Made by a program: the position numbers and the translations under genes
Shown here: in pieces, positions 1 through 64,000 of the stretch
Layout of the letters: each line of letters begins with the position of its first letter
How positions within the stretch are numbered: the first letter of the stretch is position 1
Notes under the pieces: generated by a model
Databases searched by the model: none
What the model saw: the letters and a program-made list of their open reading frames with translations, nothing else
What the model was told of the DNA's origin: nothing
Assembly: GCF_905237065.1 (NCBI RefSeq)
Contig: NC_059455.1
Span: 34,096,034 to 34,160,033 of the forward strand
Reading direction: 5' to 3'
Length of the DNA stretch: 64,000 nt
Source: Salmo salar
Taxonomy: Eukaryota

Positions 1-132
1 AATTTCACAATTCAATTCGGAGGAAAAACTTGTCAAAATGTCTCAAAATACCTTCTGTACCACATTTTCACATAGAAAGTGTTAGCGGAAAGCTATGCAA
101 TTAAGTTCCTATTAGTTCCATCTGTTCTGAGA

Positions 133-1235
133 TTACATTAAACTTGTGTGTGGATCCCCTGGGTATGCAGGTGCCACGTATTGAGACACTGCACTCTCTC
201 CTATGTGAGTTCTCTGATGTGACGTCATTTTGGAGCGCCGGGTGAAGCATTTCCCACACTGTGTGCACTCATACGGTTTCTCCCCACTGTGGACCATAGC
301 ATGTCTGATCAGATTGCACTGCTTGGTGAAACTCCTGCCACACTGTTCACAGGTGTACGGTTTCTCTCCGGTGTGACTCCGGAGGTGTTCTTTGAGCTGG
401 CAGAGACGCTGGAAGCTCTTCCCACAGAAGGTGCAGCTGAACCGCCTCTCGGTGGTGCCGCCTGATCTCCACTGAGTCCTCATTCTCTTCACCATGTTAA
501 AACTACTGTGACTCAGGCTGTATCCAGAGAAGGTGGAGGTGGTGGCCATGTTTGACCCTGTCGTGCACTCACTCAATCTCACAGTCGCTTCTGAAGCCCT
601 GTATTGATGCAGCCTTGGCTGTAGAGCTAAACTATTTCCTTCATTACTTGAATTCAGCATCTCACTGCTCTGTCCCTCTGGCATCTGTTGTCTAGTTTCA
701 TCAGCCAATGTCCCTACATGTCTTTTCATGTGTTTTGCAGCACTGAACATGTTAGCATGTGGTTTCCATATAGAAGAGTGAAGTGATGGCCCTACTTCAT
801 CTGTCATAGTAGGAACAGATGGCAGCCCACTATGAGATGGGAAAATTGAGATATTCTGAGAGTACTCTTCTGTGGAATGAAAGGAGAAATCTGGGTGGCC
901 ATCAGGGTCAGTGTCTCTGCCTGGATCCACAGAGGTCCACAGCTGCCCATCAGACTCATCCATAACAAACTGGTCAGGACCTGCCAGGGTCGTGGTCTGA
1001 TCCAGCTCCTCCTCTTTCACCATCACTAGCTCTAGTGAGTCCTCATCTGGCCGGTGCTGCGCTGTGCTGAACACCTCTGTAGATGTGAGCCGGGGTGTTC
1101 CTGGTTCCTTTGGACGATCAGAATTGGGGTAATGTTCCACTGAGTCTCTGGGAGATATATTGGTTTGTGTGATGAAGTCTTCATCACAGTGCCGTTGCTC
1201 AAAGGATGGTGGTTTCCCAGGCTTGGAACCAGATT
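133..1235 (-). CDS. ZNF paralog A, terminal exon (exon 3). It encodes an acidic/Ser-rich linker plus 3 C2H2 fingers and ends '...[24 protein letters not shown]'.
   Basis: ORF 133..1293 is on the minus strand. The finger motifs are '[23 protein letters not shown]', '[23 protein letters not shown]' and '[23 protein letters not shown]' with TGEKPY linkers. The putative acceptor 'ttatgtttatccccaaatctttag|AATCTGG' (minus strand) places the exon start at 1235. The same exon recurs at 10.8, 19.9 and 49.6 kb. Confidence 0.7.
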
Positions 1236-1399
1236 CTAAAGATTTGGGGATAAACATAAAATAAACATTACAAAAGACCCTTAACAGTTGCAAAATACGA
1301 CTGCTTTAAAACTGACTGTGTGTGTACGTGCACTCCATACGCCAGAACATGAAGCACCTAATTCCAATGTAGCAATTTGGAACGTGCATACCACCACAC

Positions 1400-1554
1400 A
1401 GTCTTCCATAGACAGACAGAGCAGTGCCCCTTATGGTCACACCCACCCTCTCCAGTGATCCTGAGCTCTTCCTGTGGGTCAGTCTTCCACACATCCTCTG
1501 CTGTCTCCTCATCTTTGATCAGTATGGGTTCAGTCTCCACTCTCTGCTCCACAT
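1400..1554 (-). CDS. ZNF paralog A, exon 2 ('DVEQRVETEPILIKDEETAEDVWKTDPQEELRITGEGGCDHKGHCSVCLWKT'). The donor position is uncertain.
   Basis: ORF 1358..1552 starts at GTG. The acceptor 'ccctgttacag|ATGTGGAG' gives phase 1, matching the exon-1 donor. The donor is probably 'AAGACT|GTGTGG' at 1400. That makes the exon 155 nt, which is not a multiple of 3. Confidence 0.35.
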
Positions 1555-2059
1555 CTGTAGGCTGTAACAGGGACTGAGGTTATTACTCTGGACACACACC
1601 ATATCTAACCCTTTTCATACTCATGAATCACACAAAAGTGATAAAATCTCCTGATAATCCAATATCAGAATTGATCCAAGAGGCCAGTCAGGTCTCTGTA
1701 ATTGTAAAAGGTGATGTATCAGACCTGGGGTTGAGAGTCCTCCTCAACAGCCAGCTCTTCGTCTCTGCACTGTGAGGTACTCCTCTGCTTGTTCAAAACA
1801 ATCTTGACTGGATATGAAGATCTCTCTGAAGCCACGGGGTAAAAACCTGGAAAATAATTGTTTTCTGTCAAATATTAGGCTATTCACACATTTGGGTTTT
1901 GCATATACAATTAATTTACTAGCCTGGAGATGCGACGTAAAATTTCCTTGAATTCTACATCAGGCATAAATGAGTGTCTGGATCAGGAAAGTTCTCTCAC
2001 GACCTCACAAGCCAGAATGTTGAATAAAATTATATTTTAACTTACTTTACCAGTTGTCA

Positions 2060-2365
2060 TTGTTCCTTTTGCTGGAAAGAAAAGCGGTACGGCAAGCGGT
2101 ACCGGAGTGCCAAGTCTGGGACCAAAAGACTCCTAAACAGCTTCTACCCACCAACCCATATGACTGCTGAATAGTTAATCAAATGGCTTCTCTGACTACT
2201 TGCACTGACTCTCTTGCACCGGCTCTATGCACACTCACACTCCAACACACACAACATAACACTACATAAGCTCACAAAACACACACTGACACTCACATAC
2301 GCCGCTACTACTCTGTATTATTTATCCTGATTGCCGTGTCACTTTTCCCCCTACCTGCATGTACA
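2060..2365 (+). mobile_element. L2-type LINE 3' fragment (end of ORF2 plus 3'UTR) lying in intron 1 of ZNF-A.
   Basis: The plus-strand translation '...KRYGKRYRSAKSGTKRLLNSFYPP...*' matches the salmonid L2 ORF2 C-terminus. The fragment runs up to the Tc1 insertion at 2366. Confidence 0.45.
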
Positions 2366-2367
2366 TA

Positions 2368-3954
2368 CAGTTGAAGTCGGAAGTTTACATACACCTTAGC
2401 CAAATACATTTAAACTCAGTTTCACAATTCCTGACATTTAATCATAGTAAATATTCCCTGTCTTAGGTCAGTTAGGATCACCACTTTATTTTAAGAATGT
2501 GAAATGTCAGAATAATAGTAGAGAGAATGATTTATTTGAGCTTTTATTTATTTCATCACATTCTCAGTGGATCAGAAGTTTACATACACTCAATTAGTAT
2601 TTGGTAGCATTGCCTTTAAATTGTTTAACTTGGGTCAAAACGGTTCAGATAGCCTTCCACAAGCTTCCACAATAAGTTGGGTGAATTTCGGCCCATTCCT
2701 CCTGACAGAGCTGGTGTAACTGAGTCAGGTTTTCAGTTTTGCCCACAAATTTTCTATGGGTTTGAGGTCAGGGATTTGTGATGGCAACTCCAATACCTTG
2801 ACTTTGCTGTCCTTAAGCCATTTTTCCACAACTTTGGAAGTATGTTTGGGGTCATTGTCCATTTGGAAGAGCCATTTGCGACCAAGCTTTAACTTCCTGA
2901 CTGATGTCTTGAGATGTTGCTTCAATATATCCACATCATTTTCTTGCCTCATGATGCCATCTATTTTGTGAAGTGCACCAGTCCCTCCTGCAGCAAAGCA
3001 CCCCACAACATGATGCTGCCACCCCCGTGCTTCACGATTGGGATGGTGTTCTTCGGCTTGCAAGCCTCCCCCTTTTCCCTCCAAACATAACGATGGTCAT
3101 TATGGCCAAACAGTTCTATTTTTGTTTCATCAGACCAGAGGACATTTCTCCAAAAAGTACGATCTTTGTCCCCATGTGCAGTTGCAAACCGTAGTCTGGC
3201 TTTTTTAATGGCAGTTTTGGAGCAGTGGTTTCTCCATGCTGAGCGGCCTTTCAGGTTATGTCGATATAGAACTCGTTTTACTGTGGATATAGATGCTTTT
3301 GTACCGGTTTCCTCCAGAATCTTCACAATGTCCTTTGCGGTTGTTCTGGGATTGATTTACACTTTTCGCACCAAAGTACGTTCATCTCTAGGAGACACAA
3401 TGCGTCTCCTTCCTGAGCGGTATGACGGCTGCGTGGTCCCATGGTGTTTATACTTGCCTACTATTGTTTGTACAGATGAACGTGGTACCTTCAGGCGTTT
3501 GGAAATTGCTCCTAAGGATGAACCAGACTTGTGGAGGTCTACAATTGTCTTTCTGAGGTCTTGGCTGATTTCTTTTGATTTTCCCATGATGTCAAGCGAA
3601 GAGGCACTGAGTTTGGAGGTAGGCCTTGAAATACATCCACAGGTACACCTCCAATTGACTGAAATGATGTAAATTAGCCTATCAGAAGCTTCTAAAGCCC
3701 TGACTTCATTTTCTGGAATTTTCCAAGCTGCTTAAAGGCACAGTCATCTTAGTGTATGTAAACGTCTGACCCACTGGAATTCTGAAACAGTGAATTATAA
3801 GTGAAATAATCTGTCTGTAAACAATTGTTGGAAAAATGACTTGTGTCATGCACAAAGTAAATGTCCTAACCGACTTGCCAAAATTTGTGAAGTGGTTGAA
3901 AAACGAGTTTTAATGACTCCAACCTAAGTGTATGTAAACTTCCGACTTCAACTG
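2368..3954 (-). mobile_element. Tc1-like (Sleeping-Beauty-type) DNA transposon, about 1.59 kb, with a frameshifted transposase on the minus strand.
   Basis: The terminal IR/DR 'cagttgaagtcggaagtttacatacac' is at 2368 and 'gtgtatgtaaacttccgacttcaactg' at 3954, each with a flanking TA. Minus-strand ORFs give 'MGKSKEISQDLRKTIVDLHKSGSSLGAISKRLKVPRSSVQTIV...', '...ISTVKRVLYRHNLKGRSA...' and '...[20 protein letters not shown]...LNPIENLW'. Confidence 0.9.
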
Positions 3955-4240
3955 TATTACCTCAACTACCTTGCACATTAACTATGTACCGGTACTCAAT
4001 GTATATAGTCTCATTATTGTTATTTATTGTGTTATTATTTTTAATCAAAACATTTTAGCAAATTGTTCTTACTTTTTAACTCTGCATTTTTGGCAAAGTG
4101 CTCATAAGTAAGCATTTCACGGTAAAGTCTACACCTGTTGTATTCGGCGCATGTGACAATCAAATATGATTGTGAGACAATATCCACAGGAAAGTATAAT
4201 TAAATCAACGTTTCAAAGCGTTCCCGAGCGCCGCAGCATC

Positions 4241-4395
4241 ACTACAGACCCTGGTTCGGTCCCGGGCTGTATCACAAACGGCTGTGATCGGGAGTCACAT
4301 AGGCCAACGCACAATTGGCCCAGCATCATCCGGGTTTAGTCGTCATTGTAAAATAAGAATTTGTTCTTAACTGACTTGCCTAGTTAAATAAATAG
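4241..4395 (+). repeat. tRNA-derived SINE, 5'-truncated, in plus orientation.
   Basis: It contains '...ccctggttcggtcccgggctgtatcacaaacggctgtgatcgggagtc...attgtaaaataagaatttgttcttaactgacttgcctagttaaataaa'. The same family occurs in reverse at 46020-46310. Confidence 0.55.
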
Positions 4396-4755
4396 TGCAT
4401 TCAAATTTCTATAACCTGAAGCATGCACAAAACCATACCGGAGTTTGGCAAGTATGCTGGTGGCGTGTATGTATTTTCAAATTGTGTGTATGCTGCAGGT
4501 GATCGAAAAATGAATAAACTACAAGTACTTTGAAAAGTTGATTTTATTATACTTTCCTGTGGCTCTCACACATTCCTACATGCCAATGGACCAACCGGTA
4601 AAGTAAATTAATCCATTTTTTTACATTCTGATTTGTAGAGATCGTGAGTCAACTTTCCTGATCCAAATGCTCATTTATGCCGGACGTTGAATACAATATA
4701 ATTCAACGTCGACGTTCCAGGCTATACATTTACCATACAAAATAACTAACAGTAC

Positions 4756-4960
4756 CTTTTCGTCTGCGCGTCTTCTGCAGCTCGCTCTCCATCATTTGAC
4801 ACTTCCTTTTCAGTACATCAATATCTCGCTGGCTTTGGGTCATTTCCAAACGTATAACAGCACAGCTATCATCTACACGTTTGTTTATTTCGGCTACGGC
4901 TGCTTTAGCTAATACCTCTAGAATGGATACCAATTGCGCCTGGAAATTGCAGTTCGCCAT
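4756..4960 (-). CDS. ZNF paralog A, exon 1. It holds the ATG and a conserved N-terminal helical domain 'MANCNFQAQLVSILEVLAKAAVAEINKRVDDSCAVIRLEMTQSQRDIDVLKRKCQMMESELQKTRRRK'.
   Basis: The ATG on the minus strand is at 4958-4960. The donor is 'CGAAAAG|GTACTG' in phase 1. Homologous exons occur at 12617-12830, 27421-27626 and 52407-52620. Confidence 0.6.
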
Positions 4961-5410
4961 CTTGTCCAGCCCAAATTACAGATGCGTATTCCCTGTGTGA
5001 AGTAAATAGTATTCAATTTCCAAGATAACGTGCAAAAAACAAGTCGTGTATGTTAATAAATGACAACAATGTAGTGAAGCAGGAGATACGCGCAATTGTT
5101 CTTCTTCTATGGTATAATGGCGTTCGCATCAACGTGATGTGCATTCCGCCACCTACTGTGCGGGTGAATAATAAGGATAAAATATGAATATAAAAAACCT
5201 ACAAACTATCAAAAAAGAAATTAACCAAACAAAATCAACCTACTTTTCTGTAACATTTAATTAAAAAAAATCTAATTTCAAATCTACACAGGCTCAAACG
5301 ACTCCTGTGAGGGCGGGACGTTTCCTAGCGACAATAGTCCTTGTAGTATTTCTACGGTGAAGTCTTGAAGCCCCTGCCATCGCTCTTCAGTTCATCTCGT
5401 TAAGTTTAGT

Positions 5411-5450
5411 ATTTATTACCGTAAATATGAGAGTGCAACAGCCCTTCAAA
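5411..5450 (-). promoter_or_regulatory. Conserved upstream module of ZNF-A ('tatttattaccgtaaatatgagagtgcaacagcccttc').
   Basis: The same about 40-bp block lies 150-450 bp upstream of the exon-1 ATG in all four paralogs (13049-13092, 27769-27816, 52824-52875). In copy A the adjacent 'tgacgtaa' is mutated. Confidence 0.3.
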
Positions 5451-5574
5451 AATGTTATAAATTTGCACTGTCCAGCAAATAACAGGGTATATTCTTATTT
5501 GCATATACAGTGTAAGGTAGCCATATCTATAGACAAAAATAAATGCAGTGGCTCACTTAGTTATTAATGCATAA

Positions 5575-6625
5575 TAGGCCTTCAGAAAGTATTCACAGCC
5601 CTTGACATTTTTCACATGATGTTATGTGACAGCCTGCATTTAAAATTGATTACATTTAGATTTTGTATCACTGGCATACACACAATACCCCATAATGTCA
5701 AAGTGGAATTATGTTTTTAGACATTTTTACTAATTAATTCAAAATGAAAAGTTGAATTGTCTTATGGCAAGCCTAAATAAGTTCAGAAGTAAAAATTTGC
5801 TTGAGTCACATAAGTTGCATGGACTCACTGTGTGCAATAATAGTGTTTTAACATGATTTTTGAATGACTACCTCATCGCTGTACCCCACACTTACAATGA
5901 TCTGTAAGGTGCCTCAGTCGAGCAGTGAATTTCAAACACAAATTAAATCACAAGACCAGGGAAGTTTTCCAATGCCTCACAAAGAAAGGCCCCTATTGGT
6001 AGATGGGTAAAATAAAATAAAAACATTCTAAAAGCAGACTGCACCTGTGCATTGCCCATCCAACTACCTCATCCCCATACTGTTATTTATTTTGCTCCTT
6101 TGCACCCCAGTATCTCTACTTGCACACTCATCTATCACTCCAGTGTTTAATTGCTATATTGTAATTATTTCACCACTATGGCCTATTTATTTCCTTACCT
6201 CCCTTATCCTACCTAATTTGCACACACTGTATACAGACTTTTTCTATTGTATTATTGACTGCATGTTTGTTTATTCCATGTGTAACTGTGTTGTTGTTTG
6301 TGTCGCACCGCTTTGCTTTATCTTGGCCAGGTCGCAGTTGTAAATGAGAACTTGTTCTCAACTAGCCTACCTGGTTAAATAAAGGTGAAATAAATAAATA
6401 AAAATATTGAATATCCCTTTGAGCATGGTGAAGTTAATACTTACACTTTGGATGGTGTATCAATACACCCAGTCACTACAAAGATACAGGTGGCCTTCCT
6501 CACTCATATGCAAGAGGAAGGAAACAGCACAGGGATTTCACCATGAGGCAAATGGTGACTTAAAAACAGATACATAGTTTAATGGCTGTGATAGGAGAAA
6601 CAGAGGACGGCATAACATTGTAGTC
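5575..6625. repeat. Interspersed repeat of the 'tacagtgccttcagaaagtattcac...caaagtggaattatgtttttagacatttttac' family, probably a non-autonomous DNA element.
   Basis: Copies are at 26180-27000 and in reverse at 36490-36775. This copy is interrupted at 6040-6410. Confidence 0.5.
6040..6410 (+). mobile_element. Nested 3' end (about 370 bp) of a non-LTR retroelement tail, '...ggccaggtcgcagttgtaaatgagaacttgttctcaactagcctacctggttaaataaaggtgaaataaa'.
   Basis: It is identical in family to the tail of the 33304-34168 insertion, and an uninterrupted host-repeat copy at 26640-26700 lacks it. Confidence 0.45.
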
Positions 6626-7167
6626 AGTGGTGGAAAAAGTACCCAATTGTCAACCTTGAGTCAAAGTAAACATACCTTAATAGAAAATGACTCAAGTAAA
6701 AGTGAAAGTCAACCAGTAAAATACTACTTGAGTAAAAGTATTTGGTAATAAATATACTTAAGTATCAAAAGTAAAAGTATAAATCATTTCAAATTCTTTA
6801 CATTAAGCAAACCAGATGGCACAATGTTCTTGTTTTTTTTAGAGAGGGGCACACTCCAACATTCAGACAACTTATAAATTAATTGTTTGTGTTTAGTGAG
6901 TCAGATCAGACGCAGTAGGGATGACCAGGGATGTTCTCTTGATAAGTGTGTGAATTGGACTATTTTCCTGTACTGGTAAGCATTCAAAATGTAACAAACA
7001 CTTTCAGGTGTCAGAGAAAATGTATGGAGTAAAAAGTACATTATTTTCTTTAGGAATGTAGTGAAGTAAAAGTAAAAAGTTGTCAAAAATATAAATAGTA
7101 AAGTACAGATACCACAAAAAACAACTTTAGTACTCAAGTATTTTTGCATAAGTACTTTACCCCACTG
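6625..7167. mobile_element. MITE-like non-autonomous DNA transposon of about 543 bp.
   Basis: The terminal inverted repeat (TIR) 'cagtggtggaaaaagtac' is at 6625 and its reverse complement 'gtactttaccccactg' at 7167. The subterminal 'tacttgagtaaaagta' is reiterated. A related copy lies at 16440-16949. Confidence 0.55.
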
Positions 7168-7199
7168 ATTGTAGTTACTCCACAATACTAACCTAAATG

Positions 7200-7364
7200 A
7201 CAGAGTGAATTTTCTATTTAACCCTTATTTTACTAGGTAAGTTGACTGAGAACACATTCTCATTTACAGCAACAACCTGGGGAAGAGTTGCAGAGGAGAG
7301 GATGAATGAGTCAATTGTAAGCTGGGGATGATTAGGTGAAGGTATGAGGGCAAGATTGGGAATT

Positions 7365-7398
<34 letters not shown>

Positions 7399-7640
7399 AC
7401 GATAAGTGCCATGGGATCTTTAGTGACCACAGAGTCAGGACACCCATTTAACATCCCATCCGAAAGATGACACCCTACACAGGGCAATATCCCCAATCAC
7501 TGCCCTGGTCCATTGGGATATTTTTTTCAGACAAGAGGAAAGGGTGCGTCCTACTGGCCCTCCAACACCACTTCCAGCAGCATCTAATCTCCGATGCATG
7601 GTGGTATGCTGCTGTCTCAGGGTGGTATGCTGCTGCTGGA
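7200..7640. repeat. Interspersed repeat ('ggtaagttgactgagaacacattctcatttacagcaa...ggatgaatgagtcaattgtaagctgggga...ttagccaggacaccggggttaacacccctactctta').
   Basis: The same family at 60590-61240 carries an embedded HpaI-type SINE. Confidence 0.4.
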
Positions 7641-7789
7641 AATGAAGGATGCTTGTACAGAATAAAAATATCCCAAAACATGCATCCTGTTTGCAATAAG
7701 GCACTATAGTAAAACTGCAAAAAATGTGGCAAATAAATTAACTTTATGTCCTGAATACAAAGTGTTTGGGGCAAATCCAACACAACACA

Positions 7790-8724
<935 letters not shown>

Positions 8725-8961
8725 TAGTGTATTACATTTAGTCAAATGTTTAGTATTTGGTTCCATATTCCTAGCACGCAATGACTAAATCAAGCTTGTG
8801 ACTCTACAAACGTGTTGGATGCATGTGCAGTTTGTTTTGGGTGTGTTCCGGATTATGTTGTGCCCAATAGAAATTAATAATAAATAATGTATTGTGTCAT
8901 TTTGGAGTCACATTGTAAATGAGAAATGTTTTTTAAAAATAGGTTCTTAAAATAAAATTTA

Positions 8962-9178
8962 AATGAGGAGCCCTTAACAGTCAAACATCAAAACCATTTC
9001 ACAAATAATTAGGAGGAAAAAGCTTGTCAAAATGTCTCAAAATACCTTATGTACCAAATTTTCCCATAGAAAAAGTTAGCAAAACAATGATGCAATTATT
9101 AACTTTGTTCCATCTGGTCTGAGACGACATTAAAATTCTGTGTGGATCCCCAGGGTATGCGGGTACCATATATTGAGA
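8962..9178 (-). pseudogene. Remnant of a fifth ZNF paralog. Only the 3' flank and the last roughly 17 codons ('...[18 protein letters not shown]') remain.
   Basis: Positions 8962-9178 align to the 3' flank and terminal coding bases of copies A-D ('...gtcaaaatgtctcaaaatacctt...gtgtggatccccagggtatgcgggtacc...'). Homology stops abruptly at 9178, where a Tc1-like fragment begins. Confidence 0.6.
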
Positions 9179-9425
9179 CGTTGGAGGCGGCTTATGGTAG
9201 AGAAATTCATATTGAATTATCTGGAAACAGCTCAGGTGGACATTTCTGCAGTCAGCATGCCAATTGCACACTCCCTCAAAACTTGAGACATCTGTGGCAT
9301 TGTGTTGTATGACAAAACTGCACATTTCAGAGTGGCCTTTTATTGTCCCCAGCACAAAGTGCACCTCTGTAATGATCATGCTTCTTGATATGCTACACCT
9401 GTCAGGTGGATGGATTATCTTAACG
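9179..9425. mobile_element. 3' terminal fragment of a second Tc1-like family, '...ggaggcggcttatggtagagaaat...cacctgtcaggtggatggattatctt...'.
   Basis: It is collinear with 45400-45640 of the fuller copy at 44080-45785. Confidence 0.6.
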
Positions 9426-10030
9426 TTTTGATAACCATGTAAATCTCTCTCGGACAAGGTGACTTTTATCAATATATTCGGCTCTATTTACTCTAAGATT
9501 CGAAAATGCTAATTAGCGTCAACGTAAACATCATGCAAAACTACAAATCACTGCAAGCTCCTGCATGTCATCTCTAACTGAAGCCTTTGCTAACAGGTAT
9601 TGTGTCAATTTACAACTTGCACAAGACAGTTCACAGAATTGTCAATTGAAAAACATTTTGCCTGATTATTTATTACTACATTTAACTAACAGATAGTTAA
9701 TCCAGAGATTCTTACCTTTGCCTCGGCAGTCTCGTCTAGATCATCATAGCATTTATAGTTCATATGATAGCCACATTAGCAGCTAATTAGCATTACATTT
9801 TGGGGGTGTAAATACAGGCGAATATATTGATAAAAGTCACCTTGTCCTAGAGAGGTTTACACGGTTATCAAAACGTCATGCCAGGGTAAGCCTACATGAA
9901 ACACAGTCCTTATTTTAAGTGTTTCTAAAATCCCCAATGGGAAAAAGTTATGGTGGAAAAACAATAGAAACCATTTAAGTTTGACCGCTAGGATTTATGG
10001 GTATTATGACTCATACTGTGGTACTCTAAT
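9423..10030. repeat. Foldback-type repeat with arms of about 58 bp in inverted orientation.
   Basis: 9423-9480 ('taacgttttgataaccatgtaaatctctctcggacaaggtgacttttatcaatatattcg') is the reverse complement of 9815-9872. The downstream part recurs at 36305-36480. Confidence 0.4.
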
Positions 10031-10799
10031 CGTTAGTAGGCAAACTAAGACGTCTTCCCATTCTTGATAGCCCCCCTTTTGGCGAGGAAGCACAAGTGTA
10101 TCCTAGCACTGAAGAGTTTTGAAATATCTGCCACACACCCTTTGAATCAGCTGTTGTATTGTCGTTAGAGAAAAGTATGCACACATTTAAAAACAATATG
10201 CTACTTAACCTTTTATCTATAAAATGTATTGCAAAACTAACTTCATTTTTTCATCACTTTACACATATATTTTGGGATCCACCCCGGTAAATGTCCTTTG
10301 CCTGATGGATAAGGACCATCTCATTTCATAAAAGCACATTTTCATCCACATCACTCTCCTCATCCCCTCTCCTCCATTATCTTTGACGTTTTTTTACAAA
10401 GGCGGCGAGAGAGGACTAGGGAGAAAAGACACAGGAAGGAGTTGAGCAAATCTAATTGAAAAAAAGCACCTACACATCATACTATTTTCCTTTAAGCCCC
10501 TCCCCCTTCTCTTTGTTTCTCCTGCTGTTCGTCTGGTGTCGTCTTGTTGTGATCATTTTTTTTCCTTCTACAATTGTAAAGTGATTTTGGGTCATTGAAA
10601 AGTGCTACATATAGGTCTCATGTATTAGTATTATTGATCTAAAAGCACGGACTGACTCTCAAAATCAAGCCTTCAACAGTCAAACAAGAAAAGCACAAAT
10701 CAATTGGGAGGAAAAGCTTGTCAAAATACCTTCTGTACCATATTTCCATGTAGAAAGTGTTACAGAAAAACTGAAATGATGTTCCTATTTGTTCTGAGA

Positions 10800-11899
10800 T
10801 TACATTAAACTTGTGTGTGGATCCCCAGGGTATGCGGGTACCATGAATTGAGAACCTGGACTCTCTCCTATGTGAGTTCTCTGATGTGACGTCATTTTGG
10901 AGCGCCGGGTGAAGCATTTCCCACATTGTGTGCACTCATACGGTTTCTCCCCACTGTGGACCAGAGCATGTCTGATCAGGTTGCACTGCTGGGTGAAACT
11001 CCTGCCACACTGTTCGCAGGTGTACGGTTTCTCTCCGGTGTGACTCCGGAGGTGTACTTTAAGCTGGCAGAGACGCTGGAAGCTCTTCCCACAGAAGGTG
11101 CAGCTGAAACGCCTCTCGGTGGTGCCGCCCGACCACTGAGTCCTCATTCTCTTCACCATGTTAAAACTACTGCGACTCAGGCTGTATCCAGAGAAGGTGG
11201 AGGTGGTGGCCATGTTTGACCCTGTCATGCACTCACTCAATCGCACAGTCGCTTCTGAAGCCCTGTATTGATGCAGTCTTGGCTGTAGAGCTAAACTATT
11301 TCCTTCATTATTTGAGCTCAGCATCTCACTGCTCTGTCCCTCTGGCGTCTGTTGTCTAGTCTCATCAGCCAATGTCATGACATGTCTTTTCATGTGTTTT
11401 GCAGCACTGAACATGTTAGCATGTGGTTTTCCTATAGAAGAGTGAAGCGATGGCCCTACATCATCTGTCATAGTAGGAACAGATGGCAGCCCACTATGAG
11501 ATGGGAAAATTGAGATATTCTGAGAGTACTCTTCTGTGGAATGAAAGGAGAAATCTGGGTGGCCATCAGGGTCAGTGTCTCTGCCTGGATCCACAGAGGT
11601 CCACAGCTGCCCATCAGACTCATCCATAACAAACTGGTCAGGACCTGCCAGGGTCGTGGTCTGATCCAGCTCCTCCTCTTTCACCATCACTAGGTCTAGT
11701 GAGTCCTCATCTGGCCGGTGCTGCTCTGCGCTGAACACCTCTGTAGACGTGAGCTGGGGTGTGCCTGGTTCCTCTGGACGATCAGAATTTGGGTAATGTT
11801 CCACTGAGTCTCTGGGAGATATGTTGGGTTGTGTGATGAAGTCCTCATCACAGTGCCGTTGCTCAAAGGATGGTGGTTTCCCAGGCTTGGAACCAGATT
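10800..11899 (-). CDS. ZNF paralog B, exon 3 (linker plus 3 C2H2 fingers, '...[17 protein letters not shown]').
   Basis: ORF 10800..11921 is on the minus strand. The acceptor 'ccccaaaatctttag|AATCTGG' places the exon start at 11899, and the finger motifs match copy A. Confidence 0.75.
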
Positions 11900-12063
11900 C
11901 TAAAGATTTTGGGATAAACATAAATTAAACATTATAAAAGACCATTAACAGTTGCAAAATACGACTGCTTTAGAACTGACTGTGTGTGTACGTGCACTCC
12001 ATATGCCAGAACATGAAGCACCTGACAGCAATGTAGCAATTTGGAACGTGCATACCACCACAC

Positions 12064-12222
12064 CCTCAGTCTTCCATAGACAGACAGAGCAGTGCCCCTT
12101 ATGGTCACACCCACCCTCTCCAGTGATCCTGAGCTCTTCCTTAGGGTCAGTCTTCCACACATCCTCTGCAGTCTCCTCATCTTTGATCAGTATGGGTTCA
12201 GTCTCCACTCTCTGCTTCACAT
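12064..12222 (-). CDS. ZNF paralog B, exon 2 (159 nt, in frame).
   Basis: The acceptor is 'ctgttacagcctacag|ATGTGAAG' and the donor 'GACTGAGG|GTGTGG', both in phase 1. Splicing exons 1, 2 and 3 gives an uninterrupted roughly 490-aa ORF ('...RVRRK|DVKQRVETEP...CSVCLWKTE|[10 protein letters not shown]...'). Confidence 0.55.
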
Positions 12223-12616
12223 CTGTAGGCTGTAACAGGGACTGAGGTTATTACTCAGGACACACACCATATCTAACCGTTTTCATACTCATGAATCACA
12301 CGAAAGCGGTAAATTCCCCTGATATTCCAATAACAGAATTGATCCAACAGGCCAGCCAGGTCTCTATAATTGTAAAAGGTGATGTATCACACCTGGGGTT
12401 GAGAGTCCCCTTCAACAGCCATCTTGCTGTCTCTCCACTGTGAGTTACTCCTCTGCTTGTTCAAAACAATCTTGACTGGATATGAAGATCTCTCTGATAA
12501 CATGGGGTAAAAACCTGGAAAATAATTGTATTCAGTCAATTATTAGGATTATTCACACATTTGTGTTTTTATTCATTTGTTCATGATGCGATCAAATTAC
12601 CGTGAAGAACTACTAC

Positions 12617-12830
12617 CTTTTCTCCTGACTCGTCCTCGTGTCTTCTTCAGCTCGCTCTCCATCATTTGACACTTCCTTTTCAGTACATCAATATCTCGCT
12701 GGCTTTGGGTCATTTCCAAACGTATAACGGCACAGCTATCATCTACACGATTGTTTATTTCTGCTACAGCTGCTTTAGCTAATACCTCCAGAATGGATAC
12801 CAACTGCGCCTGAAAATTGCAGCTGGCCAT
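12617..12830 (-). CDS. ZNF paralog B, exon 1 ('MASCNFQAQLVSILEVLAKAAVAEINNRVDDSCAVIRLEMTQSQRDIDVLKRKCQMMESELKKTRGRVRRK').
   Basis: The ATG is at 12828-12830 on the minus strand and the donor is 'AGAAAAG|GTAGTAG' at 12617. Confidence 0.65.
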
Positions 12831-13048
12831 CTTGTCCAGCCCAGTATTCTCTGTGAATAAGTAAATAGAATACAATTCTCTAACTAGCCAATGTGTAAGA
12901 AACAATCAGTTTATTTAAAGTTCTAACACTATGGCAAATGGCCCAACTTGGCATGTGTAAGAAGAGATCGAGTAACGCAAACAATGTTGTTAATAAAAAG
13001 CAGCAACGTTGGAAGTGGGATATTCGTATGTAATCGCACTTCCGTTCA

Positions 13049-13092
13049 ACTCATAAGGTATTACCGTAAATATGAGACCGCAACAGCCCTTC
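13049..13092 (-). promoter_or_regulatory. Conserved upstream module of ZNF-B (partial copy that lacks TGACGTAA).
   Basis: The module 'tcataaggtattaccgtaaatatgagaccgcaacagcccttc' lies about 220 bp upstream of the exon-1 ATG. Confidence 0.3.
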
Positions 13093-13739
13093 GAATGTGG
13101 TATAGTTTGACACTGGCAAAGCACCAGGGTGTATAAGCCCAACCGGCCGCAGGATGGCGGTATTATTTATTTTACGTCGTTTGTCATGTTACAAACGACG
13201 TAAAAGGAAAAGTACCGCCACCATGCGGCGGTTTGGGCTAGGTGGATTCTTGTCTGCATGTAGGGCAGCCATATCTATTTACAAGAAAATACGACAAAGA
13301 ATTCAGATAGTAAAACTTCTGTTTTTAGTTAAATAGATATGGCTACATGTTGGGGAGAGTGCAGTGGCAGACATGATTATAAATGCAACCAAGGCTATTT
13401 GCATTTATAATGCACAACGCATTGTGGTAAAATACAAAAACACTTTTCAACCATTCATACAAATTCATTGTTTATATACGATCAAATATTGTCATCTCCA
13501 TTCTCATCCACCCAACCTAATGAAACCATTCTGAAAATGTGGTATGGTATTTATTAAAGGATAGAAAAGGGAAATAACTTGTTTGACACACAGCTGGGGA
13601 ACAACGGACGATAAACTAGTTTCATGTGAACTTAAAATTAAACTTAATTTATATATTTCAAGTAACTATTGCAAACTACATGCATTATAGCTGATTTACA
13701 TTGAGGTCCTTCTCTTAGGTTTTTAAAGGCATGTACATA

Positions 13740-15296
<1,557 letters not shown>

Positions 15297-15298
15297 TA

Positions 15299-16099
15299 TG
15301 TACACTACCGTTCAAAAGTTTGGGGGTCACTTAAAAATGTATTTTCTTTAAAAAACAAAGCTACTTTTTTGTCCATTAAAATAACATAAATTTTATCAGA
15401 AATACAGTGTAGACATTGTTAATGTTGTAAATGACTATTGTAGCTGGAAACGGCTGATTCTTTGTGGAATATCTATATAGGCGTACAGAGGCCCATTATC
15501 AGCAACCATCACTCCTGTGTTCCAATGGCACGTTGTGTTAGCCTTTTAAAATGAAAAACTTGGATTAGCTAACTGATCATTAGAAAACCCTTTTGCAATT
15601 ATGTTAGCACAGCTGAAAACTGTTGTGCTAATAAAAGAAGCAATAAAACCGGCCTTCTTTCGACTAGTTGAGTATCTGGAGCATTAGCGGGTTCGATTAC
15701 AGGCTCAAAATGGCCAGAAACAAAGTACTTTTTTCTGAAACTCATCAGTCTATTCTTGTTCTGAGAAAAGAAGGCTGTTCCATGTGAGAAATTGCCAAGA
15801 AATGGAAGATCTCGTTCAACGCTGTGTACTACTCCCTTCACAGAACAGCGCAAACTGGCTCTAACCAGAATAGAAAGAGGAGTGGGAGGCCCCGGTGCAC
15901 AACTGAGCAAGAGGACAAGTACATTAGAATGTCTAGTTTGAGAAACATACGCCTCACAAGTCCTCAACTGGCAGCTTCATTAAATAGTACACGCAAAACA
16001 CCAGTCTCAACGTCAACAGTGAAGAGGCGACTCCGGGATGCTGGCCTTCTAGGCAAGAACATTTCTTAAGTGACCTCAAACTTTTGAACGGTAGTGTTA
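15299..16099 (+). mobile_element. Internally deleted Tc1-like element (about 0.8 kb) of a different family, with TIR 'tacactaccgttcaaaagtttggggtcac'.
   Basis: The TIR at 15301 matches its reverse complement 'gtgacctcaaacttttgaacggtagtgt' at 16070-16097. The internal ORF 15824..16069 is a transposase helix-turn-helix (HTH) fragment, '...RSGRPRCTTEQEDKYIRMSSLRNIRLTSPQLAASLNSTRKTPVSTSTVKRRLRDAGLLG'. Confidence 0.65.
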
Positions 16100-16439
16100 G
16101 TAGAGGTATTAGAGAGTATGCATATTAGATCGTGTGTAGAAGATAGCAGGTGGTGTTAATTGAGCTGCATGAGAGAATATGCATAACAGCACAGCAGTAC
16201 TGATATATCTGCGAGAGAGTAAGTTAATTATGGCTCTGTGTGTGTATGGAGCAGTGTGTGTATACAATGACTGGTTATTCTCTCCCGGAGAGGAAGTAGA
16301 GCTGGCCCAGTGCATCGCCACACACCAGTTTACTGGAGCAGTGTGGGTTCACCTCCAAGACCAGAACAGGACCCGCACACACAAACCAACCCACCCATAC
16401 AGAAACACAGAGAAATAGTGTAAGCACACACACACAAAG

Positions 16440-16949
16440 TACTTAAGTAAAAATACTTTAAAGTACTACTTAAGCAGGTTTTTGGGGTATCTTTTTTGCC
16501 AACTATTACTTCACTACATTCCTAAAGAAAATAATGTACTTTTTACTCAATACATTTTCCCAGACACCCAAAAGTACTCGTTACATTTTGACAGGAAAAT
16601 GGTCCATTTCACAACTTATCAAGAGAACATCCCTGGTCATACTTTGTTTGTAAATTATGTCTGACTGTTGGAGTGTTCTCCTGGCTATCCGCCAATAAAT
16701 AAATGAAATAGAATGTTGCCGTCTGGTTTGCTTAATATAAGAAATTTGAAATGGTTTATACTTTTGATACTTAAGTACATTTGAGCAATTCCATTAACTT
16801 TTGATACTTAAGTATATTTAAAACCAAATACTTTTAGACTTCTCAAGTAGTATTTCACTGGGTGACTTTCACTTTGACTAGAGTCATTTTATATTAAAGG
16901 TATCTTTACTTTTACTCAAGTATGACAATTGAGTACTTTTCCACCACTG
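16440..16949. mobile_element. Second copy of the 'cagtggtggaaaagtac' MITE family, with its left end eroded.
   Basis: The right TIR 'gagtacttttccaccactg' ends at 16949. The internal 'tacttaagta...tactcaagta' subrepeats match 6625-7167. Confidence 0.45.
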
Positions 16950-17639
16950 CCTGTACAGAGATGCAGATATAGTGTAAGCATACATACACAAACAGTACAT
17001 TACTGTGACTATTCATCCATTCTTTGAGAAATTCTTTGAGTGCGTGAAAATTTACGAGTTAGAATAACATACACCTGTTTGTTGGTGTTTTTGTCCCACA
17101 TTTTGACAGTTCTGTCATGGGACTTCAAGATCACGATCGTGCTGTTGGCGAGTCACAGTACACTGATCCTGTCATTGTGTGCCTAGGGAAAAATCCATCC
17201 AAAATAATATTCATCATCATCGAAAAAAGACATCAGTTTCATCAGCGGAAAAGGGAGAGATCTCACAGGTTTCCTGCTGCTCCAGGAGTTGATGTTTGGT
17301 GGCTGCTTGAACCACGTTTCCCTTGGAATCTCCACACACCACCAACTCTGGAGACAGGACACAAATTACAGTGCAGTTAATAAATTATTCATATAACAAC
17401 TTGTTTACACACGATTCACAATATGTATCAAAATGTGTATCAGTATGCTGACGGTCACCCTGACACCCCAAACCACAGCTCTGGCTGTTCTGAGGCCCTC
17501 TCCTCCCTGCCTCTTGCAGCCATCTCACTACAGTGGACGTCAATTGAATTGCACATCGTTGTGCCTGCAGGCCTGTCGTAGAACATAACGCCTCTGAGCC
17601 TGACCCCACCTCTCCATCCCCCTGACCCCTACCATTACA

Positions 17640-19030
17640 CCCTTAACACGGTCACAAGACGCAGGCCTCCTAATTGTTCCTAGAATTTCTAAGCAAACAG
17701 CTGGAGGCAGGGCTTTCTCCTATAGAGTTCCATTTTTATGGAATAGTCTGCCTACCCATGTGAGAGACGCAGACTCGGTCTCAACCTTTAAGTCTTTATT
17801 GAAGACTCATCTCTTCAGTAGGTCCTATGATTGAGTGTAGTCTGGCCCAGGGGTGTGAAGGTGAACGGAAAGGCTGGAGCAACGAACCGCCCTTGCTGTC
17901 TCTGCCTGGCCGGTTTCCCCTCTTTCCACTGGGATTCTCTGCCTCCACCCCTATTATGGGGGCTGAGTCACTGGCTTACTGGTGTTCTTCCATGCCGTCC
18001 CTGGGAGGGGTGCGTCACTTGAGTGGGTTGAGTCACTGACGTGGTCTTCCTGTCTGGGTTGGCGCCCCCCCTTGGGCTGTGCCGTGGCGGAGATCTTTGT
18101 GGGCTATACTCGGCCTTGTCCCGGGATGGTATGTTGGTGGTTGGAGATATCCCTCCAGTGGTGTGGAGGCTGTGCTTTGGCAAAGTGGGTGGGGTTATAT
18201 CCTACCTGTTTGGCCCTGTCCGGGGGTTTCATCGGATGGGGCCACAGTGTCTCCTGACCCCTCCTGTCTCAGCCTCCAGTATTTATGCTGCAGTAGTTTA
18301 TGTGTCGAGGGGCTAGGGTCAGTCTGTCACATCTGGAGTATTTCTCGTCTTTTCCGGTGTCCGGTGTGAATTTAAATATGCTCTCTCTAATTCTCTCTTT
18401 CTCTTTCTTTCTCTCTCTCGGAGGACCTGAGCCCTAGGACCATGCCTCAGGACTACCTGGCTTGATGACTCCTTGCTGTCCCCAGTTCACCTGGCCGTGC
18501 TGCTGCTCCAGTTCCAACTGTTCTGCCTGCAGCTATGGAACCCCGACCTGTTCACCGGACGTGCTACCTGTCCCAGACCTGTTGTCCCAGACCTGCTGGA
18601 ACCCTAACCTATTCACCGGACGTGCTACCTGTCCCAGACCTGCTGTTTTCAACTCTCTAGAGACAGCAGGAGCGGTTGAGATACTCTCAAAGATCGGCTA
18701 TGAAAAAGCCAACTGACACTTACTCTTGTGTTACTGACTTGTTGCACCCTCGACAACTACTATGATTACTATTATTTGACAATGCTGGTCATTTATGAAC
18801 ATTTGAACATCTAGGCCATGTGCTGTTATCTCCACCCGGCACAGCCGGAAGAGGACTGGCCACCCCTCATAGCCTGGTTCCTCTCTAGGTTTCTTCCTAG
18901 GTTTTGGCCTTTCTAGGGAGTTTTTCCTAGCCACCGTGCTTCTACACCTGCATTGCTTGCTGTTTGGGGTTTTAGGCTGGGTTTCTGTACAGCACTTTGA
19001 GATATCAGCTGATGTAAGAAGGGCTATATA
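17640..19030. repeat. Unclassified interspersed repeat of about 1.4 kb ending '...gtacagcactttgagatatcagctgatgtaagaagggctatataaataaatttgatttga'.
   Basis: It has the SINE/retroposon-like tail characteristic of an abundant fish repeat and short internal direct repeats ('ggacgtgctacctgtcccagacctg' occurs twice at 18540-18640). Confidence 0.4.
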
Positions 19031-19913
19031 AATAAATTTGATTTGAACACATGGTCACTGTTACTCCTTTCGAGATGACTGATGTAAGAACAATAAATAA
19101 GAAAGAGTAAGAAGGAGATGTAAGACTGTTCCTACCTTGACTCTACACAGGCACAAGCAAGCGATGAAAAAAACAAAACACTAAATTTGTTGACTTCCTG
19201 CTCTCACTCCATTTTCTCCGCCCCTGTTGATTGGCAAATCAATGAAGAGATAAATCTTTGAAACTACTAATCATATCAATCTATTTCTCTTCTTTATTTA
19301 GCCATCTACAGCATCTAATGAACCTTGATTCAGATGACCAGTTTATACAGTTCCAGTGGTGTCAGTTTAGACAATGTGCACAGTAAGTGTAGTTTCCAGA
19401 TGTAAAATGTAAAGTTGTATAAACATGTATAGCCTATTACACAGATATTTTATTGCCTCATTTTGAGAAGACACACAGTAACTTAACATTTTGGGGCAGC
19501 AGAATAACTGACAAATCGAACTCTGAAAATCAAGTGGAATTGAGTTATTAACCTGACCTGATATGAGACTGTCCCTTGTGGCAAGACGTGACATCCCAGA
19601 TAGTCAGACACTACCTAGACAATACAGACTAAATGGATCCTACATATTATTCATCTAAAAAGCACAGACTGACTCTTTCATTGAATATAATATGGTTTTA
19701 TGATTTTGTGGTAGAAATATAAAATGTTACTAGATGTAAATAAATAGGTTATTAAAAAAAGTGAGGATCCGTGAACAGTCAAACAGGAAAACCATTTCAC
19801 AAATCAATGAGGAGGAAAAGGTTGTCAACATTTCTCAAAATACCTTCTGGACCTAAATTTACATAGAAAGTGTTTCCAAAGCATAATGCAATTATGTTCA
19901 ATCTGTTCTGAGA

Positions 19914-21016
19914 CTACATTAAACTTGTGTGTGGATCCCCAGGGTATGCAGGTGCCACGTATGGAGACACTGCATTCTCTCCTATGTGAGTTCTCTGATG
20001 TGATGTCATGTTAGAGCGCTGGGTGAAGCATTTCCCACATTGTGTGCACTCGAAGGGCTTCTCCCCACTGTGGACCACAGCATGTCTGATCAAGTTGCAC
20101 TGCTTGGTGAAACTCCTGCCACACTGTTCACAGGTGTACGGTTTCTCTCCGGTGTGACTCCGGAGGTGTACTTTGAGCTGGCAGAAACGCTGGAAGCTCT
20201 TCCCACAGAAGGTGCAGCTGAACCGCCTCTCGGTGGTGCCGCCTGATCTCCACTGAGTCCTCATTCTCTTCACCATGTTAAAACTACTGCGACTCAGGCT
20301 GTATCCAGAGAAGGTGGAGGTGGTGGCCATGTTTGACCCTGTCGTGCACTCACTCAATCTCACTGTTGCTTCTGAAGCCCTGTATTGATGCTGCCTTGGC
20401 TGTAGAGCTAAACTATTTCCATCATTATTTGAGTTCAGCATCTCACTGCTCTGTCCCTCTGGCATCTGTTGTCTAGTCTCATCAGCCAATGTCCTGACAT
20501 GTCTTGTCATGTGTTTTGCAGCACTGAACATGTTAGCATGTGGTTTCCATATAGAAGAGTGAAGCGATGGCCCTACATCATCTGTCATAGTAGGAACAGA
20601 TGGCAGCCCACTATGAGATGGGAAAATTGAGATATTCTGAGAGTACTCTTCTGCGGAATGAAAGGAGAAATCTGGGTGGCAGACAGGGTCAGTGTCTCTG
20701 CCTGGATCCACAGAGGTCCACAGCTGCCCATCAGACTCATCCATGACAAACTGGTCAGGTCCTGCCAGGGTTGTGGTCTGATCCAGCTCCTCCTCTTTCA
20801 CCATCACTAGCTCTAGTGAGTCCTCATCTGGCCGGTGCTGCTCTGTGCTGAACACCTCTGTAGATGCGAGCTGGGGTGTTCCTGGTTCCTCTGGACGATC
20901 AGAATTGGGGTAATGTTCCACTGAGTCTCTGGGAGATATATTGGGTTGTGTGATGAAGTCCTCATCACAGTGCCGTTGCTCAAAGGATGGTGGTTTCCCA
21001 GGCTTTGAACCAGACT
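19914..21016 (-). CDS. ZNF paralog C, exon 3 (3 C2H2 fingers, '...[22 protein letters not shown]').
   Basis: ORF 19914..20921 continues in frame, without a stop, to the acceptor 'ccccaaatcttag|AGTCTGG' at 21016. The 1-nt deletion relative to copy A falls on the intron side. Confidence 0.7.
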
Positions 21017-21173
21017 CTAAGATTTGGGGATAAAGATAAAATAAACATTACAAAAGACCCTTAACAGCAAAACATGACTGCTTTAGAACTGACTGTGTGT
21101 ACGTGCGCAACATATCCCAGAACATAAAACACCAATGTAGCAATTTGGAACGTGCATACCACCATACCCACAC

Positions 21174-21328
21174 AGTCTTCCATAGACAGACAGAGCAGTG
21201 CCCCTTATGGTCACACCCACCCTCTCCAGTGATCCTGAGCTCTTCCTGAGGGTCAGTCTTCCACACATCCTCTGCTGTCTCCTCATCTTTGATCAGTATG
21301 GGTTCAGTCTCCACTCTCTGCTCCACAT
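21174..21328 (-). CDS. ZNF paralog C, exon 2, with an uncertain donor.
   Basis: ORF 21048..21326 holds the acceptor 'ctgttacagcctacag|ATGTGGAG'. Copy C has a 6-nt insertion at the donor region relative to copy A, and copy D shares it. Confidence 0.35.
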
Positions 21329-21794
21329 CTGTAGGCTGTAACAGGGACTGAGGTTATTACTCTGGACACACACCATATCTAACCCTTTTCATACTCATGA
21401 ATCACACAAAAGCGATAAAATCTCCTGATAATCCAATATCAGAATTGATCCTAGTTGTTAAAGGTGATGTGTCACACCTGGGGTTGAGAGTCCTCTTCAA
21501 CAGCCAGCTCTTCGTCTCTGCACTGTGAGCTACTCCTCTGCTTTTTCAAAACAATCTTGACTGGATATGAAGATCTCTCTGATGCCATGGAGTAAAAACC
21601 TAGAAAAGAATTGTATTCAGTCAAATATTAGAGCTATTCACAAATGTGGGTTTCCCATATGCAATCAATTTACTAGCCTGGAGACCCGATGTTGAATTTC
21701 ATAAAAATAGAGCAGGAAAGTTCTCTCACAACCTCTACAAGCCAGAATGTTAAATAAAACAATAGTTTAACTTACTTTACTGGTTGTCGGTGTA

Positions 21795-22995
21795 TTTGTT
21801 CCTTTTGCAGGTACATTACATGACCAAAAGTATGTGGACACCTGCTCGTCGAACATCTCATTCCAAAATAATGGTTATTAATATGGAGTTGGTCCCCCTT
21901 GGCTGTAACAACAGCCTCCACTCTTCTGGGAAGGCTTTCCACTAGATGATGGAACATTGCTGCAAGGACTTGCTTCCATTCAGCCACAAGAACATTTGTG
22001 ATATTCGGACACTGATGTTGAGTGATAAGGCCTGGCTCGCAGATGGCGTTCTAATTCATCCCAAAGTTGTTCGATGGGGTTGAGGTCAGGGCTCTGATCT
22101 CCGATCTCAAACCATTTCTGTATGGACCTCCCTTTGTGCACAGGGGCATTGTCATTCTGAAACAGGAAAGGGCCTTCCCCAAACTGTTGGAAACACAGAA
22201 TCATCTAGAATGTCATTGTATGCTGTAGCGTTAAGATTTCCCTTCACTGGAACTAAGGGGCCTAGCCGAACCATGAAAAACAGCCCCAGATAATTATTCC
22301 TCCTCCACCAAACTTTACAGTTGGCACTATGCATTCAGGCAGGTAGCGTTCTCCTGGCATCCGTCGAACTGCTAGATGGTGAAGCGTGATTCATCACTCC
22401 AGAGAACACATTTCCATTGCTCCAGAGTCCAATGGTGGCGAGCTTCACGTCACTCCAGCCGACGCTTGGCATTGCGCATGGTGATCTTAGGCTTGTGTGT
22501 GGCTGCTCGGCCATGGAAACTAATTTCATGATGCTCCCGACGAACAGTTATTGTGCTAACGTTGCTTCCAGAGGCAGTTTTGAACTTGGTAGTGAGTTTT
22601 GCAACTGAGGACAGACGATTTTTACGCGATGCTCGCTTCAGCACTCCGCAGTCCCGATCTGTGAGCTTGTGTGGTCTACTGCTTGGCGGCAGAGCCGCTG
22701 TTGCTCCTAGACATTTCCACTTCACAATAACAGCACTTAGAGTTGAACGGTGCAGCTCTAGCAAGGCAGAAATTTGATGAGTTGACTTGTTGGAAAGGTG
22801 GCATCCTATGGAGGGTGATATGTTGAAAGTCACCAAGCTTTTCATTAATGCCATTCTACTTGCCAATGTTTGTCTATGGAGATTGCATGGCTGTGTGCTC
22901 AATTTTATACACCTGTCAGCAACAGGTGTGGCTGAAATAGCTGAATCCACTAATTTGAAGGGGTGCCCACGTACTGTTGTATATATAGTATAGGA
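21795..22995 (-). mobile_element. Tc1-like element of a third family lying in intron 1 of ZNF-C, with a degenerate transposase on the minus strand.
   Basis: Minus-strand ORFs read '...HRQTLASRMALMKS...RPHKLTDRDCGVLKRASRKNRLSSVAKLTTKFKTASGSNVSTITVRREHHEISFHGRAA' (HTH and N-terminus) and '...[41 protein letters not shown]' (DDE C-terminus). Confidence 0.75.
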
Positions 22996-23113
22996 ATGTG
23001 AGACAATATATCCCACAGGAAAGTATAATTACACTTTTCAAATCCAATCAACGGGACCTGAAAAACTGTAATATCCTATGTTTCTCAGAGTCGTGGCTGA
23101 ACAAGGACATGGA

Positions 23114-24595
23114 CATAAACTCAGCAAAAAAAGAAACATCCTCTCACTGTCAACTGAGTTTATTTTCAGCAAACTTAACATGTGTAAATATTTGTATGAA
23201 CATAAGATTCAACAACTGAGACAAACTGAACAAGTTCCACAGACATATGACTAACAGAAATTGAATAATGTGTCCCTGAACAAAGGGGGGGGGGGTCAAA
23301 ATCAAAAGTAAGTGTCAGTATCTGGTGTGGCCACCAGCTGCATTAAGTACTGCAGTGCATCTCCTGCTCATGGACTGCACCAGATTTGCCAGTTCTTGCT
23401 GTGAGATGATACCCCACTCTTCCACCAAGACACCTGCAAGTTCCCGGACATTTCTGGGGGGAATAGCCCTAGCCCTCACCCTCCGATCCAACAGGTCCCA
23501 GACGTGCTCAATGGGATTGAGATCCGGGCTCTTCACTGGCCATGGCAGAACACTGACATTCCTGTCTTGCAGGAAATCACGCACAGAACGAGCAGTATGG
23601 CTGGTGACATTGTCATGCTGGAGGTCCATGTCAGGATGAGCCTGCAGGAAGGGTACCACATGAGGGAGAAGGATGTCTTCCCTGTAACGCACAGCGTTGA
23701 GATTGCCTGCAATGACAACAAGCTCAATTCGATGATGCTGTGACACACCGCCCCAGACCATGACGGACCCTCCACCTCCAAATCGATCCCGCTCCAGAGT
23801 ACAGGCCTCGGTGTAACGCTCATTCCTTTGACCATAAACGCAAATCCGACCATCACCCCTGGTGAGACAAAACCGCGACTCGTCAGTGAAGAGCTTTTTT
23901 TGCCAGTCCTGTCTGGTCCAGGGACGGTGGGTTTGTGCCCATAGGCGACGTTGTCTGTGATGTCTGGTGAGGACCTGCCTTACAACAGGCCTACAAGCCC
24001 TCAGTACAGCCTATTGCAGACAGTCTGAGCACTGATGGAGGGATTGTGCGTTCCTAGTGTAACTCGGGCAGTTGTTGTTGCCATCCTGTACCTGTCCCGC
24101 AGGTGTGAGATTCAGATGTACCGATCCTGTGCAGGTGTTGTTACATGTGGTCTGCCACTGCGAGGACGATCAGCTGTCCGTCTTGTCTTCCTGTAGCGCT
24201 GTCTTAGGCGTCTCACAGTACAGAGGTTGCAATTTATTGCCCTTGCCACATGTGCAGTACTTATGCCTCCTTGCAGCATGCCTAAGGCATGTTCACACAG
24301 ATGAGCAGGGACCCTGGGCATCTTTCTTTTGGTGTTTTTCAGAGTCAGTAGAAAGGCCTCTTTAGTGTCCTAAGTTTTCATAACTGTGACCTTAATTGCC
24401 TACCATCTGTAAGCTGTTTGTGTCTTAACGACCGTTCCACAGGTGCATGTTCATTAATTGTTTATGGTTCATTCAACAAGCATGGGAAACAGTGTTTAAA
24501 CCATTTACAATGAAGATCTGTGATTTTTTACAAATTATCTTTGAAAGACAGGTTCCTGAAAAAGGGACGTTTCTTTTTTTGCTGAATTTACATCT
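23114..24595 (-). mobile_element. Tc1/mariner-like element of about 1.48 kb with TIR 'ataaactcagcaaaaaaagaaacgtcc'.
   Basis: The two ends are inverted. Minus-strand ORFs read '...AINCNLCTVRRLRQRYRKTRRTADRPRSGRPHVTTPAQDRYI' (HTH) and '...[53 protein letters not shown]' (DDE). A deletion derivative lies at 59110-59448. Confidence 0.8.
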
Positions 24596-24599
24596 CGCT

Positions 24600-25690
24600 G
24601 GTTTTTCCATGCATCATCAAGCCCAGATGGCAGATTCGGGTAAGGCGAAGGGAGGAGGTGTATCTCTCCTTGTTAAAAACTTCTTATGGGCAGGTGGGAC
24701 GGTAGCGTCCCACCTGGCCAATATCCGGTGAAATTGCAGAGCGCAAAATTCAAACTACAGTATTATAAATATTTAACTTTCATAAAATCACAAGTGTAAT
24801 ACAACAAAATAAAGCTTAACTTCTTGTTAATCCAGCCGCCATGTCAGATTTCAAAAAGGCTTTACGGCGAAAACAAACCATGCGATTATCTGAGGACAGC
24901 ACCCCGCATACAAACACATGAAAAACATATTTCAACCAGGCAGGTGCGACACAAAAGTCAGAAATAGCGATATAAAAAATGCCTTACCTTTGATGATCTT
25001 CTTCTGTTGGCACTCCAAAAGGTCCCTGTTACATCACAAATGGTCCTTTTGTTCGATAATGTCCTCCTTTATATCCATAAAAACTCAGTTTAGCTGGCGC
25101 GCTTCAGTCAATAATCCACCCAGTTTCCCTCCATCAAAATGCATACAAAATGAATCCCAAACGTTACTAATAACCTTTTCCAAACAAGTCAAACAACATT
25201 TATAATCAAACCTCAGGTACCCTAATACATAAATAAACAATAAAATTTAAGACGGAGAATCGTTATTGTCTTTACCGGAGAAAAATACCAAAGAACAAGC
25301 TCTCTTCCACGCGCTTGGAAACACTACAGCCAAAATGGGAGCCACCTAGAAAAACTACAATTTCTGGCTCATTTTTCAAAAAAACCGTCCTGAAACTCTT
25401 TCTAAAGACTGTTGACATCTAGTGGAAGCCCTAGGAACTGCAATCTGGGAGGACTTGGCCTTAATAAAAGTGATGCCCTATTGAAAATAGTGGTAGGCTG
25501 AATTCTTTTTGGGGGGGGATGGTTTGTCCTCAGGGTTTCGCCTGCCATATCAGTTCTGTTATACTCACAGACATAATTATAACAGTTTTAGAAACTTTAG
25601 AGTGGTTTCTATCCAAATCTACTAATTATATGCATATTCTCGTTTCTGGGCAAGAGTAGTAACCGGTTTAAAATCGGGGGACATTTTTTA
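24600..25690. repeat. Unclassified interspersed repeat lying between two Tc1 elements.
   Basis: It is A/T-rich with no coding signal. I assign it by context and familiarity only. Confidence 0.25.
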
Positions 25691-26178
25691 TCCGGCCGTG
25701 CAAATACTGCCCCCTAGCCCAACAGGTTAAGGTCCTGGAGTGGCCTAGCCAGTCTCCAGACCTTAATCCCATAGAAAATCTGTGGAGGGAGCTGAAGGTT
25801 CGAGTTGCCAAACGTCAGCCTCAAAACCTTAATGACTTGGAGAAGATCTGCAGAGGAGTGGGACAAAATCCCTCCTGAGATGTGTGCAAACCTGGTGGCC
25901 AACTACAAGAAACGTCTAACCTCTGTGATTGCCAACAAGGGTTTTGCCACCAAGTACTAAGTCATGTTTTGCAGAGGGGTCAAATAGTTATTTCCCTCAT
26001 TAAAATGCAAATCATTTTATAACATTTTTGACATGCGTTTTTCTGGATATTTTTGTTGTTATTCTGTCTCTCACTGTTCAAATAAACCTACCATTAAAAT
26101 TATAGACTGATCATTTCTTTGTAAGTGGGCAAACATACAAAATCAGCAGGGGATCAAATACTTTCTCCCCTCACTGTA
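25690..26178 (+). mobile_element. 3' fragment of another Tc1-like element (transposase C-terminus plus right end).
   Basis: The plus-strand frame reads '[41 protein letters not shown]...'. Confidence 0.6.
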
Positions 26179-26179
26179 G

Positions 26180-27000
26180 ATGTACATACAGTGCCTTCAG
26201 AAAGTATTCACACCCATTGACTTTTTCCCAAAACAAATTGTTACAGCCTGAATGGATTATACTGAGATTTTGTGTCACAGGCACACACAACACCCTATAA
26301 TGTCAAAGTGGAAGTATGTTTTTTGAAATGTTAACAAATTAATAAAAAATGAAAAGCTGAAATGTCTTGAGTCAATAAGTATTCAGCACTTTTGTTATGG
26401 CAAGCCTAAATAAGGTCAGGAGTAAATATTTGCTTAACAAGTCACATAATAAGTTGCATGGACTCATTCTGTGTGCAATAATAGTGTTTAACATGATTTT
26501 TTTTAATGACTACATCATCTCTGTGCCCCACACATACAAATATCTGTAAGGTCCCTCAGTCGAACAGTACATTTCAAACACAGATTGAACCACAAAAACC
26601 AGGGAGGTTTTCCAATGCCTCGCAAAGAAGGGCACCTATTGGTAGATGGGTAAAAAATAAAAAAGAAGACATTGAATATCCATTTGAGCATGGTGAAGTT
26701 ATTAAATTACTCTTTGGATGGTGTATCAATACACCCTGTCACTACAAAGATACAGGTGTCCTTCCTAACTCAGTTGCCGAGGAGAGGAAGGAAACCTCTC
26801 AGGAATTTCACCATCCATTACACCTTGATCCCACCTACAGTGTATTGCGCAAAAGGGTACGCATCATCATCTGGATATGTGTGCAACAAAAGTTCAACAT
26901 TCACTTTCTGCTACCATTTATGTCAAGTCTTCAACGCATACAATTTGATGTATACTTTTGATACATCCACGGTATGCACCACATAGAACACAATGCAATG
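26180..27000. repeat. A copy of the 'tacagtgccttcagaaagtattcac' repeat family.
   Basis: It is collinear with 5575-6040 plus 6410-6600. Confidence 0.45.
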
Positions 27001-27420
27001 CAATACTGCAAGGCAAACGTTGCATTCTATTGGAAATGAATGTACTTCTGGTGGAATTGCCCTGTCAAAACGCAAAAACCCTGTCAGTGTGATCGAGGTG
27101 TTAAGGGCATAACGTTATTTCAAGTGATATAAATCTGAACACACAACCAGCACTATGAACATTTAATTTAATGATACTTTCCTGTGGATATATTTCTCAC
27201 ATTCCTACCTGCAAATAGACTAACTGCACGGACAACCGGTAAATTAAGTTCAAATATAACTTTATTCAAAATTCTGGCTTGTAAGGTAACGTTATAGGTC
27301 GTGAGAGGAAACTTCCCTGATCCAAACGCTCATTTATGCCCGACGTTGAATCCAATTAAATTCAACGTCGGGTCTCCACTCTCCAACATTAATTTACCAT
27401 GAATAATAACACATCAACTA

Positions 27421-27626
27421 CCTTTTCGTCCTCGTGTCTTCTTCAGCTCGCTCTCCATCATTTGCCACTTCCTTTTCAGTACGTCAATATCTCGCTGGCT
27501 TTGGGTCATTTCCAAACGTATAACTGCACAGCTATCATCTACACGTTTGTTTATTTCGGCTACGGCTGCTTTAGCTAATACCTCTAGAATGGATACCAAC
27601 TGCGCCTGAAAATTGCAGCTCGCCAT
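27421..27626 (-). CDS. ZNF paralog C, exon 1 ('MASCNFQAQLVSILEVLAKAAVAEINKRVDDSCAVIRLEMTQSQRDIDVLKRKWQMMESELKKTRGRK').
   Basis: The ATG is at 27624-27626 on the minus strand and the donor is 'CGAAAAG|GTAGTTG'. Assigning it to copy C implies a roughly 6.1-kb TE-filled intron 1. Confidence 0.5.
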
Positions 27627-27768
27627 CTTGTCCTGCCCAAATTACAGATGTGTATTCTCTATGTGAAGTAGATAGTATAAAATGTGCAATAAACAATCCG
27701 TAGATGTTGATAAATGGCAACAATGTAGTGAGTGGGTAACTTGTGAGCAATCGCTTTTCCGTTCAATT

Positions 27769-27816
27769 CGTGACGTAAGTATTTATTACCGTAAATATAA
27801 GACTACAACAGCCCTT
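27769..27816 (-). promoter_or_regulatory. Conserved upstream module of ZNF-C, including 'tgacgtaag'.
   Basis: The module 'cgtgacgtaagtatttattaccgtaaatataagactacaacagcccttc' lies about 150 bp upstream of the ATG. Confidence 0.3.
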
Positions 27817-28466
27817 CACAATTGGTAGTATTAGCAATGGCCAGTAAATAACAAGGTATATTCTAGACTGCATGTAAGGTAGCAATATCTATTTACAAAA
27901 AATACGTTATATGATCAAAATAAAGAATTCGGATCGTAAAAACGTAATCTGTTTTTAAGTTAATAGATATGGCTACATGTAGGGGAGAGTGCAGTGCAAT
28001 GCAGTGGCAAACATGGTTATTAATGCATAAAATACTGTACAGTGCTTAATTTGAGCCGGTCCAGCACCTCCCTGTTTTGGACTGTTTTGTTCCGGAACCT
28101 ATTTGGCCGGATCTGGTACCTCTCGTGGCATGAAAAATAATTGTCAGTTGTATAAATTCTAATAAAAGCGATCGAAGTTCATTGAACTTAAATTTAAAAT
28201 CATTTGCCAAAGTTATAGAATAACTGCTGTCTGTTCAGAAATAAATGAAATAATTCAGAATAGCCTACTACACCATGAAAACAATTTAGCCACAGAGGAG
28301 CAATAGCTTTTCTTTAGCTTTTTTGCCAAATAACAAGGCATAGCCTATAATCACGAATGCACAGCATATCTGTCAGTGAACAGTATGCAGACAAAACAGG
28401 CCTGCAGCAAGGACCTCAACATGACAGCCACACATATGCCCAGGCTGTAAACAGAGCAACAGGCCA

Positions 28467-28960
28467 AACCCCCAATAATGCACCCGCCCAAGTGTAACAG
28501 GACCCTACCTGGGCTCGAACCAGGGACTCTCTTCACACATTGACAAAGCCACCCTCCGAAGCATTGTTACCCATCGTTCCACAAAAGCTGCAACTACTTC
28601 AAGGTCTCAGAGCGAGTGATGTCACCGATTGAAACACTATTAGCGCGCACCCCGCTAACTAGCTAGCCATTTCACATCGGTTACACTCACCCCCCTTTTC
28701 CGCAGCAACCAGTGATCCGGGTCACGGCACCAATGTAACAGTATGGCTTCCATCCCTCTCCTCGCCTCGAACCAGGGACCCTCTGCACACATCGACAACA
28801 GCCACCCTCCGAAGCATCGTTACCCATCGCTCCACAAAAGCCACGGCCATTGCAGAGCAAGGGGAACAACTACTTCAAGGTCTCAGAGCGAGTGACGTCA
28901 CCGATTGAAACGCTATTAGCATACACCCCGCTAACTAGCTAGCCATTTCACATCGGTTAC
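28467..28960. repeat. Two tandem copies of a roughly 250-bp tRNA-related unit.
   Basis: 28510-28690 and 28775-28955 share 'ctcgaaccagggac.ctct.cacacat.gacaa..ccaccctccgaagcat.gttacccatcg.tccacaaaagc...caactacttcaaggtctcagagcgagtga.gtcaccgattgaaac.ctattagc...ccccgctaactagctagccatttcacatcggttacac'. Confidence 0.4.
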
Positions 28961-28989
28961 ACAAGCTCCCTCCTGTGATCTAAGAGGTA

Positions 28990-30445
28990 TGTATCAGATG
29001 CTCAACATGCTCTGCTCACACCTACTGTAATGGTCCGAGCCTAAACACACAAAAACAACACTAGACACTATGGAACACAAAGCTTTTACTATCTCATCCT
29101 GGAATATACCTGGACAATGGTCATCTGCCTTTGGCCTAAAGAGCAGGAACCCAGACTTCATCAAATTAATTGGAAATACATACATTGTCATCCTACAAGG
29201 AACATGGTATAGAGGAGACGGACCCCCACTGATTTCCCTCTAGGTGACAGAGAGCTGGTAGTCCCATGCACCAAACTACCAGGTGTGAAACAGGGAAGCG
29301 ACTCAGGGGGTATGCTAATTTGATATAGAGCAGACATAACCCACTCTATTAAATTAGTCAAAACAAGAACATTAGACCTCTGGTTAGAAATGAATAAGGA
29401 AATGATCTCAACAGAGAAAAATGTCCTAATGTGTGCTACGTATATCCCCCAATAGAATCTCTATACTTTAATGAAGACAGCTTCTCCGTCCTAGAGGGGG
29501 ATGTCAACCATTTCCAGTCCCAGGGACATGTACTAGTCTGTGGCGACCTAAATGCCAGAACTGGACAAGAACCTGTCACTTTCAGCACATCGGGGGACAA
29601 ACACCTACCTGGAGATGACAATATTCCCTCACAAATGTGCCCCCCTAGACACAACTATGACAAAACAACCAACATAAATGGGTCACAACTACTGCAGCTC
29701 TGTCGCACGCTGGGTCTGCACATAGTCAATGGTAGGCTTCGAGGAGACTCCTATGGGACAGTAGGCACTCCTACAGCTCATCCTTTGGCAGAAATACTGT
29801 GGATGACTTCATCACTGACCTCAACCAAGAGTTTCTCAGAGTGTTCACAGTCAGCCCACTAACACCCCTATCAGATAACAGCAAAATCACAGTCTACCTG
29901 AACAGAGCAATACTCAATCATGAGGCATCAAAGCCAAAGGAACTGCACAATATTACGAAATGCTATAGATGGAAGGAAAGTAGTGTAGAAACCTACCAAA
30001 AAACTATTAGGGAACAACACATCCAATCCCTTTTAGACAACTTCCTGGATAAAACATTTCACTGTAATAGTGAAGGTGTACAATTGGCAGTAGAAAGCCT
30101 AAACAGTATATTTGACCTTTCAGCTTCCCTATCAAATCAAAAAATGTCAAGCAGACAACCTAAGAACATTTACAACAATGACAAATGGTTTGATGAAAAA
30201 TGCATAAACCTAAGAAAGAAATTGAGAAACCTATCCAACCAAAAACATAGAGACCCAGAAAACCTGAGTCTACGCCTTCACTATGGTGAATCACTAAAAC
30301 AATACAGAAATACAACTATCAATAAAGAAGGAACCAGTGCGTCAGAAATCAGCTCAATGTAATTGAAGATTCCATAGAATCAAACATCTTCTGGGAAAAT
30401 TGGAACACTTTAAACAAACAACAACACAAAGAGTTATTTATCAAA
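28990..30445 (+). mobile_element. L1/Tx1-like LINE 5' portion (apurinic endonuclease (APE) domain plus downstream linker), degenerate.
   Basis: The plus-strand frame reads '...HVLVCGDLNARTGQEP...PRHNYDKTTNINGSQLLQLCRTLGLHIVNGRLRGDSYG...' and 'NDKWFDEKCINLRKKLRNLSNQKHRDPENLSLRLHYGESLKQYRNT'. Confidence 0.65.
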
Positions 30446-31885
30446 TGACTTGGATACTACGCTTCAGGACTGTTTGCTAGCACAAACTGGAATATGTTCC
30501 GGGATTCATCCAATGGAATAGAGGAGTATACAACCTGTGCTTCCATTTGTAGTCTGTAATAGTTTGCAAGCCCTGCCACATCCGACGAGCGTCTGGGCCG
30601 GTGTAGTACGATTCGATCTTAGTCCTGTATTGATGCTTTGCCTGTTTGATGGTTCGTCGGAGGGCATAGTGGGATTTCTTATAAGTGTCCAGGTTAGAGT
30701 CCCGGTCCTTGAAAGCGGCAGCTCTACCCTTTAGCTCAGTGCGGATATTGCCTGTAATCCATGGCTTCTGGTTGAGGTATGTACGTACGGTCACTGTGGG
30801 GATGACGTCATCAATTAACTTATTGATGAAGCCAGTGACTGATGTGGTGTACTCCTCAATGTCATCGGATGAATCCCGGAACATATTCCATTCTGTGCTA
30901 GCAAAACAGTCCTGTAGCTTAACATCTGCATCATCTGACCACTTCCGTATTGAGCGAGTCACTGGTACTTCCTGCTTTAGTTTTCACTTGTAAGTGGGAA
31001 TCAGGACGATAGAGTTATGTGAGATTTGCCAAATGGAGGGTAAGGGAGAGCTTTGTATGCATCTTTGTGTGTGGAGTAAAGGTGGTCTAGAGTTTTTTTC
31101 CCCTCTGGTTGCACATGTAACATGTAAATTAGGTAAAACGGATTTAAGATTACCCGCAATAAAGTCCCCGGTCACTAGGAGCGCCCCCTCTGGATGATTG
31201 TTTTCTTGTTTGCTTATGGTCTTATACAACTCGTTGAGTGCGGTCTTAGTGCCAGCATCGGTTTGTGGTGGTAAATAGGCAGCTACGAAAAATAGATGAA
31301 AACTCTCTTGGTAAATAATGTGGTCTTCAGCTTATCATGAGATACTCTACCTCAGGTGAGCAAAACCTTGAGACTTCCTCAATATTAGATTTTGTGTACC
31401 AGCTGTTATTTACAAATAGACACAGACCGCCCCCCTTGTCTTACCAGAGGCAGCTGTTCTATCTTGCTGATGCACAGAAAACCCAGCCAGCTATATGTTA
31501 TCCATGTTGTCATTCAGCCATGACTCAGTGAAATATAAGATTTTACAGTTTTTAATGTCCCATTGGTAGGATAGTCTTGATCAGAGCTCATCCAGTTTAT
31601 TATCCAATGATTGCACATTTGCTAATAGGATTGATGGTAGAGGCAGATTACCCACTTGCCGTCGGATCCTTACAAGGTACCCTGACCTACGTCCCTGATA
31701 TCTCTGTCTCTTCATCATGCGAATTACGGGGATTTGGGCCTTGTCCAGTGTCTGAAGTAAAACCTTTGCTTCCGACTCGTTAAAGAAGCATCTTTGTCCA
31801 GTACGAGGTGAGTAATCGCTGTCCTGATATCCAGAAGCAATTTTTGGTCATAAGAGAGGGTGGCAGAAACATTATGTACAAATTA
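30446..31885 (-). mobile_element. L2-type LINE 5' portion (endonuclease plus linker) on the minus strand, with an 80-bp inverted piece of the same region at 30455-30535.
   Basis: The minus-strand frame reads 'TRSIRKWSDDADVKLQDCFASTEWNMFRDSSDDIEEYTTSVTGFINKLIDDVIPTVTVRTYLNQKPWITGNIRTELKGRAAAFK...'. The endonuclease (EN) reads '...LLVTGDFIAGNLKSVLPNLHVTCATRGEKN'. The 5' UTR homology with copy 2 ends near 31885. Confidence 0.7.
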
Positions 31886-32207
31886 AGTTAGAAATAACGC
31901 AAAAAAACAGTAGTCATCTCCTCCGGTGCCATTCAAATCTCGAGTGTAGATTTGGACTTGTGTTTTAGGTTATTGTCCTGCTGAAAGGTGAATTAATCTC
32001 CTAGTGTCTGGTGGAAAGCAGACTGAAACAGGTTTTCTTGTAGGATTTTGCCTGTGCTTAGCTCCATTCCGTTTCTTTTGATATTCAAGACAAAAAGTGA
32101 ATTTCTTTGGCAAATGTTTTGCACTATTACTTTAGTACTTTGCATGATGTACTTTGATGGTAATTAGCATTTTTCTAAACCTGAGAGTAAATAGAGCTGA
32201 ATATATT

Positions 32208-35200
32208 GATAAATCAAATCAAATCAAATGTTATTTGTCACATGCGTCGAACACAACAGGTGTAGACCTTACAGTGAAATCCTTACTTACAAGCCCTTAA
32301 CCAACGATGCAGTTTTAAGAAAATACCTAAAAAATAAAAAGTAAAAAAAGTAAGAGATAAGAAAAACAAATAATTGAAGAGCAGCAGAAAATAACAATAG
32401 CAGGGCTATATACAGGGGGTACCGGTACAGAGTCAATGTGTCAATGTGCGGGGGCACCGGTGTCGAGGTATTTGAGATAATTATGTACATGCAGGTAGGG
32501 TTGTCAAAGTGGCTATGCATAGATAATAACAGAGAGTAGCAGCAGCAGCGTGGGGGGGGGGGGTTCAAATAGTCTGGGTTGCCATTTGATTAGCTGTTCA
32601 GAAGTATTATGGCTTGAGGGTAGAAGCTATAGCTGTAGCTATAGCTATGTTCAAGAGAAGCCTCTTGGATATAGACTTGGCGCTCCGGTACCGCTTGCCG
32701 TGCGGTAGCAGCGAAAACAGTCTATGACTAGGGTGGCTGGAGTCTTTGCCGATTTTTAGGGCCTTCCCCTGACACCGCCTGGTATAGAGGTCCTGGATGG
32801 CAGGAAGCTTGGCCCCTGTGATGTACTGGGCCATACGCACTACCCTCTGTAGTGCCTGCAGTTGGAGGCCTAGCAGTTGCCATACCAGGCAGTGATGCAA
32901 CCCGTCAGGATGCTCTCGATGGTGCAGCTGTAAAATCTTTAGAGGATCTGAGGACCCATGCCAAGTTTTTTCAGTCTCCTGAGGGGGGAATAGGTTTTGT
33001 CATGCCCTCTTCACGACTGTCTTGGTGTGCTTGGACAATGTTAGTTTGTTGTTGATGTGGACGCCAAGGAACTTGAAGCTCTCAACCTGCTCCACTACAG
33101 CCCCATCGATGAAAATGGGGGCATGCTCGGTCCTCTTTTTCCTGTAGTCCACAATCATCTCCTTTGTCTTGATCACGGTGAGGGAGAGGTTGTTGTCCTT
33201 GCACCACATGGTCAGGTCTCTGACCTCCTCCCTATAGGCTGTCTCATCGTTGTCGGTGATCAGGCCTACCACTGTTGTGTCATCAGCAAACTTAATGATG
33301 GTGTACCTTAGTAAGACTGACTATCCTACCGATCCTCGACTTCGGCGATGTCATCTACAAAATAGCTTCCAATAGACTACATTCAATTTGCTGAGTAGAG
33401 TATCACAGTGCCATCCGTTTTGTTACCAAAGCGCTTTATACCATCCACCACTGCGACCTGTATGCTCTAGTCGGCTGGCCCTCGCTACATATTCGTCGCC
33501 AGACCCAATGGCTCCAGGTCATCTATAAGTCTATGCTAGGTAAAGCTCCGCCTTATCTCAGCTCACTGGTCACGATAACAACACCCACCCGTAGCACGCG
33601 CTCCAGCAGGTATATCTTACTGGTCATCCCCAAAGCCAACACCTCCTTTGGCCGCCTTTACTTCCAGTTCTCTGCTGCCAGTGACTGGAAAGAATTGCAA
33701 AAATCGCTGAAGCTGGAGACTTACATTTCCCTTACTAACTTTAAACATCAGCTATCTGAGCAGCTAACCGATCGCTGCAGCTGTACATAGTCCATCTGTA
33801 AATAGCCCACCCAATCTACCTACCTCATCCCCATATTGTTTTTATTTACTTTGCTGCTCTTTTGCATACCAGTATCACTACTTACACACCATCATCTGCT
33901 CATCTATCACTCCAGTGTTAATCTGCTAAATTGTAATTACTTTGCTACTATGGCCTATTTATTGCCTTACCTCCTCATGCCATTTGCACACACTGTATAT
34001 AGACTTTCTTTTTTCTATTGTGTTATTGACTGTACGCTTGTTTATTCCATGTGTTATTGTTTCTGTCGCACTGCTTTGCTTTATCTTGGCCAGGTCGCAG
34101 TTGTAAATGAGAACTTGTTCTCAACTAGTTTACCTGGTTAAATAAAGGTGAAATCAAATTAAATAAAAAATGATGGTTTTGAAGTTGTGCCTGGTCGTGC
34201 AGTCATGAGTGAACAGGGAGTACAGGAGGGGACTGAGCACGCACCCCTGAGGGGCCCACGTGTTGAGGATCAGCGTGGCAGATGGGTTGTTACCTACCCT
34301 TACCACCTGGGGCGGCCCATCAGGAAGTCCAGGATCCAGTTGCAGAGGGAGGTGTTTAGTCCCAGGGTCCTTAGCTTAGTGATGAGTTTTGAGGGCACTA
34401 TGGTGTTGAACGCTGAGCGGTAGTCAATGAATAGCATTCTCACATAGGTGTCCTTTTGTCCAGGTGGGAAAGGGCAGTGTGGAGTGCAATAGAGATAGCA
34501 TCATCTGTGGATCTGTTGGTGCGGTATGCAAATTGGAGTGGGTCTAGGGTTTCTGGGATAATGGTGTTGATGTGAGCCATGACCAGCCTTTCAAAGCATT
34601 TCATGGCTACAGACGTGAGTGCTACGGATCGGTAGTCATTTAGGCAGGTTACCTTAGTGTTCTTGGGCACAGGGACTATGGTGGTCTGCTTGAAACATGT
34701 TGGTATTACAGACTCAGACAGGGAGAGGTTGAAAATGTCAGTGAAGACACTTGCCAGTTGGTCAGCGCATGCTCGGAGTACACGTCCTGGTAATCCGCCT
34801 GGCCCAGCGGCCTTGTGAATGTTGACCTGTTTGAAAGTCTTACTCACATCGGCTGCGGAGAGCGTGATCACACAGTCATCTGGAACAGTTGGTGCTCTCA
34901 TGCCTGTTTCAGTGTACTTGCCTAGAAGCGAGCACAGAAGTTATTTAGGTCATCTGGTAGGCTCGTGTCACTGGGCAGCTCTCGGTTGTGCTTCCATTTG
35001 TAGTCTGTAATAGTTTGCAAGCCCTACGACATCCAATGAGCGTCGGAGCCGGTGTAGTACGATTCGATCTTAGTCCTGTATTGATGCTTTGCCTGTTTGA
35101 TGGTTCGTTGGAGGGCATAGCGGGATTTCTTATAAGCTTCCGGGTTAGAGTCCCGCTCCTTGAAAGCGACAGCTCTACCCTTTAGCTCAGTGCGAATGTT

Positions 35201-36265
35201 GCCTGTAATTCATGGTTTCTGGTTGGGGTATGTACGTACAGTCACTGTGGGGGACGACATCCTTGATGCACTTATTGATAAAGCCAGTGGCTGATGTGGT
35301 GTACTCTTCAATGCCTTCGGAAGAATCCGAAAACATATTCCAGTCTGTGCCAGGAAAATAGTCCTGTAGTTTAGCATCTGCTTCATCTGACCACTTTTTT
35401 ATAGACCGTGTCACCGGTGCTTCCTGCTTTAATTTTTGCTTGTAAACAGGAATCAGGAGGATAGAGTTATGGTCAGATTTGCCAAATGGAGGGTGAGGGA
35501 GAGCTTTGTACGGAGTAGAGGTGGTCTAGAATTATTTTTCCTCTGGTTGCACATTGGACATGTTGATAGAAATTCGGAAAAACTGATTTAAGTTTCCCTG
35601 CATTAAAGTCACCGGCCACTAGGAACGCCACCTCTGGATGAGCATTTTGCTGTTTGCTTATGGCGGAATACAGCTCATTTACTGCGGTTTTAGTTCGAAC
35701 CTCATAAGATACTCAACCTCAGGCGAGCAAAACTTTTGTGCACCAGCTGTTGTTTACATAAATGCATAGGCCCCCACCCCGTGTCTTACCAGAGGGTGCT
35801 GTTCTGTCTTGCCGATTGAGTGTATAACCCACCAGCTCTATGTTCTTAATGTCGTCGTTCATCCACGACTCGGTGAAACATAAAATATTACAGTTTTTAA
35901 TGTCCCGTTGGTAGGATATACGTGCTTTCAGTTCGTCCCATTTATTTTCTAGCGATTGAACGTTAGCTAGCAGAATGGGGGGCAAGGGCAGATTAGCTAC
36001 TCGTCGCCTGGTCCTCACAAGGAACCATGATCCTTTGCCTCGAAATCTCTGTTTCCTTCTCCAGCGAATCACGGGGATCGGGGCCTGGTCTGGTGTCAAC
36101 AGTATATCACTCGCGTCCGACTCATTGAAAAAAACTATTCGTCCAGTTTGAGGTGAGCAATCCCAGTTCTGATGTTGAGAAGCTCTTTTCGGTCATAGGA
36201 GACAGTAGCAGCAACATTATGTACAAAACAAGTTATGAACAACACGAAAAAACAAACAAAATAGC
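32208..36265 (-). mobile_element. Near full-length L2-type LINE (EN, linker, reverse transcriptase (RT), C-terminus and a 3'UTR ending in an (ATTTG)n-type tail), pseudogenised.
   Basis: Minus-strand frames read 'MTPDQAPIPVIRWRRKQRFRGKGSWFLVRTRRRVANLPLPPILLANVQSLENKWDELKARISYQRDIKNCNILCFTESW...' and '[53 protein letters not shown]...[27 protein letters not shown]'. Further frames read '...VGLITDNDETAYREEVRDLTMWCKDNNLSLTVIKTKEMIVDYRKK...' and '...TRRCQGKALKIGKDSSHPSHRLFSLLPHGKRYRSAKS'. The 3' tail 'aaatcaaatcaaatcaaatg' is at 32215, and there are several frameshifts. Confidence 0.8.
33304..34168 (+). mobile_element. Nested 5'-truncated non-LTR retroelement (3' 865 bp) in plus orientation, ending in an A-rich tail.
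   Basis: It splits the L2 RT between '...HNFKTII' and 'IKFADDTTVVGLIT'. The host sequence 'aatgatggt' is duplicated at 33295-33303 and 34169-34177. The insert encodes '...KAPPYLSSLVTITTPTRSTRSSRYILLVIPKANTSFGRLYFQFSAASDWKELQKSLKLETYISLTNFKHQLSEQLTDRCSCT*' and ends 'aaataaaaaa'. Confidence 0.6.
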
Positions 36266-36489
36266 ATGATTGGTTGAGGGCCGATAAGACGGCAGCCCTA
36301 CCCATCACGCCATCACTAAAAGTCACCTTGTCAGAGCAAGATTTGGTTATCACAATGCTACGCCAGAGTAAGCCTATACGTAACACAGCTTTTATTTTAA
36401 GTGTTTCTAAAATCACCTATGGGAAAAATGAATGGTGGAACAACGATTGGAACAATTTCCCTGTTTGACCGCTAGGTTTTATGGGTAAT

Positions 36490-36775
36490 ATGAAACCTCC
36501 ACTGCGGGGCTCTATTATGTGACTTATTAAGCTAATCTTTACTCCTAAACTTATTTAAGCTTGCCATAACAAAGGGGTTGAATACTTATTTCAGCTTTTC
36601 ACTTTTAATTCATTTGTTTTTTTTGTTAGTTTTTTTTACATTATGAGGTATTGTGTGTATGCCAGTGACAAAAGCTCTCAATTTAATTGATTTAACGATT
36701 TAAATTCTGGCTGTAACACAACAAAATGTGGAAACGTCAAGGGGTATGAATACTTTCTGAAAGGACTATAGGTGG
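36490..36775. repeat. Truncated reverse-orientation copy of the 'tacagtgccttcagaaagtattca' repeat.
   Basis: It is the reverse complement of 26180-26470. Confidence 0.4.
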
Positions 36776-37989
36776 GAGCAACAGACTGATGGCTTGGACC
36801 AGGGAATTTAACCCCGGTGTCTAAGCAGGGTGCGTTATCACTAGAACACGGGCTCTGTTTGACTTGCATTCAATACAAATAAAAATCACCTGAGAATAAT
36901 TTCTTACAGTGTGGTTGAGTGGATAAAATTCCAGCGAAATGTACCATCTTACTGCCCCTCCTATTTCTAGTCCATCTAAATAAAGCATTGAAAAAATTAA
37001 GGTGGAGTTCCACAAAAAATATTCTCCATAGGCCCTTATATCAAGGAATATTTGGGATATAAACCATTTTCATTTCTAAACCATTGATTGAATGAAAAAC
37101 ACATTTTTGGGGGTTTTAATGCTGCCCTTTACATGCACTGAAACCCTCAAATTGTTTTCACAACACTCTCTTAAAAACACCAATATTAAGGTTGAAGAAC
37201 CACATTGGGTGTTTCAGAGTTCTTCATTTCTGTTTTAAAACACATTCTGTGCATTAAAACATTTATATTGGGTTTACATTCAAACACCCTCCAAACACCA
37301 GATCTCAGCTTAGGTGCTCTAATTTTCATGGTTTCATTACACAATCATGGTGTTTTGAGACTTTATATTTTTACAGTGTAGCTGCCTGCTCCATAGACCT
37401 ACAGTATTTACTGTACAGTGGCAACCCGTCATTTAGGGCAGGTGGGGCAGAGCCCCACAGGTTTTGAGCCCCACCGGTTTATTGCCTGTTTTGCATGTTA
37501 TTTTGGTATTAATACATGTCACATACCAGTTTGAAAACATTGTCACCCCCCAAAAATGTAGTTAATAAAGCCGCATACAAACATGGTCTCGTTTTTGCTT
37601 TCTTGAGTAAGGCAGGTCCAAAATGCAGGTGTTTCAGCCTAGCTCAGTGCTTTCTGTGGTGGTGGGGCAGCCAACGGAAAATACGTAGCGTATAGGTTGG
37701 TAATGTTCTCTGATTAGCTCAGTGTTCTGTCACTCACGGGGACACTACATCACCGCAAAATATACGGGGAGAGCTCATAAATTAAAGGTCATTGGCCACA
37801 AATAAAATGACGTCAAATCATGTTAAATCTACCGTAGCTTTGATTGGACTGATCCTGTCAACATCATACTTTCACAATCTTAGCTAGCAAGCTAGACAAG
37901 CAGTCATCATCATGAATCACGTCGACAATCTACAGGCAAATCCTTCTCAATCCTTGTCATATGAAGAACTAGTTATAGATAAAATGTAT

Positions 37990-38240
37990 CGGTGCTCATC
38001 GGCCATTGGACATTACACAACAAGTTGGAAATCGCAAATTCAACAATGAGTGGTTTGGAAGGAATCAGTGGCTAACTGCAAGCGTTGCAAAGCAATCACT
38101 AGCCTGCTATTCAGTGGAGTGGATGTGTGGTCCAAGTCTGGGTTTAAGGGTCTCTTTTCCAAGCTTAAAAGGATAAACGTTCAACACCATGGGCCAAAAA
38201 AGGTGAAATATATTGGCCATGCTGTCAAACCAGCATGACT
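37990..38240 (+). mobile_element. Possible hAT-transposase relic (a TTF-type zinc-finger-like N-terminus).
   Basis: The plus-strand frame 'NEWFGRNQWLTASVAKQSLACYSVEWMCGPSLGLRVSFPSLKG' resembles the 'FxxEWFxxxxWLxxSxxK...C' TTF-type motif of hAT and ZMYM1-like proteins. The fragment is short and interrupted by stops. Confidence 0.25.
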
Positions 38241-39243
38241 TCTGTCGCGTTCAAAACAACTGGAACCTTGGAACTGGGAAATCTCAGACTTCAGTGAGTT
38301 CAAGGCAACTGGGAACTCCGACTGGGAAAATATGTTTTGAACGGTCATCCAACTCGGAATTCCAAGTCGGGAGCACGGGCCTCTTTCTAGACTTCCGACC
38401 TTAAGACCACTGACGTCATGATTCAAACTTGTTTTTTTCCATAGTTCCCAGTTGTCTTGAAAGCACCATAAATCCAGAGAATGACAGACTTTGATGACAA
38501 AGTTTGATGAAAAAATTTGCCCACAAGAAGGATCGCCGTGCCACCTTCCTGTTCAAGTGAGTCCAAAAATGTATTGTATGCTGCTGCATAAATGATGTAA
38601 TGTGCCAGGGAGATATGTATACTGTAGCTAAGAAAGTAATACTAAGTGTATGTTGTGTAGTAAGCTGTTAGTAGCCCATGTGCCTCACCCTAATAATTTG
38701 GTCACTTTCCCCCTCATAACTTAACCTACTATTCTGACTTGGTGGTGCACATGTAGCCTATAGCATTCATCGACTATTGTAAGATCTTTTATTGTCTGCT
38801 TATATGCCCCCTTCATTTATTCTACGGTTCTGACTTGGTGTACAGGGAGAATACTGTAAGAACGGCCCATGTTCTGAATTCTGTTGCTGTACATTTCAAA
38901 AGTGTTGAACAAATAGTTATATAGACTATGTCCGTCTTAGCTCGCTCATTTATGTCTTAATCAAAATTACGGATTGCCTCTTATCTGCTTGTCCTCCCGT
39001 TATGCCATAGTTTGTACATCTCAATTGTCAGTAGAAACCACATTTATTTAAGCAAGTCTGCCATATCAGATATGTTTTTTTAAAACGCAGTAAATGAGGC
39101 TGAATGAACAATTTCGCTGCCAGATAATGTTCCGCTGATAGCCAGGTGTAGCAGTGGTAATGATTCACTCCATGGTGCTGAAAAGAAAGCTCTGCTGTTG
39201 GGACAGCTTTATCTGGACCCTAACTGTTATACCCTGATCTGTT

Positions 39244-41385
39244 TCACCTGTCTTTTGTGATTGTCTCCATCCCCCTCCAGGTGTCGCCCATCTTCCCCAT
39301 TATCCCCTGTATATTTATACCTGTGGTCTCTGTTTGTCTGTTGCCAGTTCGTTTTGTTTCGTCAAGCCTACCATCGTTTTCTCCTCTGCTCCTGTCTCTT
39401 GATTGTTCCTGTTTCCTAGTTTCCCCGGTGTTGACCATTCTGCCTGCCCTGACCCTGAGCCTGCCGTCCTGTACCTTTGCCCCACCTATCTGGATTACTG
39501 ACCTCTGCCTGCACTTGACCCGTCTTTTGCCTGCACCTGTTCGATTAATAAACTGTTGTTACTTCGACGTTGTCTGCATCTGGGTCTTACCTGAAACGTG
39601 ATAGTACGAACTGGCCATGCCTGACCAGGCAGACTCGGACAAGCTGCGCAACACCATCTCCTCCCAAGGAGCCACCATTGGTAGGCACGAGGAATTGCTT
39701 CGTGGCCTTATGGAGGGGGTCTATACCTTGGCCGAACGCCATGCCCATGGACATCCTGCTGGAGAAATTCCGGGGGTTGGTTGGGAGGCAGCCTACTATG
39801 ACAGTAACCTCACAGCCCCTCAGTAACTCAGCACTTAGCAGCGCAGCCTCATCGGTCACTCCGCCTTCCCGGGAGCCCCGCTTACCTCCCCCGGAACGCT
39901 TCAATGGAGAGCCGGGCACCTGTCAGGGGTTTCTAGCTCAGTGTGCCCTCATCTTCAAGCTTCAGCCCTCCTCCTTCCCCTTGGACCACTCTAAGATAGC
40001 GTACCTAATCACGCTGATGTCCGGGAGGGCGCTCGCCTGGGCTACAGCTGTATGGGAGCAACAGCTGTCCATATGCGTCAGTCTGGAGGAGTTCATGGGA
40101 GAAGTAAAGAAGGTGTTTGATGCCCCATTCTCCGGAAGAGAGGCTACCCAGAAGCTACTCCAGCTTCGGTAGGATTTCCGAATGTTGGCAGCTGAGAGTG
40201 CCAGGAACCAGGAAGCGCTGTTCGACATGTTCCTACACGAAGTCTCGGAGGAGGTCCAGGACGAGCTTGCAGCCCAGGAATTACAGATAGATCTCGATTC
40301 CCTCATCGCCTTGACCATCAGGATCATTGGGTGACTACGGGAACGACAGAGGGAGAGGAGATTCGATTTTGCTCACCCGTCCAAGGATTCAACCTCACCT
40401 CCGAGGCATCCCGGAAGTCCCTGACAGCCCCGTTGCCGAGAGAAGCTGAGGCTACCCGAGGTTCCCCGAGAGTTGCCAAAGACGGCCGAGTCACCATTTC
40501 CCGAGCCTATGTAACGTCTTCCTAGCGGCTCGGAAGTTGCCCCGGACCTCTCCGCCATTCCTGCTGAGTACCAGGACCCTCGGGAGGTGTTCAACAAGGC
40601 CCGGGCCACTTCGCTTCCGCTACACCGACCATATGACTGCGGGATTGACCTTCTACCTAGCACCACTCCACTCCAGGGACGACTGTACTCGCTGTTGATA
40701 CCGAAGACCAAGGCTATGGAGACCTACATTGGGGACTCCCTAGCTGCAGGATTTACGGGCTCAGGGCCAAGACCCTGAGCCCGTGCATCGACTACCGGGG
40801 ACTCAATGACATAACGGTTAAGAACCGCTACCCGCTACCACTCATCTCCTCGGCCTTCGAGCCACTCCAGGGGGCCACCGTGTTTTCCAAGCTGGATCTA
40901 TGGAACGCCTACCACCTGGTGCGGACACAGGAGGGGGATGAGTGGAAGACCGCTTTCCACACAGCCAGCGGCCACTACGAGTATTTGGTCATGCCATTTG
41001 GCTTTACCAACGCCCCTGCTGTGTTCCAGGCTTTGGTAAATGATGTTCTCCATGACATGTTGAGCTAGTTCGTCTTCATTGATGACATCCTCCTCTTCTC
41101 CCGCTCCCCCCAAGAACATGTGCTCCACGTCCGACAGGTTATTCAACGCCTCCTGGAGAATCAGCTGTTTTTAAAGGCAGAGAAGTCTGAGTTCCATCGC
41201 TCCACCATCCCCTTTCTGGGGTACATCATCTCTGCTCGGAGTGTCTAGATGGATCCCGGGAAGGTGAGAGCGGTGGTGGATTGGCCCCAGCCTACGTCCA
41301 GGTTGCAGCGGCAACGTTCGCTGGGGTTCGCCAACTTTTATCGTCACTTTATCCAGGGTTACAGCACAACAGTTTGTGGGTACCA
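39244..41385 (+). mobile_element. Ty3/gypsy-type LTR retrotransposon holding a 5' LTR/leader, gag, protease and the N-terminal half of RT. It is 3'-truncated.
   Basis: gag reads 'MPDQADSDKLRNTISSQGATIGRHEELLRGLMEG...PPERFNGEPGTCQGFLAQCALIFKLQPSSFPLDHSKIAYLITLMSGRALAWATAVWEQQ...VKKVFDAPFSGREATQKLLQLR'. RT reads '[60 protein letters not shown]' and '...[31 protein letters not shown]'. The coding signal ends near 41385, just before the Tc1 at 41492. Confidence 0.8.
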
Positions 41386-42721
41386 TTTGTCACCATTATA
41401 GTGCAATTAATGTATTGTTTAGTGTTGTGTTGTGGCTTTGCTGGCATGCGTCAACAACAAAAAAATGGGGAGTTTGCCCCACCAAGATGCACAGTTGAAT
41501 TCAGAAGTTTACATACACCTTAGACAAATACATTTAAACTCCGTTTTTCACAATTCCTGACATTGAATCCTAGTAAAAATGTATTTCAGCTTTCATCTCT
41601 TTCATCACATTCCCAATGGGTCAGAAGTTTACATACACTCAATTAGTATTTGGTAGCATTGCCTTTAAATTGTTTAACTTGGGTCAAACATTTCGGGTAG
41701 ACTTCCACAAGCTTCCACAATAAGTTGGGTGAATTTTGGCCCATTCCTCCTGACAGAGCTGGTGTAACTGAGTCAGGTTTGTAGGCCTCCTTGCTCGCAC
41801 ACGCCTTTTCAGTTCTGCCCACAAATTTTCTATAGGATTGAGGTCAGGGCTTTGTGAGGTCAGGGCTTTCCAATACCTTGACTTTGTTGTCCTTAAGCCA
41901 TTTGCCACAACTTTGGAAGTATGCTTGGGGTCATTGTCCATTTGGAAGACCCATTTGCGACCAAGCTTTAGCTTCCTGACTGATGTCTTGAGATGTTGCT
42001 TCAATATATCCACATCATTTTCTTGCCTCATGATGCCATCTATTTTGTGAAGTGCACCAGTCCCTCTTGTAGCAAGCACCTCCACAACATGATGCTGCCA
42101 CCCCCGTTCTTCACGGTTGGGATGGTGTTCTTCGGCTTGCAAGCCTCCCCTCCTCCTCCAAACATAACGATGGTCATTATGGCCAAACAGTTCTATTTTT
42201 GTTTCATCAGACCAGAGGACATTTCTCCAAAAAGTACAATCTTTGTCCCCATGTGCAGTTGCAAACAGTAGTCTTGGTTTTTTATGGCGGTTTTGGAGCA
42301 GTGGCTTCTTCCTTGCTGAGCGGCCTTTCAGCTTATGTCGATATAGGACTTGTTTTACTGTGGATATAGATACTTTTGTACCTGTTTCCTCCAGCATCTT
42401 GCCAAGGTCCTTGGCTGTTGTTCTGGGATTGATTTGCACTTTTCGCACCAAAGTACGTTCAACTCTAGGAGACAGAATGCGTCTCCTTCCTGAGCGGTAT
42501 GACGGCTGCGTGGTCCCATGGTTTTTATACTTGCATACTATTGTTTGAACAGATGAACGTGGTACCTTCAGGCGTTTGGAAATTGCTCCCAAGGATGAAC
42601 CAGACTTGTGGAGGTCTACAATTTTTTTTCTGAGGTCTTGGCTGATTTCTTTTGATTTTCCCATGATGTCAAGCAAAGAGGCACTGAATTTGAAGGTAGG
42701 CCTTGAAATACATCCACAGGT

Positions 42722-43274
42722 TGTAATGGAAATTATATGATTAAAGGTTTGACTAAATTATTTCACCCTGAAAATGTATAACCGAGTGATTATAAGATGA
42801 ATGTACTAATGTGTGTGTGTGTGTGTGTGTGTAGGAAAAGTTTAAGCTTAATGATTTAGCAATGTAAGTAAGACATTCAAGGAAAAGGGGAACTTTTAAC
42901 AGACAGCAGACAACTTGTGAAACTGATAAACAGGAACGTCTCCCCACCCAGGGAGGGGAGAAACCTTTAGGGTTGCAGTAGATTATGTAACATGGGGCAG
43001 GATATGATACGCAATGTATGTGATGGAGAAGACTTGTAAATTAGCATTGACAGTGTTAAAGAAGAGGAGGAGCATTTGTAAGCGGTATGACATATGGTAT
43101 GACCAAATGTTAGGTATAAAAGGCTGTGTACATTGTATGATATTCAGAGCTGACTATTGTAAGCTGGGTCTCCGTCTGCTTCATTCAACCATAATCTTAC
43201 AAGTTCTGGGATATAGACTGAGTAGATTAATTGAAGTTCAGTTTAAGAACATTGGGAAGAGAATTCCCATAACA
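42722..43274. mobile_element. Putative solo LTR of 553 bp (TG...CA termini with a 5-bp TSD) nested in the Tc1 at 41492-43606.
   Basis: The insert begins 'tgtaatgg' and ends 'cccataaca'. It is flanked by direct 'caggt' at 42717-42721 and 43275-43279, and the Tc1 consensus 'catccacaggtacacctcc' is restored when the insert and one TSD copy are removed. It has an internal TATA-like 'aggtataaaaggctg' and a (GT)11 run. Confidence 0.5.
42811..42832. repeat. (GT)11 microsatellite.
   Basis: The run 'gtgtgtgtgtgtgtgtgtgtgt' is visible directly. Confidence 0.95.
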
Positions 43275-44079
43275 CAGGTACACCTCCAATTGACTCAAAT
43301 TATGTCAATTAGCCTATCAGAAGCTTCTAAAGCCATGACATAATTTTCTGGACTTTTCCAAGCTGTTTAAAGGCACAGTCAACTTAGTGTATGTAAACTT
43401 CTGACCCACTGGAATTGTGAAACAGTGAATTATAAATGAAATATAAGTGAAATAATCTGTCTGTAAACAATTGTTGGAAAAATTACTTGTATCATGCACA
43501 AAGTAGATGTCCTAACCGACTTGCCAAAACTATAGTTTGTGGAGTGGTTGAAAAACAAGTGTTAATGACTCCAACATAAATGTATGTAAACTTCCGACTC
43601 CAACTGTACATGCTAATATTATCACTGACACTGTACCTATAATAACAAGCTGCACTGATGCAGTACTAAATGTTTTATAACTCAATGAAAAGTAGTATAT
43701 CATTAACCCGAGGACCACACTGGAAATAACTGTTTTTACACTTTCACGTGTCATCCTCTGGATTTTCTTGTTCTTAAATGTTTTTTTTTTTACTGTACAA
43801 TGTGTTTTACCTAAAATAAAATCAATCAATACTCTCTGCTCTTTTTCTTCACATTTTCTTAACCAAATGCTCAATACATCATGGGTACCCCCACCACCAC
43901 TCTCAGCATCAGCCCTTATTTATCAGTGGAGGAGGGAGGAACAAGATCAAAGTTTCCTACACACCTGGTGGAACAGTGAATGGTTGATTGACTGAACGAG
44001 AAGGATAGGCCTACAGTATACTCTATACTATCAAATTAAATTGACAGGGAAAAGGCTTTGTTATCATTATGCAGAAATA

Positions 44080-45785
44080 TAAAAAAAATATATAAATGCA
44101 ACATGCAATAATTTTAAAGACTTTACTGAGTTACAGTTTATATAATGAAATCAGTCAATTGAAATAAATTCATTAGGCCCTAATCTATGGATTTCACATG
44201 ACTGGGAAAACAGATATGAATCTGTTGGTCACAGATACCTTAAAAAAAAAAAAAAGGTCAGTATCTGACGTGACCATCGTTTGCCTTATGCAGCGGGACA
44301 CATCGGGGCTTTTGATTGTGGCCTGTGGAATGTTTCACTCCTCTTCAATGGCTGTTCAAAGCTTCTGGATATTGGCGGGAACTGGAACAAGCTGTCATAC
44401 ACGTCGATCCAGAGCATCCAAAACTTGCTGAATGGGTGACATGTCTGATGAGTATGCAGGCCATGGAAGAACTAGGACATTTTCAGCTTCCAGGAATTGT
44501 GTGCAGATCAAGTTTCAAATGTTAATGTCACATGCACAAGTACAGTGAAATGCCTTTCTTACAAACTCAAAACCCAACAATGCAATAGTCAATAACAGTA
44601 TAACACTAGAAGAAAAAAAACACAATAAATAAGAAAAAATATGAAGAACACAATAAGTAAGTAAGCATACTATATACAGGGTCAGTTCCAATACCATATT
44701 TACAATGTGCAGGGATACTAGAGTGATGGAGGTAGATATGTATAGGGGTAAGGTGACTAGGCATCAGGATATACGATAAACAGAGTAGTGAGTGGGTGTG
44801 CATGTGTGTAGTCAGTATAAATGTAAGGGCATGTTATGTGTGAGTAAGCAGATGATGAAGCGAGTGTGTGTGTGAGTGTGTAGGACCCTGTGAGTGTGCA
44901 TAGAGCCAGTGCAAAAATACAAATAAAAAGGTCAATGAGGATACAAGGTTAACTCAGATAGTCTGTGTAGCTATTTTGTTAGCTATTTATCAGTCATATT
45001 GCTCGGTGATAGAAGCTGTTCAAGAGCCTGTTGGTGCCAGACTTGATGCGCCGGTACCACTTGCCGTGCGGAAGTAGAGAGAATTGTCTATGGCTTGGAT
45101 GGTTGGAGATCCTTGCGACATGTGACTTTGCATTATCATGCTGAAACATGAGTTGATGGCACGACAATGGTCCTCAGGATCTTGTCACAGTATCTCTGTC
45201 CATTCAAATTGACATCAATAAAATGCAATTGTGTTGGTTGTCCGTAGCTTATGCCTGCCCATAACATAAACCAACCACCACCATGGGGCACTCTGTTCAC
45301 AACGTTGACATTAACAAACCGCTTGGCCACACACCATACATGTGGTCTGCGATTGTGACGCCAGTTGGACGTACTGACAAATTCTCAAAAACCACGTAGA
45401 AGGCGGTTTATGGTAGAGAAATTAACATTACATTATCTGGCAACAGCTCTGGTGGACATTGCTGCAGTCAGCATGCCAATTGCACACTCCCTCCAAAGTT
45501 GAGACATCTGTGGCATTGTGTTGTGTGACAAAACTGTACAAGATGCACATGTGTAATGATGATGCTGTTTAATCAGCTTCTTGATATGCCACACCTGTCA
45601 GGTGGATGGATTATCTTGACAAAGGAGAAATTGTCACTAACAGGGATGTAAACAAATTTGTGCTCAAAATTTGAGAGAAATAAGCTTTTTGTGCGTAGGG
45701 AACATTTTAAGGATATTTTATTTCAGCTCATGAAACATGGGACAACACTTTACATGTTGCGTTTATATTTTTGTTCAGTGTACAT
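44080..45785. mobile_element. Tc1-like element of the second family ('aaatgcaacatgcaataattttaaagactttactgagttacagtt...gttcagtgtacat'), split by a nested LINE fragment.
   Basis: The 5' part is at 44080-44511 and the 3' part at 45111-45785. The 3' part contains '...ggcggtttatggtagagaaat...cacctgtcaggtggatggattatcttgacaaaggagaaattgtcactaacagggatgtaaacaaatttgtgc...'. Confidence 0.75.
44512..45110 (-). mobile_element. Nested L2-type LINE 3' end (about 600 bp) inside the Tc1-like element.
   Basis: It shares '...ccggtacc.cttgccgtgcgg.ag.ag.ga.a...gtctatg.ct.gg.tgg.tggag' with the L2 ORF2 end at 32640-32720 (the 'LLPHGKRYRSAK' coding region in reverse complement). The flanking host sequence 'agatc' is duplicated (44507-44511 and 45106-45110). 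Confidence 0.55.
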
Positions 45786-46019
45786 TCCTCTCTGTTTGAA
45801 TTAACACTTTTAATCTATTCCACACCCAGTGATATTCCACACATCCATTCTGCAGCTATGTTTAATTTTCCCCTGCTTTGACTATGGCAATAGTACATTT
45901 CTTTCTGACAGCCTGCGTGACAGTTTAGTGGTCGAATTTTAATCACATTTCTCAATAAAAATGACAGCCTAGGTGTGCATTCCAGATGGCATCCTGTTCC
46001 TTATTTATTTTACATTTTA

Positions 46020-46310
46020 CCTTTATTTAATTAGGCAAGTCAGTTAAGAACAAATTCTTATTTACAATGACACCCTACACCGGCCAAACCCGGACGACGC
46101 TGGGCCAATTGTGCATCATCCTATGGGACTCCCAATCATGGCCGGTTGTGATACAGCCTGGAATCGAACCAGGGTGTCTGTAGTGACACCTCTTGCACTG
46201 AGATGCAGTACCTTAGACCGCTGCGCCACTCGGGAGACCCATTAAAATCAGGGTGTCTGTAGTGACGCCTCCAGCACTGAGATGCAGTGCCTTAGACCGC
46301 CACTCGGGAG
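46020..46310 (-). repeat. tRNA-derived SINE in reverse orientation with a partial internal duplication.
   Basis: 'gggtctcccgagtggcgcagcggtctaaggtactgcatctcagtgcaagaggtgtcactacagacaccctggttcgattccaggctgtatcacaaccggccatgattgggagtcccatagg...' reads in reverse complement, and the block 'cactcgggag...cactgagatgcagt.ccttagaccgc' is repeated. Confidence 0.55.
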
Positions 46311-48289
46311 CCCATATAGTGCATTACTTTTGACCAGCAATTGCAAATTGTGATTTTGATGTGTGCTTGGGGTTATTGCCTTGCTGGAAATTCAGCTTCC
46401 TGGTGTGACAGAGTGGATACAAACCCTGAGTCTACTGCAGTAGAAACCAACTTTTTACCATTAAACCAAGAGGAAATACCCTCTTGGGCCGAGGGCAGAC
46501 ATTGATTTTGAAGACGCAGGTGGGGCTTCACCTTCACGTGACCATGAGCAACCATTCTTCGGCTCATGTCCGCTACACTGGCAGAGGTAACCAGGTTTTT
46601 GGCTAAATAGTGTACATTAGAACAGCCTTTTTCTTCTAAGCAATTTGATCTGAAAAAGCATCACTGACTCAAGAACTGAAAAATGACAGGATGTTGAGAA
46701 CATGATTTTATCATTTGGATGCATAAGGATGCACTCTGCCATAATTGTAATTCATATCCGTCATTCAAAATAGCAACTCTTGATCTTTGATAAAATAAAG
46801 TCAATATGTCATAATTTACCTTGCTTAAATATATTTCTGATGCTTCTGATATCCTTATTAGGGAATATGGAAAGATTTCTTCTCTGTGGAGAAAAGAAAA
46901 CAAAGTGTATATTGACATAGGTTGAATTATTTTCCAATTAAAAGTGAAAGCAAGTGATAACAATTAATACAAGGAAGGAATTGATGCAGACTCGCATGCC
47001 CAAGTGACGATTAGAGTCTGCCTGATGTTGCAACAAGCTAGCCAAGTCCGACCATCCTGATATTCTGAACTTACAGTGCCAGACAAATGTATTGACACCC
47101 TTGCACTTTTCTGAAATTGTTTCCTATTTCTTTTAAAGTACTTGATGTTTTAGGAAGAGGAAGGACTCCTAAGGATTCCTTATTTCCATGTTAGAAAGTC
47201 ATGTTTGTTCTACGGTACGGCGTAATTCTATGTCAGATCAAACTTTATTTATAGAGCACACTTCTACAAGTGAATGCATTTCAAAGTTGTTAAAACAAAA
47301 AGTAAAATAATAAATAAAAATGACAAAGATAAAATAGATGATCTAGACAAATGAAAATGTTAAAATTAAACAGATCATATTAATATAATAACAGGACAAT
47401 AAAACAGTGAAACCAGAGAGACTGTTGGAAGGAAAATAAGATAAATAAAATTGAATAAAGCAAATAAAATTATATCAGGTAGATAAAATAGCACAATAAA
47501 ATGACCCTAAGTAAAAGCACGGCTAGAAAGGTATGTCTTGAGCTCTATCTTAAAAATGTCTACTGTCTCTGAGGCCGTCAGATCCTCCAGCAGGCTGTTC
47601 CAACAGCCTGGTCTCATAGACTAAACATAACATAGTAAATATAACTCCGGGACTCTCAAATTAGTATGATATGTTACGTTTGGTTACACAAGACAGATGG
47701 TTGCTTAAGGCAAAAATGAAAGTAGGGTGGTTTGTCGGGGTGGATGCATAACGTTAAAGGTTGCGAGTTTGAATCTCATCAAGGACAAGTTTAGCATTTT
47801 AGCAACGTTTAACTACTTACTACTTTTTAGCTACTTTGCATGTTAGTTAACCCTTCCCCTAACCCTTTAACTTAACCCTAACCCATAGCCTAGCTAATGT
47901 TGGCCAGCTAGCTAACGTTAGCCAACTAGCTAGAATTCGTAACATATCATACGTTTTGAAAATTCATAACATATTGTACATTTTGCAGATTCGTCAGATA
48001 TTATTTGAATTGTAATTCGAAACATATCATATGAAATGGGTGATGGACATCTACAAATGAATACATACCATACAAAATGTAACATATCATACCAAATGGA
48101 GTGTCTCAGATTTACCCGCAGAATAATACGAAATGCTCTTAGACCAGGTTGGTTCCAAAGGTCCGGACCATAATGACTGAATGCAGCCACACCAAATGTT
48201 TTAAAACGTTGCATCGTGCAGAACGCACCTGAGAACAGCAGAGTGGAGAAGAGTCAGGATGTTATAGGATGAACAGGTTGGCTGTCATG

Positions 48290-48560
48290 GTTCCGAAAGA
48301 CAAAACTATGTTGAAAGGCTATGACATACTTCATGAACCAAAATAATATTATGAAAATATGAATGTGCATTTTGTTATAAAGCGGGTGATCGGCATCTTG
48401 AAGGGGAGGTTCCATATTCTTAATGGGCCACTTCCTCTTCAGTTTGTGAAGACTCCGCGGGACAAAATGGAAAACAGCGAGGTGGCCACAATTGATAAAA
48501 CTGTACGTGTGTGCAGCTTTGATATTGTAATCTCCATTCTCATCGACACAACCTAATGAA
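48290..48560 (+). mobile_element. Possible PIF/Harbinger transposase C-terminal relic.
   Basis: The plus-strand ORF 'HFVIKRVIGILKGRFHILNGPLPLQFVKTPRDKMEN...' has the 'VIER.FG.LK.RF..L' pattern of Harbinger DDE_Tnp_4 C-termini. It is short and degenerate. Confidence 0.3.
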
Positions 48561-49084
48561 ACCATTCTGAAAATGTGGTATGGTATTTATTAAAGTATAG
48601 AAAAAAGTATAGAACTTGTTTGAAACACAGCTGGCAAACAAAGACCATAATCTACTTTCATGTAAACTTAATTTCATGATATATTTCAAGTAACTATTGA
48701 TGCATTATAGCTGATTTACATTGAGGTTCTTTACTTAGGGTTTTTAAGGCACATACATAAACACTCCCCTACTACTTATTCAGACAGTGAAGCTAAAACT
48801 TTTTATTTTGGCAAATTGACTCTTTCATTAAATATATGTTATTGAATATAGCATGGTTTTTATGATTTTATGATACAAATATACATTACCAGTTGAAAAT
48901 AGGTTGTTGAAATGAAAGTGAGGAGCCGTCAACAGTCAAACATGAAAAATCAAATCAATTTAGAGGAAAAGCTTGTCATAATGTCTCAAAATACCTTCTG
49001 TAACACATTTTTACATAGAAAGTGTTACTGGAAAACTATGCAATTATTAACTATTTGTTTCACCTGGTTTGAGACAACATTAAA

Positions 49085-49645
49085 GAGCGACTGAACACAC
49101 TAATTCCACATTTCTCTGTTGCTCTTTAAGAAAAAACAGATTTCAGACTTGAAGGTGTGGTTCGATGTGGCAGTTAATAATGTTTGTCCCCCATGAGACA
49201 CCATAGGAACGATGCCAGTATTATGAATCTAAGATAACTCAAGAAGTCCAACTTGGACGTTTTTGCAGAGGAGATTTTAGTTGCGTAATTTTACATATAG
49301 TTAAGATGTTTGGCGCTGTATTTCTCAAGTTAAACAAAATGCAAACAAAGTGAGATGGGCAGGTGTGTCTCAACAGCTGTGTGTTCTACGGTGGATTGGA
49401 TAGAGCGCAATCACCACAGCTGTGTATCCGGTGTTAATGGGCAAGTGAGCATTGTTAAAATCAAAACCCAACCCTAAAGTAAGTTGTCAAACTTACTTAC
49501 AAAACTCAGTTTTGGATGAGACTGAATTTATGAACACAATTATTCTATTTACAATTTTGACAATAGAATAAATGTTTCTGACTCATCGGTGCTACATAGG
49601 CCTTTTTATATCAGAAGATGTTTATTGCCTTCAGTTGCGCTTTAA
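49085..49645. repeat. Insertion of about 560 bp specific to paralog D, lying exactly at the last codon of exon 3.
   Basis: Copies A, B and C read '...gagattacattaaacttgtgtgtggatcccc'. Copy D reads '...gagacaacattaaa[gagcgactgaacacac...cttcagttgcgct]ttaaacttgtgtgtggatcccc'. The termini are weakly inverted (agagcgactgaa versus ttcagttgcgct). The class is unknown. Confidence 0.35.
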
Positions 49646-50739
49646 ACTTGTGTGTGGATCCCCAGGGTATGCAGGTGCCACGTATTGAGATACTGGACTC
49701 TCTCCTATGTGAGTTTTCTGATGTGACTTCATGCTGGAGCGCTGAGTGAAGCATTTCCCACACTGTTTACACTCGAAGGGCTTCTCCCCGCTGTGGACTA
49801 CAGCATGTCTGATCAAGTTGCACTGCTGGGTGAAACTCCTGCCACACTGTTCGCAGGTGTACGGTTTCTCTCCGGTGTGACTCCGGAGGTGTACTTTGAG
49901 CTGGCAGAAACGCTGGAAGCTCTTCCCACAGAAGGTGCAGCTGAAACGCCTCTCGGTGGTGCCGCCTGATCTCCACTGAGTCCTCATTCTCTTCACCATG
50001 TTAAAACTACTGTGACTCAGGCTGTATCCAGAGAAGGTGGAGGTGGTGGCCATGTTTGACCCTGTCGTGCACTCACTCAATCTCACTGTTGCTTCTGAAG
50101 CCCTGTATTGATGCTGCCTTGGCTGTAGAGCTAAACTATTTCCAGCATTATTTGAGTTCAGCCTTTCGCTACTCTGTCCCTCTGGCATCTGTTGTCTAGT
50201 CTCATTAGCCAATGTCCTGACATGTCTTTTCCTGTGTGCTGCTGCACTGAACATGTTAGCATGTGGTTTTCCTATAGAAGAGTGAAGCGATGGCCCTACA
50301 TCATCTGTCATAGTAGGAACAGATGGCAGCCCACTATGAGATGGGTAAATTGAGATATTCTGAGAGTACTCTTCTGCGGAATGAAAGGAGAAATCTGGGT
50401 GGACATCAGGGTCAGTGTCTCTGCCTGGATCCACAGAGGTCCACAGCTGCCCATCAGACTCATCCATGACAAACTGGTCAGGACCTGCCAGGGTCGTGGT
50501 CTGATCCAGCTCCTCCTCTTTCACCATCACTAGGTCTAGTGAGTCCTCATCTGGCCGGTGCTGCTCTGCGCTGAACACCTCTGTAGATGTGAGCTGGGGT
50601 GTGCCTGGTTCCTCTGGACGATCAGAATTGGGGTAATGTTCCACTGAGTCTCTGGGAGATATATTGGGTTGTGTGATGAAGTCCTCATCACAGTGCTGTT
50701 GCTCAAAGGATGGTGGTTTCCCAGGCTTGGAACCAGATT
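49631..50739 (-). CDS. ZNF paralog D, exon 3 (3 C2H2 fingers). The C-terminus is altered to '...[14 protein letters not shown]'.
   Basis: ORF 49631..50797 is on the minus strand, and the acceptor 'ccccaaatctttag|AATCTGG' places the start at 50739. The last codon is changed by the insertion at 49085-49645. Confidence 0.7.
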
Positions 50740-50900
50740 CTAAAGATTTGGGGATAAACATAAAATAAACGTAACAAAAGACCCTTAACAGTTGCAAAAC
50801 ATGACTGCTTTAGAACTGACTGTGTGTCCGTGCGCTACATATCCCAGAACATAAAACACCAATGTAGCAATTTGGAACGTGCATACCACCATACCCACAC

Positions 50901-51055
50901 AGTCTTCCATAGACAGACAGAGCAGTGCCCCTTATGGTCACACCCACCCTCTCCAGTGATCCTGAGCTCTTCCTGAGGGTCAGTCTTCCACACATCCTCT
51001 GCTGTCTCCTCATCTTTGATCAGTATGGGTTCAGTCTCCACTCTCTGCTCCACAT
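50901..51055 (-). CDS. ZNF paralog D, exon 2, with an uncertain donor.
   Basis: ORF 50835..51131 covers it. The exon has the same 6-nt variant as copy C at the donor region. Confidence 0.35.
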
Positions 51056-51179
51056 CTGTAGGCTGTAACAGGGGACTGAGGTTATTACTCTGGACACACC
51101 ATTTCGAACGCTTTTCATACTCATAATTCACACAAAAGCAGTAAATTCTCCTGATATTCCAATAACAGAATTGATCCTA

Positions 51180-52140
51180 GAGGTCAGGGGCCTCATTTAA
51201 AACCGTGCGTACGTACAATATATACCCCAAAACATGTGTGGCCAGTTTTCACACAAAAGTTGGCATTTATAAAAACCTAACTTGGCCAGAGAATGTGCTC
51301 ACCTTCCCGCAAAAGTTAGACCATGCCAATGCAGTTTCTATGTGGTTGAAGCATTGCATTGCAAGCAGGCAAGTAGCCTAGTATTTCTTGCAAACGCGGG
51401 TTAAGATGGTTATGTTTGTTCATAACAAATAACAGGTTAATAACAAGATACAATCGTTTGCCGTTAGTGAGAAGAGAACATCAATTTCGTTTATCTTCGT
51501 ATTATAAAATAATTAGAAATAGGCATTTGCCTAGGCTATTATTTATTTAATTTCCATGATCATTGCAGATTAAATTCATCACCTTTTCTGTGATGGTTTC
51601 ATACTCATCAGGTAGCCTACAGGCCTACAACAAGTTAGATACCATTCTCCGTCTCTCATTTAATTGGCCCACTTCACAGTAGTAAATAGATAAGCTATTT
51701 CAAGTATTTTGCTCTATGCCATCTGATCCAGAGCACAGTTTAACAATAGAACAAACGATTGTAGACTACTTCTGTACTGTCTGAAAAACTGTAATTCAAC
51801 ATTTCTCCAGTAGACAATATTTAATTTGTAAACATAATAGATATTTTCATAACCTTGCCAGAATAAATCCCTCACCTTTTCTGCCCATTTTGGGTTCATA
51901 TTCATGAAGTATCCTAAAACAAATTACCACGGCATCTCTCATTTAATTGGGCCTATTGAATATACCACGGCTTTCAAACAATCAGTTTATAATGCTCGAT
52001 CACACACGCACTGTTTCACGACGGGTCTGATGTATACCTGGAAATATCGTGTGCGCCAAGTTTATGAATTTATATATGTTTGTATATGCGCAGTCTTGTC
52101 AGTAATGGCACACGCAGATAGTGTTAAATGAATGCAACAG
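51180..52140. repeat. Intronic insertion of about 960 bp specific to paralog D, with 'caggggcctc' inverted termini.
   Basis: Copies A and B read 'cagaattgatccaagaggccag.caggtctctgtaattgtaaaag'. Copy D reads 'cagaattgatcctagaggt[caggggcctcattt...cgaggcccctg]gatttctgtaattgtaaaatg'. Confidence 0.35.
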
Positions 52141-52406
52141 TTACGAGGCCCCTGGATTTCTGTAATTGTAAAATGTGATGTATCACACCTGGGGTTGAGA
52201 GTCCTCTTCAACAGCCAGCTCTTCGTCTCTCCACTGTGAGTTACTCTGCTTGTTCAAAACAATCTTGACTGGATATGAAGATCTCTCTGATGCCACGGGG
52301 TAAAAAACTGGAAAACAATTCTATTCAGTCAAATATTCACTCGTGTTTTTCTTCAGTTGCTCCATGATGCAATCAAATGACCATGAATAAGAACACATCT
52401 ATATAC

Positions 52407-52620
52407 CTTTTCTTCTGACTCGTCCTCGTGTCTTCTTCAACTCGCTCTCCATCATTTGCCACTTCCTTTTCAGTACATCAATATCTCGCTGGCTTTGGGT
52501 CATTTCCAAACGTATAACAGCACAGCTATCATCTACACGTTTGTTTATTTCTGCTACAGCTGCTTTAGCCAATACCTCCATAACGGATACCAACTGCGCC
52601 TGAAAATTGCAGCTGGCCAT
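52407..52620 (-). CDS. ZNF paralog D, exon 1 ('MASCNFQAQLVSVMEVLAKAAVAEINKRVDDSCAVIRLEMTQSQRDIDVLKRKWQMMESELKKTRGRVRRK').
   Basis: The ATG is at 52618-52620 on the minus strand and the donor is 'GAAAAG|GTATATA'. Confidence 0.6.
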
Positions 52621-52823
52621 CTTGTCCAGCCCAGTATTCTCTGTTATTAAGTAAATATGTTACAATTATGTAACTAGCCAATGTGCAATAAATAATAAAT
52701 TAATACAAAATTCTTACACTATGGCAAATGTTGATATTGGCCAAATTTGGCATATGTAAGAGATCGATTAAGGCCAAAAATGTTTCAAGTAAGAGATGGG
52801 TGCGTAATCACACTTCCGTTCAA

Positions 52824-52875
52824 CTCGTGACGTAAATATTTATTACCGTAAATATGAGACTGCAACAACCCTTCA
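52824..52875 (-). promoter_or_regulatory. Conserved upstream module of ZNF-D, including a cAMP-response-element (CRE)-like 'tgacgtaa'.
   Basis: The module 'ctcgtgacgtaaatatttattaccgtaaatatgagactgcaacaacccttc' lies about 210 bp upstream of the ATG. Confidence 0.3.
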
Positions 52876-52946
52876 AAATTGGTAGAATTTAGCGCTGGCA
52901 AGGCAATTTCTTCTTTTTTTACGCTTTAGTCACACAGGCGCCATTT

Positions 52947-54010
52947 TGAAACGAAAACGAGGCTGAGGTGGGAAATACTACAGTCGTGGACAAAAGTTTT
53001 GAGAATGACACAAATATAAATGTTCACAAAGCCTGCTGCCTGAGTTTGTATGATGGCAATGTGCATATACTCCATAATGTTATGAAGAGTGATCAGATGA
53101 ATTGCAAAGTCCCTCTTTGCCATGCATTTTACATTTACATTTTACATTTTAGTCATTTAGCAGACGCTCTTATCCAGAGTGACTTACAGTAGTGAATGCA
53201 TACATTTCATTAAAAAAATTCTGTGCAGGCCCCCCGTGGGAATCGAACCCACAACCTTGGCGTTGCAAACACCATGCTCTACCAACTGAGCTACAGGGAA
53301 GCATGCAAATGAACTGAATCCCCAAAAAACATTTCCACTGCATTTCAGCCCCAAAAGGACCAGCTGACATCATGTCAGTGATTCTCTCGTTAATACAGGT
53401 TGAGTGTTGATGAGGACAAGGCTGGAAATCACTCTGTCATGCTGATTGAGTTCGAATAACAGACTGGAAGCTTCAAAAGGAGGGTGGTGCTTGGAATCAT
53501 TGTTCTTCCTCTGTCAGTCATGGTTACCTGCAAGGAAACACGTGCCGTCATCATTGCTTTGCACAAAAAGGGCTTCACAGGCAAGGATATTGCTGCCAGT
53601 AAGATTGCACCTAAATCAACCATTAATTGGATCATCAAGAACTTCAAGGAGAGCGGTTCAATTGTTGTGAAGAAGGCTTCAGGGTGCCCAAGAAAGTCCA
53701 GCAAGAGCCAGGACCGTCTCCTAAAGTTGATTCAGCTGCGGAATCGGGGCACCACCAGTACAGAGCTTGCTCAGGAATGGCAGCAGGCAGGTGTGAGTGC
53801 ATCTGCACGCACAGTGAGGCGAAGACTTTTGGAGGATGGCCTGGTGTCAAGAAGGGCAGCAAAGAAGCCACTTCTCTCCAGGAAAAACATCAGGGACAGA
53901 CTGATATTCTGCAAAAGGTACAGGGACTGGACTGCTGAGGACTGGGGTAGAGTCATTTTCTCTGATGAATCCCCTTTCCGATTGTTTGGGGCATTACATC
54001 AGAATTTTAC
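52947..54010 (+). mobile_element. Tc1-like element (a family with 'tacagtcgtggacaaaagttttgagaatgacac' ends) in plus orientation, 3'-truncated, with transposase N-terminus (HTH).
   Basis: ORF 53484..54032 reads '...TCKETRAVIIALHKKGFTGKDIAASKIAPKSTINWIIKNFKESGSIVVKKASGCPRKSSKSQDRLLKLIQLRNRGTTSTELAQEWQQAGVSASARTVRRRLLEDGLVSRRAAKKPLLSRKNIRDRLIFCKRYRDWTAEDWGRVIFSDESPFRLFGA'. It ends abruptly at about 54010. Confidence 0.75.
53127..53301 (-). repeat. HpaI-type tRNA-derived SINE in reverse orientation, inserted into the 5' region of the Tc1-like element.
   Basis: 'tttacatttacattttacattttagtcatttagcagacgctcttatccagagtgacttacagt...ggccccccgtgggaatcgaacccacaaccttggcgttgcaaacaccatgctctaccaactgagctacagggaag' is the reverse complement of a tRNA-like head plus tail. 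It is flanked by direct 'catgca' at 53121-53126 and 53302-53307. Confidence 0.7.
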
Positions 54011-55430
54011 AAATTATTTTCTGAACAAGTAGCTCCCTTCCTATTTGAAGTCTTTTTAGAGAGTATTAAAAACAATGTTCTCCCTCCTACAATAAGTCAG
54101 GGGTTAATAACACTGATACCTAAGCCTAAAAAAGAAGTGCTGCTCGTCGATAACTGGCGTCCAATTTGTCTTCTTAATAATGACTAGAAGATATTAGCTT
54201 TATTACTTGCAAAAAGAATTAAAGAAGTCCTGGATGCAATCATTGATGAAACACAGTGGGGCTTTATGAGGAACATATTTCTAACGATGTCAGACTAGTA
54301 TTAGACATACTTGACTACTCAGACCTAATAACCGAGGATAGCTTCATATTATTTTTAGATTTTTATAAAGCATTTGACACAGTAGAGCATCAGTTTCTCT
54401 TCCACTCCCTTGAGAGACTTGGCTTTGGGGATTTTTTCTGTAAGGCTATTAAGATTCTCTATACAAATGGTAACAGCTCTATCAAATTGAAATATGGCAC
54501 CTCACCTAGATTTGAGTTAAAGAGAGGGATTAGGCAAGGTCGTCCTATCTCTCTGTACCTGTTTTTATTAATCACCCAACTTCTTTTAAATTCTTTAAAT
54601 AATAGTCCTGTACAAGGTATTTCCATAGCTGGTAAAGAAATTATTATAAGCCAGCTGGCTGACAATACTACACTTATCCTGAAAGATGCTAACCAAATTC
54701 CCATATCGATCAATGTGATACAAACCTTTTCCAAAGCGTCTGGTCTATATCTTAACATTAATAAATGTGAACTCATGGCTGTCAAAACTTGTGTGACACC
54801 TTCATATTATGGTATTCCAGTGAAAGAAGAACTTACATATTTTGGCATAACCATTACAAAGGAGGCTTACTAAATGTTAACCCTCTTATTAAAAACACCC
54901 AGAAGAAACTAAATAAATGGCTACAGAGGGACTTATCTTTAAAAGGAAGAGACCTTCAGCCTTGGTTATTAGGAATCTCCAGACTAACATATGACGCTCT
55001 ATCTTTATATCTCGACAGTAAAATAAGCAAGGAGATAGACCAGATGCTTTTCAACTTTCTGTGGAGAAACCATACCCATTACATTAGGAAAACTGTTGTA
55101 ATGAACACTTATGAGAATGGTGGGCTGAATTTTCTGGACTTTACTACCTTAAATAATACTTTTAAGATCAATTGGATAAAACAATTCCTAAGAAGAATTT
55201 TATTCCTCATCATGTCTTCTCTACTTTTGGTGGATTTAACTTCATGTTGGTTTGCAATTATAATATTGACAAAGTTCCAGTGAAACGTTCTGCTTTTCTT
55301 CGGCAGGTTATTTTGTCATGGTCCTTAATTTATAAGCATAATTTTTCTCCACACAGATATTATATATGGAATAATTGGGATATATATGTTATAAAAATAC
55401 TTCTTTGTTTTTAGAATATTGGTTCCCGAA

Positions 55431-55700
55431 ATAATATCCTATTGGTGAGCCAACTGGTAAATAATATCCTATTGGTGAGCCAACTGGTAAATAATATCCT
55501 ATTGGTGAGCCAACTGGTAAATAATATCCTATTGGTGAGCCAACTGGTAAATAATATCCTATTGGTGAGCCAACTGGTAAATAATATCCTATTGGTGAGC
55601 CAACTGGTAAATAATATCCTATTGGTGAGCCAACTGGTAAATAATATCCTATTGGTGAGCCAACTGGTAAATAATATCCTATTGGTGAGCCAACTGGTAA
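55431..55700 (+). repeat. Perfect 30-bp minisatellite in 9 copies ('ataatatcctattggtgagccaactggtaa'), in frame within the LINE ORF2 remnant (LVSQLVNNIL repeated 9 times).
   Basis: Nine identical units are visible directly. A degenerate tenth unit precedes them ('gaatattggttcccgaa'). Confidence 0.95.
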
Positions 55701-56608
55701 ATGCAGAGGGTCTTTTACTCAGTTATAAGGAATTCTTATCACTTTACAAGGTCCCTGTAACACCTAAAGATTTTGCAATTGTTTTAGATGCCATTCCCTC
55801 AGGTGTTGCTTTATTATTATTTTGGTGAGTTTCATATTTATTAAACATGTGGAACTCTAAGTACGCTGCGCCTTGGTCTACTCCTTTTGACGAGCGTGAC
55901 AGAAGATCCCACCACCAAAGGACCAAGCAGCGTGCCCAGGAGGAGCAGGGATCCTGGGCTAGGGAGAAGAGAGAGTGGAGGACGTCCTGGACCTGGGAGG
56001 AGGTAATGGCAGGGGACAAGACCCTGCCATGGAAGCAGGTGGAGACGGCGCAAGTGGAACGGCGATGCTATGAGGAGCTAGCCCAACAACGGAAGCCCGA
56101 GAGGCAGCGCCCCAAACATTTTTTTGGGGGGCACACGGGGAAATTGGCGAAGTCAGGGTTGAGACCTGAGCCAACTCCCCGTGGGGAGCGAGTGACCGAG
56201 CAAGCACCGTGTTATGCGGTGATGCGCACTGTGTCGCCAGTGCGCACTCACAGCCCGCTGCGCTCGGTGCAAGCTCCTCACTGTTGTCATGCTAGAGTTG
56301 GCCGTCAGCCAGGAAGAAGTGTGCCGGCTCAGCGTTCCTGGTCTCCAGTGCGTCTCTTCGGCCCAGGTTATCCTGCGCCAGCTCTACGCACGGTACCCCC
56401 CGTTCACCAGCACAGCCCAGTTCGTCCTGTGCTAGTGCTCCGCCCTTGCTGGGCTAAAATAACCATCCAGCCAGGACGGGGTGTGCCAGCCCTAAGCTCC
56501 AGACCTCCAGTGCGCCTCCACGGCCCAGTATACCCTGTGCCTGCTTTGCGCACCCAGTCTCCTGTGCGTCTCCTCAGTCTGGTGAGACCGGTTCCAGCTC
56601 TACGTAGG

Positions 56609-56812
56609 AAGCCTCCAGTGATGATCTGTGGTCCGAAGCCTCTAGTGATGATCCATGGCACGAAGCCTCTAGTGATGATCCATGGCCCGGAGCCTGTAGG
56701 GATGATCCATGGCACGAAGCCTCTAGTGATGATCCATGGCCCGGAGCCTGTAGGGATGATCCATGGCACGAAGCCTCTAGTGATAATCCATGGCCCGGAG
56801 CCTGTAGGGATC
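56609..56812 (+). repeat. 27-bp tandem repeat of about 7.5 copies ('gcctctagtgatgatccatggcacgaa' with variants).
   Basis: The units alternate between the variants 'gcctctagtgatgatccatggcacgaa' and 'gcctgtagggatgatccatggcccgga'. They translate as PLVMIHGTK and PEPVGMIHG. Confidence 0.85.
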
Positions 56813-59109
56813 TTGTTTTTGTGTAGCTGCCTGTGAGCAGCCCAGAACGTTACGTTTCGTTTTCTTCTGTATTGTTTTTGGTGAGTTTCATATTTATTAA
56901 ACATGTGGAACTCTAGGTACGCTGCGCCTTGGTCTACTCCTTTTGACGAGCGTGACACTTACACTATTGTGGAGAGATATACTGCTTGGATTCTTTACCT
57001 ACGATGGAAGTAAGCTGAAATATTTGTATGTAATTCATTTCATTATTCTTTTGGCCAAATTTCATATTCACAAATGTAAATTTACAAACAAAAAAACACA
57101 TTTTCTTACCTTACCTTACATAAATAAAAAAACTTGCTAGCTAATTTGTCCTATTTAGCTAGCTTGCTGTTGCTTGCTAATTTGTACTGGGATATAAACA
57201 GTGAGTTGGTATTTTACCTGAAATGCACAAGGTCCTCTACTCCGCCAATTAATCCACACATAAAACTGTCAACCGAATCGTTTCTAGTCATCTCTCTTCC
57301 TTCCAGTCTTTTTCTTCTCTTGACTTTATATTGCGATTGGCAACTTTCATAAATTAGGTGCATTACCACCACTGACCTCGATCGTCTTTCAGTCACCCAC
57401 GTGGGTATAACCAATAAGGAGATGGCACGTGGGTACCTGCTTCTATAAACCAATGTGGAGATGGGAGAGGCAGGACTTGCAGCGCGATCTGCGTCAGAAA
57501 TAGAACTGATTTCTATTTTAGCCCTTGGCAACGCAGATGCTCGTTGGCGCGCGCGAGCAGTATGGGTGCAATAATTGAATAACATAGATTTCAAAATTTA
57601 TTTTGCAGCGCATGTGATGCAAGCTGTGTGGTCAGTCTGTTAGGTGGTGTCGTGCAGATGGAATGATCAAGCAGGGAAGCAGTGGATTAAAGGGGTGATA
57701 ACAGGAGTGCCTGTGAGTATTAGCATTCAGTAGGTAAGGGACAATTTCAGAGGAGGCGTTCTAGTAAATGTTCATAGATTGCAAGCAACAAGGGGTGAAG
57801 TTAGGGCAGATAGCCCGTATATTCTGTTACACTTCAAGGACCAGGTACTTCCAAATAAAGTAACCATTGGGTATATGAGTTATTATGTGAGGGCATATGT
57901 ACCGAAGCCTTTAAGATGTTATAAATGCCAGAGGTTTGGGCATGTGGCAACAGCATGTAAAGAGAAAAAGAGATGTGCCAGGTGTGGAGGGGAGCATGAG
58001 TATGGGAAATGTGGGGATGGTGTAAAACCAAAGAGTTGCAGCTGTGGGGGTGCTCATAATGTGGCATATAGTGGTTGTGAGGCTATGAAGCTGGCAGTGG
58101 AGGTGCAACAAGTGTGAGTGGAGAGAAGAGTGTCTTATGCTGAGGCAGTGAGGGTGGTCTAGGTCCAGAGAGATACAGGTTCAAGAGAGAGATGGGTAGG
58201 AGCATCTAGATCGGGGATTACGGGGCAGGTGGGTGGCGATATGGTATACATAGATAAGAAAAAGTTGGTGACGTTCATAGCAGGAGTTATCACTCGCACT
58301 GCTGAAGTAAAGTCTAAAAGATTAAGCTACTAGTGGAAGCTGCTGGGAGACATCTGAGTATGACAGGGTTGACATGGGAAGAGGTTCAAGATGACCTCAA
58401 TCAGCCGAGGGTGGAGTCATGTATTACTGGATCTTAGTTATGGTGGTAGTACTACAATGGAATGCTCGAAGCCTGTTGGCTAATGGGCAGGAGTTCAAGA
58501 AGTTCATGGTGGATATGCCAGCTAAACCTGATGTGATTTGTGTGCAGGAAACATGGCTCAAACCGAATGTGGAGTTTATAATACAGGGATACGTAGTGGT
58601 TCATAGGGACAGAGGTGTGTGTGTGGGGGGGACTTCCCTACAGGATGCTAGGCAAAGGTATTGAACAGGAATATGTGGAGGTATGGTTGAGAGGAGGGAT
58701 GATAGTGGTAGTGAACTACTATAATCTGTGCCAGGTATTGGACCTAGAAGAGTTGGAGAGGGTGAAGGGCCAGAATAGAAGTAAGGAGTGAACATTACCC
58801 CATAGTATGCACAGTAGGCCAAAGGGAGGAGGTGTCAGTGGATGGAGTAGCAGGTGGGTTTTGAAAGGGCAAAGTTGGATCAGTTTCAGGAGTTAAGTGA
58901 GTGGGTGATGACTTGGGTGGATTTGAGAGGGGAAGTGGATAGTATGAATAACTGGGTGAGAGCAGCTTTAGTGAGAGCAGCAACTGAAGCGAGAGAGAGA
59001 ACGAGAGAGGAGCATCCTGGAGTGCTGGATAGGAGGGTGGATGTAAATGATGCATTGAATATGTTGGTCAATTTCTTCAACAGATGATCAGGTCTATATA
59101 ATTATCAAA

Positions 59110-59448
59110 CATAAACTCAGCAAAAAAATAAACGTCTTCTCACTGTCAACTGCGTTTATTTTCAGCAAACGTGTAAATATTTGTATGAACATAACAAGAT
59201 TCAACAACTGAGACATAAACTGAACAAGTTCCACAGACATGTGACTAAAAGAAATTAAATAATGTGTCCCTAAACAAAGAGGGGGTCAAAATCAAAAGTA
59301 ACAGTCAGTATCTGGTGTGGCCACCAGCTGCATTAAGTACTGCAGTGCATCTCCTCCTCATGGACTGCACCAGATTTGAATTTTATGAATTATCTTTGAA
59401 AGACAGGGTCCGGAAAAAGGGACGTTTCTTTTTTTGCTGAGTTTACAT
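59110..59448. mobile_element. MITE-like internal-deletion derivative (339 bp) of the Tc1/mariner family at 23114-24595.
   Basis: The left '...cataaactcagcaaaaaaataaacgtcttctcactgtcaactgcgtttattttcagcaaac...' and the right '...gtccggaaaaagggacgtttctttttttgctgagtttacat' match the two ends of the 23114-24595 element. The transposase region is absent. Confidence 0.7.
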
Positions 59449-60589
59449 TAGTAATGGAAAGGAAACACAGACTCTTTGTTTAAGTATTAAAATTCTCCTT
59501 TAGTAATACAATTGTCAGTAGAAGTTGGTACAGAGTACAGTATATGATAGCTCTCCCCAGGTTCTGCAAGGTGTCTAAGACATCCTGTAACTCATATAGC
59601 CTCTCCCAGTCCTCCTTGCGTAAGTTTCCCTGGCAACAACATTTTAATAAATCTAACCTCCCCCTGACAGCAGCAACCATCTTGTCAGCAATTAAAAGCT
59701 CAGAAGTGGGTTTGACCGAAACTTGACCTTTAATCACAAGTATAGGGTCATAACAAGGTGAATGAGTCCAAGCATCTTCTGATGAAAACAGCCACCTGTC
59801 AGGCCTGCGGCAGCCTTATGTTCTCAGAAAACCAGTCGTATTCTCAGAATGTCAGATAGCCAGGTGGGGCCCAGACAGGAGGAGTATGAACGTAGGCAGT
59901 TTCCGCTTTCTGATGGTGTCTGAAGGGCACAACACTCAAAACAGATGTTAACACACACACACACAGAGGTCTCCTAAAGAGGAGACCTTACAGTTTATCA
60001 TAACACAATTTATTAACCCTTTAAAAGGTATGAGGCATTGGTTTAACCCCTTCATTCCCCCCTTTGAGGCCACAAGGCCTCAACAAAAGCAATGTAGCTC
60101 AAGCATAGTGATTATAAGAATCATCCATAAAAGGTGCATTAGATTGCAAGCAATCCTCAGGAGATTGAGGATAGCAATAAGGGTCTGGGTGTACTCTAAT
60201 CTATTATGATGGTTGTGACATCTTCTGGCAGTGCAATAGGTGTTGATTGTGTCTTGGCATCATTCCATATTTCTCCAAGTTCTTGATACATTCTACCTGG
60301 TGGTGGAGAAGAATCATCGCCTTGGTCTGACATGGGAACAGGTCCCTGCGTCTACATACTCAGAAGGGTTAAGCCTCTCCTGAAGACAGCCTTCCTGGTA
60401 ACTTCCGACTGCCCTCCTTGGCTTGGGACTTTGTCTCTCTCAGAGTCTAGAGGACAAACACCTGGAGCCAGTAGCTCATTCAGGAGTAATGGATAGATTC
60501 CTTCAAATTTATCTCCACAGTAGGGAGGGGGTGGAGCATATGGTGGAGCGCTGCATTCTAGAGGAAACTTCTGTTTTTATTTTTCCGAT

Positions 60590-60910
60590 ATTTTACCAGG
60601 TAAGTTGACTGAGAACACGTTCTCATTTACAGCAATATTTTTACATTACATTTTAGTCATTTAGCAGAAGCTCTTATCCAGAGCGACTTACAGTAGTGAA
60701 TGCATACATTTCATTTCATGCATTTTTTTTGTACTGGCCCCCCGTGGGAATCGAACCCACAACCCTGGTGTTGCACACACCATGCTTTACCAACTGATCC
60801 ACAGGGAAGACTGGGGAATAGTTACAGGGGGAGGAGGGGGATGAATGAGCCAATTGTAAACTGGGGATTATTAGGTGACCGTGATGGTTTGAGGGGCCAG
60901 ATTGGGAATT

Positions 60911-60944
<34 letters not shown>

Positions 60945-61240
60945 ACAATAAGTGCCATGGGCTCTTTAATGACCTCAGAGAGGTCAGGACACCCGTTTAA
61001 CATCCCATCCGAAAGACGGCACCCTACACAGGGCAGTGTCCCCAATCACTGCCCTGGGGCATTGGGATATTTTTTAGACCAGAGGAAAGAGTGCCTACTA
61101 CTGGCCCTCCAACACCACTTCCAGCAGCATCTGGTCTCCCATCCAGGGACTGACCAGGACCAACCCTGCTTAGCTTCAGAAGCAAGCCAGCAGTGGTGTA
61201 GGCAGAAGTTGGTCAGAGTACAGTATATGATAGTTTAGTC
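60590..61240. repeat. Composite interspersed repeat containing an HpaI-type SINE in reverse orientation (60630-60800).
   Basis: 'acattttagtcatttagcagaagctcttatccagagcgacttacagt...ggccccccgtgggaatcgaacccacaaccctggtgttgcacacaccatgctttaccaactgatccacagggaag' is flanked by the sequence shared with 7200-7640. Confidence 0.5.
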
Positions 61241-63242
61241 CAACGGTAGCAATCCCTGTAAATCCACCATGGCTACTCCCACCTCCAGCAGTAGATCTAG
61301 AAGTATTGGAGAGACTAAGGAAAGATAGGGAGGGTGTTGATCCATCTGATTTGTTTAAGAGACGTCTGGATACTGTGTATCAGAATTGTGTGGCCATTTA
61401 CACTGATGGTTCAAAAGATCCAAGGACAGGACGTACTGGGTCAGCATTTGTAGTGCAGGAATGTGGGGTGAGAGTCAGGAAACGTATTACAGATCATCTG
61501 ACTGTATGGCAGAGATGATGGCCATACTGTTGGCCTTGCAGTGGGTGGAGGAAGTTAAGCCAGAAAGAGTAGTTATTTGCTCTGATTCATGTGCAGTGCT
61601 AAGGAGTCGCCAGTCCTTTATATCACGTAGCAGACAATACCTGCTTTATGAGGTGCTACAAACTCATGGCAGGAGTAAACAAATGTGTATACAGATAATA
61701 TGTACATGGGTCCCAGCTCATGTGGGAGTGGAGGGGAACAAGGCAGTTGATGTACTGGCTAAACAAGCACTAAGTAGTGGGGATGTTGTGGTAGTTTCAA
61801 TGAGCAAGGCAGAGGCAAAAAGCATGATATGGACAGTGATGGTGGAGAAATGGCAGGAGCAGTGGAAGAGATAATAAGGGCAGGCATTTATTTCTAGTAC
61901 AGAGGAAAGTTGGGGAGGGGAGAATGGCAGGAAGGGACAGAAGAGAGGAGGCTATATTTACAAGATTAAGGGTGGGACACAGCCTGTTGAATAAAACCTT
62001 ACATGTGATAGGAAAGCATCCAACAGGAAAATGTGAGCATTGCCAAGAAACAGAGACCGTGGAGCATGTATTGATACAGTGTGGACATTATTGGAGGGAA
62101 AGAGAGAGGATGAGATCTAGTATGAGGGAGAAGGGGATACAGGAAATTAGTCTAAAGAGTATATTGAGTATAACGTCATTAGATATAGTCTCAAATATTT
62201 TATATTTTTTAAGAGCAACGAGGCTGGCAGGTAGGATTTAGTTTCTCCCTGTCTCTGGACCACACTCCAGTACAGTAGGTGGCGGTAATGCACCATAACG
62301 TTGGATGCCAACCGCCGATAAACCCCACCGAATAAGAAAATAATAATGTTGGTAAATATTTAGCCGAACTACAACGAGAGCGGATACAAATTCATTGCTT
62401 TAACTAATTATAACAAATGTTAAGAAAATGTTGAGCAATGTAATAAAGTAATGACTTTTCAAATAAGTTACCTTACACGTTATGTTGGCTGACAATTTGT
62501 TAGCTACGCTGTCCTTACGAACCACATAGCATATCATTACAGCAGTATGTACTGGTATATTAGCTAGCTACCTAACGTTAGTAGTTATACCTCAAACTTG
62601 CCAGTATGTTAACTATAGGCTATCTAACGACCCAACGTTTATTGACTTGACTATTCTCGTCATTCTTAGCTTAGCTAAATGGTATAGTCGTGCGTTCTCA
62701 ATGGACATTCGGGTGCTTTCATAAATTAGCTCTGGCTATCTACTCCGATTTCAGGGCACTCTAGTCTGAGTGTACCAGAGCACAGAATAATGAATTTACG
62801 AGCACTCAACACCCGTTGAATATGGTCAGTGTCAGTAAACATCGGCAAAAAAAGCATAATTAAACTGTTGCCAGCAGGACAATTACAGTCACCAACGCTG
62901 TGGATAACATGAAAACAGCCTAACCAGCTCTGCTAGGGCTAGTAAAATGGTCAGAGTGGTCTCAGTTGTGAATGGAAGTAGCTAGCAAGCTAACCAACGT
63001 TAGCTTGGGTGCTTGACTGCCGTTGTAAGGTCAGAACGCTCAAATCAACCCTACTTCTCGGCCTGAGCGTTCAAATCAAATGTTATTGCTCACATACACA
63101 TGGTTAGCAGATGTTAATGCGAGTGTAGCGAAATGCTTGAGCTTATAGTTCGGACAGTGCAGTAATATCAAATAAGTAATCTAAAAATTCCACAACAATT
63201 ACCTAATACAAACATCTAAAAGGGATGGAATAAGAATATGTA

Positions 63243-63450
63243 CAGTTAAAGTCGGAAGTTTACATACACTTAGGTTGGAGTCATTAAAACGTGTTTTTCA
63301 ACCACTCCACAAATTTCTTGTTAACAAACTATAGTTTTGGCATGTCGGTTAGGACATCTACTTTGCATGACACAAGTAATTTTTCCACCAATTGTTTACA
63401 GACAGATTATTTAATTTATATTTCACTGTATCACAATTCTAGTGGGTCAG
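63243..63450 (+). mobile_element. Isolated left IR/DR fragment of an SB-type Tc1.
   Basis: It reads 'cagttaaagtcggaagtttacatacacttaggttggagtcattaaaacgtgtttttcaaccactccacaaatttcttgttaacaaactatagttttggcatgtcggttaggacatctactttgcatgacac...cagtgggtcag'. Confidence 0.7.
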
Positions 63451-63742
63451 TTTAACCATTCATACAAATTCATTGTTTATATATGATCAAATATTGCTAT
63501 CTCCATTCTCATCCACACAACCTAATGAAACCATACTGAAAATGTGTTATGGTATTTATTAAAGGATAGAAAAGGGAAATAACTTGTTTGGCACACAGCT
63601 GGGGAACAAAAGGACAAACCAGTTTCATGTGAACTTAAAATGAAACTTAATTTATATATTTCAAGTAACTATTGCACACTACATGCATTATAGCTGATTT
63701 ACATTGAGGTCCTTCTCTTAGGTTTTTAAAGGCATGTACATA

Positions 63743-64000
63743 CAGTTGAAGTCGGAAGTTGACATACACTTAGGTTGGAGTCATTAAAACTCGTTTTTCA
63801 ACCACTCCATACATTTCTTGTTAACAAACTATAGTTTTGGCAAGTCGGTTAGGACATCTACTTTGTGCATGACAAGTCATTTTTCCAAAAATTGTTAACA
63901 GACAGATTATTTCACTTATAATTCACTGTTTCACAATTCCAGTGGGTCAGAAGTTTACATACACAAACTTGACTGTGCCTTCAAACAGCTTGGAAAATTC
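63743..64000 (+). mobile_element. SB-type Tc1 left end in plus orientation. The element runs off the window edge.
   Basis: It reads 'cagttgaagtcggaagttgacatacacttaggttggagtcattaaaactcgtttttcaacc...'. The preceding 300 bp (63446-63742) is orthologous to 13435-13739, so this is a duplicate of the 13740 element. Confidence 0.8.

Follow-up and report, generated by a model that had tools for sequence, protein, structure and literature searches.

A tandem array of three-finger C2H2 zinc-finger genes in Atlantic salmon with variation focused on DNA-contacting residues

Introduction

In vertebrates, new transcription-factor specificities arise mainly from lineage-specific zinc-finger clusters. Among fish, the cyprinid FiNZ family is, to our knowledge, the sole family of this kind that has been studied. 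FiNZ is a glutamate-rich domain of 28 amino acids restricted to cyprinids, where its genes have two exons and long arrays of fingers; FiNZ-ZNFs were reported in about 700 copies, many of them positively selected, and the authors kept only arrays of five or more fingers (Wells et al. 2023, PMC10547256). For ray-finned fish, 'KRAB-like' ZNFs with TRIM33 binding have been proposed (Carotti et al. 2022, PMC9101882; PMC11603059), and the key residues given for the eel KRAB-like domain are A25, L27, Q29, R37, L45, E48 and L49 (Carotti et al., supplement; PMC9101882; PMC11603059).

Here we describe four C2H2 zinc-finger genes from a 64,000-nucleotide (64 kb) stretch of the Atlantic salmon genome, hereafter the window, to which all positions refer. 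Like the tetrapod KRAB-ZNFs and the ray-finned 'KRAB-like' ZNFs, they are C2H2 genes that occur in clusters, have expanded within a lineage and carry an effector module at the N-terminus. They share with the FiNZ-ZNFs a fish-specific C2H2 family, tandem clusters and a conserved non-KRAB N-terminal module. FiNZ had been mentioned as an example of a named family in the initial annotation of the window, which left the N-terminal domain unplaced. The published description of the short, acidic, cyprinid-specific domain sets the salmon genes apart: their helix is ~70 aa long and basic, the genes comprise four coding exons with three fingers and evolve under purifying selection, and their N-terminal domain is teleost-wide. 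The locus would represent a different route, in which a conserved three-finger coiled-coil gene was tandem-amplified on both homeologs, with change concentrated at DNA-contacting residues. We regard the cluster as fairly ordinary rather than as a rapidly evolving array of transposon repressors; a specialist will find little surprise in it, the genes themselves being already publicly annotated.

Results and Discussion

Gene Models of the Array

The four co-oriented minus-strand paralogs and the 3′ remnant first noticed in the window were recovered. Diagnostic peptides were found at 0.1-5.0, 10.8-12.8, 19.9-27.6 and 49.6-52.6 kb, and tblastn over the whole 64 kb gave exactly four full copies and one C-terminal remnant, nothing more. 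The open reading frames are intact and the GT-AG splice sites canonical in all four copies, and the encoded proteins of 514-518 aa are present in the public RefSeq annotation as Salmo salar proteins.

Copy A (133..4960, minus strand; 514 aa) corresponds letter for letter to XP_013996197.2 ('zinc finger protein 333'). Its coding exons lie at 4756-4960, 1725-1846, 1447-1561 and 133-1235 (stop included), and its intron 1 of 2909 nt carries Tc1-like transposase remnants at ~2.7-3.7 kb. Copy B (10800..12830, minus strand) encodes 516 aa, rather than the ~490 aa proposed earlier, and equals XP_013996192.2 ('oocyte zinc finger protein XlCOF8.4') letter for letter, with coding exons at 12617-12830, 12393-12514, 12115-12229 and 10800-11899 and introns of 102, 163 and 215 nt. 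Copy C (19914..27626, minus strand; 514 aa), likewise identical to XP_013996196.1 ('zinc finger protein 333-like'), has coding exons at 27422-27626, 21478-21599, 21221-21335 and 19914-21016; Tc1/mariner transposase fragments (HTH, 22453-23028; DDE, 23318-24010) lie in its intron 1 of 5822 nt. Copy D (49631..52620, minus strand; 518 aa) matches XP_013996188.2 letter for letter, with coding exons at 52407-52620, 52189-52307, 50948-51062 and 49631-50739 and an enlarged intron 2 of 1126 nt. The C-terminal end of copy D is altered ('SLKRN') at a break in homology, and 3′ flank homology resumes at 48924-49059.

The genes had been read as three-exon genes. In each copy, however, an exon of 119-122 nt ('GFYPMLSERSSYPVKIVLNKQRS...DSQPQ'; the second interval given above) had been missed between exons 1 and 2 of that reading. 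The exon that follows it starts at TTACAG/CCTACAG and ends at GAGAGG/GTGGGT ('...RITGE'), and 'GGCDHKGHCSVCLWKT', previously taken as coding peptide, is therefore read-through of intron 3. Three-exon models with clean ORFs of 471-476 aa proved wrong on comparison with P0003, which revealed the missing 41-aa exon and another acceptor. A donor after 'CLWKT' was ruled out, as there is no GT in the right phase there. A further untranslated exon upstream is suspected, and a candidate alternative acceptor lies 21 nt into exon 2.

The remnant (8969..9184, minus strand; tblastn 9104-9184, blastn 8969-9178) comprises the final ~27 codons and ~130 nt of 3′ flank of a paralog. It shows 74% DNA identity to copy B and retains a longer ancestral tail, without the stop codon common to A, B and C.

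The initial annotation had contrasted similar coding sequences with dissimilar introns. This holds for intron 1, which ranges from 99 to 5822 nt among the copies, and for intron 2 of copy D, but between copies the identity of the short introns 2 and 3 is 92-97.5% and so matches that of the exons (89-100%).

Since salmonid genomes are repeat-rich and partly tetraploid, it was also considered whether haplotigs or mis-assembled repeats could pose as a tandem array. No evidence of this was seen, and we regard such an artefact as hardly credible: the copies are 4-8% apart at the nucleotide level, they differ in intron 1 length and TE insertions, their upstream and downstream flanks are diverged, and each has a separate RefSeq protein, most with their own closest relatives in other species. 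Pseudogenes were rejected as well, given the intact ORFs, the distinct flanks and the separate RefSeq match for each copy.

Protein Architecture

The proteins consist of a long N-terminal helix of ~70 aa with coiled-coil heptads, an acidic disordered region of ~330 aa and three C2H2 fingers. In the AlphaFold2 model, computed for the monomer, residues 3-68 form one helix (pLDDT 94-97), residues 73-410 are disordered, and three beta-beta-alpha fingers follow (pLDDT 80-89); the mean for the whole model is 50.7. The fingers match zf-H2C2_2 (E=1.1e-17) and zf-C2H2 (E=1e-14) of Pfam, both beyond the curated cut-offs, and stand in tandem with the pattern C-x2-C-x12-H-x3-H (n=3). Apart from them, Pfam gave no KRAB, SCAN, BTB or ZAD match on the salmon protein at E<=1, and the conserved non-KRAB module combined with three C2H2 fingers in tandem paralogs, as first described, is borne out.

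The N-terminal helix is basic (pI 9.3-9.9). In one register, 69% of the heptad a/d positions are hydrophobic, with Asn at an a position, and a PDB profile search gave weak generic coiled-coil matches alone (best E=0.003). The helix is most likely a dimerisation module. The proposed logic would then be that of the SCAN, BTB and ZAD zinc-finger proteins, in which N-terminal self-association joined to C-terminal C2H2 fingers yields homo- or heterodimers. The salmon proteins differ from these in that they lack a Pfam match to any of the three domains at the above threshold and that the predicted fold is a single long helix instead of that of SCAN or BTB. Several homologs are named 'zinc finger and SCAN domain-containing' in RefSeq because of finger similarity only, SCAN (PF02023) giving no match. 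The names 'ZNF333', 'XlCOF8.4' and 'SCAN domain-containing' are therefore misleading for these genes.

From the KRAB-ZNFs the salmon proteins differ in having no KRAB (PF01352) match at E<=1. The eel KRAB-like residue list, compared by eye and as a list alone, found no placement in the registers tried, either on the salmon domain or on the eel/tarpon homologs P0274 and P0238.

Orthologs and the N-Terminal Domain in Other Fish

Full-length orthologs were found across teleosts, including Osmerus and many percomorphs, with 30-44% identity at 100% query coverage (E=1e-69 to 1e-25). In an alignment of 33 sequences, invariant columns occur in the N-terminal helix, the disordered region and the fingers. 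The salmon genes belong to the ortholog group that takes its name from zebrafish si:ch211-155e24.3, with which they are collinear over the full length, and whose members in smelt, percomorphs, herrings and catfishes are uncharacterised three-finger C2H2 proteins. The N-terminal helices are 65-77% identical between this group and salmon; both have the motifs IKxE, VKxE, DGQLW and RRMRTxWRSG, exactly three fingers and the same linker pattern. The short motifs conserved in the disordered region include two psi-K-x-E SUMO-consensus sites.

The group differs from salmon in copy number and in finger conservation. Outside salmonids, one match per species was found, as counted in the list of protein matches rather than by genome searches, and the contact residues are nearly invariant, whereas salmon has tandem arrays on two chromosomes and recoded contact residues (F1 +2 S>C/W, F1 +6 E>V, F2 -1 K>Q, F3 -1 Q>R, F3 +3 S>K/G/N). 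An Esox ortholog was absent from the matches retrieved. The ancestral gene thus appears, on these matches, to be single-copy in non-salmonid teleosts, and a single copy with near-invariant fingers would fit an ordinary sequence-specific transcription regulator with a fixed target.

The N-terminal domain itself is more widespread and was found in at least 624 proteins taken as representatives at 50% identity. In a spot check, 20 out of 20 carriers were teleost. Among 65 sampled carriers, about half had C2H2 fingers, and neither KRAB nor SCAN was matched among the 25 most frequent of 33 Pfam families. The initial annotation had made its reading depend on whether this domain is joined to C2H2 fingers elsewhere in fish; such co-occurrence is wide in teleosts. 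No Pfam model matches the domain, and literature searches for a teleost zinc-finger-associated coiled-coil domain, for the name of the zebrafish ortholog, and for XlCOF8.4 together with Atlantic salmon returned nothing relevant. The locus also flags a widespread fish N-terminal domain that is still unnamed in domain databases.

A speculative extension, which we find possible but doubtful, is that the ~70-aa helix would represent an oligomerisation or effector domain that is associated with zinc fingers throughout teleosts and has yet to be described. The salmonid arrays that followed the whole-genome duplication (WGD) would heterodimerise recoded paralogs through it, either to recognise DNA in a combinatorial manner or to silence TEs or viruses by a new system. 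If true, the role of the helix would be comparable to that of SCAN, BTB and ZAD, and the silencing variant would be a parallel to KRAB and FiNZ.

Phylogeny and Age of the Copies

Further members (P0130, P0140 and P0145) were found outside the window on the same chromosome of 101,980,477 bp, so that the tandem array to which the window belongs comprises at least seven paralogs on one Atlantic salmon chromosome. P0045 and P0047 lie on a second chromosome of 105,780,080 bp, and this sister array is probably a homeolog from the salmonid WGD. The two major clades of the neighbor-joining (NJ) tree correspond to two chromosomes in every species, and the tree suggests tandem amplification on both homeologous chromosomes after the salmonid genome duplication.

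The array had been described as recently expanded. In the NJ tree, however, no two of the copies A-D form a pair. Copy B groups with Oncorhynchus gorbuscha and Salvelinus namaycush (89% bootstrap), copy C with Salmo trutta (98%) and copy D with 11 Oncorhynchus/Salvelinus sequences (77%), while the orthology of copy A has 45-50% bootstrap. For copies A, C and D, proteins of other genera are closer than the neighbouring copies in the window; copy B is about equally far from its paralogs and from proteins of other species. Because the copies never group together, three out of four are nearer to other genera and the whole-gene dN/dS is 0.26-0.40, we read them as old salmonid tandem duplicates of a conserved fish gene, not as recent ones.

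It should be noted that dS varies along the gene, being 0.05-0.08 in the central 1 kb and 0.10-0.31 at the ends. Together with introns 2 and 3 being as alike as the exons, this suggests gene conversion, which is able to distort the tree and the dating. The copies might then owe their similarity to ongoing conversion or recent duplication, with some of them redundant or decaying instead of being long-term distinct genes; the premature stop common to A, B and C relative to other paralogs and the weak bootstrap at deep nodes and for copy A would fit this as well. We consider such an explanation quite improbable, since every ORF is intact with canonical splice sites, omega is ~0.3 and as low as 0.06-0.25 in the two structured domains, which points to constraint, copies B, C and D each group with other species at good bootstrap support, and both the TE insertions and the flanks are particular to each copy.

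Selection, Finger Variation and Transposable Elements

The copies are kept under purifying selection. Besides the whole-gene values above, dN/dS among them is 0.06-0.25 in the N-terminus and 0.11-0.23 in the fingers. The dN/dS comparison that the initial annotation had recommended, with attention to the contact positions, gave values below 1 even at the contact codons, though these positions are the most variable ones. At helix positions -1/2/3/6, entropy among salmonid paralogs reaches 0.54, compared with 0.16 in the rest of the fingers (p=0.012); the corresponding values for non-salmonid orthologs are 0.34 and 0.48. Similarly, pN/pS is 0.77 for contact codons and 0.16 for non-contact finger codons. 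That the contact residues are the most variable finger positions supports a divergence of DNA specificity among the paralogs.

Such variation could also be expected of a TE-repressor arms-race family like the KRAB-ZNFs or the cyprinid FiNZ-ZNFs, in which the N-terminal module would recruit a silencer and the fingers would track salmonid transposons. The tandem arrays on two chromosomes amid TE-rich DNA, the conserved psi-K-x-E motifs, of a kind typical of repressive SUMO sites, and the tandem, often fused, gene models with the same N-terminal domain that were found in eels are in line with this reading. On balance, however, it is disfavoured and seems unlikely to us: the finger number is fixed at three, none gained or lost, omega stays below 1 throughout, and the paralogs are kept across genera without turnover. 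Moreover, the non-salmonid orthologs show one match per species with near-invariant contact residues, the basic, single-helix N-terminal domain is unlike the acidic KRAB or FiNZ, and nothing in the window ties any paralog to a TE.

Based on the above results, we suggest as the probable explanation that an ordinary conserved regulator gene was tandem-amplified in salmonids and retained, with recoding of its contact residues, the TEs being passive. The teleost ancestor would have been single-copy, with near-invariant fingers and a fixed target. Tandem duplication would predate the split of Salmo, Oncorhynchus and Salvelinus. Subsequently, a few base-contacting residues would have been recoded, so that the ~9-bp sites recognised probably differ slightly between the paralogs, which could pair via the common coiled coil. 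Dimerisation, the divergence of DNA specificity and a regulatory function are what we infer from sequence comparison and structure prediction.

The array is embedded in TE-rich DNA, as had been stated, with TE fragments in introns and spacer, and the Tc1/mariner, LINE and gypsy sequences are passive insertions, or bystanders. The C-D spacer (28000..49600) lies outside the genes and serves as context. Several of its large ORFs had no Pfam match, and those that could be identified are only TE-derived: a LINE reverse-transcriptase (RT) fragment (34443-34940, minus strand), a Ty3/gypsy gag (39552-40169, plus strand) and RT (40661-41065, plus strand), and a near-intact Tc1/Sleeping-Beauty-like transposase (41687-42757, minus strand).

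Organization of the Zinc-Finger Gene Array

The favoured reading of the array is that a conserved teleost transcription regulator, carrying a coiled coil and three C2H2 fingers, multiplied in tandem, probably after whole-genome duplication. The array is real and intact, previously annotated and evolutionarily old. The diagnostic peptides of the initial annotation occurred in the window on the minus strand only, at 0.1–5.0 (copy A), 10.8–12.8 (copy B), 19.9–27.6 (copy C) and 49.6–52.6 kb (copy D). A tblastn search of the 64 kb with the full protein revealed four full-length copies plus one C-terminal fragment (9104–9184), and no further copies or fragments; by blastn, the fragment spans 8969–9178 with 74% identity to copy B. 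The repetition is far above chance (protein E-values as low as 0.0). Thus, the proposed four co-oriented paralogs and the truncated one were borne out.

The three-exon gene models proposed at first had open frames but were rejected. P0003 (516 aa), the top database match, which was used as a guide for model revision, has 41 residues more between the proposed exons 1 and 2. This segment is encoded by its own, overlooked exon of 119–122 nt in all four copies, so the genes have four coding exons. Exon 1 ends with AAAAG/GTA (phase 1; slashes mark splice points), exon 2 extends from TTTTCCAG/ to CCCCAG/GTGTGA, exon 3 from TTACAG/CCTACAG to GAGAGG/GTGGGT, and exon 4 starts directly after TCTTTAG/. 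No GT in the right phase was found after GGCDHKGHCSVCLWKT; given the boundaries of exon 3, this stretch is a translated intron.

The four genes are already in the public annotation. Each four-exon model is an exact match to one RefSeq Salmo salar protein, namely XP_013996197.2 (A, 514 aa), XP_013996192.2 (B, 516 aa in place of the estimated ~490), XP_013996196.1 (C, 514 aa) and XP_013996188.2 (D, 518 aa), all on one chromosome of 101,980,477 bp. The names assigned to them automatically, such as "zinc finger protein 333" and "oocyte zinc finger protein XlCOF8.4", mirror finger similarity only. Three more family proteins (P0130, P0140 and P0145) belong to the same chromosome yet have no match above 94% in the window, so the array extends past it.

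An internal acceptor, TATCAG/AGAGATC, is located 21 nt inside exon 2 (12494–12514 in copy B and equivalents) and would yield the form ...RRK-ERSSYP...; it is likely an alternative 3′ splice site, since this form is the annotated one in the paralogs P0130, P0045 and P0047. A candidate splice acceptor (CACAG/AGAATAC or AACAG/AGAATAC; ~12850 in B, ~52640 in D) precedes the ATG by some 20 nt, suggesting an untranslated upstream exon in these two copies. Upstream, the similarity among copies fades within ~50–300 nt.

Copies A, B and C have a common stop codon (TAA, 133–135; TAA, 10800–10802; TAG, 19914–19916) at a position occupied by Leu in other paralogs and by Ser in the remnant (9104–9184). Since the DNA 3′ of this stop still encodes SQNRWN, the eight-residue tail LSQNRWNK was lost via a shared nonsense change or gene conversion. 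In copy D, homology to the other copies ends at the last codons, SLKRN (49631–49645), and the common 3′ flank returns ~580 bp further downstream (48924–49059), an arrangement suggestive of DNA inserted where the coding region ends.

Protein Architecture and the N-Terminal Domain

The three C2H2 fingers were the sole families recognized by Pfam; KRAB, SCAN, BTB or another N-terminal family gave no match even at E ≤ 1, in agreement with the earlier description of a non-KRAB module. The AlphaFold2 prediction, obtained with a 33-sequence alignment, shows a layout of a single continuous helix (residues 3–68, pLDDT 94–97), a disordered region (residues 73–410) and three C-terminal beta-beta-alpha fingers. 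Heptad a/d positions are 69% hydrophobic in one register (residues 19–71), with Asn at one a position, and the helix closes with a basic run, KKTRGRVRRK. In the PDB, the domain profile matched generic coiled coils only, and weakly (best E = 0.003). The disordered region, with a pI of roughly 4.7 and 35% S/T/P/Q, is acidic and includes two psi-K-x-E motifs; in 33 aligned teleost sequences, the first is invariant at its I, K and E and the second at its V. We suggest that the helix may serve as a dimerizing coiled coil, the disordered region, with its SUMO-type motifs, as a regulatory part, and the fingers as a DNA reader.

The 71-aa N-terminal domain alone matched 624 representative proteins (E ≤ 1e-3) among 1.84 billion sequences. 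It co-occurs with C2H2 fingers elsewhere in fish (31 of 65 sampled carriers), and no other Pfam family recurred in this sample. All 20 spot-checked carriers were teleosts (tarpons, eels, halosaur, elephantfish, herrings, carp, knifefish, opah and handfish). Based on these counts, the domain is commonly found alongside zinc fingers in teleosts and lacks a Pfam model. In several carriers, neighbouring genes have been merged into one model, an indication of tandem clusters in eels too. A literature search found no published description of it. An identity with FiNZ was rejected on the published features of that domain: FiNZ is described as a 28-aa, glutamate-rich, cyprinid-restricted domain of two-exon genes with long arrays (PMC10547256), whereas the salmon genes combine a 71-aa domain, four coding exons and three fingers. 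The KRAB-like key residues listed by Carotti et al. (supplement, PMC9101882) found no placement on the domain by eye in the registers tried. This unnamed, teleost-wide domain is the most interesting by-product of the analysis.

Phylogeny and Selection

With the finger-less protein (residues 1–366) as a query, salmonid matches formed about 60 clusters with 76–90% identity, and full-length orthologs (30–44%) were found in Osmerus, Polymixia and many percomorphs; the name of the Osmerus ortholog derives from zebrafish si:ch211-155e24.3. In herrings, characins, catfishes and eels, the N-terminus alone aligns (65–77%). Non-salmonid species are listed once each, with few exceptions, among these hits, which suggests a single-copy gene outside salmonids.

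According to the neighbour-joining tree (71 full-length proteins, Osmerus root, 100 bootstraps), salmonid sequences form two clades matching two different chromosomes in every species, a pattern that fits homeologous arrays from the salmonid genome duplication. The window copies never paired with one another: B grouped with proteins of Oncorhynchus gorbuscha and Salvelinus namaycush (89% bootstrap), C with a Salmo trutta protein (98%; 97.5% identity) and D with 11 Oncorhynchus/Salvelinus proteins (77%), next to a Coregonus protein (61%), while A was weakly placed (45–50%). Copies A, C and D share 94.6–95.0% identity with a protein from another genus versus 92–94% with any window neighbour; B is about equidistant. 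Given this pairing and these identities, the duplications are older than the split of Salmo from Oncorhynchus/Salvelinus, and the view of a recent expansion is not supported.

The intron divergence noted initially does not hold for introns 2 and 3, which are 92–97.5% identical among copies, on par with exons. Pairwise Nei-Gojobori dN/dS among A–D was 0.26–0.40 for the whole gene (dS 0.10–0.13), 0.06–0.25 for the N-terminal exon (dS 0.10–0.31), 0.11–0.23 for the fingers (dS 0.11–0.27) and 0.32–0.58 for the disordered middle, where dS was lower (0.05–0.08) than in the regions on either side. The exon-like similarity of introns 2 and 3 and the uneven dS suggest that the paralogs have undergone some gene conversion; such conversion would blur the tree.

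Non-salmonid fingers were almost invariant in the alignment (FMRFSQLKEH, FTKQCNLIRH, FTQRSSLKSH). In 30 distinct salmonid finger sets from 81 proteins, mean entropy was 0.54 at the base-contacting helix positions −1, 2, 3 and 6 versus 0.16 elsewhere (one-sided Mann-Whitney p = 0.012); in 29 distinct sets from 46 non-salmonid orthologs, it was 0.34 versus 0.48 (not significant). Contact positions account for 4 of the 10 variable finger-region positions among A–D (finger 1 +6, finger 2 −1, finger 3 −1 and +3), and pN/pS was 0.77 at contact codons versus 0.16 at other finger codons, with small counts. The paralogs thus show limited recoding of DNA-contacting residues, and the signal of diverged DNA specificity is real but modest, falling short of omega > 1. 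An arms race, in which the genes would act as TE repressors, has little support.

Transposons and Other Repeats

As initially described, the genes are embedded in TE-rich DNA. TE-derived coding sequences within genes were found in introns, and the ORFs identified in the scanned spacers were all TE-derived. Tc1/Sleeping-Beauty-like transposase fragments are present in intron 1 of A, intron 1 of C and several spacers. The 21.6-kb C–D spacer includes a reverse-transcriptase (RT) fragment of a LINE, gag and RT of gypsy type, and a Tc1/Sleeping-Beauty-like transposase ORF that is nearly intact (41687–42757, minus strand; 357 aa stop to stop; HTH_SB, HTH_Tnp_Tc3_2 and DDE_3 matches); for several large ORFs in this spacer, Pfam gave no match. 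The transposase ORF opens at the canonical MGKSKEISQDLRKKIVDLHKSGSS; this copy is probably inactive, since its C-terminus departs from that of Sleeping Beauty. We read these sequences as bystanders of a TE-rich genome that carry no evidence on gene function.

Downstream of D, a Tc1-like transposase fragment was found together with further LINE and non-LTR sequences. Two SINEs derived from tRNA (53147–53302 and 60651–60809, minus strand) are also located there; in each SINE, a UnaL2 LINE 3′ element (L2-type tail) lies a few tens of bases downstream of the tRNA-Ala-like sequence. A perfect tandem repeat (55429–55702; 30 nt × 9.1, 100% matches) is adjoined by a 27/54-nt repeat (56608–56811) inside a 335-aa ORF (55829–56833, plus strand) with no Pfam match; this stretch may belong to a retroelement.

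Follow-up and report, generated by a model that had tools for sequence, protein, structure and literature searches.

A 64-kb stretch of Salmo salar DNA (hereafter the window, meaning the whole of the sequence analyzed) carries four tandem C2H2 zinc-finger paralogs, A to D, each consisting of four exons on the minus strand, and upstream of every one of them lies a short block of closely similar sequence. The question raised by this locus is what that block represents: a promoter module belonging to the genes themselves, a piece of transposable element (TE), a remnant of duplication, or a part of the transcript. Our analyses point to the first of these. With a probability of about 0.8 the block is a cis-regulatory module, ancestral and promoter-proximal, belonging to a teleost zinc-finger (ZNF) gene whose product has three C2H2 fingers; the proposal of an earlier, sequence-only reading of this DNA, that it is a promoter module of the host shared by the paralogs, thus gains support, from the position of the block and from its conservation in outgroups.

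All four exons of every paralog were recovered in the window by tblastn, and the last exon is intact in 4/4 copies. The spliced four-exon model of copy B yields a protein of 516 aa that is 100% identical to the Salmo salar protein designated by NCBI ‘oocyte zinc finger protein XlCOF8.4’. The proteins of the paralogs share a conserved N-terminal region, for which there is no Pfam match, and terminate in three C2H2 fingers that are highly conserved in a protein alignment of the family. Tc1-like elements, SINEs and reverse-transcriptase (LINE/RT) ORFs fill the space both between and inside the paralogs. Over the gene bodies, counting introns, the copies share 90-96% identity. By their 5′ regions they fall into two pairs, A with C and B with D – the members of each pair having in common a 9-nt indel in exon 1 and a 12-nt upstream indel – and the identity of gene bodies occurs in pairings other than these. 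That gene bodies and 5′ regions pair differently suggests gene conversion in the gene bodies, with the promoters spared. Coordinates of the features discussed here are given in Table 1.

Table 1. Exons, module copies, recognized sites and neighboring insertions in the window, and the location of TTACGGTA upstream of related genes in other fishes.
Feature	Position	Strand	Remarks
Copy A exon 1 CDS	4756..4960	-	205 nt, then GT donor; ATG 4960
Copy B exon 1 CDS	12617..12830	-	214 nt; ATG 12830
Copy C exon 1 CDS	27422..27626	-	205 nt; ATG 27626
Copy D exon 1 CDS	52407..52620	-	214 nt; ATG 52620
Copy C exon 2	21478-21600	-	~5.8 kb downstream of exon 1; intron 1 TE-filled
Copy A last exon	133..1293	-	three C2H2 fingers, ORF intact
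Copy B last exon	10800..11899	-	
Copy C last exon	19914..21017	-	intact, without in-frame stop
Copy D last exon	49631..50740	-	ORF intact
Copy A module	5376..5470	-	CCAAT lost
Copy A TTACGGTA	5417-5424	-	intact
Copy A CRE	5400-5408	-	destroyed, TTAAGTTTA
Copy A ETS site	5383-5391	-	destroyed, ACTGAAGAG in gene sense
Copy A insertion	5078..5375	-	~300 bp between module and exon 1; GC-box-like GTCCCGCCCTC inside
Copy B module	13030..13123	-	CCAAT lost
Copy B TTACGGTA	13062-13069	-	
Copy B CRE remnant	13052-13060	-	destroyed; ~9 alignment columns deleted
Copy B ETS-like ACGGAAGTG	13037-13045	-	intact
Copy C module	27743..27844	-	
Copy C CCAAT	27821-27825	-	
Copy C TTACGGTA	27787-27794	-	
Copy C CRE-like site	27771-27778	-	intact
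Copy C ETS site	27754-27762	-	weakened/degenerate, ACGGAAAAG
Copy D module	52795..52905	-	most complete: CCAAT, TTACGGTA, CRE and ETS all intact
Copy D CCAAT	52878-52882	-	
Copy D TTACGGTA	52844-52851	-	
Copy D CRE-like TTACGTCA	52828-52835	-	
Copy D ETS-like ACGGAAGTG	52811-52819	-	
TE/MITE insertion near module B	13136-13239		
Hairpin common to two places	13267-13344 / 27879-27976		TE/MITE insertion
Tc1-like element upstream of module D	from ~52975		
Osmerus, TTACGGTA	-197 from ATG		
Polymixia, TTACGGTA	-176 from ATG		
Micropterus, TTACGGTA	-455 and -399 from ATG		
Lates, TTACGGTA	-466 from ATG		
Megalops, TTACGGTA	-143 and -393 from ATG		
Alosa, TTACGGTA	-246 from ATG		
Acnodon, TTACGGTA	-199 from ATG		
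Salvelinus, TTACGGTA	-239 and -464 from ATG		two genes
Coregonus, TTACGGTA	-272 from ATG		
O. mykiss, TTACGGTA	-330 from ATG		paralog on another chromosome (L010)

The sequence-only reading had placed the shared block at 5395-5460, 13040-13092, 27755-27816 and 52815-52875, and at each of these places the DNA reads as described. Because the genes are on the minus strand, ‘5′ of the ATG’ means higher window coordinates, and each module accordingly lies at higher coordinates than its ATG. Used as a blastn query against the whole window, every module copy retrieved only the other three (77-84% identity over 80-120 bp). The word ATTACCGTAAATAT occurs without mismatch exactly four times, in all instances within a module, a count of four matches that was reached in 0/100 shuffles. 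TGACGTAA is present twice in the 64 kb, at homologous positions in C (27771-27778) and D (52828-52835); the count by itself is compatible with chance, at least two occurrences being found in 32/100 shuffles. It had been said to be intact in C and D only, and this is the case: A carries TTAAGTTTA in its place and B carries CATAAGGTA together with a deletion of ~9 alignment columns. The distance of ~150-450 bp to the exon-1 ATG was also borne out, the first T of TTACGGTA being located at -464 (A), -239 (B), -168 (C) and -231 (D), and the CRE site at 150-450 bp from the ATG in the salmon copies. Copy A stands at the far end of this range because of the ~300-bp insertion between its module and exon 1, an insertion that is confined to the lineage of copy A and also found in a Salvelinus paralog (L001 17512-17831, 81% identity).

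The module is ~100 bp long and its sites are clustered within ~90 bp. Read in gene sense, the order is the TTTACGGTAAT element, a CRE-like site and an ETS-like ACGGAAGTG: the CRE/ATF-type site is found 1-19 bp, and the ETS/GABP-type site ~17-35 bp, past TTTACGGTAAT; in salmonids a CCAAT box lies ~25 bp upstream of TTTACGGTAAT. These factor assignments are putative, being matches to consensus sequences. In gene sense the module of copy D reads ...CTACCAATTTTGAAGGGTTGTTGCAGTCTCATATTTACGGTAATAAATATTTACGTCACGAGTTGAACGGAAGTGTGATTACGCAC..., and TGACGTAA, which the sequence-only reading gave for the plus strand, becomes the CRE-like TTACGTCA. The bracketed cttccgttcaactcg of that reading, left unnamed there, is an ETS-type site (CGGAAG). 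Where a CRE is defined by the palindrome TGACGTCA or by a CGTCA/TGACG half-site, copies C and D possess one (TTACGTCA agrees at 7/8 positions and has CGTCA intact), and in copies A and B the site is destroyed, as it is, in the same state, in the Salvelinus ortholog of copy B (L001 9762). Where an ETS/GABP site is defined by a GGAA core within CCGGAAGT(G), it is present in copies B and D, both of which carry ACGGAAGTG (8/9 positions). The CCAAT pentamer is found in C, D, Coregonus and O. mykiss; it is absent from A, from B and from the module regions of non-salmonids.

For a measure of conservation the 5′ regions of the four copies were aligned with MAFFT, the copy A insertion having been removed, and invariant columns were scored segment by segment. 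A 33-bp block, GAAGGGyTGTTGyrGTCTyATATTTACGGTAAT, which ends in TTTACGGTAAT, has 82% invariant columns and a pairwise identity of 88-94%; the figure for the exon-1 CDS is 87%. Values of 67% and 32% were obtained for the ETS-like segment (TTGAACGGAAGTGyGATT) and for the CRE segment, the latter being the lowest within the module. Between the ETS site and the ATG 27% of columns are invariant, in intron 1 20%, and further upstream 2%. The impression that conservation of the block stands out from its flanks is therefore correct: 82% of its columns are invariant versus 2-27% of those in adjacent non-coding DNA. The emphasis placed on the CRE-like site needs correcting: the site is ancestral (see below), but it is not the best-conserved element; it is TTTACGGTAAT that is invariant. 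There are three ancestral elements, and of these the CRE has decayed furthest in the salmon copies. Upstream of the module there is no sequence common to all four copies, with A and C, and partly B, aligning for a further 60-170 bp, and this DNA carries TE/MITE-like insertions. An alternative promoter common to the four is therefore not to be found there.

The same architecture extends well beyond salmon. In ten genomes we read the surroundings of an ortholog or paralog (10 loci), and in every locus TTACGGTA was found on the sense strand no more than 600 bp upstream of the ATG. Seven non-salmonid teleosts keep the module at the orthologous position, upstream of the ATG and with its orientation unchanged; Salvelinus and Coregonus paralogs have it too, as does an O. 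mykiss paralog on another chromosome, where the module is 90% identical and the surrounding upstream DNA is unalignable. The CRE that follows TTACGGTA is the perfect palindrome TGACGTCA in Osmerus (smelt) and Polymixia, TTACGTCA in Alosa and O. mykiss, and TGACGT in Acnodon and Micropterus; it is degenerate in Megalops (CCGTCA) and Lates (ATGTCA). CGGAAG is found in Osmerus, Megalops and Acnodon, and AGGAAG in Alosa and Lates, usually past the CRE. The Osmerus module reads GCATTACGGTATTTGACGTCATCAGTTGAACGGAAGAAG and that of Alosa TATTTACGGTAATTATTTTTATTTTACGTCACAACTAGACAGGAAGTTG. The CRE is ancestral, in the form TGACGTCA, with salmon copies C and D carrying TTACGTCA. In the percomorphs (Micropterus and Lates) the element is situated farther out, at -399 to -466, and is accompanied by a weak or degenerate CRE; closer to the ATG, at ~-160, there is another element, of the CTTCCGCGGAAG type. 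The percomorph module may be a more distal element.

The family has expanded in salmonids: protein searches return a single match in most non-salmonid teleost species, and the non-salmonid loci that we read contain one gene each, except for Polymixia, which has a second ZNF gene just downstream. At these loci the upstream neighbor is a gene on the minus strand, which encodes a RhoGAP protein where it has a Pfam annotation; the downstream neighbor is an immunoglobulin-domain gene in Osmerus, Polymixia and Megalops, and a kinase gene in Micropterus and Lates. The Osmerus ortholog takes its NCBI name from a zebrafish locus, si:ch211-155e24.3.

An unbiased k-mer comparison of the 600-bp upstream regions of eight lineages gave TTACGGTA as the sole 8-mer common to all eight, the shared 7-mers and 6-mers being nothing other than its sub-words; a shared 7-mer or 8-mer appeared in 0/2000 dinucleotide-preserving shuffles, a statistic that, like those that follow, overstates independence because the lineages are related by descent. 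A CRE hexamer (TGACGT or ACGTCA) is located ≤30 bp past TTACGGTA in 6/8 lineages (simulated tail probability <5e-7, with a background window frequency of 0.004-0.013), and CGGAAG is located ≤45 bp past it in 4/8 (P ~5e-7); taken over both tests the background window frequencies are 0.3-1.6%. Retention of the element implies constraint, because at the same distances the surrounding sequence is unalignable.

Were the transcription start site (TSS) to lie upstream, the module would be transcribed and the conserved block would be a 5′ UTR element or a downstream promoter element: a 5′ UTR could span the 143-466 bp that separate the module from the ATG, and the module's orientation with respect to the gene is fixed in every species. 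We consider this improbable. The block is made of short units that match DNA-binding consensuses (a CRE palindrome, an ETS core) at variable spacing (1-19 and 17-35 bp), and since the sequence upstream is not common to the four salmon copies, a shared promoter farther upstream is unlikely. RNA structure is also lacking: an Rfam scan of the whole window returned two UnaL2 LINE 3′ elements and a tRNA-like SINE head, with no match to a module at gathering score, and the copy D module is predicted to fold less stably than its shuffles (z = +1.45), for which reason a structured RNA was rejected.

Alternatively, the block might be a functionless remnant of segmental duplication, alike in the four copies simply through their youth. 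Gene bodies are indeed more similar (90-96%) than the module as a whole (77-84%), and the CRE has decayed in two copies; within the 5′ region, however, the 33-bp block is 82% invariant versus 2-27% for the non-coding DNA beside it, and passive descent is contradicted by the footprint in outgroups, where the core elements persist from tarpon to perch-like fishes with nothing else upstream aligning. We hold this to be very unlikely, and take the same view of the notion that the module is bidirectional or shared and in the ancestor controlled the RhoGAP gene upstream as well. The RhoGAP and ZNF genes stand head-to-head in Osmerus, Micropterus and Lates; an unassigned minus-strand gene occupies the same position in Polymixia, Alosa and Acnodon, and the CDS of the neighbor starts 1.4-3.7 kb from the ZNF ATG. 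Furthermore, promoters that work in both directions typically contain CRE and ETS sites. In salmon, however, the module has been copied with the ZNF gene alone (a search of the 64-kb window for RhoGAP coding sequence returned only TE-like matches), its orientation and distance follow the ATG of the ZNF gene rather than the neighbor, and at the O. mykiss locus the RhoGAP gene is found downstream and on the same strand.

That the module is part of a TE, or of some other dispersed repeat that brought a promoter to each copy, is barely credible: TEs crowd the window (Tc1-like elements, SINEs ending in a UnaL2 tail, LINE/RT ORFs), and MITE-like palindromes come to within 50-200 bp of the module, but there are exactly four module copies in 64 kb, all at homologous positions, no TIR, LTR or TSD bounds them, and the module occupies the orthologous site in distant teleosts amid conserved RhoGAP / ZNF / Ig-gene synteny. 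The sequence-only reading would have given up a host promoter had the motif been part of a TE consensus; tested indirectly, this point goes against a TE. Neither in the window nor in the 10 loci does the module occur other than upstream of exon 1 (~225 kb were examined), and it lacks the marks of a TE: its copies are not dispersed, no terminal repeats or target-site duplications were found, and outgroups have it at the orthologous site. Insertions surround the module (Table 1), and its core is free of them in all copies. The setting recalls the TE-derived promoters of expanded ZNF clusters, with which it shares a tandem ZNF expansion, a TE-rich region and TE insertions beside the promoter; the salmon module differs in that it predates the expansion, is found in orthologs from distant teleosts and is not dispersed.

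One element of the promoter module that we favor, TTTACGGTAAT, has no assigned binding factor. It is nearly palindromic (TTAC-G-GTAA), and upstream of this gene neither its sequence nor its orientation varies among tarpon, salmon and perch-like fishes. Smelt has a second instance (L003 1660, minus strand) beside an ETS site; the gene that it precedes, by 122 bp from the ATG, is a neighboring zinc-finger gene unrelated to this one. Several known sites resemble it or the CRE. The D-box of PAR-bZIP proteins and E4BP4 (RTTAYGTAAY) has the half-site TTAC/GTAA, as does the TTACGTCA of salmon and Alosa, and TTACGGTAA amounts to a D-box with one extra central base; in no copy or ortholog, however, is there a TTAYGTAA, and the ancestral form is the CRE palindrome TGACGTCA. 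A PAR-bZIP site had been raised as a reading of the CRE-like motif, and it fails: the site is TGACGTCA or TTACGTCA, and every sequence has GTCA where a D-box would have GTAA as its second half-site. A 9-bp spacing is not known for bZIP sites. MYB proteins recognize YAACGG and OVOL proteins TAACGGT / CCGTTA; TTACGGTA shares with these the ACGGT, a CpG-containing core and promoter-proximal use, but 14/14 sequences have TTACGG rather than TAACGG and so depart from both consensuses at a core position.

It is conceivable, although we think it rather unlikely, that TTTACGGTAAT defines a distinct teleost promoter element, the putative site of an uncatalogued transcription factor. In a bolder variant the family's own three-finger protein may regulate its own gene through TTTACGGTAAT, and here a simple reading of the recognition code predicts otherwise. 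With R/Q/E, K/N/R and Q/S/S for positions -1, 3 and 6, the finger residues predict roughly NNA-GAG-CAG and not TTACGGTAA, so that autoregulation through that sequence is not supported, although the test is weak. In literature searches with TTACGGTAA and TTACCGTAA the top-ranked matches, from work on CRISPR, reporters and viral vectors, seem to concern vectors or primers, and no transcription-factor motif was indicated. The start of the CMV enhancer carries TTACGGTAAATGGCCCGCC, which may account for the vector-like matches. A literature search with the gene names gave no matches.

How might such a module work? The sites would recruit sequence-specific activators – CREB/ATF, an ETS factor, in salmonids NF-Y, and a further factor at TTTACGGTAAT – and these would drive a TATA-less promoter with a TSS probably located between the ETS site and the ATG. 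In many respects the module resembles TATA-less vertebrate promoters of the CRE/ATF, ETS (GABP/ELK-type) and NF-Y kind: it has a CRE (TGACGTCA/TTACGTCA), an ETS core (CGGAAGTG) and, in salmonids, a CCAAT, and its sites contain CpG, fall within ~90 bp and are a few hundred bp or less from the ATG. It differs in that its most conserved element, TTTACGGTAAT, is outside these classes of site. Promoters with CRE and ETS sites are textbook, and the module appears to be an ordinary host promoter that alters no general view; of mild interest is the deeply conserved TTACGGTA element, to which no binding factor has been assigned. What the locus provides is a clean and testable promoter model for an uncharacterized family of teleost ZNF genes.

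Gene and module were copied together into the salmonid tandem arrays, with decay thereafter being uneven: D keeps all sites, the ETS site of C is weak, in B the CRE is gone, and A lacks both CRE and ETS sites and has acquired the 300-bp insertion. Differences in expression among the four paralogs are predicted to follow from this uneven decay, although all keep TTTACGGTAAT and intact coding exons. The graded loss of CRE and ETS sites, from an intact D through C and B to A, makes the array a natural experiment in regulatory divergence after salmonid tandem duplication. The ORFs of copies A and B, and of their Salvelinus counterparts, are intact despite loss of the CRE, so that the gene can be retained in its absence. 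Transitions from CpG to TpG are among the decay changes: TTATGTCA in Coregonus, and CACGAG to TATGAG in copy B.

Between the four tandem zinc-finger paralogs (A–D) the gene bodies, introns included, are 90–96% identical (95.6% for C and D), whereas the 5′ regions are only 78–81% identical. The two portions also group differently: in the 5′ regions copy A pairs with copy C, and copy B with copy D, on the basis of two shared indels, one of 9 nt where exon 1 ends and one of 12 nt upstream of the ATG. The pattern looks like gene conversion, or concerted evolution, that has acted on the gene bodies without extending into the promoters. Coordinates of these and the other features discussed here are collected in the table.

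Features of the paralog cluster and of related loci (window coordinates unless a locus is named; copies in the order A–D where four ranges are given)
Feature	Position	Strand	Description
Gene bodies	1-2075, 10694-12569, 19794-21811, 49642-51187		
5′ regions	4496-5470, 12363-13123, 27121-27901, 52159-52905		
Last exons	133-1293, 10800-11899, 19914-21017, 49631-50740		carry the three fingers
Start-codon context	4955-4968, 12825-12838, 27621-27634, 52615-52628		GACAAGATGGC(G/C)
Copy A insertion	5078-5375		~300 bp
Copy A insertion, Salvelinus namaycush paralog	L001 17512-17831		81% identity
Palindrome, copy B	13136-13239		104 bp, near-perfect, MITE-like; 49-nt arms 84% complementary, 6-nt loop
Inverted repeat	13267-13344 (B), 27879-27976 (C)		AGCCATATCTATTTA ... 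TAATAGATATGGCT, ~50 nt apart; common to paralogs
Single arm of inverted repeat	~5505-5530		
Fifth paralog fragment	8937-9184	minus	
SINE copies	53147-53293, 60651-60704	minus (both)	UnaL2 LINE 3′ tail (RF00436) and tRNA-like head
Rfam tRNA match	53236-53293		the tRNA-like SINE head
Tandem repeats	55429-55702		perfect, 60-bp period; 100% identity at offsets 60 and 120
Second ETS-like element, Micropterus	L005 ~4836-4850		CTTCCGCGGAAG
Second ETS-like element, Lates	L009 ~4828-4840		CCGCGGAAG
Split module, Coregonus clupeaformis	L002 9729-9834		~35-bp insertion
Second TTACGGTAA, Osmerus mordax	L003 ~1660	minus	

The DNA-contact positions of the three fingers vary among the salmon paralogs: position 6 of finger 1 is E or V, position −1 is K or Q in finger 2 and R or Q in finger 3, and finger 3 has K, N or S at position 3. 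Single-copy orthologs in other clupeocephalan teleosts show almost no variation at these sites, with Megalops as an exception. Binding specificity may be diversifying among the tandem salmon copies.

The promoter-proximal module of copy A is separated from exon 1 by an insertion that includes a GC-box-like GTCCCGCCCTC. The insertion is common to a Salvelinus namaycush paralog, and it might serve as a replacement promoter for copy A, which has lost the CRE and the ETS site. At the start codon itself, the context of all four copies fits the core consensus of YY1, AAnATGGC. This YY1-like match may be Kozak context only; were it functional, the transcription start site would lie close to the ATG.

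Two kinds of inverted sequence lie upstream of the modules. The palindrome is inserted directly upstream of the module of copy B, and the other copies lack it. The AGCCATATCTATTTA / TAATAGATATGGCT inverted repeat is found 100–200 bp upstream of the module in copies B and C. It would represent an additional element upstream of the module, or else a MITE-like insertion of greater age.

In percomorph orthologs a second, palindromic ETS-like element lies at ~−160 from the ATG, and the TTACGGTA element at ~−400 to −466. Since the ETS-like element is much the nearer to the ATG, it is a candidate core promoter and may be the one actually used there. The insertion that splits the Coregonus module is bordered by two TAC(T/G)T(A/-)TGTCACGAGTTG-like copies; of the two CRE copies, the one upstream now reads TTATGTCA, a decay from CpG to TpG, and the downstream one retains ACGTCACGAGTTGAACGGAAGTG. 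In Osmerus the second TTACGGTAA adjoins CACTTCCGC, a reversed ETS site, and belongs to the upstream region of a neighbouring, unrelated zinc-finger gene of 1716 aa, 122 bp from its ATG. This second instance is a hint of a wider role for TTACGGTAA as a promoter motif in teleosts.

The window also holds a fifth paralog fragment, consisting of the extreme C-terminal coding end and 3′ flank only, with neither exon 1 nor module. One of the SINE copies is located ~300 bp past the module of copy D, and the tandem repeats of 60-bp period fall within an ORF whose translation gives VSQLVNNILL many times over.

Follow-up and report, generated by a model that had tools for sequence, protein, structure and literature searches.

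A probable degraded, non-autonomous LTR retrotransposon nested in a LINE of Salmo salar, and the salmonid element family to which it would belong

The window analysed here, a stretch of 64,000 nucleotides of Salmo salar contig NC_059455.1, contains at 55820-56957 a segment that comparative sequence evidence identifies as a degraded, non-autonomous LTR retrotransposon nested in ORF2 of a LINE. The two 82-nt direct repeats that bound it are, with a probability of roughly 85%, LTR remnants of a family of salmonid elements, complete copies of which were found in Oncorhynchus keta, Coregonus and Salvelinus alpinus. It is homology to these complete relatives on which the proposed identity of the window copy rests, and the case is one of ordinary nested transposon decay and not of a new kind of rearrangement.

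The insert and its host LINE

The original prediction, made from the window alone, had placed 80-bp direct repeats at 55818-55898 and 56870-56950 within LINE ORF2; the features it described are present, and it erred in coordinates and in its view of LINE continuity, its interpretation being supported in part. The repeat measures 82 nt, 81 of which are identical between the copies at 55820-55901 and 56876-56957 (spacing 1056), the predicted coordinates being off by 2-7 nt, and a 40-nt piece of it is found at exactly two places in the window, where the expected number is 0. The surrounding sequence is indeed a LINE, as indicated by an RVT_1 match at 54256-54873, and the supposition that the enclosed DNA does not belong to it proved right, given that two intact, colinear LINE copies (L128 and L129) lack the segment, which is therefore not a normal part of the LINE consensus, and carry 440 nt of ORF2 where the window has the insert. 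The LINE does not, as had been thought, continue normally past the second repeat. Similarity to the intact copies ends at 55818 (window 55736-55818 shows 97.6% identity to L129 1-83, and 55669-55818 98% to L128 425-574) and the right part (window 56959-57114, 87.8% identity to L129 524-679) restarts 440 nt downstream of the end of the left part, exactly 440 nt of ORF2 (L129 84-523), or approximately 145 codons including the zf-RVT region, being missing between window 55818 and 56959. In protein alignment, LINE homologues run uninterrupted across the insert site, and GC content is about 60% in the insert versus about 35% in the flanking LINE. The features of the window copy and its host are as follows.

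54256..55818, + strand: left part of host LINE ORF2, from the reverse transcriptase through '...DAIPSGVA'
55820..55901, + strand: probable 5' LTR remnant, the last 82 nt of the LTR, ending ...CGTGACA
55847..56836, + strand: family ORF, cut to 329 codons here, beginning in the 5' LTR remnant
55903..55912, + strand: putative primer-binding position, AAGATCCCAC, beginning 1 nt past the LTR end
56225..56607, + strand: Pro/Arg-rich in-frame subrepeats with a period of 54/108/162 nt, in units of the type SPVRxHSPVRxxPAPRT
56608..56811, + strand: in-frame tandem array of 27/54 bp, P[LP]VMIHG[TP]K / PEPVGMIHG
56804..56815, + strand: putative deletion junction, GTAGGGATCTTG, also placed at 56807-56811
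56807..56957, + strand: probable 3' LTR remnant of about 150 nt, putative R+U5 only
56958..57140, + strand: right part of host LINE ORF2, '(L)TLLWRDILLGFFTY...KFHIHKCKFTNKKTHF', with the stop at 57138-57140

The 5' remnant aligns with the 3'-terminal ~84 nt of the LTRs in the relatives L005, L006 and L001, and holds a variant poly(A) signal, ATTAAA, at 55840-55845, followed by the ATG of the ORF at 55847; its left junction is ambiguous within ~55815-55823, because the first TTTT may belong to the LINE. From 55902 on, the window aligns with the beginning of the internal region of every copy. The 329-aa ORF that had been predicted on the + strand is confirmed, and reads through the primer-binding position into the internal region; the nine codons at its end (ILFLCSCL*) belong to the 3' LTR remnant, the native C-terminus having been lost. 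With regard to the subrepeats that follow, their existence was correctly noted but not their period, which had been given as about 100 bp and is in reality hierarchical, the best shift being 162 nt, at which two units are 64% identical. The same 162/54-nt subrepeats are found in L001, L005, L006 and L007, and are an ordinary component of the internal region of the family. The 27-bp array, also as predicted, comprises 7.6 copies at 85% match (94% at period 54) and is 87-90% identical to the arrays of L005 (O. mykiss) and of contig L004, and is a subfamily feature common to these three copies. In L005 the array sits upstream of a complete 3' LTR, and in copy P0045 ten IHG repeats are followed by the LTR start.

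At the right-hand junction of the window copy, an array unit (..GTAGGGAT/GATCC..) is joined to the LTR-internal self-primer site (..GTGGGAT/CTTG..) with a microhomology of GGGAT, as read by comparison with the L005 3' LTR 'GTTGTGGGATCTTGTTTGTGTGTAGTTGC'. At this point the array breaks off, and nothing is left of the 3' internal region, the polypurine tract or U3. The 3' LTR remnant maps to LTR positions 176-341 in L005, 181-339 in L006 and 139-296 in L001, with 111-116 identical among 144-149 aligned positions, and its right-hand end coincides exactly with that of the LTR (...CGTGACA, 56957), the final 82 nt constituting the second copy of the repeat. The window copy has no target-site duplication (TSD), complete LTR or polypurine tract, and its left flank has been lost along with the 440 nt of LINE. 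Two surviving LTR 3' ends of this kind mimic an element with 82-bp terminal direct repeats. Both blastn and tblastn detected no further copies in the window, nor other LTR pieces of the family.

The element family and its ORF

The segment occurs at five other loci without the LINE, that is, independently of its present host, and its earlier description as an unknown composite element was loosely correct, since it would be a separate transposable element. The complete relatives L002, L006 and L007 possess LTRs of 379/379, 339/331 and 500/500 nt with TGT..ACA ends, perfect 5-bp TSDs (ATATC, AGCTG and GAATC, respectively) and, directly before the 3' LTR, a G-run followed by TAC as polypurine tract, which is likewise seen in L005; identity within the LTR pair is about 97% in L002 and L006 and 100% in L007. 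Across the family the LTR is 339-500 bp long, starts with TGT[C/A]AC, ends with CGT[G/T]ACA and has AATAAA/ATTAAA ~55-90 nt ahead of its 3' end. Complete elements measure 2.2-3.6 kb, a single ORF occupying the interior, and they are 67-84% identical to the window copy over long DNA alignments, a value that reaches about 90% within the 27-bp array. A full-length relative closer to the window copy was not recovered, nor was an orthologous site, whether empty or filled.

A protein search with the 329-aa ORF returned 59 homologues, and all those named to species are salmonid (Salvelinus, Oncorhynchus, Salmo and Coregonus); a profile search returned 208 matching clusters. Many of the homologous NCBI gene models are named 'uncharacterized protein' or 'proline-rich protein 36-like', and several are chimeras with unrelated host genes (among them a GPCR, TLR13, CEACAM and PNP). 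An exact-product lookup found no record of an identical 329-aa product, and a metagenome scan with the unspecific 16-nt pattern AGGACCAAGCAGCRTG returned 120 loci, all of them chance matches and none element-like. No description of the family was found in the literature by keywords, sequence strings or peptide motif, although Repbase/Dfam may hold a consensus. As far as the recovered homologues indicate, the family is salmonid-specific.

The primer-binding position suggests how these elements may be reverse transcribed. The sequence AAGATCCCAC at 55903-55912 is complementary to an LTR-internal site, GTGGGATCTT, which would represent the 5' end of the transcript and act as self-primer. An exact 10-nt complement is present at the homologous LTR site in L001, L002, L005, L006 and L007, in four sequence variants, and between 3 and 22 of 2000 shuffles per copy reach the real match. 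Across copies 40/40 cells are paired with three covarying pairs, a result reached by 0/500 shuffles and based, as regards covariation, on 4-5 copies only; slid controls pair at just 37-60%, and the minimum-free-energy RNA fold pairs the 5' end with the primer-binding site. This complementarity points to self-priming of the Tf1/sushi type, with a putative transcript 5' end. A primer-binding site of the tRNA type was rejected on weak grounds, namely that no TGG-initiated match adjoining the LTR was seen by eye.

Self-priming is defined in PMC4600332, which cites Levin 1995/1996 and Butler et al. 2001 (J Mol Evol 52:260). As in Tf1/sushi elements (Ty3/Gypsy), the primer-binding site of the family adjoins the 5' LTR and complements the element's own LTR/transcript instead of a tRNA, and the TSD is 5 bp. 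The LTRs also resemble the Sushi class, with ends TGTYANR...CNTNACA and AATAAA near the LTR 3' end, and the rGmr1 class, with its motif TGTNANR, in their end motifs, in the position of AATAAA and in a T-rich upstream LTR part (PMC3601003). L001, L002, L006 and the window copy end in TGTCACG...CGTGACA or CGTTACA, and the LTR start of L007, TGTAACA, fits the rGmr1 motif but not the Sushi start. On the other hand, the family lacks gag-pol (protease, RT, RNase H, integrase and chromodomain), its ORF is unlike any Gag or Pfam family, and its pairing is 10 bp with a putative transcript start; encoding no pol, it is likened to Tf1/sushi by LTR and primer features and not by RT phylogeny.

Non-autonomous LTR elements are divided into TRIM, LARD (with a long, non-coding interior) and TR-GAG. 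With these the family shares LTRs, a primer-binding site, a polypurine tract and a TSD in the absence of enzymatic domains, and like them it presumably depends on a helper element. However, its size and coding content exceed those of a TRIM, its coding interior separates it from LARD, and unlike TR-GAG its ORF has no recognizable Gag/capsid or zinc knuckle, the predicted structure being mostly low-confidence and disordered. In yeast Ty1, the gag ORF likewise starts within the 5' LTR, and the family ORF similarly starts there and reads through the primer-binding region; Ty1, however, is an autonomous, tRNA-primed element of another superfamily (Ty1/copia).

Purifying selection acts on the ORF, with a dN/dS of 0.28-0.50 in a comparison that leaves out the L001 and L005 rows. 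The ORF frame has the lowest pN/pS of all frames, and no other frame stays open through the internal region of the window copy, L002, L006 and L007. In complete copies the ORF begins within the 5' LTR and ends at the polypurine tract, as in L007 (S. alpinus) with its intact 883 codons, and it consists of a conserved, Trp-containing N-terminal part followed by fast-changing, in-frame Pro/Arg-rich tandem arrays. The predicted 184-aa ORF on the minus strand exists (56404..56958) but was rejected as a gene, and is regarded as a by-product of an antisense frame sharing wobble positions: pN/pS is 0.62 in its frame versus 0.57 for the sense ORF, and in L002, L006 and L007, all of them complete, antisense frames are interrupted by 4-37 stops.

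Searches of Pfam with the window ORF and five relatives (E<=1) and of PDB sequences with the ORF (E<=1) yielded no match, and neither search gave evidence of Gag homology in the form of a capsid and/or CCHC motif. No homologue of the ORF was detected outside the family. Its AlphaFold model has a mean pLDDT of 57 and a pTM of 0.20, with three helices (17-47, 50-55 and 62-82) and the remainder without regular structure or confidence. The family does not encode a protease, RT or integrase, and hence has no gag-pol coding capacity; among the best 150 matches of the profile search none is longer than 432 aa. The absence of Pfam domains together with that of long profile matches marks the element as non-autonomous. 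Since it lacks protease, RT and integrase it must be mobilized in trans, presumably by a Ty3/Gypsy helper; no autonomous partner of the family was found.

Origin of the truncated copy

Partial LTRs, a lost TSD, microhomology at a junction and loss of host-element sequence are what the window copy shares with decayed remnants of nested LTR elements in general, from which it does not differ in anything essential beyond the fact that both surviving pieces are LTR 3' ends. As a specific history, we consider it fairly probable that two deletions shaped this copy, their order and nature being what we infer from the junctions. The element would have inserted itself immediately 5' of the LINE codons (F)TLLWRD, leaving a precise right LTR end. 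A deletion would then have taken 440 nt of the LINE and the 5' LTR except for its last 82 nt, and a second one, at the GGGAT microhomology, would have removed everything from the remainder of the array through U3, with the 3' internal region and the polypurine tract in between. Without promoter and polypurine tract the window copy is dead, and it is owing to its young age that the ORF remains open. As a counterpoint, two large deletions that each clip an LTR are somewhat coincidental when the remnants differ at 1/82 positions.

An alternative that accepts the same family, and to which we would assign a distinctly lower but not negligible likelihood, holds that the element was truncated in the course of its reverse transcription, without subsequent deletions in the genome. 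In such a scenario, the RT would have switched template, leaving the U3/R border at GGGAT and resuming in the array, which yields a cDNA without U3 or polypurine tract, aberrant priming of the plus strand inside R would have generated the 82-nt left repeat, and the abnormal linear cDNA would have been end-joined into a double-strand break in the LINE with resection of 440 nt of target. The 3' remnant does start exactly at the putative transcript start/self-primer site, with the GGGAT microhomology at the junction; at 82 nt versus ~150 nt, the left and right copies differ in length in the direction that the scenario predicts; the TSD is absent and 440 nt of target are lost; and the copy is young, as judged by the 81/82 identity. 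Comparable structures exist elsewhere, as L003 joins internal sequence to a partial LTR 3' end and the 5' LTR of L005 is truncated at its 5' side. However, the sequence upstream of the boundary (56850-56875) is T/C-rich and not purine-rich, which makes it a poor site for plus-strand priming, and the junction keeps putative primer nucleotides 8-11 (CTTG), which strong-stop DNA of the Tf1 type would lack. Moreover, truncation points vary (82, ~100-125 and ~115 nt) as under random decay, and genomic deletion accounts for the GGGAT microhomology equally well.

The two remaining explanations are both very improbable. The original prediction was right that repeats of 80 bp are not a TSD, but it was mistaken in proposing a local duplicative gap-repair or template-switch event in the LINE, whereby ~80 bp would have been duplicated round captured DNA without the repeats being termini. 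The near-identity of the repeats and the loss of LINE sequence at the site would fit a repair event; the proposal is nevertheless already contradicted, in that the 82 nt are not LINE sequence (L128 and L129 lack them), form the LTR termini flanking the same interior in TSD-bearing elements of three other species, and end, in the right copy, exactly at the LTR terminus ...GTGACA, in keeping with retained 3' parts of two LTRs. Equally hard to sustain is the view that the segment is a normal part of the LINE or a host exon of a proline-rich protein gene, for which the long ORF under purifying selection and the many gene models with such names might speak, given that intact LINE copies lack the segment, that the ORF always lies between LTRs with TSDs, starting in the LTR and ending at the polypurine tract, that it occurs in hundreds of diverged clusters and in chimeras with several host genes, and that the window copy has no promoter-bearing U3.

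Significance of the element family

The window itself matters little, as its odd '80-bp terminal repeat element' amounts to two probable clipped LTRs; recognizing this, together with the deletion of 440 nt hidden in the neighbouring LINE, helps repeat annotation. False gene models can also be avoided, since many salmonid 'uncharacterized' or 'proline-rich protein 36-like' predictions, as well as chimeric GPCR, TLR13 and CEACAM models, contain the ORF of the element. The case is thus ordinary and the element family mildly interesting.

The family appears to have been active recently in chars and whitefish, and the 100% identical 500-bp LTRs and intact 883-codon ORF of L007 favour current activity. 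A more far-reaching reading, which we regard as speculative and rather doubtful, is that it constitutes an undescribed, active vertebrate LTR lineage that has discarded gag-pol, and in which the selected Pro/Arg-rich protein serves as a packaging or helper-hijacking factor. This protein would be lineage-specific and largely disordered, would be encoded from inside the LTR through the Tf1-type self-primer site, would carry hypervariable in-frame arrays of 18/27/54/162 bp, and would represent a cis-acting factor of a novel type for a sushi-like helper.

Irrespective of such a role, the family carries a selected ORF without assigned function and would offer, for a non-autonomous element of vertebrates, a clear example of Tf1-type self-priming backed by covariation. 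Its insertions may find use as polymorphic markers, and the family may serve to model how parasitic LTR elements exploit their helpers.

LTR remnants of a dispersed salmonid family

The segment enclosed within ORF2 of the LINE is bounded by 82-nt direct repeats that are identical at 81/82 positions and lie 1056 nt apart from start to start, and a 40-nt piece of this repeat has 2 exact occurrences in the 64 kb compared with 0 expected by chance. The GC content of the insert is ~60% versus ~35% in its flanks, and weaker subrepeats are present with a period of 54/108/162 nt. The original prediction had correctly reported the ORFs of 329 and 184 codons and the 27-bp array; it had also recognized the repeat and the subrepeats, although it placed the former 2-7 nt off and gave the latter a period of ~100 bp.

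Features of the segment and the flanking LINE
54256-54873: RVT_1 domain in the flanking LINE ORF2
55820-55901 and 56876-56957: 82-nt direct repeat
55847..56836, plus strand: ORF of 329 codons
Insert, minus strand: ORF of 184 codons
56608-56811: 27-bp array of 7.6 copies (alternatively period 54, match 94%)

A search of the 64-kb window revealed neither a second copy of the insert nor other LTR pieces of the family. For the window ORF, 59 database relatives were found, annotated as 'uncharacterized' or 'proline-rich protein 36-like', and all species-named matches belong to Salvelinus, Oncorhynchus, Salmo or Coregonus. Several are chimeras with unrelated genes (e.g. GPCR, TLR13, CEACAM6, purine nucleoside phosphorylase), as is typical when gene models incorporate a transposon. 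Searching 1.84 billion representatives with a profile of the N-terminal 150 residues, which are conserved, gave matches to 208 clusters at the 50% identity level, the best 150 of which are all at most 432 aa long and include no polyproteins. The insert is a member of a dispersed salmonid repeat family; genomic loci of several relatives were retrieved, three of them complete.

Complete copies of the family (LTR lengths; LTR identity; TSD; internal region; ORF)
L002, O. keta: 379/379 nt; 97.4%; ATATC; 1481 nt; 498 codons
L006, Coregonus: 339/331 nt; ~97% (2 mismatches, one 8-nt gap); AGCTG; 1532 nt; >528 codons
L007, S. alpinus: 500/500 nt; 100%; GAATC; 2575 nt; 883 codons

In these three copies the LTRs start with TGT[C/A]AC and end with CGT[G/T]ACA, AATAAA/ATTAAA occurs ~55-90 nt from the LTR end with an ATG within a few nt after it, and a G-run followed by TAC, the polypurine tract, lies directly 5' of the 3' LTR. 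From the LTR ATG a single ORF exits the LTR, crosses the primer-binding position and the whole internal region, and terminates shortly upstream of the polypurine tract. The 82-nt repeat of the window maps to the final ~84 nt of these LTRs, and the conserved start of the internal region corresponds to window 55902 onward (GAAGATCCCACCACCAAAGGACCAAGCAGCG...). An O. mykiss locus (L005) belongs to the same subfamily as the window copy (PPVMIHGPK 27-bp array, 87-90% identity) and retains a complete 341-nt 3' LTR downstream of the array. At none of these loci does this LINE adjoin the element, so the insert is found independently of the LINE, a point that the original prediction had raised for checking. 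Thus, the 'terminal repeats' of the window are LTR remnants.

Individual loci display further variation. L007 (Salvelinus alpinus CM134141.1, 2589-6163) contains in-frame arrays of 27 bp x27 and 18 bp x17, and its 100% identical 500-bp LTRs, TSD GAATC and intact 883-codon ORF suggest that it transposed very recently; NCBI's gene model joins this element to a distant exon. In L005 (FR905844.1), the closest in subfamily to the window, the 5' LTR is 5'-truncated with ~100-125 nt left (9189-9309), and an additional diverged LTR lies on the opposite strand (12959-13202). L003 (ENA ERZ14207152 contig, 1-930) comprises an LTR end, ~515 nt of internal sequence, a ~115-nt partial LTR, ~185 nt of internal sequence, a ~27-nt LTR end and flank, and is a tandem or rearranged multimer in which, like in the window, internal sequence is fused to partial LTR 3' ends.

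Junctions and history of the window copy

Two intact copies of the host LINE were used for comparison. Window 55736-55818 aligns to positions 1-83 of one of these (L129) at 97.6% identity and window 56959-57114 to positions 524-679 at 87.8%, and therefore exactly 440 nt of LINE ORF2 (~145 codons, zf-RVT region included) are absent at the insert; the LINE does not, as had been supposed, continue normally after the second repeat. The right junction is a precise LTR end (...CGTGACA, 56957), after which the LINE starts again as CTTACAC where intact copies read TTTACAC. On the left, the last position homologous to the LINE is 55818, within a T-rich stretch that shares no more than ~4 nt of microhomology with the LTR. 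Only the final 82 nt of the 5' LTR and the final ~150 nt of the 3' LTR (putative R+U5) persist. The 27-bp array stops at 56811, where it is fused to the putative self-primer site inside the LTR via a common GGGAT (array ..GTAGGGAT/GATCC.., LTR ..GTGGGAT/CTTG..), and the remaining array, 3' internal region, polypurine tract and U3 are absent. The 329-codon ORF takes its last nine codons and its stop from the 3' LTR remnant, and these thus do not represent its native end.

The simplest history, to which we assign a probability of about 0.6, is that the element integrated normally and then suffered two deletions: one of ~700 nt would have taken out 440 nt of LINE together with the left TSD and the 5' portion of the 5' LTR, and the other, an internal one, would have been mediated by microhomology. 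The main alternative, considerably less probable, is the capture at a break of an aberrant cDNA that had switched template at GGGAT, lost the polypurine tract and had its plus strand mis-primed. It predicts the same layout, but is weakened in that the would-be priming site is pyrimidine-rich, that primer nt 8-11 are kept at the junction and that truncation points vary among other decayed copies (L003, L005).

Other features of the window were also observed. Within LINE ORF2, window 55429-55702 holds 9.1 perfect (100% identical) tandem copies of a 30-bp segment, translating as repeated ILLVSQLVNN; this segment is single in the other intact LINE copy (L128/P0060), indicating that LINE coding sequence expanded here very recently as a minisatellite. 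The 5'-truncated LINE is directly adjoined by an N-terminal fragment of a Tc1/mariner transposase (53484-54032; HTH_Tnp_Tc3_2, E=1.5e-19). Just downstream, 57779-59087 is another retroelement, with a CCHC zinc knuckle ORF and then an ORF matching endonuclease/exonuclease/phosphatase, in a stretch of very strongly positive GC skew (0.3-0.6); it resembles the 5' portion of a separate LINE. Near-identical ~80-nt stretches at ~3439 and ~42516 (minus strand; AACGCCTGAAGGTACCACGTTCATCTGT.CAAACAATAGTA.GCAAGTATAAA.ACCATGGGACCACGCAGCCGTCATACCGC) probably each represent one copy of a dispersed transposon, and a 73-aa ORF at 52399-52620 (minus strand; MASCNFQAQLVSVMEVLAKAAVAEINKRVDDSCAVIRLEMTQSQRDIDVLKRKWQMMESELKK...) presumably resembles the N-terminal exon of zinc-finger or FinTRIM-like genes in fish.

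Complementarity and proposed self-priming

By eye, no tRNA-like primer-binding site was found 3' of the LTR. Nucleotides 2-11 past the 5' LTR are the exact reverse complement of a 10-nt stretch within the LTR, 150-306 nt before its end, and the two sites vary in step from copy to copy.

Paired sites by copy
L002: LTR site GTGGGTGTTT; site after LTR AAACACCCAC
L005, L006 and window: LTR site GTGGGATCTT; site after LTR AAGATCCCAC
L001, a further relative: LTR site GTGGGAAGTT; site after LTR AACTTCCCAC
L007: LTR site GTGGGTGATT; site after LTR AATCACCCAC

A complement of such length arose in just 3-22 of 2000 shuffles per copy. When four contiguous R-U5-PBS segments were aligned, pairing was found in 40/40 cells, with double (compensatory) changes at three pairs in 7 cells, a result equalled by 0/500 shuffles, and sliding the partner by 1-3 columns reduced pairing to 37-60%. 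In the minimum-free-energy fold of the Coregonus segment, the 5' end pairs with the post-LTR site. This complementarity follows the logic of Tf1-type self-priming, with the LTR site as the putative transcription start. In Tf1/Tj1, reverse transcription has been described as primed by the 5' end of the mRNA of the element itself, and self-priming has been implicated in vertebrate Tf1/sushi elements (PMC4600332 and references cited therein). Moreover, the LTR end motifs match those of the Sushi (and rGmr1) LTR classes of Benachenhou et al., which likewise have AATAAA near the LTR 3' end (PMC3601003).

A selected ORF and the nature of the family

Among the window copy, L002, the contig L004, L006 and L007, every pairwise comparison across the N-terminal ~140-210 codons yields a dN/dS of 0.28-0.50, with bootstrap intervals below 1. 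In a frame control based on an alignment made from nucleotides only, mean pN/pS was 0.57 in the ORF frame and 1.0-1.16 in four other frames; the antisense frame with shared wobble positions, that of the 184-codon minus ORF, gave 0.62. The sense frame is the only one open through the entire internal region in the window copy, L002, L006 and L007 (4-55 stops in the other five), and the array periods of 18, 27, 54 and 162 nt are all multiples of three. Taken together, these data establish the sense ORF as a real coding sequence under selection. The 184-codon minus ORF is a by-product rather than a gene, as its wobble-sharing frame is not open across complete copies.

Pfam yielded no match to the ORF, and the PDB no relative by sequence. 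An AlphaFold model of the conserved N-terminal part is of low confidence (mean pLDDT 57, pTM 0.20), with helices at residues 17-47, 50-55 and 62-82 and the remainder without regular structure or confidence. The basic Pro/Arg-rich protein may bind or package the RNA of its own element. Protease, reverse transcriptase and integrase are absent from the family, which is therefore non-autonomous, and a Ty3/Gypsy helper would provide these enzymes.

The window feature derives from, and works like, a self-priming LTR retrotransposon, a candidate member of the Tf1/sushi clade proper in which pol is absent. The family fits none of the TRIM, LARD and TR-GAG classes, and no description of it was found in the searchable literature, a search that did not extend to Repbase/Dfam. 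In conclusion, the finding itself is an ordinary one, with one decayed transposon lying inside another, while the family is of some specialist interest for its covariation-supported self-priming, its selected orphan ORF beginning in the LTR and its hypervariable in-frame arrays, and has apparently been active recently, as judged by the 100% identical LTRs in S. alpinus.
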